The notes below the pieces were generated by a model. It did no database searches. It worked only from the letters and a program-made list of their open reading frames with translations, and was not told the DNA's origin. Shown piece by piece: positions 1-64,000 of a stretch of 64,000 nt of DNA; the stretch's first letter is position 1; every line of letters begins with the position of its first letter. This DNA comes from Phoronis australis (Eukaryota; Animalia; Phoronida), in the NCBI GenBank assembly GCA_002633005.1, contig NMRA01000010.1:1522982-1586981 (forward strand). Reading direction: 5' to 3'. A program made the position numbers and the translations under genes.

Positions 1-46
1 TTGTATCCCATGTTTTCACTTTGTTTTTTTCTGATCTCAGACTTAC

Positions 47-226
47 CCGCTGCCTTCTCAACTCTTTGCACAGGTACTGGTACTTTCCAGGAAACGTGTT
101 CCATCATCCGCCCGAAGTCAATTTCACAATCGAACCCATTTTCAGAAAACTTAACTTTGGATTCTCTCTTTGAGTAAGCCTGCTCAATCTTCAAATTTGA
201 CATACTCGAATAAAGCGCCCATTCTT
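47..226 (-). CDS. Gene A exon: WWE domain
   Basis: Translates EWALYSSMSNLKIEQAYSKRESKVKFSENGFDCEIDFGRMMEHVSWKVPVPVQRVEK and follows VQWIFEEN of the previous exon (W..W..E pattern); ttttgcag acceptor, GTAAGT donor. Confidence 0.85.
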
Positions 227-3200
227 CTGCAAAAAAATATAAAATGGTGTCAATTTGTAACCGCTGTGATGTTTTTAGACCCTAGACCCAGCAGTGCTTA
301 GAAACAATATCAGTAAAATAACTCGAACAAACTACAGCTTTAGAAATTACCCAGTTGACATATATGTACATTATTGATATACTTTACATGAAAAGTTAAG
401 CCAGATTGGTAAATTGATCCAGCTAGAAACTGAACATACGATTTTCCTCAAATATCCATTGAACATGTTTTGCTAATAATTCCGCCTGTTCTTCCAAAAT
501 GTTACGTTGATCTGCTGAATGTAAGATTTGTTTAATTTCGTCTTTAGCCTTTAAAACACATTCCGTTCGTCCTCGAATTCGTATACGGTGGATTCTTTCG
601 TTCAGGTCAATCCTCACATGATGCTTGAGGTCGATAGCCCTTGCAGTTGCAATCTGAAAAGAATTCTTGATTAGTGCCTTTCAAAAGAGTGCCCAATAAC
701 TCGAGATAGCCGTTTTCGTTAAAAAGAGGTTGACTTGCCAGTAGACTATAGTAACGAAACAGGACGCAGTGTGGCCTTATGGATTAAGTGCCAGTTTTCT
801 TTACCTAAGGTTTTGGGTTCGCTTCACACTGAAGCACATTGGCACTTCTCTAGCTTGAAGGTCAATGTTTATCATTTATCAATAAAGTATTTAAATGTTT
901 CAGGGAATCAGGGAAATGGGCCCACCTGAGCTGTCTGCGTACGTCTAGTACGTGTACCAGTAAAACTGCATGCAGCTTTTATTGTAAGGAAAGGTTACAG
1001 TTTCGAAACAATCCAATTGTTTATAATGACAATGACTAGTGAGAGATTTCTTAACATAGCTACTGTTATCGTGACTATAAGGCCACTTTTGAATATTCAA
1101 ATTCTCAGTAAGGTTTACCGTTGTTATTAAAACATATAATAAATTATGTTCTCCGTAAACACACCAACCTCGTCTTTAGTGAGCAAACGTATGGCTGCGT
1201 ATTCCTTGTCCAGACTTCCATCCATAACTACGTCACACAGCTCGTCTTTGCACAACTTTTTGATTTCTTCAATCGCTTTTGTAATGTCACTGTCCTTGCT
1301 CCCGAATATTCTTATATTGGTTTCCAACAATTGAGGAGTAGAATGGGGTACACCCTCTTCGTCGTCATCAGAACCAACTGTGGAGGTCCACGCCCCTATC
1401 AAGGAAAGAACATACACTGTAAAATGTAGGCTGTTTGAGACTTTAGGGTTAGAGAGTCAACACACGGTGGAAATGGGCCATACGATTATCTTTGGATCAG
1501 TGCTCATAAATTCGCAGAAAAAAAGATTATCACCTTGGCGACTTTAACAGTTTTGAATTTCAATTTATTATGAAGTGTTTATAATCAATAGCCCGGATTT
1601 AAAGATCGCTGCGGTTTCCGGGCATAGTTTTATTTCATTATTTTATTGTGTAAATTATTAAAAATGTTTAAAGCGAATGATCACAAAGATTGTTCAGCCC
1701 AATATATGAACAATCTGAACAGACAGAAAAACAGCCCCACACAATCAAAAATAAGGCTGAAAAAATGGGGTGTAAAAATAAACGAACTAGATGAATCGGC
1801 CTACAAGAAAAATGTCAAATTTTTTCCACCAATTATTTCCTCAAAAGCAAATGTAATACAAAGAAGTTGAAAGTTTTATCAGTTTCTGTTACACAATGCT
1901 TGCACATTCATATTACCTACCTCGAGAGGCAAAAGTTACCAATTCGGTGGTCTTTTTGAACAGTTTTCAAGCTACAAACTTCACACATTTTTGGGGGCCC
2001 ATGAGGATTTTCAAATACTACACTAATATGTACATTTGGGTTATTTTGTGCCTAAGAATCTTTTGCACACTAAATAACTACATGTAAATAGATGGGTAAG
2101 TAAGTAATTAATACCATTAGCATAACATGGGAAAAGTTAGTATACCCGAATATATCATAATTTATATTTCACTGCAGCGCAAACCATTTGAAACAAATCC
2201 ATAGATATGATAGACTATAGGGAACAAGCATATTTCGTTCTCAACATTTTGCTTTGTAAAAAGGATAAGATGTAAATTTGCATATGATGGATTTCACAAG
2301 ATTTTTCTAAAGTCTCCTCTACCCCCACACCTCTCGACCAAAACCCAATCGACCCAAGACTCCCTCGACCCACGACATGTGGCAATAGAGATGTTTTATT
2401 TGCGCTTTTTACGTATTTCATAATCTTATTACGTCGTTGAATGACTTTCCCATAAGACATACCTACACGTGAGTCTGCTCTGGATCAGGTCTGGTGATCG
2501 AAAACAGAAAGTGGCGTGAGAACGTGATCCGAAATAGCGGATTGTGTGCGTGCGATCGTTGTCACGGAAATAGTTCCAAGAGCTGCTACCAATGGCCCAG
2601 TTCTTCTAAACTTACATATAGGGAGAGATTACTTGAATGTATACAATTTCACATTTTTTGTTTGCTTTCTGTTTGCTTTCTGTTGTGTACTTCTTTAAAA
2701 TATACTCCATATAACGTTGAAGTACTTTTTACTGAACAGTTTGTTTTCTTCGAGCTGTATTTACTGATAAATTACATTTTTGTCGGCTCCTCGCACTTTC
2801 CGCCAAAAAAAGAATCTGCCATTCACTGAAGGGCAGACGAGACGATTACACTCTGCCGGGAACGACAGTTGTATCGTTAGTAAGTCTTTGATTTCATTCG
2901 GTCGCGTTGGTTTTTTCTGTTTATTTTTTGGCTTTCAAACTTGCCGAATCGGCTCTATTCGTTGCAAAAAAAGGGAAAAGTCAGCAGAGATCACGGGCAA
3001 CTCAATGGTCCTGCAAGTCAACGCTTGTTCTATGTTCAGATAGAGTCGAGCTTGTGTAGAATGGGTCGAGGGGTCGTGGGTTCAAGGGGTCGTAGTGTGT
3101 GGGAGTCGAAGTGGTGGAGGGGGTTTTAGAACAATCCGATTTCGCAGTACAGTATTCGTGCCATGGAGCTAAAAATTTTCAAACTACTTGAGCAAACACG

Positions 3201-6200
3201 AAATGGTTTTTGAGTAGGAAACACATTGAATTTGATGGATTTGGATGAATGAAATATGCACAAAACGAGTAGCGTGAAGTCCACAACATATCAAACATAC
3301 CCATCGACAAATCCAGATCGCTGTTACATGGATTGACAATTGCATCAGTGGCTTGCTTTGTTATGTCCCCTTGAAATACGCGCACTGCTAGGCCTCCGAT
3401 GGTAGCAGAGGTCGCTGCTGAAAACAAAAGACATCGTTGACGAGGCATGGAACGCGAATACTCGTGGAAACATCATTTAAAGAGATCGTTTATAACCTAA
3501 TTCTTGGGGATGCTGCAATAACTTAGAGTCATTCACTTCGTGTATTGCAAGAATTTCAAGAAAAAAAATGAGATCCACTGTTTTTGCAACACAGACAAAA
3601 TAAAAACTTTCATCCCAATACGGTTTTAAAAATCTCCGCCTGATGTCCCTACAATTGCATCACGGTCATTCTATGTTAAGACATCAAAGACAATATTCTT
3701 ATGGCCTTGTGGTCTGCGATTAACCTGACCACCCACCAGTTTCAATAGACTTTGTGTAGGTTTTTGACGTCTGATTGATATTTTCAAGTTTTTTGCACCC
3801 TGTGTAGCAGACTGTTGAAACTGCCCAATACCCACCTTGTGGTAGCATAGTGGCTCCAGCAAACGACGTCGAAGATGGCTGCCCGATTTTTGATTTAACT
3901 GCTTTAAATATCAGTTACTAGCCATAATGATTACAGTTTCGGAGGTAATAGTCACTTACAGGATTCTCGCATTTTGAGAACCAGTTTTCTACACTGAATA
4001 ACGGGCATCAAACTGGTTCCGTAAGTCACTGCAATTGCTGTTTTGGCGAGGATGAAACATTGTAAGGTACGAAGTAAGAGTTAATGAGAGCCAAGAAAGA
4101 AAAAGGGAAAAGATATAATACAAATCATACATTGCTCCACAATGGCCAGCGCCAGCCCACCTGCATTCTTCAATTTCCCATTTGCTGCATTCACGATCAC
4201 GTCCACTTTATGTTTGGTCATATCTCCTTGAATGACTTCGTCGCAAACATCATCTTCACCGAATACAATGATGCATTTGTTTTTCCTTTCCACAGTTTCC
4301 AAAAATGATTTTCCGCGTTGACAATTGAAGAATTCATCCATTCCGGGTTCAGCTATCTCGATGTTTTTACAAATAACTTTACACATCAAATTGCTTATTT
4401 TTCTTTGCGTCAAACCTACACCTTTGTTAGTTCCTTTTATAACAATTGATGTACTGTCAGCCACAAAGCAAATACTAACATGATGCGTCTTTAGCGATTC
4501 TTGAATTTGCACTACTCCTGTTTCGTTATACTGTTCCATGAAGCGGAATCTACCACTGCTCAAGCGGATTTTTCGTTCGTAAATTGTATTTGATTCGAAG
4601 AAATCTTGTACAACTTCAAGAACATTGGGCGTCACAGACCTTGTTCCAGCGATAGTAAGCTGAGTTAGGTCGCTGTGTTCCACGATTTCCAAACATCCTC
4701 GGTACTGTGTTAATTGCGATTCTTTGACACTTTTCCACTGGGAACTAGTAAGTAACGGTTTTGACTCGGCTTGTAAAGAGACCAAGGCTTCATGAAGCTC
4801 CCGACTCATTATCTGGGCTGCTTTTCGTGACACGTTCTTGTCAGACGCAAACACACTGATGTCTGTATCTGTGGCTGTCCATGAAGCCGCGACGTTTGAT
4901 GAACGGAACTGCGAATGTATGTATTTATGGCATTCCGGGTTTTTCAACAGGCGAAGAATTACTGGTGTTGAGACAACTTTCTCCGATATCAAGTTTCGAA
5001 GAATTTCGTACATGTCACTTTTTGCTTTGTTGACATCTAAAGGTATTCCAATGAACTGGACGTGCTTCTTCGTTACGTCTATCTCACACTTACAACCAGA
5101 CACGCCAAATTTCATTTCTTGCAAGAACAAAAGCTCAAAGTCTCTAAGTGTTGTCACAGTTTCCGTGACCTCTTGTGACTTTCGATTGAACTCCTCTTCC
5201 AATGTCTTTCTGTCTTCATTGACTTTCCTTAACACTTCGTCAACGATGCTGCGTACACCAGTCAATCGTATGGAGTGTCCTTCCTCGATAGTCTCAATAA
5301 GCACTTTTCCGTTCGCGTGGGACGACAGTCTTGTCACAAGATCAGTCCAAATGTGTTGGAGGATGTTAATGCTTTCAGTTTTGTAGTCCGCGAAAAAATT
5401 GACCACCGCTGTTTTGACAACATTTTCCCAAGCCATCTCCGCAAGTTGTTCAGAGCTTGATAGAAAGCAAGTCACGACAAGACTGTCTGCTGTGCTAGTC
5501 TCCCAATTTGCTCGACCGTGGTGTCTCCTTAACTCGTTGTCCAACAACTGACGACATTCCACACTAGAACAGACGAAGTTTACTAGAGAAACATCAAAAG
5601 GTCCCACGACAGCGTCATCTGGAATTCTGGCAACAGGCTTAGACGAGTCGTCGTCGGGATGTCTGAGTCCAAGTTGTTCGTAATACTCGCAGACCTTGAG
5701 AACGCATTTGCTTACTTTGTGTTTCTTCTCAATTACTCTTTGCACATCTGTAACAAACGTGAAACAGTGCAATATGCAGTTAACACAGTGCTCTATTTGG
5801 ACGGCCCAAATGAGATTTTGGAAAAGGTGACATTTTGAAAAAAGATCGTTGAATATTCTACACCTATCTCACAACATTTCAGGCCTAAAGCCAAATATAG
5901 GAAAGACTCTTTGTGTGTATTGGCGTAAAATCTTTAGCAATTCCCCGTTTATGCTCAAATATTGACCTTTCTTGCCTAATGTAAAGTTTTATGTTTTTGA
6001 GAATTTGCTTTAGTGTCGAATTATCTGAAGATCTCGCACTAAACTATAAGAAAAATAATGAAAATTGAAAGAGATATAAAGACCTGGTCTAGAAGATTAT
6101 TATTTCTTCTTTGCAGAATTACTGTAATGAAGTTTCTTTTGATACCTATGCTGGTTCATGTGCTCATGATTCTGCCATCGAAAGTTTTGGTTGTTGTGTG

Positions 6201-9200
6201 GAATGATGACAGAATAAAGAGAACTGAAATGGTGCAAATTCGGGACACTGATACGGCGGGAGAATTTCCATAGTAGCTCTACTATTTTAAGGGAAACGTA
6301 ACTGTTAATAAAAGAAAAGGGTCTTTTATAAGTGCTAATATAAGAAGGTGTTAATTTATGAATAGCTTGACTCGCACGTACTTTTTATGACTCACGCATG
6401 GTTTCTCTCCAACATTTTTGATTTCTGCTTGAAGTATGATTTTTGCATGACTTCCAAATTTCCCCAAAATGTTATGAATAAACTTATATGCTTACAAATA
6501 ACTGAAGGCACTTGCAAAAAAACAACGTGAGCGAAATTAGGAATTACAAATTAACGTTCAGGTTTCATAGGAATGGTGGAGGTAAATTTATGTTTGATCC
6601 CTTATCTTTACTGAAGATTCGAGATTAAAGTGCTAGAAGATGATCTCTCTTCTTCAAATTGCCGCCATTAACGACTTCCTGGTCAAAATTGGTGTCCAGC
6701 AGCCAGATCTTTGCGCGTATTCTAACAAAATGAGAGAGAATTTACCCATCTTTACTGGGATTGTAACGTGTCGGAAACTTTCCCTTCTGTTATCAGGGGC
6801 GGATCCAGGATTTTGAGTTAAGGGGGGCAGAGCAGATTATTAGCCAGGATTTTGCCCGTCAGACATTTTCAGCCCCGAACTGCCTGATGTAATATGGGAG
6901 AATTTTAGGGGGCCATAGGCCCCTTGGCCCCCCTCTAATTCAGCCACTGGTTATAAGTCAAAGGTTGTTTTCATGAACCCAAAACGTATGCTTATTCTCT
7001 CGTGAACGGATCGGCAAAGTACATGACTTGGATATCATAAATTAACTCAGTGTTTGTGAAAGTATCGCAGTCTCCGTCAAAGGCTCTGAAATATTATTAC
7101 GTCAACTGATATGTTTAGTTAAGAATTGTTACAACAGATAATTACGTAAATCTTGAACAAGCGTAGAAACAAAGACCTCAGACATTTAAGTCTTGTCTGA
7201 CCGCCACCTGTTGGCCACATCATTAGGTAACTATGTGGCCAGCCAAAACGTTGCGTGCAGACCAAACCTAAAAGTGCTTGTGAATTCTTACAATACGTTC
7301 AAATTAAAAATGCGTTGATGTCGGAAACCATGAATTCGTAAAATTCAATAGATTTTCCTCTTTGTTTCTTTTGTTTCTTTTATTATTCGTTAATGTTACA
7401 TTTAGTGCCTGGTCGCGAACTGTGCTTGAGTGCTTGTGCGAGTGCGCTCGCGTATATGGGATTGTGTCAAATAATCTCCCCCATTTGAATATGATACCGA
7501 TGCCAATAAACAATTAAAAACAGAACGTAAAATGCAATAAGGTATTAAAGGAACCCCCAAAACAAGGAGTACCTGGGTACACGCATTTTCGAATGACTGT
7601 TAGACATACAAATAGACTATTACGCGGCGAAAACTTATGTCCGTCGGATTTGGAGGAATTGACACCCCGAGAAGGCGCTGAATGCCACAAGAAACAACTG
7701 CGAAGAACACTAATAATTAACGTATCCCTCCAATTTTAGCCTAAACACGAGACAGCTACCGGCCAGTTATCTCGATTCGGCGACCAAATACGATGGGGAT
7801 GGCGACGTTCTTCATATATACAGAAGACGCTCGAGTGTTTGTTTTGGTTGCACGACACAGCATAGGGATGATCGAGTCACGCACAACCAAAGTTCAATGA
7901 TTCTGTTTTCTTTTGCGGGCTTTGTAGAGTTTAGGGCACCGTATGTGGGTTAAACAAGAACATTCGACGATAACAATACATTTGTACCTTTAATGTTCTT
8001 CTGCCACATTCATAATACAAACCTGTATGATCAGCAAACGTAATCACTGCCACTTTTCCATTTCCGTGAATGACCACTTTCTCTACCTCTCCACCCCCGC
8101 TTTTCTTTTTGTTTTCAAAGTAATTCTCCAGAGTATCATCTGTACAGTTGGGAGGCAGGTCGTGGACTTGTATGGAGTCTGTCAGATATACTGGCTCGAT
8201 CTGAAGAACCGACTTCTGTAGAGGTTTCTTGGTGCAAGCTTCGCGTAGCTTATGGATGTCTGCAGGTGATAATGAAGCAAGCTTTTATGGAATGCAAACG
8301 TTTTGTTTTGAGAACGCATGGAAATGTTTTAGCTATAATGCAAAGTTGTATACTAAATACATAATATATAGGTTTGGGCCGATGTGAGTAAAAAATGAGA
8401 AGATAAAATCTGAAATGAAATTGGTGTCATTAAAATTTGCACTCTTCTTTGTGTAAACTAGATTATTTACCGAAGTTAGAAAAATCGGCGTTCTACCGTT
8501 ATTCTGCCGCGAAAATTGTAGGGCAATCTTTTGTGTCGTCTTTCGGCGCCATGAAATAGTGTGCCACGTATTGGCTACTGCCGTTTTCTCCGACTCTTCA
8601 GTCTACTGTTGTTCTTTCATGAGACTGCGTACATGTTGCAACAAATAGTCGGAACTGGTTTTTAAAATTTTTCTTTCACCAAACCGAATTTCAGAGCAAA
8701 ATTTGCTGTCTTCATTTCCCGAGAGATGTCGCAAAAATTAAGGAAATAGCAAGCGTCCGTGTCACGAGCGTACTCTTTTCATGCGACATGCTTTACTTCG
8801 TTACCGTTGTAATGCGCGTTTATTATGTAAAAGTAGTTCTTACATATTAAACTCACAATACGACCAGTATATCATGACCATACTATCACGCGTATAGGAT
8901 AAAAACGTTAAACCCAGAAAGAAATAATTATATACAGGCTGTATACTATAAAACAATGACTTATTTAAGCAAAACATAATATTGATCAAAATAACGAAAG
9001 TAAAGACAACAAAAAATAGAACAAAATCATACAGTAAGAAAGGAAAACATATTAACTAGAAGCATTCATAACACTTTAACAAGAGAATGATATAGTCGGT
9101 GGGCCAGATTTTGTAGGGCCTCTAGAAAATGGTTTTTGTGAGTACTTTAGGGGGGCAATTTTATTTTGGTGTTTTTTAGTTCATTTATTAGAGTGTTTTC

Positions 9201-12200
9201 AAAATCTAAAAAGTTCCCACATATAAAGTTGCACATTTTTGAGAAATTTGAGTTTGAAGTTACCTAATAATCAACAAAGAGCTTAGTAAACTTATATTTG
9301 TAAAAACAACAGTTTTGGTGACTTTTTTGTAAAACAAGTAATATGGTCCCATCAGTGCCATTGTATTGAACAATATTACACTCACATTACACGTTTTACT
9401 ATTGTAAATTAATTGTAAACAGTGAAATTTAAAAAACGTAAAGAGACACCTAGTGGCAAAAATGCAAACTAAGTATGAATGTTACTAGGAGCTTATTCCG
9501 GCATTGTCAGGCAACAAAAAGAACACAAAACACTTGAGACTGGGAAAAATTTGTGCCTCAATGACTAAAACATTGACTAATGGTGTAAAATACAGCTTGT
9601 TTGCATAATACACCAGAAATATGTTATAGTACAAAAACAATATAGTTGAATGATCTCTGTGAATGTGCACAAAGACTGTATTAAAATAGATTATTCTGAC
9701 AGCGTTTATTAAGCAGTATGAGACAAATACATGACAATGATCAAAGTATGTACTTTCTATGACTTAATCAACAAATAAAATTAACTTTTTAATACAAAAA
9801 AGGAAATAACGGGGTTGGAGGTCTATTTAGGGTTGGCCTGTCAAAGAACTATCCAATGTTATGCAGTCAGTGTTGCTGATGTTACTACAGTTGTCACAGC
9901 TGCACATTTCTGTACAGTTTGACCCAGCATTGCAGCACAAACTCAGTTTCCCAGCACACATGTTCTTTTTGCACTTGCAGCGTTCATCGTTTAGTACTGT
10001 CAATGGAGATGCGGTCATTGCCATACATATTAACTGCAAAGCTCCACCGCCAAGGAGCCAACTATGGTCGATTAGAGAGGGTACAGCACTGCACACTGGT
10101 GATTAGCCCGCAGGCAATGAAGGGTCAAACACTAAGTCCTTGTTTGGAGGCGGGCACTATTTGGGCAAACGTTTGATTCAAAATATGTTACAATGGGCTG
10201 TGTTAATTAGAGTCAGCAAGTGAATTATTGAACACTAGCCTCAATTCACTTTCGTATCTCTTAGTCAGGCACAAACTACAACAGTGAGTAGCTTCAACAA
10301 TATTTCTTAAGATTGCCTGTCCAAATAACTTCATGCACACCAGCTTTCTGAAGAACAGCTTCAAAGTCTTGCTTTATTTTTGAAAGGCAAATGACATCTC
10401 CATGTGCTAGAAGCTTTGATTCAATGAACTCCAAACAAAACTGTAGAAAAACATCTCTGAAAACTGGGGATTCGTCACTCTCCACAATCTTTGTCTTTCT
10501 CTTTTTTACAGCATGATGATCTGTGGTACTTGGCTTCTAAGACACAAGGTCTTTATCTTTGAATTTCATTTGCATATTCAGGGCTCTGGACTGAGCTGTT
10601 GCTTGCGATACAAGTCCAACTGAAAAAAACCCGAACTGTTAACACTAATTTAACATTCAACTATGAGTGAGTTGGCATGCAACTTTTTCAGACGGACGTA
10701 TCAGGAGCTGATCCACCACCAGCCTAACAAATTTACATGCCGTTTGATCTGTAGCCTAATAATGTTGATCGTCTAATAATTAGATCAGTAGATGCAGCTG
10801 AAAATAAATCAGCTGATATACCTGTGCAGTGATTGAAATTTAATTTTTTTAAAAATCAGATTCTCAAACCATAGTCAATCGATTTACACTTAAGGTAATC
10901 GACGTTTGACGAAATGGACAGTGGCTTCCATCGTCCTCAAATTTCGACGGCGACGATGGCCACTTAGGCACTTTAATTTAATTATCATTGCAGCTGCTAC
11001 CTAAGTAATTAATGTTTACAAAAAATTGAGACTACGGCAGGGGATGACGGCCACTTGGGCATGTTGTTTGCAACTATCTACTCCATTTAACCTTCTCAAA
11101 AATTTTAGACTTAAAGTGCTTTAAAATCACACCCACAGTATAACGCCATAGGATTATCCCTTAGCGCAAGCAGTGTCGATGTGGCAACTGAATGGAGTGT
11201 TCGAAAAACAGGATTGCAGGAGTATTTGTTTAAACTGGGAACAAATGAAAACATTAACGACCTCCTCAGAGGCATCTCTCTACGCGGTACTTCTAAACTT
11301 ATAGGAACATAATTTGCCGAAAAGTATCCGGCATATGAAGTACCTATAGTATGATCATCGTCTCTACTGGGTCAGCAGTATTGTCTAAGGCCTAGGCAGT
11401 CAAGGGGCTGAACAAGTTAAAAAACAACTGGTGATAATACTGAATCACACGTGGAAAACACCAAAATGTATTTTTAAAAAACACGTACCTGTTTTTGAAA
11501 GCTATACTTCTTTCTCTTTCTTGAAATGTGGCCCATAATGTACTTTTCCTGCTAACAAATGATGCACTCATGTTTCAGAATGTTCCTATCTTGTTCAGGT
11601 TAATTGGGTGTTTCAGATTTTGGAAGTGATTGATTTTCTTGGGAAATCTTGGATAACATCTGTATCACTTTCAGCAACTTCAGCTTTAGTACTACTGTTG
11701 GTGCCTTGAAACGTTGCTATGCCGTTCTATGTCCTTTCAATTTTCTGGTCTGACACTTGGTATTCTAGTCTATAGCACTCAGCAGTATACTGTGTAGGCT
11801 ACCAGGGCATGCAGCTGTTTTCTGCACAAACGTTTGTGACACCTCTTCTTCTTTTTGATCTACTGATCTACAGAGTTCCACAGTCAATCAGCTTTCGTCA
11901 GGAAGCTTTCCTAAGCTTCTTTAGGCTCTGACATCACAATTTTGTGCTGTTTGATAAACCTTGAATTATACAGACATCACATTCCATGGGAGCAGCCATA
12001 TTGAAGTAACTAAGCACAACAATACAATCTGGCTCTCTGATTGGTCAATTCACTAGAAAAGCGCCATCAAGTGGCAGGAATATGCATCATATTTTGTGCA
12101 ACAAAAACACCTTTTTTTAAAAAAATGTGCAAGTGTAGACGTGGGAACTTTTTGGAATTTGATTTTTAGTTATATTATCTAGCCACATAGAAAAAACTAG

Positions 12201-15200
12201 GTTGCCCCCCCAAAGTACTCACAAGGGTGAACGCTATGAGATTTGGCCCACTGACTAATATACAAGAACGTTAAACAAATCAAAATGCTCATCTTAGATA
12301 TTAATGCACGTCCCTATTAGAACATTCAAAAAGAAAATCACTAACAGTCGTGATTTAAATCATGACAACCATTTAGTAGAAAACTGGTTGTTTTTCCATG
12401 TCTATTACTAACATTTTGAAAATGTGACCAGATACATTTATGATTGTTGGATTGCAGGTTGCGAAAGGGCTGTTCGCGCTCAGCATTATAAACGGGGCAT
12501 GAGAGCAAGTAGTGAGTATCACTATTAATTGCACCTCAGGTACATTTATTAGAAAAAATGACATTAAAGTTTTGGTGGAACTTTTGTGAATTGAGATACA
12601 ACCCCGCTCGCAATTGGATTTATTTTTCACCCAATGAAAATAATTTAGTAGTAGAAGGACGTGTGAGAATGTCACCTTTAAGAAATGATATAATACAAAT
12701 TTTAAACTTGACAATGATTGGTTCACTTTAAGTTCCAATAGTGAACAATTCCCTAAGAGCAAACCAGCAACTATGGAGATTTCCTAAATGATTCAAATAT
12801 TGACACAGAATTGTTATTTACCAGTGGTTCTGAGATCAGTGGCGGATTTAGGGGAGCATGAAACCCCTAAAATTTTCCCAGATTCCATTTGGAAGTTCGG
12901 GCGTGCGAATATCTGACGGGCAAAATCCTGGCTAATACTCTGCCATGCCCCCCAACTGAAAATCCTTGATCCGCCCCTGGAGATCCCATGCTTATTGATA
13001 GAAGATGTATCTCGTTTATACCGATATATAATAGCTTTTTTCATGTATAATTAATTTCGTGTATTACTTGATATAAACAGATATATACCTGCTCATCAGA
13101 AGCACTGACTTCTGTAAAGGTTTCTTGGTGCAAGTTTGAAGTAGCTTGGAGTTGTCTGCACGTGCTAATGAAGCAAGTTAAAATAGCGTGCATATTGCAC
13201 TTGTGGCTGTCCAATGTTAGTGTCATACGCTAAGAATAATATCTCGTAGTGATTTACATAGGAACAAAATAGTAATGTTAAGAATGAGTGTATTGCGTTT
13301 GTTCATACCAGTGTCTACCAATCCTCGTTGTGCAATTTACGGCTAAAGAAGACCAGAGTGTAAATAGCGGCAATTAAAAGGCATTCACTTACATGTATTT
13401 CGGAACAAACGAGTGCAACGTTCGTTACGTTGCAACAAAATTCACCACTGTACGAAGTCAAAGCGTGTTCCATCAGTGATTCCCGATTCACAGGTACATT
13501 CCACAGAGCCATTACACTGCACTTCATTGAACAAGTGCGTGAACTCGTATCCACCAGACCAACACAAGTGTCGTCAAAAGAACACATTAGTGTTACTTTG
13601 CGCCTTTGGTACTTCTTTTGTGTTAATTCACAAAAAAGTAAATAACAAAAGTAACAGGCACAAGAAATTGTTGATTTTTTTCAGCGTGTTAAGTTATAGC
13701 TAAAAGCCTACCGCGGTTTTCATAGAAATTATGTAACTTCTTCAACGAAATTTTTCGAAAGTTTTGCAGCTCTTGCGATGTCTTGCTTGACTGGAACATT
13801 GCACGTTAGTGGCCTTGGTCAGGCACGATAGTATGCACTCATACGATGCAAGTTCAAATTACGTATCGTCACTCAAATAGTTTCAATGAAAGATTGTGAA
13901 ATTGATAATAACGGTTGATTCTATCTATGCCTCCGACTCAAATTGAGTTTCAAACACTTCCATACAAAACCGAAACGCAACATTCGTCTTACCTGGAACC
14001 TGTTCAAAAAGCACAATCCCCAATCCGGGCTTTTCTCCATAGCGAATAGCATCGACGTCACACCGAGTATGATTTCCAATGTAGTAAAACAGAAGTTCAT
14101 GGCTAATGTCTTCGGGAATGTTACTGACCACCACTTTATAGGGGTCCAAAGGTAACTTCTTTTTCGGTTTGTGCGGTTGGACAAGCTCTACGTCAATGGG
14201 AGTTTTATTCAGCTGCAGGGATAAACGGTTCTGGTAGACCCTGTCCGCGGCTGAAACAGCACAGCTGGTCATAAATGAGATTTGTAAGAGCAAAAACATC
14301 CTAATGAAATCAAACTAACTGACTACCTACATAATATACGTTCAATTTACGTTAAGTCCAATAAAGCCCATTTAAGGAAATGTTTTCAAAGATCTACCTG
14401 ATGAGTCAGCAAACGTCACCAATGCAGTTTGCTTGGCTTCATCTATCTCAATCTTGTCGATTTCTCCGCCACCAGATTTGCGCCTGTTTTGGAAAAAATT
14501 CTCTAGGAGATCATGAGACGTATCCTTGGGCAGACCTCTGACTCTAATTGTTGTTGCAGGTTGCGCTTGGTCTGGGTGTTCAGACTGCATCACTGAGGTT
14601 GCACAAGTGTGGGCTTCGTTCCGTCCGGCGTCGCTTGCAACAGCGACAATCAATTCTGCGGAATCTAGTTTAAGGTTTTTCTTCCTCAAAATGCGCATTG
14701 CGTCTGAAACAAAAAAAACGAAACTATTACACGATACGTTGTAATTGCGAAGTGATTTTATTGACTTATTGCTGATCAATAGTAACCCAAGTATTACATG
14801 AAAACGCATTCTCTACAAAAACAGTTAGCTTAAGAGGGACTTCCCTTAATTAGTTTTTTTTAATTCTGTGAATGAGAGGTCCATGCTACAAACTGTGACT
14901 CATGTACACTTAAACGTACCATCTGACTTCTGGAACACAATTCTGTAGGTCCTTGTTTCAACATCTTCAAGAAGTTTCATTGAAAGAAGTGGGCCACCTC
15001 GAGATTTATTCTTGTCTTCAAAGAAATGTTTGATTATCTTTTCAGAAGATGATGGTTTAAAGCCAGAAACATCTAGAGCAAGTCCAGCTTCAGATGAAAT
15101 CGGTTCCACGGAAACGTCTGGACAGCATACGTTTACGGTAACAACCGACCGATCAACCATCAACTCCGGGGTGGCAGCAACCCTTTCAGCAACTGGTTGA

Positions 15201-18200
15201 AAAAACAAAGATCAGAGGTATAATAGAATCATATGCACGAGCATCACATCTTACCCATGAACCACTTATGAACCTATGAATCACGCATAGGAGCCCAAAA
15301 ATCGTGCATACAAACAAAAATCATAAGCACAAACCACAAAAATATACATACGACCACAAAGTCATACACACGAGCATCCAATCACATGAAGGAACATTTC
15401 ATTGTTTATTGGTGCATGCATTTGCTTCCACACCTGAGTGTTGGGTCCGCATGCATGACTCGTATGCATCATTCATAAGTTCGTGAGTGGTTCGTGCGAA
15501 TGATTTCGATGCTCGTTCGTATGATATTATGATACCCCTAAAGATCTTCAATTTTGAAAGGAAAGAATTACAAAGTGTCATGTGAACAACGTTCAAGTAA
15601 ATTAGAACTCAAATATCGAGAACAGTGCTGTAGTGGGGGGTAGGTGCATTTAGGCGCAGCCAACCGCTTTTTGGCATTTGAACGTAGCGCCTACGCACCG
15701 CAAGTTACGTTCAGTGCTGTAGGTGATATGTTGGGCTCTGGGCGTCTACTTACCTCTAATTTTACCCTTACAGCAGTGTTCGAGAACAAGAAGAATTGAA
15801 ACAATATCCTTACCTTCCACTGATCCATAATCAATAACAGCTACTGTTCTTTGTTCATTTACCCGGATACTTAAAATTTCGCCTCCACCACACCTTTTTG
15901 GGCTCTCAAAGAAAAGTTCCAACGTTTCATTTGATGTTTCAGAATTAAAGTTGGTCACGCGAATTGCGGTCATGGAAAATTGCTCTGTCTTCTGGTTTTC
16001 TCCGACAAACGAACACTCTTGATATTCTGAACACATTTGCTCAGTCTCGCTTTCAGCATCTGGACTGCATTGAATAACAGTGAGTGAGGCATTCGACAAC
16101 ACGTGATCCTTTTTAGCAGCAACCCTTTGGGCAACTACAACGAACATTTTCAAAAATTTAGATTAAATCAATAAACCGCATAAGATGTATATTTTGATGA
16201 TCAATGTATATATGTTCAGAATTCGATAGGATATGTTCGACAGCAACTTTGAAATCACATATACAATGATGAGTATTTTATATTATTCCCTTTTATCAAT
16301 AAAAAATTCGCAATGTACGTGGTTAGAAACACAAGACTAGATATCATGTAGTTAGCGCTCAGTGTTTTGCAAATAAGCGTGCAAAATACAATGCAGAACT
16401 CTAGTTACAAAATGCTGTTAACAACAGTGTTTTTGCCGTATGTAACAAAACAATTTGCTTTAAAGTCGGAAGTAGAAATGGATTATTCGTGCTATTCCTT
16501 ATTTAACATCTATGCAGTTTTAACTTCTTGTTGGCCAACAAAATAAAACATGGAATGACTGGCGTACAGGCACGGTATCAGTACTTCCGTTGCATACACG
16601 GTACGGCCACTCGGATCTCAAATCGAAACCTATTGTACTAAATAAATGCATTTATACAAAAAAGATAATTAGACAGTTCTCACAATCTACTGAGTATTTG
16701 TCGGCATGCGGAAACACTCATTGTCCTTTTTTGAGCTGTTTGAGTCTCACTACTAAGTCATTGCTTACTTTGATACACAGTGAATTGTAGTTGAATCCTC
16801 AATATTATTAAAATTAAGTTGTTTTCATGCAACACCCCGAATTTAAAGACTAAATCCTTTATCATTATGACTCAATTAAGAGTTCAGTATTTAGTTATAT
16901 ACTAAAAATGTCGTTAGTCAAAGAGAAGCTAGCACTAAAGAAAAAACGGTAGAAAAATACAACATCTGTGAGTACAGAACGAAACAAATGGATAAAACAT
17001 TTTGGAAACTTAGTTGAGTCCATATGTTAGACTGTTTCATGCAACCGGGCACTGTGGTCTCCCAACGGAAGGACGTGTAACGTGATATCCCTCCATCCGA
17101 ACTACTGACTTGCGCAAATGCATATATTTTGCACCTATATGGATATACAGATTTACGATACAAATGTTGATCATACATATTTGAGCAAACTGGTTAAGCC
17201 TAAACAACCTCAAGTACATAATTGTAATTGTTCTTTCGGGCTAAAAAACGAAGTGTTTTCTGTCATTGACATGGACGCCCTATGTATTTAATTAAAACTT
17301 TTATTTGGCTAAAAATTCTTTCAAACCTTCCACTGAACCATAGTCGATCACTGCTACTGTCTGTTCTGCGTTCATCCTTATGGTTTTAACGTCGTCCCCT
17401 TTTGACCGCTTGAGGTTTTCAAAGTAGAGCTCCAACGACTCCAACGTTGTTCCTTCCCGCATTCCTGTCACAGAAACGGCTGTTTTCGGCTTTGGAGTAT
17501 AAACCTTCACCTTGATTCTTGTGCCTCCCAAAACCAGTTCGGTTTTGTTCAAAACGGAGTCAAGATCTTTAAACATGGAAAGAAAAAAACATTCATAATG
17601 TCAGACTGTTCACCATCTACAGATGAATACGTCAATTCGTTTCGAGTGGCATTGTCAGAGAAAGAATTATTTTTTTGGGATTAGGTTCAACGCGGAATCA
17701 AATACACATTCTCAACTGTGGCAGTCCGTGTCAGTAGAACTAAACCCCACTCGATATGGTCGAGTAATTTAAGTGCATTTAACTGATAGTGTAACGGGGC
17801 TTGATTTCAGTGAATGACAGACAGACAACTATAAAAATTTGAAAACTGTAATAAAATCACAAAAAACACGAGTCAACTGATTTTTTGTTTTATAGCTCAG
17901 ACCACAGCTAATAAGAAATCGTTTAATGGCCGGAAACCGAGTAGTCCTACAACTTTTACCGTTGTCTGCCAGACATTCACCAAATCACAACCTTTTGCAC
18001 ATTACGCTTAACATTCTCGACTAGATAAAATGTGGGAGTTGGTCCATTTTTAAAAGGGGCTACTGTTTTTGCGAATGTGGTGGTTTCAATTCAGCACTCC
18101 GTCTATTAACTAATCGACCTTACTTGAGTAGCCAACAGTTTCAACCAGGTTTACGTGTGATTCTTTGCAACAGAAAACGAGTCCTATAATAATAAGGACG

Positions 18201-19345
18201 CTTTTGAGACCGTTTCAAACAGAGTTAAATGTCTAATTCCATTTCTGATTAGTTAGCTGAAGAGGGGAAAACATACATGTAGCTTTAAATAATACCTTTG
18301 GGGTTGTCAAACTTTATGAATGCTTTGTGCTTATCAGCATCGAACTTGAAATCCTTGATCTCTCCTCCTCCTGATTTCTTTTTGTTTTCAAAAAACAGTT
18401 CAATCATTTCTGGAGAAGTTCCGTCTTTAAATCCAGTAATTTCCAGAATCCTTTTTTCACCTATTGGAAAACAACACTGACAACGCTTTAAGTGGTGTGA
18501 ATAGTTACGAACGTTCTCTCAGTAGCCGAAATTCTTCCACCAATCACTGGCACCGTTCTGACACGGATCCAAGGAGTTCAGGATTCCGGAACCCTTTGCT
18601 CGATCAGTTTTACAAGTGATGGAGTGCAAGAATATCGAGCCAACGACGGAATCAAGAATTGCCAATAACATCTCAGGACTATTCCCTTAAAGTTTAGGCT
18701 AACGGAAGACATTACAAAACGCTGGAGGTGTGCATTTAAGCATGCGTTTGGTTAGGTGCAGTTGAGACTTTAACCTAATCATAATGAGATGAATAAACAA
18801 AAATTACCTTCTGGGGTTATAAATCTGGGTGGTGGCGTCACGTTCTCAAGTACGGTGAAGAACGGAAAACCTAATGTCTTGTTGAATTTGAGCAGATATC
18901 ATACCTAACATGGAGGTCATTTTACAGCGAGTGTAATGGGTGCAGGATGGGGAGTAATTCAAAGAATCATCACAAGCACATACATGTACTTAGCAAAGCC
19001 CTCATGTCCTGGCAGGTTAAAAAATTAAGGAAATCTTGAGCTTTATTATCTATGAAAACAAAAGTAACTTCTTTCAACAGAAATAAATCCTTAAGTTTGC
19101 TTGCATCAATAAAAATGTCGTTTGTCAAGTTCCCATAATTAGAAATGTGCATAACTAAATTTATCGTAGATACCGAACTCGTACACCTATCTACATAACA
19201 CGCCATTGTTTACCTCCCAACACTTACCGTGTGATTCTTGCTCCGCTAATGCATCCCCATCTGATTTTGTAACACTGAAGTCCTCCATTTTATGTGGCCT
19301 ATCGCTCGCTTTACTAGTGCCAACTGCCTTTGCTGGGTAGTTCAT
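47..19345 (-). CDS. PARP14: Gene A: PARP14-like multidomain protein (7 RRM - KH array - macrodomain stubs - KH - WWE), 13 coding exons in window, 3' end off the left edge
   Basis: Phase-compatible GT-AG exons: 19345-19228, 18460-18296, 17566-17327, 16134-15814, 15192-14920, 14703-14398, 14250-13993, 8259-8023, 5747-4131, 3417-3301, 1395-1169, 653-440, 226-47 (4273 nt, about 1424 aa). Repeated 'LELxFENxKxSGGGEI' RRM motif typical of PARP10/14. The symbol marks family resemblance, not proven orthology, and the catalytic domain is not visible. Confidence 0.85.
440..653 (-). CDS. Gene A exon: last KH-like domain and start of WWE
   Basis: Overlaps ORF 423..617 (HRIRIRGRTECVLKAKDEIKQIL...LLAKHVQWIFEE); tttcag acceptor, GTATGT donor, phase 0 to 1. 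Confidence 0.85.
1169..1395 (-). CDS. Gene A exon: post-macro KH-like segment
   Basis: ORF 1127..1417 (TNIRIFGSKDSDITKAIEEIKKLC); tag acceptor, GTTGGT donor, phase 1 to 0. Confidence 0.8.
2299..3137. mobile_element. Non-autonomous TIR element (MULE-like MITE)
   Basis: Imperfect terminal inverted repeats (agatttttctaaa... / ...tttagaacaatcc) with subterminal TCGACCC repeats; near-identical 9-bp flanks GATTTCACA (2290-2298) and GATTTCGCA (3138-3146). Confidence 0.6.
3301..3417 (-). CDS. Gene A exon: N-terminal stub of a macrodomain
   Basis: SATSATIGGLAVRVFQGDITKQATDAIVNPCNSDLDLSM (GDIT..DAIVN motif); tttcag acceptor, GTATGT donor, 117 nt, phase 1-1. Confidence 0.85.
4131..5747 (-). CDS. Gene A large exon: tandem KH-like domains and start of macrodomain 1
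   Basis: ORF 4081..5772, ending QGDMTKHKVDVIVNAANGKLKNAGGLALAIVEQ; 1617 nt, phase 1-1; aligns by eye with the gene C exon starting at 62753. Confidence 0.9.
6794..6949. mobile_element. MITE with CAGGGGCGGAT/CAGTGGCGGAT termini and 5-bp TSD (hAT5-like)
   Basis: TIRs caggggcggatcc / aattcagccactg; TSD GTTAT on both sides; same family at 12837, about 23285, 43976 and 62095. Confidence 0.8.
8023..8259 (-). CDS. Gene A RRM exon (237 nt)
   Basis: TDSIQVHDLPPNCTDDTLENYFENKKKSGGGEVEKVVIHGNGKVAVITF; same length as gene C exon 58787-59023. Confidence 0.9.
9093..12257 (-). mobile_element. Decayed Academ (AcademX-type) DNA transposon in a gene A intron
   Basis: 5'-TAG...CTA-3' termini with long imperfect TIRs (tagtcggtgggccagat / atttggcccactgacta, plus tgtgagtacttt-gggggcaa blocks); 3-bp TSD ATA (9090-9092, 12258-12260); decayed Cys-rich C-terminus CKCKKNMC..CCNAGSNCTEMCSCDNCSN at 9827-10096. 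Confidence 0.8.
12837..12979. mobile_element. 5-bp-TSD MITE (same family as 6794)
   Basis: cagtggcggattt...atccgcccctg; TSD GAGAT on both sides. Confidence 0.8.
13081..13177 (-). pseudogene. Truncated, frameshifted duplicate of the 5' part of exon 8259-8023, with its acceptor
   Basis: gacttctgtaaaggtttcttggtgcaagtt...gtctgcacgtgctaatgaagcaag matches 8210-8281; 1-nt deletion; homology ends after about 75 exonic nt. Confidence 0.8.
13993..14250 (-). CDS. Gene A RRM exon (258 nt)
   Basis: ORF 13925..14299; same length as gene C exon 58280-58537. Confidence 0.9.
14398..14703 (-). CDS. Gene A RRM exon (306 nt)
   Basis: TIRVRGLPKDTSHDLLENFFQNRRKSGGGEIDKIEIDEAKQTALVTF; canonical splice sites. Confidence 0.9.
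14920..15192 (-). CDS. Gene A RRM exon (273 nt)
   Basis: ORF 14900..15208; same length as gene C exon 56191-56463. Confidence 0.9.
15814..16134 (-). CDS. Gene A RRM exon (321 nt)
   Basis: ORF 15746..16153; same length as gene C exon 55753-56073. Confidence 0.9.
17327..17566 (-). CDS. Gene A RRM exon (240 nt)
   Basis: ORF 17301..17576; same length and same GTTTGA donor as gene C exon 55224-55463. Confidence 0.9.
18296..18460 (-). CDS. Gene A first RRM exon (165 nt)
   Basis: KRILEITGFKDGTSPEMIELFFENKKKSGGGEIKDFKFDADKHKAFIKFDNPK; same length as gene C exon 54934-55098. Confidence 0.9.
19228..19345 (-). CDS. Gene A probable first coding exon
   Basis: Acceptor ccaccag before 19366; in-frame ATGs at 19345 and 19288 (MNYPAKAVG...KMEDFSVTKSDGDALAEQESH); GTAAGT donor in phase 1, matching the next exon. 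Confidence 0.6.
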
Positions 19346-22164
19346 CGCGTCATCGGAGAACGTAATCTGGTGGAAGCAGTGGTCATTACCAAAACTACAT
19401 GAGACAACTCCTACACGCTGAGATTTGGGTTTTGTTACCCGAACGCCTACGTGAGCCTAAGACAGACTGTGACGAACCCGTCCAAATTGATTCACAAATG
19501 AATGGTCGTGGCTTGGCCGCGTTGCTGAAGAAAACCCATTCGCCAATTTCTCTTATAATGCATCGATTTTAAAAATTCAAAAATAAGTAGTCCTTGAGAA
19601 AATTATAGGTTTTTTCACCGTTCTTTAAACCGATAAGAACATGTGACATAGTTTCAGACCATGGAGTTCTCAGTCAAAAAATAGTAAATCTATCAGCTAA
19701 GTAATACTATGCATTGAATTTCGTTTAATGGCAGAGAAGATATACTTTGAGTTCCCTGGATAGGTTTAAGAATCTTATTATTACCTGATAATTTTTCTGA
19801 AAAGGAGCTGAAAATCCTGTGACCATAAGTAAAATCGAAAAACCGTGCACAGTTTTAGCACTAGTTTCAAGGAGACTTACTAGGATTCGGCCGCCTATTA
19901 ATCAAGGGCCTCGCTCCGTGTTCAGTGTTCTACGTCCAGTAACAAGTGTTTCATTGCTACCCCTGATTGATGCAAGCTTAGATATACAGTCTATGTTACT
20001 GCACAAGAAATCAACCACTTGGTCAAACGTTATGGTTAGTTAATGCACAATTTTTCACCAGCAATTACAACAAGATATTGTAATTGTCTCAACTGAACTG
20101 TTTTTCCTAAATATGTTGTGGCTTCAAACTTCCCCAAGGCGATGAACGTCGTCTGCGAATGTACAATACGTCATGACTGAAACTTTCAAACTAAAGAATA
20201 TGTGTGTAACTGGAACTCGCACATGCGCAGAGAACGCTAGTAGAAATGGGATGTTAAGAATGGACCTGACTAGACAACAACTTTTGTTCTCGTATAGTCC
20301 CAAACATAATATGCTTCCCTTCCATGTGTTTCCAAGGCAGAATTATGCATTTTGCACGACTAAATTTTCCACAAACTTACGGCAATTTTGATGAACATTC
20401 TTGACAAGCCCAATGAACCTTGCAGTTGCTATGCACGAACTCACCGACATGACTTCGTCTTGCGAATTTTGTCGACATATAATGTTAAATCGATTTTGGG
20501 GAAGCAATGCAGTGTTCCCCACGACCAGTTTTAACCGGTCGCTTCAACAGGTGTGCCGATGCTCCCATCAGGTTTCGGTAATCAGCAACACACGGGCTTT
20601 GTGTTTGCCCACGACAAAGAATGGCTGCCAGGTCGAGTCCAATTATGTCTTTCCAACCGTTTTGATTTTCAGTTGTGGAGAATACTGCAATGCGTTCAAT
20701 TTTATATACTTATAATAATGAAATAAAATAAACAAAGCATAATTTTAAGAAGAATGCTTTTTCTTTTTTCATGAAGTTTCCACTCATAGAATTTATTTTC
20801 CATGTTTTCTATGACAAGTGGCAATCGTTTCTATTCTCATTGCTATTTACATGTACATTTCAACCTACCTATCTACACTGAGCATAAAACACCTCCTTAT
20901 CACTGTACGGGAACGGCGTCATCGTAAGCGGTGTATCGCTAAAAACGTGCTCTCTACTCAAGGCTCGTCGTTTGCCTGGAAAAGTCGTACCATTTCGAAT
21001 TATGTGCATATCTACATGAAAGTAGACTAGCTAGATGCTGCCTAGAGAGACGGCGCTAGCCTGGGTTTGGCAATAATGAAAGTTTGCAATCAAGACCGTT
21101 TTCAGTAGGCATATGATAATCGGCTACGATAAGGGCAGCAAAAACACTGCAGCATTGTGTGCGCCGATACAATAATATTCTCAGGTAAGCTTACAGTCGT
21201 ACTAGCTATGCTAAAGCTTAATAACGTTCTTTTCCTTTGGAAGATTCTCTCCGAGTACATAGCTTTGGTAGACCGTACTCAGACTCGAATCATGCTGAAA
21301 CTCACACTTCATACTCAACTCCAGTACAGACTCAGCTTTGGTGTATTCAATGTCATACTCGAACAATCTGTATTCAAAATTACGAGCACATACTCAATTT
21401 TCAAGTATACTCGAACTGAAGCGTTTCTCATCTATATTTGGAGTACGATTTTGCCGGTCTCAATTTTAATTGTTTTTAAATGAAACATTACCAGCAAAGG
21501 AAGAATGTGTAGAGTATACAGCAAGACTTCTACTGAATTTGCGACTGAGGTATGTTACAGCCAGCCATTGACACATCTGTACATGCAAAAGGCAGATCTA
21601 CGTGTATTTCTTTGTTTTACTTACATAAATCTTAACTTGGAGTACAAGTCATCGACGGAGTGTCCCTAATTCTAGTTCCCAGGATAGCCCTGGCGGTTCT
21701 ATTTTGGACAAGCTGGACTTAGCTTGCAAGTGTGTCGTTGGTATGTCCCAAAACCGGCAAAAAATAATCAATATGGGCCTGAATAATATAATGGTAAAGT
21801 CTCTTAAGTACGTGTGCGACATTAAGACGTTTACCTTCTTTGTGATGCTTTAACAGTCTCAACTTTCTCATTTACATATTTTTCACGAGCTGCAGACTGA
21901 GAAAGTGGGGAGATGTTATGTCGACTGTAGGCAGCGTCACCGTTGCAAATGCTTTACTTGCGAAGAGTTCTTTGACACGCAGGTCATATTACAATCCTAA
22001 CAAGTTTTTGTAACCGTTCGTTGGTGTGCGACGTTATAAAACCAACTGAATTTTATGTGAACCGTGTTGTCAAAGTAATCAGCACTGAAGTAAACGACAT
22101 TCCTGTTTGTAACAGGTAGTCCACTTTGNCACTACTGGCCTCGCTTTGGAAGTAAATTACTTAC

Positions 22165-22300
22165 GCTTTTGCGAAGTAGTGCTAGAAATACCACTGACTT
22201 TGACAATATCAGTGAACGTATGACTAAAGCCAGGAAAGATCAATCTCCCACCCACAAATTTCAGGTCCACCAGGTAGGTCTTGATCCGTTCAGACGTGGT
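22165..22300 (-). other. Putative non-coding first exon of gene A
   Basis: Consensus GTAAGT donor at 22164-22159 just downstream of the promoter module; 5' boundary approximate. Confidence 0.45.
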
Positions 22301-22320
22301 AATGGATTGCTTTGGCCTCA

Positions 22321-22385
22321 GCTCGCTGATTGGTTATCAGAAACGAAACCATGAAATTTTCCCATGACGTCATTTCGAAGAAATC
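22321..22385 (-). promoter_or_regulatory. Gene A promoter module: GAS - CRE - kB-like - ISRE - CCAAT
   Basis: TTCTTCGAA (22382-22374), TGACGTCA (22365-22372), GGGAAAATTTC (22363-22353), GGTTTCGTTTC (22350-22340), CCAATCAGCGAGC (22333-22321); colinear with the gene C promoter at 48843-48909. Confidence 0.75.
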
Positions 22386-22777
22386 CCTTCAGCTGAGCGC
22401 ACAACCAGCGCTACTGTTGACTAAAATACTTTCGTAGTTACCGGCTGCAATGTAAGAAAGGAATGGCCAACGCGATATTAGTGACCAAATGTAGTTTAAA
22501 AACCAAACTGGTATCTGTGACTCGTAGTCCAGGCGAGGGCCCACGAAACATTTTACATTGCCCAAACCGTAGGACTGACTGGTGACACGAAAACTGCCCG
22601 ACGGAAAGCGTGTGACCATGTGTCGACTAATGAGCTAGGTGGGGCAAAAACGTATTATACGTCAGGGCACGTATTTTTTGTGCCAAATAGTCGCTATTGA
22701 AGACGCTTCGGCCTTTAAGAGTTCACCGATAGTCGCCACGTTTGATCAACAGTTTGGTATATTCCTCTCGGCACTCA

Positions 22778-22788
22778 GGTTTCGTTTC
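22778..22788 (+). promoter_or_regulatory. Second ISRE-like element upstream of gene A
   Basis: GGTTTCGTTTC, the same 11-mer as in the proximal module, in the opposite orientation. Confidence 0.45.
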
Positions 22789-22957
22789 AGATGAGTTTTG
22801 GCTCATTGACGACTCGTTGTGATTGTTCATATTTTCTTGAAGGGGTTAAATATTAAACTTGGTGTGAGAGTAATTATAGTCCAAGGCTTGACCATTAGGG
22901 GGAGCTGATCCGGTCTAATGAGGTGACTGTGTGGTATTAGTAAACATATCCGCCCAT

Positions 22958-24735
22958 AGACCCTATTCACGCCGACAGGAGGCGCGTTCCAAAACGAGGC
23001 TCGCTACGATAGCTCTGTCAGCTCATCGGCATAGGAGTCTGTGTTTCAGTCCGTGTTGTTCCCCGAACGGCTAGAAAAAATACGGACACGCTTCACAATC
23101 TCTAAAGACGTTTAGATTCGGAAGCGTTGGGTCGTTGCCATACGCCGACGAAGCAAAATATGTCCGTGTAAAATAAATGTTTTCGAAAAGTTAGATCATA
23201 TTTTGTCGCATCTCGGTCAGTTGTCAAGCATCATAGTAACGACCAGAGAATGGGCCAGCCAGGTTGTATTTTCATGACTACGGATGGGGGGGGGGGGCAC
23301 TAAAATTGTATCAGATCCCATTTTTGAGTTCGGGTGCGAATTGCTGACTAGCACACGTGCGCAACCAGGGGGTCTTGGGGGGTGAATAAACAACGCATAG
23401 GCGCTGAATGAACCCCGTTTACCGTTTTTTTTTTAGTCAACAGGTCCGCAAACCCAAGAATTCAAGACCCCTGCATCCCCAGATTTTAGGCTGGGCGCGC
23501 GCATCTGTCGAAATGCTGCTTATTCCTGTGCCTGCCCCCCAATTCAAAATCCTGGATCCGCCCCTGCTACGGGTTGAAACATTATAATTTTTCTTTCCAA
23601 AAAGGACAGAGCCCTCAATCCCTCAAATTTAGGGCCCAATATCGGCCCTATTCCCCTCTCAAAAATATTGAAATATCACGCGAAATTCCCCCCACGAGGC
23701 ACAAAAATTCCCCTAGTGAAAAATCTCTCTGAGTTCACATAACCTGTAACCACACAGGTGACAATTTTTAAGAGCACAAAAGGCTACTTTAAAATGAGAC
23801 AGAGCCTATGAGAGCTTGCAACAGGGCGGGGGTGCTATTGATGGTGATCGGGAGGTAGACTGTTCCCGCCCTCACTCTGCGAAAAAATCGCCTCTCAGTA
23901 GGCACTAGCACCTTTCCCCTCGGATGAACGAGGTTTCTGCAGAAACATGATAACTATGATTTCATTGTCCAGTTAACTGAAATTGAGTTCTAAAACGAGG
24001 TTACGTTTTGGACGAACGAATTAGGTGTTTTAATTTTAAAATTCAACTTGGTCCAGATTGATACTTGAAATCTAACACATGAAATAGACGTAAGAATTAT
24101 TACAACCAAGAAAGCAGAATTGATGGTCAAATAATTTTTATTTTCAATTACGAGTCTGGTTTATTATTTTAATAAAAAATATATTTAATAACATCGATTA
24201 TTCTTTGAGATCAATGACAAATCAACTGTTAGTCCCAGGGAGTGCATAGGATCAGGCTATGCTTGATTTTAATACTCTTGATCAACAAATTAAACCAGAT
24301 GTGACTAATTGCACATGACAGCCACCACTGTCGAATATGTCTTCAACTCGTCAACAATACGAGCAGATGACCTAGTCCGCGTAGAAAGTATTTTGATCAA
24401 CAATTTACAACAAAAAAGTAACCCTGAATTCAGCATAATACCTAATCCGTAACACTACGATCGCCGCAATTTGGTCATATTTACTTTTCATGTTTCGAAC
24501 CTAGTTTTCCGAAAAAAAATAAACCCTTTCGTCAGACAACTCTTTGACGCCTTAACTTGTTCTCTAATGTAATTTTCTACGTCTGTGTGGTTTAATTGTT
24601 GACACATTGTTAAAATTCAATATCCAGGTTGGACTCGAAAGACCGGCTATTTAACTCACGCAATGTCTACTTTCGCTTTGTTTATCGCAGTGAGCCTCGC
24701 TTTGGATTTTAATGTCCGCCGCGTGAATAGAGTCT
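22958..24735 (+). mobile_element. Decayed PIF/Harbinger (ISL2EU-like) element with nested MITE
   Basis: TIRs agaccctattcacgc...ccaaaacgaggctc / gagcctcgctttgg...gcgtgaatagagtct, flanked by AT on both sides; THAP-like remnant 'RKRWVVAIRR' near 23115-23150; nested MITE at about 23285-23566. Confidence 0.65.
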
Positions 24736-26618
24736 ATGGAATGACCATATGAATTACGAAATTTGGGGTCGTTTTCATTCTGAGCCAATTAATAAATAGA
24801 ATTAGTTACTAATTACTAAATAGAATAACTCTTACTTTAAAAGTAAATTGATTTGTATTGCACATGCTCACTGCTTGCATTGTTTCATCGGTGAAACAAA
24901 CGCAGTATCTAACACGATGCCGAATTAGAGGAGTACTATGACAAGTGAATGCAAGAATTTTGACCTGTTTTGTCATTTGTTTGTCCCGAATAGTGTATAA
25001 TTCGAGGTTGTTTTGGGAAACAGAATACTGTATTTTAATTGTAACATTTTTGATTATATGGCAGACTTCTCAAATTTTTTCGAGTTAGTGGAAATATTGT
25101 GGTGTAGTTGACGCCTGGTTGTAACCCACAGTTTATTTCCGACGGCTCGTGCACCTGCGAGTGAAAAATGCCATTACTTTTGCTATCCATGTTCTTACAG
25201 TTCCTATTTTAAAAATAAGTATATGTTTTCAAGTTTACAACGACGTAAGTTTTCTGTTGATGAATTCCGATGAAACTTTCTTACTTTTAATACCTTTATT
25301 CCCAATAACCAGAAAGTGTACAATCTAAGTGATTATAATAAGCACCCACACATTCACACCACGCAGCAACTGAATGGTAGTTTAGTTTTCGATAACATGG
25401 GTAAAATTTAACCACCAATCTCTAAATCTAGCAAGCTGCCTATTTTTCAAAAAAAATCTGTAATACAGCAATGTTTTAAAATATTTGCAAAAGCATCAAT
25501 ATATGATAAAACGTTCCGAATACAAGTGACATTTCGCTAGAATCAAAATTAAATTTGTTAATGAATAGATTTATCGTTTGTCGCAAAAAACAGGAGCATT
25601 CATTAATGTTTCGCCATTATCAATGAAGCACAGTTTAGAAACAAGTTCCCAAAAATCTAGTAAATTCACGATATAGAAATAATTGTACCATAACTATTGA
25701 GATTGTGAAAGAACTTTATAATCAACCAGTTTTCCACCGATCCTGCTGAGTGATTTCCATACCCGTGCTTTAGACGCTTGAGCTATTATCGGATCAGTAC
25801 GGACCGTACACAGTAGTGTTTCACGTAGACGACCGGCATGCCCTGCCGATAATAACCCACTAATGTATGATCATTTTCTGCCGCAAACTCATCGAACCAA
25901 CGCTGGAAGCTATATTTGTTTCGTTATACGACCACTGTCGCTTACTTCCTGCAGGGTCAAACATTATAAAGAAGACTACCTATTCACACAACACATTAAG
26001 GTCTACAATCACAAGCGTGCACACGGACACACACAGACACAAGAAAACAAAACAACACCAAAGTTGGGAACATCAGACCATTCTTAAGAGTCTAGCAATA
26101 AACAAGCATGGACAGAGGGTAGTATCACTTCATATGGGCAGATTGACAGAGGTGGTACTCTCCCGAGGTCCATATGGCATGATATCCCTTTAAGATAAGA
26201 TCGTATCCGTTTTGTTATAGGACCACTGTTGCTTACTTCCTCCGACATTTTTCGTAATATTAATATACTGACGAACATTTAAGTTCAGACATGTTTCCTC
26301 GCTTTCTCGTCAGGGGTTTATGGTTTCAGCCGTATGATCTTCAGACCGTGCATGAATAAAATGCGATACTCCACGGCTAGCTTGGTCTGTATTACTCCAT
26401 CACGTTTTAGCCAATAAGTGGTCGTGCATTGATAGCAACTATGGTCAAGTGAGCTCTATGCCGACTGTCTTTCTGCTAAAAGACCACGCAGTACATGTAC
26501 ATTACATCCACCGTACCTTAAACATACATGTAGTGTAAAGACTCAATCCACAAAAACACAAACTCATGGTTAACCTGATATAAATGCACGTGTTTTGTAT
26601 TCAATAATGTGTATCACT

Positions 26619-43598
<16,980 letters not shown>

Positions 43599-43975
43599 GG
43601 CATCACTCACTGAAAAAGATATTTTGAAGGAACAAACTTTGCTGTAATGAACCACCAACAATTCACATATCTATATCAATGAGTGCTCCATTTAGGGGTT
43701 TACTTTTTAAACAGACTTCAAAAAGACTTTTCCAGGAATATACCTACGAGGACTGAGAGCACAACTCTTGCACTTACTTTATTCCAAATTATGTAACGTC
43801 ACAAGCTACTTATTCCTTAAATTTGCTGTAAATCATATTTCATTGTGTTAAAAGTATCAGCTTTCACCGACAGCCAGCTTCATTGCTCATTTAATAAAAT
43901 AATTCATCCTTTTATCTAGGCTCTCTAATAGAGGTATCTGTGTCAAGATAACATAAATTGACAAAGGAGTAGATA

Positions 43976-44126
43976 CAATGGCGTATTTGGAGGGGGGGGC
44001 ATTGCCCCTAAAATATCCCAGATTCCATATGGTAGTTCGGGGGTGCGAATGTCTGACGGGCAAAATCGTGGCTAATAGTCTGCCCTTCCCCCCACCCCCT
44101 AACTCAAAATCCTGGATCTGCCCTTG
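43976..44126. mobile_element. 5-bp-TSD MITE (same family as 6794)
   Basis: caatggcgtattt...ggatctgcccttg; TSD AGATA on both sides. Confidence 0.8.
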
Positions 44127-47100
44127 AGATATCCGCACAGAAGGGACGGCAGCTTCATCGGGTTGATGAGGCAGGGTTAAGGGACGACGGGCATGCGGCA
44201 TAACATAAACATTTTTTCATAGAACAGTTCATGGTTTGTAAAAAAATGGTTCTAGGGTTCAAAGGCGAAATACCAGCTTTTGAATGTGAAACATCGTTAC
44301 GGTGCTTTGTACTTCTCAACATTCCAAAATCGAAAGGGGAATCCTTTGTATGAACTCACGTAAGAAACGTCTAGGATACGACACTACGAACACGTTTCAT
44401 TACTTCATGAAATGTTGTAAAGCGGTCGACAGTAAACAACATAGTCCCACACAAGGGTAAACTGAAAAGGTTTAGCCTATCACTAGTAGCTATAACAGTC
44501 ATAAAAAAGAAAAACAAGTCCCGCATATTTGGCTGTCTTAGGTGAATTTCATTTTTTGAAAAAGTGAGGTTTAACTAATAAATCACCCCACTGCCAACTC
44601 GATATTCCATAAAAATGGAGACCAGGACAGAGACCAATCATGCTTTGTTTGACATAATATCCCTTAGCGGCCCAGTCTTCTCCAACTGGGTCGTCCCGGA
44701 TTATACAGCGTCACTCGAATCTCGCAGTATTAACTCACATGTCACATGTCATTTGTTGTCTGATTCTTTACAAATTTTTCTCGGTTGTTTTACTCTATAC
44801 GGGCTTCCAATTAATGCCTACGAGGCATCACTGCTGTGCTACGGTCCGCAACTCCGACGTGAAAAAGTTTGATAAACGGGGATGCGTGATCTGAAATTTT
44901 TCGTCTTCACAACGTCAATGAGAGACCCGAAAATGTGTCTGATTTCCACAAATAAATGACGCACTTTCTTATCACTAGGATAGAGGACAGTTCTCTCGCA
45001 GTGTTCTTAAACACCCTAATTCACGCAACCCGATCACCACCGGTGCTTTAGAAAAATACAAAATGACACCACTGAGATGAAATATTTTTTAAACAAAATA
45101 GAACGTATATAAATAAACGGTGTTCTTTGTAGACTGGAATAACCCCTGACAGTCAGACGTTCCCTACAGCATTCTCTATTCAATGGCCATGGAGAACTAA
45201 GTGAGATGGAGGTACTTACTGTAGTTATTGTATAATACACGTTTGGTACCACCATTTTGAGGTCTATATGCATAACACCCCCAATTACCCAATCCCAATT
45301 AAACACTTTTACGCCTGAAACCCCTAGCTTCTAAAACAGTTGCCACCACTGCTCTCATACTTACCAATACATTAATTAAAGAGACAAAAATGTAGACAGT
45401 AGTTCTAAACATGCTCAGTATCAGTAATGCTGAAACATATTGACCCTACATGCGGGGATCCAGGGGGGGTTCTTGGGGCTCCAACGAGCCCACCTCCACC
45501 CCATTTGCCAAAGTTGGCAAAGAGATCCGCCTCAGACTCGAACAATTACTCTTAGACAACAGATGAAAATCCACTAAAAAGGGTGTGAATGCTCAAGCCA
45601 TGACTCTGCACTTGTTTTTTTTAGTCCCCCCATATTTCTGCTAGTAAAAAGTCCACGTTGTTGAAGGCTCCAGCCCCCTATATTTGAGGCTGGGTGCGCA
45701 CATGCTCTATGGTCTACTTAACATTGCACACGGACACACCAATATCATTACACTATAAGTAGTTTTGTTGTTTACACAGGCATTTGTGGTTGCCAGAAGT
45801 GATCGATATTGATCCCACTGTCAGATTCAGTTGATGTCAAATGCCTTGTGGCAAGGTGCTTTAAACCAAGAACCTAAACAAACACACAATTTAGTTTGTA
45901 TAAATAGTGCTCTAGATAAAGAACACAATTCAGGTCAGGTATGATATACTGTAGTTCGACTATCAAAAAATGTGCGATCGCCGAAAGAAATGCAGTTTAT
46001 AAAAAAGTGATCGAGTAATGTTGCTGGGAATATGAACAAAAAAAAGGATCGTACGATCACAGACGGGTTTCGTGACATCATAGTTTCATTATCGATTTGA
46101 TGATCGTCTGGGATTTTCCAGGTTGCGACATCATGTGGTTGAGCAGCAACCAGGCATGCGGGTGACTTAGCATAGCGATTAGCGCCGTGCAAGCATTTAG
46201 CTACACTACTTTCTTCCCCGGCCGGTTTCAGACGCGTACTGTACGATTTGCTTATCATTGCCTTGACGCTGATAAGTGCTATTTATTCTGTCTCGTTATG
46301 AAGAGAAGAAATTGTGTGGATACCGTAGACTTAGGCTACATCAAAACTAGATTACATCGATCATTTCGACTTCTGTGCTATCTTTTAAGCACTATTGTCT
46401 CAAGCATAATTTCTGCCGCAAATGAACACACTCAAAAACACAGAATGACCTAGTGCGGCCAAACAAGCGCATTGGGGCAAGCGGCGAACACACATAATTC
46501 AGTCCACACAGGTATTTCCTTTGTTGTGTGCTTATGGTACATATACGCACAATGCAACAATTATGAACAGCAATTGCACATACAATTGATGGTCACATGA
46601 CTTTGTCCACCCTCTTTCGAAACCATTGCAACAACAATAATTGCTTCATCTTTGGGGTCAGTCCAATTCGTTTTGGTAATAGCATATATCTGACCGCATG
46701 AATACTTATGTTACATGGCTACTTATACATAGTTCTATGTATACTACTTTCATCTATGTTCTGTGTACAACCTAGAATAAATGTATTGATGCTCATTGTG
46801 AAAAATCTTTTGCGTGTCTAATTCGTTTTGTGATATCAATGAGACGATGACAAATTTGCACACTAGAATGAAAATGATGAGCTGAACTGATACTGGTGTA
46901 CATCTCCATATAGGCCCTAGTTGACGTTGACCGAAATTAAACGATGGCCCTCTTGGGATATATTAAAAAGACCCATTTCTGTTAGAAATCAGCAGCAAGG
47001 TCGTAAGCGAGTAAGAAGAGAGTACTGACTCCTGAGTTTATGATCCGTGATAAAGGACCGACTCTGTATGTATTGTGCGCTAAGGTTGTTATTTCTTTTC

Positions 47101-48842
47101 ACCGCAATCGGTGGACATGAAAAATTATACACGTTGGATCCATTCACGTTTTCATGATAGATAAGCTTGACGTACACTTAAGGAATACAGTCTGATACAA
47201 GTATACATCTCAGTAATGCTGGAAAGCAGGGCCAGTGTTGTGGACCATGTACAGTCCGGATACCTATCGTCGTCAGGCTCCAACAAAAGGTCGTCCGCCA
47301 TCTTCTTTCGCGTGCCGTGCAGCCACGCGGGACTTAGCGTTCCAATTTGGAGTGCTCGTCTGCACGTTAGGTACCAACCTCTCGGGAGAAACACGCATGG
47401 AAGAACTGAGACTAAAATTAATGCATTTACCGACTGTTTTTTTTTTTTTGAGACCACTCGAAAACTTGTAGAATTTACTAATGCACTTTTTTGTTCATTT
47501 TCAGAAGATATTTTCGAAATTAAATTTTCTTCAGACGGAACAAAAACCTACCCAGATATTGTTTATGCAATGTATCTATTTGTCCCAGGCACCAACCGAC
47601 ACCCGTTAGGCCAAAGGAAAAACGCAGCAGACAAATGGAACACGGTGGGTGCTTAACAGTTTCGGCCCACGCCTTGGTCATCAAAATATTGTCCACGTGT
47701 TTTTTATTGCAAAACAAAGTACTGAGCTCAACATTTATGTTGAAATTTTTGGTTAAAGCATTTTGAGTTGATTTGAAGAAAATTAAAATACTTGAATTGA
47801 TAGAGAATGGCCACCAATAAAGTAAAACATTGACTTTATTTCACTATATTGCATTGTTACATACAACACAGCATGACATAAACAAAAATAAACGAAGAGA
47901 TTGAGCAATAAAATGCAAACTTGGGTGTTTATTTATTTATTTATGATTGCAGAAGCCTGTTAAAGGTGAGAAAATATCAAACAATACGATATTGGTTAAT
48001 TTATTAGAACAATTGTATCGAGGTTCAATGATCAACTTGCACCGACAAAGTCTCAAAGGGTTACAGTTCTGTTTTGGCTGACAAGGTGTTAACAGAGAAT
48101 GAAGAAAAACTGAAAAGAAAAAGAAAGACAGCAGAGATAAGTGGTGTTAAGAACAACAAGAGCAAAATGTCAAATAAAGAGGACACAAATAGAAAAAAGT
48201 AAGGTCTATCTGGAATAAAGCAATTGCGATTTATTTTCCAGAACTGAAATTCTAAATCAATTTTAATCGATTTAAAAATCGATATCATACTAGTAAAACA
48301 TTTTGTGGTAGTAATAGAATTGCTGTAAACCACTTTCCACTATTTTCTTGGCCTTTTTCTGTGTGGTTTTCTGTTCTTTCAAAAGGCGGCAGCATATGAC
48401 GACCATAGGAGTCATTATAAAATGGCTGCCGAAAAGCAATGCACAGTTCAAACAACTCGGCATAAATAAAAGAAAACATTTGAATCAACTAATACTATGG
48501 ATTTGTGAGAGTCAAATCAAGTTCTATGCAGAGCATAACTTTGAAGTGGAATAATTGGGTGAGTACGACAACAAGCCGGTTTTGCTTAGGCGAACGACCA
48601 TTGGGTTCCCGAGTATAAGTGTAACGGCTATTTTGTACAGAAAACAATGAATCGAGATAAAGAACGAGTACTGTAGCACGACAGGAAAATATGTATGTAC
48701 GTACCTCAGATTGACACAGTTACACGTGAATGATTATGCCAGTAAATGTATTCAAAGGATATTCCTGTAAATAACATCCATCGAAGGACCGCAACAGCCA
48801 GCATTTCTTCAAAACTGGCTTATCTCGAGCGCTTTGTTGTCA

Positions 48843-48927
48843 GATTTCTTCGAAATCGTGACGTCATTGGAAATTCCCAACTTACGCCATCACAGCCCAA
48901 TCAGCGAGCCAGAATCACGGGATTTCC
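48843..48927 (+). promoter_or_regulatory. Gene C promoter module: GAS - CRE - kB - CCAAT - kB
   Basis: TTCTTCGAA (48846-48854), TGACGTCA (48859-48866), GGAAATTCCC (48869-48878; reverse complement GGGAATTTCC), CCAATCAGCGAGC (48897-48909), GGGATTTCC (48919-48927); 60-140 bp upstream of ATG 48985. Confidence 0.8.
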
Positions 48928-48984
48928 AAGGTGGTACTTCGATCTTCATCTCGCTGAAGCAGATTAGGTTCGAAGGTGTCGACA

Positions 48985-49192
48985 ATGTCGGAAGAAACCC
49001 GGCAATCTATCGACACTGGTGAACATGTATATGAGAATGCTGTGCTGGTCAGCAATATTCAAAATCTTTCTGAGGAGCAGTTAACAATCTACTTCCAGAG
49101 TGAGTCGAAAAGTGGAGGCGGGGAAGTCGCAGTGAACGGTTTCAGACGCTTACACGATGACTGCGCGGTTGTGATTTTTCGCGGAAACTGCA
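48985..49192 (+). CDS. Gene C exon 1 (extra N-terminal RRM)
   Basis: MSEETRQ...AVLVSNIQNLSEEQLTIYFQSESKSGGGEVAVNGFRRLHDDCAVVIF; GTGAGT donor, phase 1. Confidence 0.85.
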
Positions 49193-52100
49193 GTGAGTAG
49201 ACGGTGAAACTTTTTTAGTTTGTTTTTCTTTAGTTGATCAGATATAGGCTAGCATTGAAAGGGGAAAAGCTGTACATGGCAGCCTTGCCAGTCCTCGGTT
49301 GGATACTAGCGAATCTACTGAAACTTCGGTCGCCTATGTCCCGTTAGAACTGGGTAGTTGGTTGTTAAAAAGACGAAGTAGGGGAGCCGAGCTAATGTTA
49401 CCCTGGCGTCATGATCCAACATATTTGTCGCTAAGAGGTGGCGCTTCACATCAATCACGTTCACACCCGCTATCAGTGACGTAGCAGTGTGAGCCCTCTC
49501 GCTGGTTCCTACGTGCCTAGCCTGAGCCAGCACGCAAGTATCACGCAGTGGCACGCGCTTTAGCATTTTAGCATTGGTTGATGTAACCTCGACAGTCATT
49601 GGTTAGCTTTACAACGTCTCTGTTAAAAAGTGGCGCTAATTAAACAATGGATTTAGAGACAAAAGAAACATGGCGGCTAGGGCGAATACCAAGCGCCATC
49701 TATATGTCATAATTCTCTAATGAACGATCCTTAGTGGCGTCGCAGCAACACTGATGCGCTCACCGGCCAAGCCTTCGTATGAGGGGCTCGAATTTCTGGA
49801 CCTTTTGGTAACAAAACGGCGAGAGGACTAAAAAAAAAAACGGGACCACCACTGTGAATTGCGTGTCTGTGCTTGTTTAGTGAACTTTTGTCTCATTTTC
49901 TCGGACTTTTTGTCTCTCAGGGGCGGACCTTTTTGCCCACTTCGCCAAATGGGGGGGCTCCTTCAAGCCCCCCCCGAGCCCCCCCCCTGGGTGCGCGCAG
50001 GAGCAACTAAGTTGTTTCTGCAGTGATGTTTAATAGCCGCATGCTTGATCGAAGCACATACATGTGCAATAAACCCAGTGGCCCATTTAACCGGCGTGTT
50101 ATTCACCGTAACAGGACGGTATCGTAAACAAAAGATGTGCACTCCGAATAGGTGCAATCACAATTTCTAGGATTCACATTTCTTGAACATGACGAATTTT
50201 AAGTACCGATTTGTCTGTACAAACCACATATACACTTAAGTCCATCAGCCACTGAGTACTAGTTTGTTCGCGTAAAGCGCTGCCTAATGAGAATTCGACT
50301 AGCCCAATCACAAACGCCGGTGTAAAAAAAAATTCCCAAGGAAAGTTAAGTGATAACTGCGTGCTGGCTACTTGCCATATAGCAGCACGTAGGGACACAG
50401 CGAGTGTGAGCCCTGGGAACGTGGCCAGTCTTTTCACAATGCTAAAACCTCGGTAAAAAGCTCGACTTCGTGAGATTACGCTAGAGAATGCCCTTCATTA
50501 TAAATGAGAACACGTGATTTTGGCTGATTTTAGGTAGGTACTAGCGCATAGGTCCTAGCGTTACTCACTGAACGCACGTCAGGTTATCACGCCGTTTTGT
50601 TGCTTTACCTACGTCTATGGAAGTGCCGGGAAGAAGCATGCAATTTCAGATTGACAATTAATTTGATCAGTAAGGTGGCTGTGCACATAACTGTCACAAA
50701 CTGCTCCTGCAGGCTGCAGCTGTAAACTTAATATACGATCAAATAATGCTACCGAAATTTAAAGCACAATAAAACAAACATTTGTGTGCAATGATAATCT
50801 GACTCGTATTATACAATATGGTTAGCGTAAGAATTCGCAACATCTCGAATTTCCATTGTCCTCTGCAGTCTGACTTCGGGCAATATTGTAACAAATTTTG
50901 TATCTCTTGCGCTAATGCGTTTAACTTTTTTGACAGCAATTGCGTTGTAACGCCGTCTTAGGTAAGCTCAAGAATTACTTAAGGAATGACAAATATTCAG
51001 TCAATTCCCTTCTTACAGTTAGCTCTAAAATTCCGACATTTATTCTGAATGAGATCATTATATACTTGCAATCCACGGTCCTTTATTTCATGTTTATTCA
51101 AATTTTTAATAGTTGACATTCTACTGTTTGGTATCCATTATCATCTGTTGCTTGTTAAGCTGAAGTAAAATTGTGATTGTAGGTGTACTCATCATTTTTA
51201 TATTATCATAACTCACTGTAGTTGAAACTTAATTCTTGGTAAAAATGAGATTTCTAGTAAAAAGGCTACATTTGGCAGTACGTATACTTCCTGCCTTTAA
51301 CTTGGAAAATTGATGTCAGTGATGCAGGTGACAGAACGAGGATTGATGGAAATGATTAAAACAGTGTTTATTATCCTCTTTAACGTATGATCAGACCAGC
51401 TTTGCAACCATGCAGATGAAATACGATAAACACCTTATTGTTTGGGTTCCAAGCTCGGCTTAAACTGCAAAGCTTTTTTATTGTTGCAGTCCAACAGCGT
51501 GTTTTAGGCCGAGATCATGAGCTGTTCGGATATCGTCTGAAAGTAGAACCTTGTCCCAAGCTGCAGAGTGGCGCCTTGGTAAGTTACTTTTCTCATACGA
51601 TGGAACGTTTTGGTGTTCAACTATAAACCCTGTTTCTTGCAGGTCTTGAAAGTCTCAATTTGCAGTCACACACTATTTTCCCACTCTACCAATCACACCC
51701 ACATGCTTTGACTCATCCACACGGCCCATTTACTAACCACAATTATCTAACAAGCAAACTCTATAGTGTATACTCCAAAACAGCAACAATTAAGTTAAAA
51801 CTTGAAACTTTTCTGGCAAAGCACTATTGGTTGAGAGAACACATTGGTTTGTTTACGGACTAATTACAGGAGGCTCAGCCGACCTATAGCTTATGGGGAA
51901 AACCATTAGTTGGTGGACTTCCCTTTAACCAGCAACAGTTGGGAGGAAATTCATGGTCTAAGCCACCACCACAGATTCCCGTCACTAGCACTGACCTTTT
52001 GGGGGTCCATCACATGGTAGGATCATCTGACATGTCTCACAACGCACCAATCTTTGGTACCGCCCTAAGCTCCTGCAGCAATGTCCACTCTAAAGCAAAG

Positions 52101-55100
52101 GACTTCGCACTTCAAACGTCACTGGCTCATGCATCGACAGGGCAAGTTAAGCAAGGTAAGGTCTCAACTAGATCAAACCTTTCCGTCGTGCAAGCATTTG
52201 CTGGCTTTCATGACATTTATACTTGCACACGCAAAGCAATATTGGTGGCAAAAGTTTCTGTTCCAGTGCTCATTTGGAGATAGTGTTTGGCAATCTGGGA
52301 AAATCCCAAGTCGTCATGAAGGGCACACGTTACGGCCCGATTATTTTAACAATTCTACTAGCTATTTTTAACATCACTTAAAACCAATAAGTAGTATGGT
52401 TACAAAAGCACTTCTTGTTGGTTAACACTTACCGGCCACAGCGCCTGGGCTTTTACGATCGCGGTTTCTTCTGTTTACAAATTGGGGAACAGAGGTGTGT
52501 GTGTGTGTGGTGGAAATTAGTAACATTCTTTATCAATTAGTTATGACATTGCGAACTACAAAACTACATGTAAATCCACCATTGGTAACTTTTCATTGTT
52601 TGAACGCAAAAAAGAATATAAAACTGCTGTTCCTTTGCTGATAAATATGTCCCAAGTACCAACATCTATTGTGTAACCTTAGCAACATTGAAGCAACTTG
52701 ACTTCTGTATGTCACTGCTTGTCATAGTGATCTTAAGTCACCCAAACATCAAATGGATGTCTATTTCGAAACGCGTGCTCAGCCACATTGTCTTTCGCTA
52801 GCTTATCAAAATCACAATGTTGCCGTATACAGTATGTGTGCATAAGTGTTAAAACAGTCCAACTGTACTGCTAGACATTTGACCCCAGCGAGAGAAATCA
52901 TCTTTCTTGTTGTTACTGTAGCTGCAGCACCATCCCATGGATGTGTTTTACCACCTCCAGGTTTTCAAGAACTGCTTCCAACCCGTAAGTTATTCACTAC
53001 TTTCCTGCCTTTTCATCTATGAGTGTTGTTTTTGTAATATAAGTGACCTCATTATGTGATACAGGGGAAACATTGGGATATTATGATTGGTTAGAAATAA
53101 CATTTGGACATTCCAATTGGATAATGTTAAGAAGTGATTCTGTATCCTGCAAGATTCAGAACATACATCTCAAAAATGTCTTATATGGGATTCCTAAAAC
53201 AATTCCGATAATCTGCTTGATGCGCTGATCTCTAAAACGCAGCTATGAAATTGGTCCACTTTTACATACGTCTTTCAAAAATAGGACTTTATGATTGCAA
53301 AATACTACCAGGAATGAGATACGATTCGTCCTTTTATTTAATTCACACGATTTTACGCATTTTGGGACCCACTTCTTCACTTGTAAAATCAATGAAGAAA
53401 AATCAAAAGTTGCATAAAACCAAATTGAAATCGGAGATTTATAATTCAGGCAACAGCAATTTTAGACTTCATCTTACCAAATTTGGTCATGGTATTGATT
53501 TTAATAAAAGGATATGATTATGTGACCTAATCGTTGGCACATTGGAATAAAGTCAAAAACCAAAATTTACTGGCCTTCTGCTCTCAGCAAATGTCTTTCT
53601 TGGTTTAAATTCTAAAGTTATTAAGGTATTTGACTGAATGCAGGTCTTGTTGATAAGGACCTACATAACATTAATCTTTGTGTTTCACATAGCTAGGCAT
53701 CAAGTAAAACACGAACCCGATTTGTTATATTTTTACGGCTCACTCCCGGGCCTTACATTTTCGACAAACTTTCAAACTGAAGCACTAATGATCTGCAGCA
53801 AGTCGTGTATTTTAGGTCTCAACATTCCCCTTGAATGTGAATGTTTTATGCGCACTTGCGGACTTCAGCTTGTATTAGTCACATGACATGTCATACAACT
53901 GAAACGAACTCAAGCGCAGGTATCAGTCACGTACGAGGGTACAACTAATGCTGCGAAAATACCAGGTGGCACTGGTGAGAGAGGTTACCTGGGTAACTGA
54001 GTTTAAACTACTTCTTGGGTCTCTTATCTTACACAAAAGTAATCTCCAAAATAGTGGTTAACTTTTCTATTTTAAAATTAAGGCTGCTTACTCTGCTGCT
54101 AATAATGGAAACTTTACCAAATGTTGACAAAATTGACAGAGTATAATTCACGTGTCGGCCATATGTTTTTGTCGGCCATATTGTGTGCTAATTAAGTGCA
54201 GAATGTGCTGTATCAGCCGGTTCGATAAATCGACCCCAATGTTCACTATGCCCAGCTTATCTGTTTTCATGACAAATAAGCAATATATATCTGCTTTTTA
54301 ATGAATGCATGCCCGCACCCAGCCTAAAAAATGGGGGCTCGAATTTTAGAGGATGTGGAACTTTTACTAAGATTCACGGGGTATGCTCTGAGCTATGAAT
54401 TGTGCATTCGCCAAATTTTCGGTAGTTCCTTCCTTTTTAGTAGACTGTTGTCTCGTATTCTACTTTTTTCAGAATTTTTGTTTCTCCGAGGCGGACATTT
54501 TTGTCCCCCCCCTTGGCTGTGCTAATGTTTTAAAATTTGTGTAGTCTAACTTTGTAATTGTACCTTTATTTATTTAAAATCTGCACCGCAAGCGTACTTT
54601 CACTAATCCGGTGAAATGTTGCCGAAAAGTCAGTTTTCATGTACCATTTAGTAGTTAATTTTCCTATACCTGTCATAGACAGGGTCTTGGAACACTGGTC
54701 TCCACTCCAGAGGGCTACTATGTTACTTAAAACAGTTCTTTCTGATTAGGAGCCGGTTTTTCAACTGTCCCTAATGATTAGAGTCTCATCACCATCAGCT
54801 GAAAATTTCCCGCAGTGTTGTTTTTTGAGGAAGGCTCTTGTAAAAACCTGATGTCAGAAACCTTTGTGTGTTACTATAAGGTTGTGTCATTGCGTGTTGT
54901 ATCTTGCTCCTTAGAACCCTAATGTTTTTCTAGACATTCCCCGTCTCATTGAAGTGAGTGGGGTTGGAGAAGTTGTCACAAAGGAAATGATTGAACTGTA
55001 TTTTGAGAATAAGAAGAAGTCAGGTGGCGGAGACATCAAGGATATACAGTTTGATTCCAAAAAGAAGAAAGCTATGGTGGAGTTTAACGATCCAACGGGT

Positions 55101-58100
55101 AAGTCGAAATAGTTCATGTTCCTGTAAGAGGTAAACCTGTGATTTTGCACGTTTAGTATCATTTTAGTCACTTTCATTGAGTATTCATTATTTATATGTT
55201 ACTTGCATGTCTACGTTTTGTAGTCGTCGACTCGGTGTTGAGCAAAGCTGATCACACAATCATGGGTAAAAAGCTTAAAGTTATGCTGTACGTTCCAAAA
55301 CCAAGGACAGCTGTTCGCGTAACAGGAATGAGTAAAGACACATCACTGGAAACTCTGGAGCTCTATTTTGAAAACCCAAAGAAATCGCATGGGGGTGACA
55401 TAGTAAATAAATGGATGAATGACGAGCGAACTGTGGCTGTGATCGATTATGGATCAGTGAAAGGTTTGAAGGGTTTTAGATTCAGAATTTCAAGAAACTA
55501 ATGTCGCGAATACTGATTTCCACTTGAGTTGCTACTAATGTGATATCAAAAAGTTTTAAGCTATGTTTAGATAGCAGCACTTGTGTCATTTCACCCAGTT
55601 GTACATTACTAGTATTTTGTAGGAATATACGCTGAATAATTAGACTCTTTAAAGAACCTTATTTTTATAATGCCTAGTACACTACAATTTGTTCATCAAA
55701 TTAAAGGTGTTGAAGATTTATTCCAAGATAATTTGTATTACTTCACTTGTAGTTGCGGAACGAGTTGCCGAAAAAGTAGAGCACATTTTCCTCAAGGCTT
55801 CGCTAACTGTCGTCCAATGTAGTCCAGACGAAGAGATAGATGTGGAACAGATGAGTTCAGAGGGCGACGGCCCTCTTTGTGAAGAAAGTGTTGCCATATC
55901 TGAAGCCCCTCCTATGACTGCAGTTCGAATAGTCAACTTTGACCCAAAAACACCTGACGAAATTTTAGAGCTTTTCTTTGAGAACCAAAAGAAGTGTGGT
56001 GGGAGCGACATTCTAAGTCTCCGTGTAAACGACGAGCGAACTGTGGCTGTCGTCGACTATGGATCAGAAGAAGGTACATGTATAGTGTAGATACCTATTC
56101 ATAATTTGTTATCTATAGCGTTATGCTGAATGTACTGAGTTTTATTGTTTGATTCGTTGTATAATACTAATTATTTTCTTTACCATACAGTTGCCAGAAA
56201 CGTCGCTGACTATCCTGAATTGATACTTGATGAAACTGTGCTAACCGCGGAATTGTGTTCTCCCGATGACCCCATGGAAAATAGTTCGTCTGACATTGAA
56301 TTCGTCCTGGAGGTTTCTGGCTTCAAACAGTCCACATCTGAAGCAAACATTAAACAATTCTTTGAGAACAAGAAACGATCGGGCGGTGGTCCACTAGCAT
56401 CAATGGAGCCCGTTGAAGATGGCTCGACAAGGACCTACAGACTTTCATTCCAGAACACATATGGTACGTTATGGTAGAAACTAATATTATACCAGATCAT
56501 TTACTTAATACCTATTACAGCCTCTTCAAAGGAATGAGAGACCAGTTCAGGTAATGTTCAAAAGGTATATCAGAAATCAAATTACTTAAAGTGTTAGCAC
56601 TAAATGAAGATACGTAAATAAAGTATTTGATACGAGTTACAAATATTCATGAAAATTGCATAAACTTCGTCGAAAACACGACTAGACTTTGTGTTTGAAA
56701 GCTTGATATTGCTTCGCTGGCAGTTTCGGAATAATCTCCTTTCTTCAGGTGTGCAGCTATGTAGTAAACACGTCACTTCGTCATGAAAAACAACCTCAGT
56801 CGTAAAGACTTATGACCAGTGGCCAAATCTAATGTCGTAATTCGCAAATGAATTCACATGTCATATGGAGGAATGTCTTCATTCTCGTGATCAGCGTTAC
56901 ATTGTACGCACAGTGTGTTCTCTCGCGACGGTTGTCCATGCACTTGCAGGGGGGTCTATTCAAGATCATTTTGTACAACAACATGGTCGAAAAATTACTA
57001 GGCAAGAAATAGCTACTTATTCCCTGATGACGAGACGTGCAGTCTCGAAATATAGCTAGTCTTTTAATTTGTTTGTTTATTTATTTGTTTTTTTGTTTGT
57101 TTGTTTGTTATCTTTTGCTGTTTTACTACATAGCTGCACACCTGAAGAAAAGATATTATTCCGATAGCGAGAGCAAACCAGTATCACGCTTGCAAACAAA
57201 AAGTCATGTTTTCAACGAAGTTTGTGTAAACGAAGGGCTGCTACCAAACTATATGGAAATTACATCGTACCTATTTGAGCCAGGAGGTTGAAACGAGTTA
57301 AGCAGTATTGTCCTGAACGTCTTACCAACTCCAGTATCTGTTTTGGAAGGTGGGGCGTAGGGCGAGTTATTGACATTAGTCTGGTGGCCATTGCTTTACG
57401 TTATTTGCCGCAATTGATTTTTGGCTTCCAAGATGCATTTTTATACTGAACTTGGAAATACACATATTAGAGGAGTGGTTGTTTTTCTAAACAACTTGGC
57501 CATTACTTAACTAGGTATCTCTACTTTTTATAGATGCCCAGTGCGTTCTTAAAAAGAAGGTGCTCAAGTTGGAATCGGTGAATCTGGATGTTGTCGTAAG
57601 TGGCACAAAACCCAAGCAAGTAACTCACAGCGCTTCGCGGCACACCATTGAACAAGAAGAAGAAATACCTCCTCCAGTCAAAACAATTCGAGTCAGTAAG
57701 TTGCCAGAGAAAACATCGCGTGATCTCTTGGAGAATTACTTTGAAAACAGACGCAAATCTGGTGGAGGAAAAGTGGAGAAGATAGAACTGGAGGAAATCA
57801 AAGGAACAGCTTTAGTGACCTTTGCTGAAGCATCAGGTAAGAAAGTAGTGCGTACAAGTAAACGAAGTAGACTGCTTGTACTGATATGATATATCTTTTT
57901 ACATTCATCAGATGTTTGTCTTCTGTTAAAGGGGTACTAAACTCAGTTTCGTCCTATTAACAGATAGCAAAAGCTTTCCCATCCAATTCTCTGCAACCAA
58001 ATAAGGCTGTGTAACCCTCGACAACCCACAACAGTTTGGAGGAAATCATAAAAACAGGGTTCAGTATCCTTTTAAGCAACAGTGAATTGATTGAACCGAT

Positions 58101-61100
58101 GTCTGCCTCTGTGCCTTTTTAATGTCTACTCGTGTTTCTAATAGCTTTGAGCCGAATGTCATTTTCTATTTCTTTCCCACTCTATACTGTGCTAACACTT
58201 GACTCTGTAACAGCTACGTCATGCTTTTGTTGTTCGTGCCATGTTTGTACGGGCTCGTGTATATTATTTATGATTTCAGCGGCCGACAGAGTGTGGCAAA
58301 AGCGACTTCACCACAAATTGAACAATTCCCCCATTGACGTAGAACTTGTTCAACCCCCCAAGCCGAAAAAGAAGTTACCCCTAGATCCTCACAAATTGGC
58401 AATCTGTAACATACCAGGGAGTGCCACCTATGACTCGCTTGTTAATTATTTGGAGAGCAAAACGAGATGCGATGTCAAAGAAATCCTGTATGGAGAAACA
58501 CCAGGTTCCGTGTTCGTGATATTCAACCAGAAACCAGGCAAGTTTGCTCATCTCGAAAGTTAATGTATACGGAAAAGTCACATAATCATTTTAACTTGCA
58601 CAGACTCATGGTTTATAAATTCGACAGAAATATTTTATTTAAGGTTTCGTCTTTTTATCGATTTACTCAGCCAAGCTTTTTTGCAGTTAATTTCGTTTAA
58701 GTTTGGATAGTTGTAATATTGGTCGCATTGCCATCAATTGTGGCAGCAAAAGCGAAATCTCATTAAGATATTGTATTATCCTTTAGACATTGACCAGCTT
58801 AAAGAGACCTGCAAGCGAAAATCATTGGAAAAGTCATTTCTTCATGTTGAGCAAGTGCATCTGACAGACTCCATACAAGTCCACGACCTGCCTCCTAATT
58901 GTACAGAGGATGCTCTGGAGAATTACTTTGAAAATGTTAAGAAAAGCGGAGGAGGAGATGTCGAAAAGGTCGTTATTCACCGAAACGGAAAAGTGGCAGT
59001 GACTACATTTGTTGAGTATAGTGGTACGTAACATTTTTAAAATTACAGTACACACTCCTTTAGCCTATTTACAGGTATGTGAGAATAAATGCCCATTCCT
59101 TTTTGTGATTAAAATAAGGAAGTGTCACTCACCAAATACGTGACTGTTTATCTGTCAGAGGTACTAATCGTGAACATCAGGTGACAGTTTTGAAGAATAT
59201 CATCTGGCAGGGTTTGGTATCTACTTCTTTCAGGTAGTTACATGTACATGTACCTTTAGCTTTGTTACAAGGCTCCTGTGTTCAGATTGCTGCATACTGA
59301 TCACAACTGTCTATAACTTATGAAAAACAAGCAACATCAATGCACCCATCAATAATTATGAATATCCCCAGCATTTTAGAAAAATATAAACTGAAACTAA
59401 TCTGAAAGTAAGATTTTTACAGAAGTATGCGATAAGTGTTCATATCCCTAAAATGAAACTTCCATGAGTGCGATCTTAAAGTTAAATTAACACAGGCTAA
59501 TACAGACTAATCACTGATATTGGTCCTTCAGAAAGCCGATTGGAGAAACATGATGTCAGAGGATGGGTTTTACACTAATTGTATCTTTGTTTACACAGTT
59601 GTGTTTTTAGAGATTTTATAGCGCATCACACCCACTGTCACCATAATTGGGTATATATTTATAGCGCATCACACCCACTGTCACCATAATTGAGTATATG
59701 GTTAGATGATAGATGAGATTTAATGGGGTACTTGAAAAGCTATTTGCTTATCAGCAACTAATCAACCATGTCAGCACAACAACAGTCAGGGGGTTTTCAA
59801 AATTAACTGAACGATTCAAAACTCGACAGACTACAGTTTGTGACTGAATATCCATTTTTTCATCTAGGATTCGTTTCAATGCTGGCTAAATCTTGACAGA
59901 TGTTGGTCCACGCACTTTGTTAAAATCGCAAAAACTTATGGTGTCTGGCCATTCACAAATAAACAATTCCATGGCTAGGGACAATACAAAATGCTGTCAA
60001 AAACAGTACTGGTGTAATATGTTTCGTTCATTCCGAAAAAATCTGTGCTATCAAAAGTAACTCTTTGATTTGCAAAATTTGAGCTTAATTGTGTTCCACG
60101 AAGAGTCTAGCTAGTGCCCCATTACTGTGTAAATAATTACTTTGCGCGTGTAAGCGAAGAGTACTATGAGTTGTTCTTGGGTTTTCTTCAATTTTATTCT
60201 TATTCTTATTCTTCTTCCTACCAACTTTGACACTTAATAACTCCAAAATAGTTGGAGGTATGTTCTTCAAATTTTACATATGATTTAAGGCAGTATGTAA
60301 ATTTTGATTCATTGTATATTCATATTCCATAATACACCGAAAGAGGTCATTTGGTGCAAAGGTCATGTAATTTTTAAAATGCTACTCCTACTTTATTTTA
60401 AAAGCTATTGTTTTCAAATTCTGTACACAAGTATAAGTCAAGTAGGCAATTTAAAAAAATTACTTTTCTAAGTAATGGGGTCATCCAATCAGGTTAAATA
60501 GGTCAAAGGTCATTAGGTGCAAACTAAAATTTTGAGCTAGACACTTCAAATTTACAAGTTTGATTGGTACGTCTAATTGAATTCCAAATATAACGTTTCA
60601 GGTCATTTAGTGCAACCATGGGGTCATTGGGTGCATTTTTCTTCGGAAAATTTGCCCTTTTCATTCTGATGTGTCGACCATTAGACAACTGTGATTCTCA
60701 GCATTTATCATAATTTTCACAGACTGCAATAGTTCTACTAAAAGGGTTTGTAATGCACTGGATAGGGTCAATTAGTGCAAATGTCATCTAGTTTTGAAAA
60801 GGTTATTTCTTCTACATTTTTCAAGGAATTCTCTTCAATTCCAGTACATTGGTGTAAACCTATATGCCAATGAAATACCCTAATTAATTAAGCAATAGAG
60901 CCATCAAAATAGAGAAAGTACGTCAAAGGTCATTGAGTGCAAACTAAAATTTTGAGCTAGACACTTCAAATTCACAAGTCTGACTGGTACGTCTAATTCA
61001 ATTCGAAATACAAAGTTTCAGGTCATTAAGTGCAATCATGGGGTCATTAGGTGCATTTTTCTTCAGAAAATTTGTTCTTGTCATTCACCAAGTACTCAGA

Positions 61101-64000
61101 TGTGTCAACCGTTAAACAACTGTGATTTTCAGCCGATAAACCAACTTTTCATGGGCTTTGCAATAATTCTTCTAAAGACGCTTATAATGCAACGGATACG
61201 GTCAATTAGTGCAAAGGTCATCTAACGTTCAAAATGTTATATCTCCTACATTTTTCAAGGAATTCTTTTCAATTTCAGCACACTGGTGCAAGTCAACATG
61301 CAAATTGAACACCCTGCTTTACTACGCAATAGGCCTAACCAATCAAAAAGTAGGTCAAAGGTCATTGAGTGCAAAATAAAATTTTGAGCTAGAGACTTCA
61401 AAATTACACATCTGTTAAGCAAATTCGATTGAGTTTGAATTCGAAGTTTTCAGGTCATTTGGTGCACCCATGGGGTCATTAGGTGCATTTTTCTTCTGAA
61501 AGTTTGACCAATTCATTCATCTTGTATTCTGAAGTGCTTCAAGTAAAACATCTGATTCTTAGCATTAACCACACTTTAAATCCAGTTTACAATTATTCGG
61601 GGTTCGTAATGCACCGGAAGAGGTCAATCAGTGGAAAGGTCATCAAAATATTAAACATGTAATTTCTCCTACAATTTCAAAGAATTCCTGCTCTTAGTAA
61701 CTTCCCAAAACAATTCCAGTAATGCGCACGCACAGAGTCCAGTATTGTGACGCTGTGACAATAATCTTTCTAGTTATTACTTGAACTTTTTTCAGTCTTC
61801 AGTGTAACAGCTCTTAATGCACAGCTTAGCATCATCAGCACCCCCAGTCATAATGTGGCGAACTTCTTAATCAAGTGGAACTGGACAAAGCTACTCGGAT
61901 TCCTAGCCCGTAACCAGAGTACTTGCTTTGTGAAACATTTTTACCTTCCCCTGACTGAACTCCAAAGTATCTCTCAAAAACGGTCATAGCGCTCTCCGGT
62001 GTAATTAAAATAAATTGTTAGTCATTAGCTAATTTTATAGCCAGCAACGGTTAGCAAATCAAATCAAATCAATATGTCAAAACAAACGCCAATACAGGGG
62101 CGTATCTAGGATTTTGAGTTGGGGGGTAGGGCACGGGAATAACCAGAATTTCGACACATGCGCTCGCCCAGCCTAAAATGTGGGGACGCAGAGGCCTCAA
62201 ATGTTTGGGGTTGCAGACCTGTTGACTAAAAAAAACTTAACATGATTTGTTCAGTTTGTTCGGGGCCTATGCGTTGTTTATTCACCCCCGACGAGCCCCT
62301 GCTTGCGTGCACCCGAACTCCCAAATTGTATGTGGTAGAATTTTAGGGGGAGCCACGGCCCCCTTGCCTCCCCCCTAAATCTGCCACTGCAATATAACAC
62401 GGTAAAAATAGAGAAATCACGTAAAATCAAAGAATCTATCAAAATCAGGACACAGAACCCCTTCTTGAATTGGGAATGTGTTCTTCAATTATCTCCCTCT
62501 ACCGAGTGACATCCTTATCAAGCGTACGCCGGAAAACTCCCCAGTTTGTCTAGTCGTCAGCAAAGTCCTGGCGGATCAGGCCGAAACGTTTGCTAGCATC
62601 CGGCAATTTCAGTTTCTCAAGTAATTTCGCTATATTTACCATGTCATCAAAAGACAATGATCAACCTGTTTTGCCGAACTAATATAACAACAGAACAAAC
62701 TATTGCGGTTGCAAAAACCTACTTGAAATGAATCGGATATTTTCTTTTGCAGTTCTTCCAAATGTCCTCAAAATAAAAAAGCACGAAATAAATAATCACA
62801 AAGTCAAAGTGAGTGAGTATCATGAAAAACTTGGATTCCGACACCCAGAAGAGGATGCTTCTCAACCTGCTGTCCGTGTACCGGAGGACGTATTGGTTGG
62901 GCCTCTTAATAAAGCCGTTGTCGAATTTATTTCCACGAGGATAGATTGTCGTCAGTTATTTGAAAGTGAGTTGCAAAGACACCACGGTAAGCTGAAGTGG
63001 GAATCCTGCTCTATGGACAGTTTTCTTGTGACTTGCGAGTTGTCGAGCCCCGTGCAAATTATGGAATTGCCGCATCCGTGGGAGGAAATGATCAAGACTG
63101 CTGTTGAGAATTTTTTGGATAAGTACTGCAGTGAGCACATCAACGTTTTGCAAGACATTTGGGATGATCTGGTAGAAACCCTTCCCGATAGCATGAAAGG
63201 TTATGAAAAAGAGGCAGTTATGGAAAAAAGTGATAATCAACACATCATCAAAATCACTGGATTGAAGAGAGTTGTTGAAGCGCTGGCAACAAAGATAAAC
63301 AAGGAGAAACAAAATTTGGAAGATGAATTCGATCGGAAATCTCGGGAAGTGACGGAAACCGTAACTAAACTGGAAGATTACGAGCTGCGTTTCTTACATG
63401 AAAGCGGGATTGATTTACTCGGTTGTAAATGCAAAATCGATTTAACAAATGCAGTAATTCAGTTTACTGGAATCCCTCTCGACGTTAACAAAGCAAAAAC
63501 TATGATGTACGAAATTCTTCGGAACCTTGATTCAGAAACTATTGGTTCCACTCCGGCCATTTGTCATCTGCTACAAAATCCCGAATGTCAAGATTACATT
63601 TATTCGCAATTCCACTCACAAAAACTGGCTGTTGCCTTGAGTAAAACAAATAACGATATCACTGTGCACTCGTCGTACAAGACATCTGCAAGAGAAGCTG
63701 CGAAAATCGTGAGCCAGGAGCTCAAGGAAGTCAAGATACCTATTGAGAAAGAATCGACTGCCGTCCTCAAGAGTTCAAGTTGGCAAAAAATTAAGGTTGA
63801 TCAACTGGAAAAGTACAAGGGATGTTTAGAAATTATCGAATGTTCTGATTTCTCCCACCTTGTCGTTGCGGGAACAAGCCATGTCATTGCCAATGTTTGC
63901 GAAGTTGTACAAGATTTTATTGACCAAAACACGATCTACAATGACAGCTTCGCCTTGAGTCGTGGACACTTTCGCTTTATTGTTGAATACAAACGCAATA
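48985..64000 (+). CDS. PARP14: Gene C: PARP14-like paralog of gene A (8 RRM - KH array...), runs off the right edge
   Basis: Phase-compatible exons 48985-49192, 51490-51578, 51870-52155, 52922-52984, 54934-55098, 55224-55463, 55753-56073, 56191-56463, 57534-57836, 58280-58537, 58787-59023, 62753->64000; exon-by-exon homology to gene A. Exons 3-4 are the least certain. Macro, WWE and PARP domains are not in the window. Confidence 0.85.
51490..52984 (+). CDS. Gene C exons 2-4 (51490-51578, 51870-52155, 52922-52984): end of RRM and Pro/Ser-rich linker
   Basis: Canonical sites; phases 1-0, 0-1 and 1-1 chain correctly; QQRVLGRDHELFGYRLKVEP completes the RRM. Confidence 0.65.
54934..59023 (+). CDS. 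Gene C seven phase-1 RRM exons
   Basis: Lengths 165, 240, 321, 273, 303, 258, 237 nt versus gene A 165, 240, 321, 273, 306, 258, 237; seen in ORFs at 55196, 55689, 56145, 57560, 58132 and 58738. Confidence 0.92.
56750..57065 (+). mobile_element. Old Penelope-like GIY-YIG relic with hammerhead core
   Basis: Frameshifted VMKNNL..KSNVV..FTCHMEEC..YI..T..LSRRLSMHLQG/SIQDHFVQQHGRKITRQEI, followed by CTGATGA-cgagac gtgca gtctc-GAAA (about 57024-57050). Confidence 0.6.
57930..58071. mobile_element. Short TTAA-flanked MITE (Kolobok/T2-like)
   Basis: ttaa|aggggtactaaac...gttcagtatcctt|ttaa. Confidence 0.6.
59614..59699. repeat. Two-copy tandem repeat of about 43 bp
   Basis: ttttatagcgcatcacacccactgtcaccataattg.gtata twice. 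Confidence 0.9.
60137..61775 (+). mobile_element. Helentron/DINE-like element with about 3.2 tandem units of about 420-435 bp rich in AGGTCA
   Basis: Unit anchors ggtca.t..gtgcaaa.gtcat at about 60345, 60765, 61200 and 61621; 5' (TTATTC)n microsatellite; 3' hairpin tattgtgac-gct-gtgacaata then CTAGTT. Confidence 0.65.
62095..62389. mobile_element. Longer composite variant of the 5-bp-TSD MITE
   Basis: caggggcgtatct...aaatctgccactg; TSD CAATA on both sides; internal segment shared with the copy at about 23285-23566. Confidence 0.8.
62753..64000 (+). CDS. Gene C large KH-array exon (truncated by the window, so absent from the ORF track)
   Basis: ttttgcag acceptor; KKHEINNHKVKVSEYHEKLGFRHPEEDASQPAVRVPEDVLVGP and QNLEDEFDRKSREVTETV align with gene A KKHKVSKCVLKVCEYYEQLGLRHPDDDSSKPVARIPDDAVVGP and KTLEEEFNRKSQEVTETV. 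Frame spot-checked, not read codon by codon. Confidence 0.9.

What the first reader, a model, noticed from the sequence alone, without database searches (positions are those of the whole stretch)
47..64000. PARP14-like / DTX3L-like / PARP14-like cluster with a head-to-head pair, echoing the human PARP9-DTX3L-PARP15-PARP14 locus
Seen: genes B and C diverge with ATGs 5.4 kb apart (43598 and 48985), and gene A is an inverted paralog of C lying downstream of B. Known: human PARP9 and DTX3L are head-to-head and adjacent to PARP15 and PARP14 on 3q21. Inference: linkage of a macro-PARP with a Deltex ligase is either ancient bilaterian microsynteny or re-evolved as a co-regulated writer/reader/ligase defence module.
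Basis: partly seen in the sequence, partly recalled or inferred. Interest (0 to 1): 0.72.

Follow-up and report, generated by a model that had tools for sequence, protein, structure and literature searches.

The report
Invertebrate PARP14-Deltex cluster, domains redistributed
An invertebrate carries a Deltex ubiquitin-ligase gene with its own two ADP-ribose-binding-type macrodomains between two PARP14-like genes, one of which has lost nearly all of its macrodomains, a layout that resembles the human antiviral PARP9-DTX3L-PARP14 locus but likely arose separately.

Summary
The three genes are real. A (minus, 13 exons, open at the left edge) and C (plus, 10+ exons, open at the right edge) are old inverted PARP14-like paralogs (52.9% identical, matching exon sizes). 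B (minus, 7 exons, 1520 aa) lies between them; its ATG and C's are 5387 bp apart. Two things change the reading. B is a DTX3L-like ligase with two macrodomains of its own (first hydrolase-type, second reader-type), so it looks like PARP9's macrodomains plus DTX3L in one chain; macro-Deltex proteins are already known from invertebrates. A keeps only two macrodomain stubs, in frame (116 aa where six relatives have 666-752). No PARP catalytic exon lies in the window. A and B are transcribed from the minus strand; C's expression and any co-regulation are unshown. A 2026 preprint dates the human DTX3L-PARP9 linkage to after lungfish, which argues against ancient microsynteny; I could not survey synteny in other invertebrates. 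Best reading: a lineage-specific cluster that likely re-creates the writer/reader/eraser/ligase module with the domains split differently. New variant of a known kind; interest 0.45.

The parts
47..19288 (-). Gene A, PARP14-like, 13 coding exons (19288-19228, 18460-18296, 17566-17327, 16134-15814, 15192-14920, 14703-14398, 14250-13993, 8259-8023, 5747-4131, 3417-3301, 1395-1169, 653-440, 226-47); seven RRM-type repeats, KH block, two macrodomain stubs, C-terminal KH, WWE; continues beyond the left edge
   Evidence: GT-AG, in frame, 1405 aa; minus-strand RNA; exon 1 is assigned from phase and splice sites only
4131..4236 (-). Gene A: N-terminal stub of macrodomain 1 (about 35 aa, loop 1 only)
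   Evidence: best match is the MD1 start of 6 of 6 relatives
3301..3417 (-). Gene A exon 10: N-terminal stub of macrodomain 3; phase 1 on both sides
   Evidence: best match is the MD3 start in 6 of 6 relatives
440..653 (-). Gene A exon 12: most of the C-terminal KH-like domain (KH8-type)
   Evidence: Pfam KH_PARP14_8 E 4.6e-4, below the curated cut-off; alignment with relatives
47..226 (-). Gene A exon 13: WWE domain; donor site at 46; a PARP domain follows here in relatives
   Evidence: Pfam WWE E 1e-6
26619..43598 (-). Gene B, DTX3L-like with two macrodomains, 7 coding exons (43598-43421, 42268-42180, 41074-38488, 34348-33749, 33336-32510, 31806-31595, 26688-26619), 1520 aa: RRM, probable KH-like block, macro, macro, RING, DTC
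   Evidence: minus-strand RNA and exon 3-4 joint in 20 reads
38488..38917 (-). Gene B macrodomain 1 (completed by the start of exon 4): hydrolase-type loops (NAAN...GGG; GIFG)
   Evidence: Pfam Macro E 1.3e-14; best PDB matches PARP14 MD1 and PARP9 MD1; criteria from PMC10221186
33749..34178 (-). Gene B macrodomain 2 (completed by the start of exon 5): lacks the loop-1 Asn/Ser and the loop-2 aromatic, reader-type or inert
   Evidence: Pfam Macro E 4.3e-14
32510..32780 (-). Gene B RING finger and start of DTC, in the same exon and frame as the end of macrodomain 2
   Evidence: Pfam zf-C3HC4_2 E 7.6e-12; macro profile positions 134-189 hit the start of this exon at E 0.012
31595..31806 (-). Gene B exon 6: DTC core with the HHKT motif
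   Evidence: PDB 3pg6 DTX3L E 6.6e-27 versus DTX1 6.7e-19 and DTX2 1.9e-18
26619..26688 (-). Gene B last exon: DTC end and stop codon
   Evidence: no RNA laid here
43599..48984 (.). B-C spacer, 5386 bp, partly repeats; no Pfam family in the 8 spacer ORFs scanned (a further one, 43887-44216, was not scanned)
   Evidence: (both-strand repeat depth)
43730..43738 (.). Only perfect STAT/GAS-type site (TTCCNGGAA) of the window, 132 bp upstream of B's ATG; lead only
   Evidence: loose GAS pattern reached by 482 of 5000 shuffles; pattern recalled
48846..48878 (.). GAS-like, CRE and NF-kB-like sites within 33 bp, 107-139 bp upstream of C's ATG; lead only
   Evidence: 6 of 5000 shuffles reach 3 sites, patterns chosen after seeing them
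48985..64000 (+). Gene C, PARP14-like, 10+ coding exons (48985-49192, 51490-51578, 54915-55098, 55224-55463, 55753-56073, 56191-56463, 57534-57836, 58280-58537, 58787-59023, 62753->64000); eight RRM-type repeats and KH block; continues beyond the right edge

Best explanation
This is a three-gene invertebrate cluster in which a DTX3L-like ligase carrying two macrodomains (B) sits between two old inverted PARP14-like paralogs (A, C), and it likely arose in this lineage rather than being the ancestor of the human locus, likely working as an ADP-ribose writer, reader, eraser and ubiquitin-ligase defence module. Shown: gene structures, domain order, A's missing macrodomain exons, transcription of A and B. 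Inferred: one PARP14-like gene next to B was duplicated and inverted to B's other side, which by itself yields one tandem and one head-to-head neighbour; C, and A if its catalytic exons survive beyond the edge, would write mono-ADP-ribose; B would bind the mark with macrodomain 2, attach ubiquitin to it with RING-DTC, and remove it with macrodomain 1, the jobs that vertebrates split between PARP9 and DTX3L. A lost symmetric phase-1 exons, which kept the frame, and is either a slimmed writer or a decaying copy.
For: Models in frame with canonical splice sites. B: Macro x2, RING, DTC; DTC His, Tyr and Glu matching those named catalytic in DTX3L are aligned in B and 10 of 10 homologues (residues named in PMC10810221 and the 2026 preprint; numbering transferred by me). 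Macro+RING+DTC in 10 of the 120 listed DTC hits (two corals, abalone, four Ciona, three unnamed) and in no row named as a vertebrate. B's two macrodomains are sisters (SH-aLRT 89.2/UFBoot 95) and lie outside the PARP14 MD1 clade (95.1/95), so B is not a recent chimera of A or C (31 of 50 extracted domains); B and C share only 33-39% identity over one RRM. All 22 long relatives of A's KH exon that I scanned (of 150 listed) carry Macro and 14 of 22 a PARP domain. PARP14-like genes are known to duplicate locally (PMC4245714, PMC13224862). Human-type DTX3L-PARP9 linkage is dated after lungfish. A and B are both covered by minus-strand RNA in X6 and X7 and both low in X8.
Against: No PARP catalytic domain is visible for A or C, and 8 of 22 relatives also gave no PARP hit (some partial or isoforms). 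No second invertebrate locus was examined, so 'arose separately' rests on one preprint whose figures I could not see. Three libraries of one study cannot show co-regulation, and C's expression was not resolved (exon 1 bin mixed with repeat reads). RNA depth over B's RING exon is low (about 1.0/0.4/0.4 against 2-7 on other exons in X6 and X7), and only the exon 3-4 joint was among the 15 of 55 joints shown. Joints across A's macro stubs were not among the 15 of 99 shown, so an allele-specific or assembly loss is open. B's KH block is weakly supported (hhalign probability 11%, E 0.0027).
Confidence: 0.5

Rival explanations
1. Ancient microsynteny: PARP14 and macro-DTX3L were neighbours in early bilaterians because one arose by domain exchange with the other; this locus keeps that state, fish lost it and tetrapods kept or regained it.
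For: Both families share the RRM-KH-macro front end; B exons 1-2 and C exons 1-2 have the same phases and an 89-bp second exon. The preprint itself suggests early 'domain-level exchanges'. Deltex-fused macrodomains are MD1-like.
Against: The preprint places the DTX3L-PARP9 locus after lungfish and zebrafish dtx3l at a distinct locus. B and C are very diverged. The phase-1 intron inside the RRM is shared by all RRM exons of A and C, so it is not specific to B and C. Fast-turnover immune families with many paralogs per genome make single adjacencies cheap.
Confidence: 0.2
2. Chance neighbourhood without functional coupling: expanded immune paralogs ended up side by side, each with its own promoter, and A is an early pseudogene.
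For: 5.4 kb spacer with repeats; candidate motifs sit close to each ATG separately rather than in one shared block; A has lost about 550-640 aa of macrodomains and its introns hold high-copy repeats; the preprint finds co-expression falls with distance.
Against: A is stop-free over 1405 codons with canonical sites at all 12 complete introns and is transcribed; B's catalytic motifs are intact; in vertebrates the two families work together even when unlinked.
Confidence: 0.22
3. Gene A's missing macrodomains are an assembly collapse or a rare allele, and A is a normal macro-PARP in the species; the cluster is then an ordinary PARP14/macro-DTX3L/PARP14 array.
For: High-copy repeats lie between 2456 and 4020, and no listed DNA contig spans 2456-5161; the species is highly polymorphic (RNA reads mostly 90-99% alike).
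Against: The loss has at least three separate breakpoints (inside exon 9, between exons 9 and 10, between exons 10 and 11), each leaving intact splice sites and frame; DNA contigs match 1285-2456 and 5161-6816 with no differences.
Confidence: 0.08

Closest known systems
Human PARP9-DTX3L(-PARP15)-PARP14 locus, 3q21.1
   Same: A Deltex RING-DTC ligase with RRM/KH front end lies head-to-head with a macro-PARP-family gene and next to another; a hydrolase-type macrodomain followed by a reader-type one accompanies the ligase.
   Different: The macrodomains are in the ligase chain, not in a separate PARP9; the head-to-head partner is PARP14-like; ATGs are 5.4 kb apart rather than sharing a UTR or a few hundred bases (preprint); PARP9 and PARP15 do not exist outside vertebrates; one PARP14-like copy lacks macrodomains.
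Invertebrate macrodomain-DTX3L proteins (Ciona XP_026691658.1, Montipora XP_068721738.1, Oculina KAL9974242.1, Haliotis LOC124131666)
   Same: Macro followed by RING-DTC; the preprint notes that DTX3L lost its macrodomain when PARP9 appeared.
   Different: All 10 such hits show one Macro stretch; B has two, from a duplication in its own lineage, the second without hydrolase motifs.
Multi-RRM PARP14-like proteins of molluscs, brachiopods, hemichordates and amphioxus (e.g. Haliotis XP_046555938.1, Branchiostoma XP_035673188.1, Glandiceps XP_077990954.1)
   Same: RRM repeats, KH block, C-terminal KH and WWE in the same order; local duplication.
   Different: At most 33% identity in the KH exon among the 150 listed hits; A has only MD1 and MD3 stubs; catalytic domains of A and C not seen.
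PARP10 (RRM, UIM, PARP, no macrodomain; PMC4245714)
   Same: A macrodomain-free clade-3 layout, which A approaches.
   Different: A keeps macrodomain stubs and a WWE and is a clear paralog of C, so it is a trimmed PARP14-like gene, not a PARP10.

Membership tests
DTX3L (gene B) | C-terminal RING followed by DTC | tested here: met
DTX3L (gene B) | N-terminal RRM and no WWE | tested here: met
   RRM_PARP14_3 E 1.3e-7 on exon 1; no WWE hit in the ORFs of exons 1, 3, 4, 5; best N-terminal match among held proteins is a Styela RRM-KH-RING-DTC protein
DTX3L (gene B) | KH-like block between RRM and RING | tested here: inconclusive
   271 collinear columns with the DTX3L KH region, probability 11%, E 0.0027; single-sequence fold pLDDT 36, unusable
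DTX3L (gene B) | DTC His/Tyr/Glu used for ADP-ribose ubiquitylation | tested here: met
   aligned and present; residues named; a 2-residue shorter loop precedes the Tyr
DTX3L (gene B) | Orthology to vertebrate DTX3L rather than DTX3 | tested here: inconclusive
   RING-DTC FastTree of 35 sequences leaves B among invertebrate sequences with local support 0.37
Vertebrate-type DTX3L (gene B) | No macrodomain; depends on PARP9 | tested here: not met
   two macrodomains; B is the invertebrate macro-bearing type
Active macrodomain hydrolase (B MD1) | Asn/Ser and Gly flanking loop 1; hydrophobic plus aromatic residue in loop 2 | tested here: met
   criteria in PMC10221186; activity itself not testable; the usual adenine-binding Asp position reads Asn (role recalled)
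Active macrodomain hydrolase (B MD2) | Same loop 1 and loop 2 residues | tested here: not met
PARP14 / macro-PARP (gene A) | RRM repeats, KH block, C-terminal KH, WWE | tested here: met
PARP14 / macro-PARP (gene A) | Complete macrodomains (three in the ancestral form) | tested here: not met
   only two stubs; 116 aa versus 666-752 in 6 of 6 relatives
PARP14 / macro-PARP (genes A and C) | C-terminal PARP catalytic domain | not testable with these tools
   both genes leave the window and no whole genome is held
PARP14 / macro-PARP (gene C) | Macrodomains and WWE | not testable with these tools
   window ends inside the KH exon
PARP9-DTX3L bidirectional locus | Partner is PARP9 (two macrodomains, vertebrate-specific) | tested here: not met
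   C has eight RRM-type repeats and a long KH block, PARP14-like
PARP9-DTX3L bidirectional locus | Shared compact inducible promoter | tested here: inconclusive
   ATGs 5387 bp apart; transcription starts not resolved; an acceptor-like AG 11 nt before B's ATG allows an upstream non-coding exon
PARP9-DTX3L bidirectional locus | Co-induction and protein complex | not testable with these tools
   three unchallenged-or-unknown libraries of one study only

The most novel reading that the evidence does not exclude
A mirror image of the vertebrate solution, evolved independently and physically linked: where vertebrates stripped the macrodomain from DTX3L and gave it to PARP9, this lineage doubled the macrodomain inside the Deltex ligase (eraser plus reader, like PARP9) and stripped the macrodomains from a neighbouring PARP14 copy, which keeps the C-terminal KH-WWE region that contributes to DTX3L binding in human. 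A and B would form a co-induced writer plus reader/eraser/ligase pair, showing that the ADP-ribose-ubiquitin module and its genomic linkage evolved more than once.
Probability: 0.2. Interest if true: 0.72.

Novelty: new variant of a known kind. Interest (0 to 1): 0.45.

Why it matters
The origin of the PARP9-DTX3L-PARP14 antiviral complex is an open question under active study. A single chain with eraser, reader and ADP-ribose-directed ligase is a simple test object for how making and removing the ubiquitin-ADP-ribose mark are coupled, and an invertebrate locus linking it to PARP14-like genes gives a concrete test of whether the linkage is old or repeatedly selected. Against this, macro-Deltex proteins and local PARP14 duplications are already in print, and one locus cannot settle the question.

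Tried and rejected
No whole genome is held, so flanking exons and neighbours could not be read. Two of three word-based homologue searches found nothing (B exon 5: 0 of 912 candidates at E 1e-10; A exon 9: 0 of 7130 at 1e-5); the profile-free full search then found 588 relatives at E 0.001. No RNA holder was listed by the index; RNA came from runs added by species label. Joint tables were crowded by repeats, so most predicted junctions are neither confirmed nor refuted. A single-sequence fold of B's KH block failed (pLDDT 36) and was not searched. The Atlas search returned Macro clusters only. Using accession adjacency as a synteny proxy failed: none of the 20 PARP14-like clusters named came from the same species as a named macro-Deltex hit. 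No complex prediction was sent: A's C-terminal KH is split over two exons and B's KH block has no alignment. Rfam: 0 matches. No Pfam family in 23 other ORFs, 16 of them between the genes or in B's last intron region. Rejected: B as a recent chimera of A or C (tree; different intron positions in the macrodomains; low identity); hidden diverged macro exons in A (profile and tblastn searches); monophyly of all 8 Deltex-fused macrodomains is unsupported (26.7/49); the Haliotis Deltex macrodomain was left out of that tree after falling on a very long branch. ISRE-type sites were not found within 200 bp of any ATG. Literature searches for invertebrate linkage found no report of it; the library lacks most subscription papers.
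Full report
Observation. The window is animal genomic DNA of about 39% GC with no assembly held. Six-frame ORFs and Pfam give three genes. I placed exons by splice sites and phase. Gene A (minus, 19288 to 47) has 13 exons, GT-AG throughout, 1405 residues without a stop, and leaves the window after a WWE exon. Gene B (minus, 43598 to 26619) has 7 exons and 1520 residues. Gene C (plus, 48985 onward) has at least 10 exons, one GC-AG intron, and leaves the window inside its KH exon. The ATGs of B and C are 5387 bp apart. A and C are 52.9% identical over 1010 residues and share exon lengths almost base for base; A lacks C's first RRM.

Gene B. Domain order is RRM, a probable KH-like block, macrodomain, macrodomain, RING, DTC. 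The fusion is visible in DNA: exon 5 holds the end of macrodomain 2 and the RING in one frame. RNA confirms the exon 3-4 joint in 12, 6 and 2 reads of three runs. Macrodomain 1 is closest to PARP14 MD1 and PARP9 MD1 among solved structures and has the loop residues that PMC10221186 lists for hydrolase activity (passages seen); macrodomain 2 lacks them. The DTC keeps the His, Tyr and Glu that PMC10810221 (passages) and the 2026 preprint name for ADP-ribose ubiquitylation, by my alignment to ten homologues. Of the 120 listed DTC hits (715 passed), 10 also carry Macro: two corals, an abalone, four Ciona proteins and three unnamed; no row named as a vertebrate does. All ten have one macrodomain. 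In a 31-domain IQ-TREE, B's two are sisters (89.2/95), group with a Ciona and an unnamed Deltex macrodomain (98.2/96, long branches, so caution), and lie outside the PARP14 MD1 clade (95.1/95). B therefore doubled an old Deltex macrodomain in its own lineage and reached PARP9's eraser-plus-reader order independently (inference).

Gene A. After the KH block come about 35 residues of macrodomain 1, a 39-codon exon matching the start of macrodomain 3, and then the C-terminal KH. The stretch is 116 residues against 666-752 in six full-length relatives. No other macro fragment is found in 3380 window ORFs or by tblastn of six relatives. The introns on either side of the lost exons are phase 1, so the frame survives. 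A is transcribed from the minus strand on both sides of the gap, but the joints across it were not among the rows shown, so allele or assembly effects remain possible. Its KH exon finds 588 relatives, at most 33% identical among the 150 listed; the 20 clusters named come from molluscs, amphioxus, Lingula and a hemichordate. Of 22 long ones scanned, 22 have Macro and 14 a PARP domain. No PARP catalytic exon lies in the window.

Regulation. Estimated exon depth in X6/X7/X8 is 8.9/5.8/0.9 for a bin of A's KH exon and 6.7/5.3/0.0 for a bin of B's exon 3: the two move together, but these are three libraries of one study. B's RING exon is thinly covered (1.0/0.4/0.4), unexplained. C's exon 1 bin is mixed with repeat reads. 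C's upstream 200 bp holds GAS-like, CRE and NF-kB-like sites within 33 bp (6 of 5000 shuffles; 1 of 319 non-overlapping windows has three kinds), and the only perfect GAS site of the window is 132 bp before B's ATG; the patterns are recalled and were chosen after I saw the sites, so these are leads. They point to separate proximal promoters, yet an acceptor-like AG 11 nt before B's ATG and minus-strand depth at 44240-44906 (6.2 versus 1.0 in X6) leave room for an upstream non-coding exon of B and a shorter true distance.

Comparison with what is known. Preprint 10.64898/2026.04.23.720386 (abstract, introduction, first results section and start of the second, first part of the discussion and passages seen; figures and supplements not seen, and its Figure 1d-e may show invertebrate architectures and neighbours) states that the DTX3L-PARP9 locus arose after lungfish, that zebrafish dtx3l lies elsewhere, and that PARP9's origin coincides with loss of the macrodomain from DTX3L. 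PMC10221186 dates PARP9 to jawed vertebrates and PARP15 to mammals. PMC4245714 and PMC13224862 (passages) report local PARP14-like duplications, with at least four together in amphioxus. PMC11080071 (abstract and section 10) maps DTX3L binding to PARP14's C-terminal half, with macrodomain removal weakening it, which tempers the idea that A could bind B well. PMC8195618 (passages) has an Aplysia DTX3L in an antiviral co-expression module and a PARP14 in a different module. 10.1101/693333 (passages) lists parp9, parp14 and dtx3l as ancestral interferon-stimulated genes of fish and human. Seven searches found no report of PARP14-Deltex linkage in an invertebrate.

Mechanism and verdict. Most likely (0.5) a PARP14-like gene beside a macro-Deltex gene was duplicated and inverted long ago, giving one tandem and one head-to-head neighbour; the PARP14-like proteins would write mono-ADP-ribose and B would read, ubiquitylate and erase it. 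Gene structure and motifs are shown; catalytic domains of A and C, activities, binding and co-induction are inferred from the vertebrate system. Rivals are chance neighbourhood with a decaying A (0.22), ancient microsynteny (0.2) and an assembly or allele artefact for A (0.08). The parts are known; the two-macrodomain Deltex, the macrodomain-stripped PARP14 copy and their linkage are the new elements. New variant of a known kind, interest 0.45.

Noticed in passing
window 29006-30256: Two inverted GIY-YIG endonuclease fragments, 87% alike over 300 bp, in B's last intron; they look like Penelope-type element remains (label recalled; Pfam GIY-YIG).
   Followed up: partly
window 8700-13000: Very high-copy, transcribed element in A's intron 7 with CXC (TCR) and DUF7765 fragments and spliced reads skipping 10620-11488.
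   Followed up: no
window 13083-13177: Orphan copy of the start of A's exon 8 (82% alike to 8186-8281), on the far side of that element.
   Followed up: no
window 35600-37070: Abundantly transcribed repeat in B's intron 3, with 37 reads in two runs... joining 37063 back to 35606 counted as 10 and 14 reads: tandem or circular form of a 1458-bp element.
   Followed up: no
window 37295-37933: 213-codon ORF without a Pfam hit in B's intron 3 that resembles the tail of a LINE-type reverse transcriptase (resemblance recalled).
   Followed up: no
window 44240-44906: Minus-strand-biased RNA depth upstream of B in all three runs; possible non-coding first exon of B or a repeat.
   Followed up: partly
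window 60329-61687 and 26980-28224: Degenerate tandem arrays (period about 420 bp in C's intron 9; about 390-410 bp in B's last intron).
   Followed up: no
window 58537-58538: GC-AG donor in gene C where the matching intron of A has GT.
   Followed up: no
P0131 (Glandiceps XP_077990954.1): A GT4-conflict glycosyltransferase domain is fused in front of a full PARP14-like protein; could be a real fusion or a merged gene model.
   Followed up: no
P0016, P0025, P0062, P0082 (Ciona): Three macro-Deltex genes and one short Deltex gene share one contig length and, for the three, close LOC numbers, suggesting a local Deltex expansion.
   Followed up: no
P0138, P0142 (Potamilus): Two PARP14-like genes four locus tags apart on one contig; the three genes between them are unknown to me.
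   Followed up: no
P0003, P0006, P0007: Deltex proteins of lamprey, coral and abalone with two DTC domains.
   Followed up: no

Follow-up and report, generated by a model that had tools for sequence, protein, structure and literature searches.

In a window of 64,000 nucleotides of animal DNA from Phoronis australis, the whole stretch analysed here, three related genes (A, B and C) were found, of which gene A is a PARP14-like paralogue whose genome copy lacks the three tandem complete macrodomains within the split KH domain and retains just two stubs of 36 and 35 aa. The macro3 loss was observed directly in RNA and is virtually certain, and the loss of all three macrodomains in the expressed gene is quite likely. 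We favour, with a probability of roughly 0.45, the reading that gene A, transcribed and in frame, is a paralogue of PARP14 functioning as a writer without its own eraser; low expression, a pN/pS of 0.55 and a macro-less clam relative with a truncated ART domain are points against it.

Table 1. Features of the three genes and of the repeats in the window (positions counted from its first letter).
Feature	Position	Strand	Evidence or remark
Gene A	~18.5 kb to past position 1	minus	PARP14-like paralogue
Gene A RRM exons upstream of the big exon (collinear with gene C; seven open frames)	8023..18518	-	tblastx A vs C
Gene A big exon: RRM end, KH array including first half of split KH, shortened linker, macro1 stub	4131..5747	-
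Gene A macro1 stub, 36 aa, loop-1 motif kept, first strand absent	4132..4239	-
Short very high-copy palindromic repeat in 232-bp intron	3944..4030		thousands of reads, both strands
Gene A mini-exon, 63 nt (66 nt with 3901 acceptor), phase 1-1	3836..3898	-	5' end inferred
Gene A exon bearing 35-aa macro3 stub	3301..3417	-	HMM; RNA joints at either end
MITE-like element, 837 bp, in 1905-bp intron	2300..3136		inverted arms 2300-2372 / 3136-3062
Gene A exon: acidic linker, split KH second half, KH8 start	1169..1395	-	RNA joints 1394/3300, 653/1169
Gene A KH8 exon	440..653	-	PF23254 E 5e-4 (below cut-off), own HMM; RNA joints 653/1169, 226/440
Gene A WWE exon	47..226	-	PF02825 29.4 bits (cut-off 21.1); RNA joint 226/440
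Gene B	31594..43670	-	RRM-KH-macro-macro-RING-DTC
Gene B macro1	38884-38483 + 34352-34197	-	hydrolase signature
Gene C, PARP14-like paralogue of A, head-to-head with B	48958..64000	+	cut by window end before macro region

Gene A shares with PARP14, an immune gene, the N-terminal RRMs followed by a KH array, and a KH8 followed by a WWE domain. The same order of RRM array, KH array, split KH, KH8 and WWE is found in PARP14 (ARTD8) and in invertebrate PARP14-like proteins (Haliotis XP_046555938.1, Lingula XP_023932230.1), and the PARP14-like genes have the same macro1 exon boundary as gene A; gene A differs from PARP14 in that its genome copy is without a complete macrodomain and carries seven or more RRM-type exons. 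The best relatives of the big exon are invertebrate proteins of 20–33% identity (best 33% among the 150 listed), no close relative being present in the protein sets, and nine of the first ten, from a hemichordate, mollusc, brachiopod and amphioxus, are PARP14-like or PARP by name or annotated to the IL-4 pathway. The gene extends beyond the window start, and its ART domain would fall past position 1. Genes A and C are exon-for-exon paralogues, with big exons 49% identical over 405 aa and upstream RRM exons of 51–71% identity per exon by tblastx, and gene B is placed between them. Tandem or clustered PARP14 copies, as A and C are here, are also described, including clusters in amphioxus, in the portion of text available from PMC13224862.

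A macro HMM was built from fetched relatives and run on 2834 six-frame segments of the whole window. Within gene A it matched only 4239-4129 (columns 11-48 of 179, E 6e-9) and 3406-3299 (columns 3-38), in line with the initial annotation, in which macro1 breaks off at 4131 and the exon 3417-3301 is the start of a different macrodomain. The 52-aa macro pieces of gene B were recovered by the same HMM (E 1e-6 and 0.02), so its sensitivity is adequate for hidden macro exons. No additional macro-coding segment was detected in 1396-4130 on either strand in six frames, and a tblastn of the macro regions of eight relatives against the gene A introns gave a best match of E 5.8 or worse, both of which bear out the earlier claim that these introns hold no further macro exon. 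With separate macro1, macro2 and macro3 profiles made from 18 three-macro proteins, the first stub was assigned to macro1 (46.8 bits vs 20.3 and 26.1 for macro2 and macro3) and macro3 was the best fit for the second (38.0 bits vs 26.7 and 23.5 for the other two); a leave-one-out control placed 54/54 such stubs correctly.

The stub ends coincide with ancestral exon boundaries. Macro similarity also ends at column 48 in most single-exon relatives reaching macro1, which indicates that the exon end at 4131 is ancestral. The linker before macro1, whose shortening the initial annotation passed over, measures 10 aa in gene A vs 23–104 aa in 105 of 107 relatives, implying that the first strand of macro1 is lost as well; the remaining two, Batillaria models with zero-length linkers, are likely draft annotation artefacts and were rejected as parallels. 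The two KH halves are separated by about 129 aa in gene A vs 605–767 aa in 20 three-macro relatives. The macro1 hydrolase signature is incomplete, with loop 1 kept and the loop 2 exon missing from the genome copy. The 36-aa beginning of a 175-aa macro fold, with loop 2 missing, is unable to bind or hydrolyse ADP-ribose. Both stubs look recent, without remodelling, which counts against the favoured reading.

Expression was followed in three raw stranded RNA runs of one study (X5, X6 and X7), which were chosen by species label and of which ~18–19% each was used. RNA lay on the sense strand across the gene A exons, with zero on unique intron bins. Its depth was 3–25 in X5 and X6, against near zero to 3 in X7; sense depth was about 4–12 over the big exon in X5/X6, and RNA depth was 3–5 over the 8.0–8.3 kb exon. 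The exon end at 3301 is spliced to 1395 (joint 1394/3300, CT..AC; 8 reads in X5 and 6 in X6), so the 1905-bp intron is removed in one direct splice, as had been proposed. The loss of the macro3 body is therefore real: the assembly collapse offered as an alternative in the initial annotation is refuted for this part, and a hidden macro exon within the intron is excluded. Since the alleles of the RNA samples deviate from the assembly at many sites, the macro3 loss is common to haplotypes and not private to one. The MITE previously noted in this intron has imperfect terminal inverted repeats scoring 52 vs 42 for the best of 200 shuffles, and the DNA contig depth over it is above 2000. Further downstream, the post-macro KH region at 1395 was confirmed by HMM and by its RNA joint, and joints were found at 653/1169 (3 reads in X5 and 5 in X6, CT..AC), at 610/1165 (6 and 4 reads) and at 226/440 (3 reads in X5 and 0 in X6, CT..AC).

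A joint at 3417/3836 (CT..AC; 3 reads in X5 and 4 in X6) shows that an exon lies between the big exon and 3417. The big exon thus does not adjoin the 3417 exon as was assumed, a mini-exon having been overlooked, and the supposed 713-bp intron really consists of about 232 + 63 + 418 bp; a 4131-to-3417 splice, which was not among the joints listed, was rejected as the main junction. The mini-exon most likely runs from 3898 or 3901 to 3836 (63 or 66 nt) in phase 1-1 and in frame, its depth (16 and 8 at 3852) equals that of the neighbouring exons, and its peptide reads like a low-complexity linker, probably that preceding macro3.

In PARP14 the macrodomains interrupt a split KH domain, at the place where PARP10 holds UIMs, according to the part of PMC10450202 available. 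As they sit inside the split KH, their loss would leave the KH halves joined by an unfolded insert of ~130 aa, comparable to the insert without macrodomains that PARP10 has at this place, and taking phase-1 exon blocks out of the insertion would disturb neither the reading frame nor the two KH halves. Two or more genomic deletions may have removed such phase-1-bounded blocks, one with the macro1 body and macro2 and the other with the macro3 body, and a third, small deletion within an exon may have taken the first strand of macro1. The resulting product, RRM-KH-WWE-(ART), would likely be able to attach ADP-ribose but neither to read nor to erase it, provided that the ART domain is intact. PARP10 has the order RRM-KH-ART and, as far as the same text describes it, a split KH without a macrodomain, UIMs in the insert, three KH domains and no WWE, whereas gene A has macro remnants and a WWE; these indicate that gene A derives from PARP14 and rule out an identity as PARP10.

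The gene A model, starting with the big exon and ending with the WWE, has 805 codons and no stop, and the seven upstream exon frames are also open. As the initial annotation had it, the frame is open into the WWE. Gene A, with stranded and spliced RNA, is transcribed and undisrupted down to that domain. Not all junctions are in phase 1 as had been stated, 1169/653 being phase 0. Neither a stop nor an exonic frameshift was found among the differences listed, which comprise 41 exonic sites (two of them DNA-only) with 27 nonsynonymous, 14 synonymous and 0 stop changes; on these 41 listed differences only, pN/pS is 0.55 (p=0.053 vs neutrality). The A vs C comparison that had been suggested earlier gave a dN/dS of 0.14 over 400 codons, at a pS of 0.73 that is near saturation. 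Together, dN/dS and pN/pS suggest that gene A was constrained for most of its past and may now be weakly constrained or diversifying. It is possible, though unlikely, that gene A is a decaying duplicate, eroded by deletions, in which shared phase 1 alone keeps the frame after the function has gone. Such decay would suit a macro region hit by three separate deletions, a pN/pS not clearly below 1, the low expression and the first RRM exon of gene C, which has no match in gene A, and birth and loss of PARP14/15 genes are reported in the available part of PMC4038475. The 805 open codons and seven open upstream frames, the correct stranded splicing and the confinement of the deletions to the insert, with both KH halves spared, argue against decay; the 0 stops among 41 differences point the same way as a weak test, about two being expected under neutrality by our estimate.

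The in-frame exon loss described in the initial annotation is shown by RNA for macro3 and supported by the genome for macro1 and macro2. Among the joints listed for X5 and X6 on 1-4400 none starts at 4131, so that for macro2 and the body of macro1 the loss is taken from the assembly. The chance of missing a 4131 joint in both runs is 0.58–0.07 at joint-to-depth rates of 0.2–0.4 and 0.001 at 0.6, and the joint may be hidden by a split between acceptors 3 nt apart or by repeat depth. DNA contigs of run X1, which is possibly the assembly source and hence not independent, are identical to the window over 1285-2456, 3031-3386 and 3358-3950, the two repeats being the only places where they break; one stops at 3950, and the spot unbridged by any listed contig, 3950-4030, near the lost macro1/2 exons, is the ~80-bp core of the high-copy repeat. 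The summed contig depth is 55–68 at 4163-4321 vs about 20–28 in single-contig stretches, depth not being equal to copy number, and the RNA falls into two haplotype classes differing by up to about 5%, which together give room for a near-identical second copy. It is accordingly conceivable, if rather improbable, that macro3 alone is lost and that an expressed allele or near-identical copy, absent from the assembly or from this haplotype, keeps macro2 and the body of macro1 in the stretch from 4131 to the mini-exon. The missing 4131 joint, the contig break, the raised depth and haplotype classes, and a macro1 stub that scores like an ordinary macro1 start are in keeping with this; however, the short repeat core resembles one compact copy, the mini-exon is as deeply covered as its neighbours, and the majority of RNA reads carry the shortened linker lacking the macro1 first strand. 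A collapse of the assembly at the 3950-4030 repeat is itself unlikely.

Macro number in PARP14-like proteins is labile. Among the 150 relatives listed, 35 span the KH array to ART, with zero macrodomains in one, one in six, two in seven, three in 20 and four in one, and annotation errors may account for some of the low counts. The sole zero-macro relative is a hard-clam RefSeq gene model, Mercenaria mercenaria LOC123565062 (XP_045215003.2 / XP_053393606.1), a PARP14-like protein in which the KH array is followed by a 66-aa linker and KH8-WWE; in contrast to gene A it is without macro stubs, and its ART is truncated in both annotated isoforms. Loss of macro1 activity at least three times in mammals is described in the available part of PMC10221186, with PARP14s of bats, ruminants and carnivores having an inactive macro1. 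Such PARP14s, and PARP15, represent a writer minus its own eraser. These mammalian cases involve point changes or absence of macro1 with reader macros 2-3 kept, whereas in gene A whole exons of all three macrodomains are gone. Gain and loss of PARP14/15 are also known, including an elephant PARP15 without one macrodomain (PMC4038475, in part). Titles and abstracts, mainly of open literature without supplements, yielded no PARP14 that lost all three macrodomains through exon loss. What is new here is the whole-exon macro loss in an invertebrate PARP14 copy, a macro number labile between 0 and 4 and published losses of macro1 activity being known before. With it, eraser turnover in macroPARPs, published as point changes in mammals, extends to the loss of whole exons in an invertebrate; at present it adds one more architecture to a family with 0–4 macrodomains. 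Gene A also offers a natural construct with which to probe the purpose of the PARP14 macrodomains and whether a split KH can close in their absence. A metagenome contig matched in a 23-nt scan (L001) had no blastn similarity and was dismissed as chance.

Gene B is a Deltex/DTX3L-like E3 with two macrodomains followed by RING and DTC (PF13923, PF18102). The two pieces of its first macrodomain score best with the macro1 profile (82.7 and 28.8 bits), and the catalytic motifs of loop 1 and loop 2 are both present, in frame across the intron. By these motifs (loop 1 Asn/Gly, loop 2 hydrophobic-aromatic), as defined in the accessible text of PMC10221186, gene B macro1 is predicted to be of the hydrolase type. 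In the human PARP9/DTX3L-PARP14 locus, a Deltex E3 is likewise head-to-head with a macroPARP-family gene, with PARP14 adjoining, and the hydrolase macro1 lies on a partner protein, for which gene B would be the candidate here; the present locus differs in that the macrodomains are fused into the Deltex protein and that no PARP9 is found in the window. Human PARP9/DTX3L strips PARP14 marks via PARP9 macro1, as stated in the available part of PMC11251020, and provides a precedent for erasing in trans. By this analogy it is plausible that gene B erases the marks of gene A in trans, and paralogue C, maybe a full PARP14, may supply an eraser likewise. The more elaborate proposal of a divided PARP14 cycle, in which A would be a pure writer and B, with a hydrolase macro1, a reader macro, RING and DTC, would bind A and erase or ubiquitylate its marks, is speculative and has a low probability. 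If gene B proves to be an eraser, the PARP9/DTX3L logic would have arisen twice, as an independent invention with the eraser wholly in trans. It is similarly doubtful that gene A is functional but non-catalytic, an RNA-binding scaffold or decoy whose ART is dead or truncated and whose KH8-WWE binds the Deltex protein B, as the partial ART of the macro-less clam relative and, by analogy, human PARP9, an ART-dead PARP14 derivative, together with the binding of KH8-WWE-ART to DTX3L KH2-3 (PMC13224862, in part), might suggest.

No longer relatives of the gene B RING region were found, and macro-Deltex fusions did not appear in titles and abstracts of the mainly open literature without supplements. 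Outside this locus, the macro-RING-DTC combination was found in a crinoid protein. An Atlas cluster of 50 members, 70% of them with Macro, was recorded as a lead only, at a score of 0.79.

Stranded RNA reads from two samples of one study, X5 and X6, bear on gene A, the minus-strand PARP14-like paralogue whose macrodomains are cut to two stubs in the assembly. A 3-nt backward step in the reads at 4236-4238, seen once in X5 and five times in X6, coincides exactly with the shortened linker preceding the first macrodomain stub. The step marks an in-frame length variant at this linker. The reads also fall into two haplotype classes at 214-226, 611-653, and 1172-1277, one of which is locally too divergent to be aligned, and these represent either highly divergent alleles or a close paralogue absent from the assembly.

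A minus-strand exon upstream may be the first coding exon of gene A. No counterpart in gene A matched the first RRM exon (48985-49197) of gene C, its plus-strand paralogue. A 96-bp segment (8186-8281) of one of gene A's RRM exons is duplicated in an upstream intron (13083-13177; 82%).

The Mercenaria mercenaria gene LOC123565062 (protein models P0165 and P0071), annotated as PARP14-like, has no macrodomains, and its ART is truncated C-terminally.

Compared with PARP9 and DTX3L, gene B unites PARP9-like macrodomains and a DTX3L-like part in a single chain, and the first macrodomain carries a hydrolase signature. There are similar macro-RING-DTC proteins in a crinoid and probably in an Atlas cluster.

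Features of the window
Feature	Position	Strand
Gene A candidate initial coding exon, with an ATG and a phase-1 donor	19228-19344	-
Gene B, RRM-KH-RING-DTC Deltex E3 fused to two macrodomains	31594-43670	-
Retroelement-like open-frame fragments (by appearance)	29000-30250; 37295-37933	
Long diverged tandem-repeat arrays (two)	26980-28224; 60329-61687	

In the first of the two retroelement-like tracts, the fragments form an inverted pair (87% alike). Units of the tandem arrays are offset by ~385-420 bp and show 70-75% likeness.
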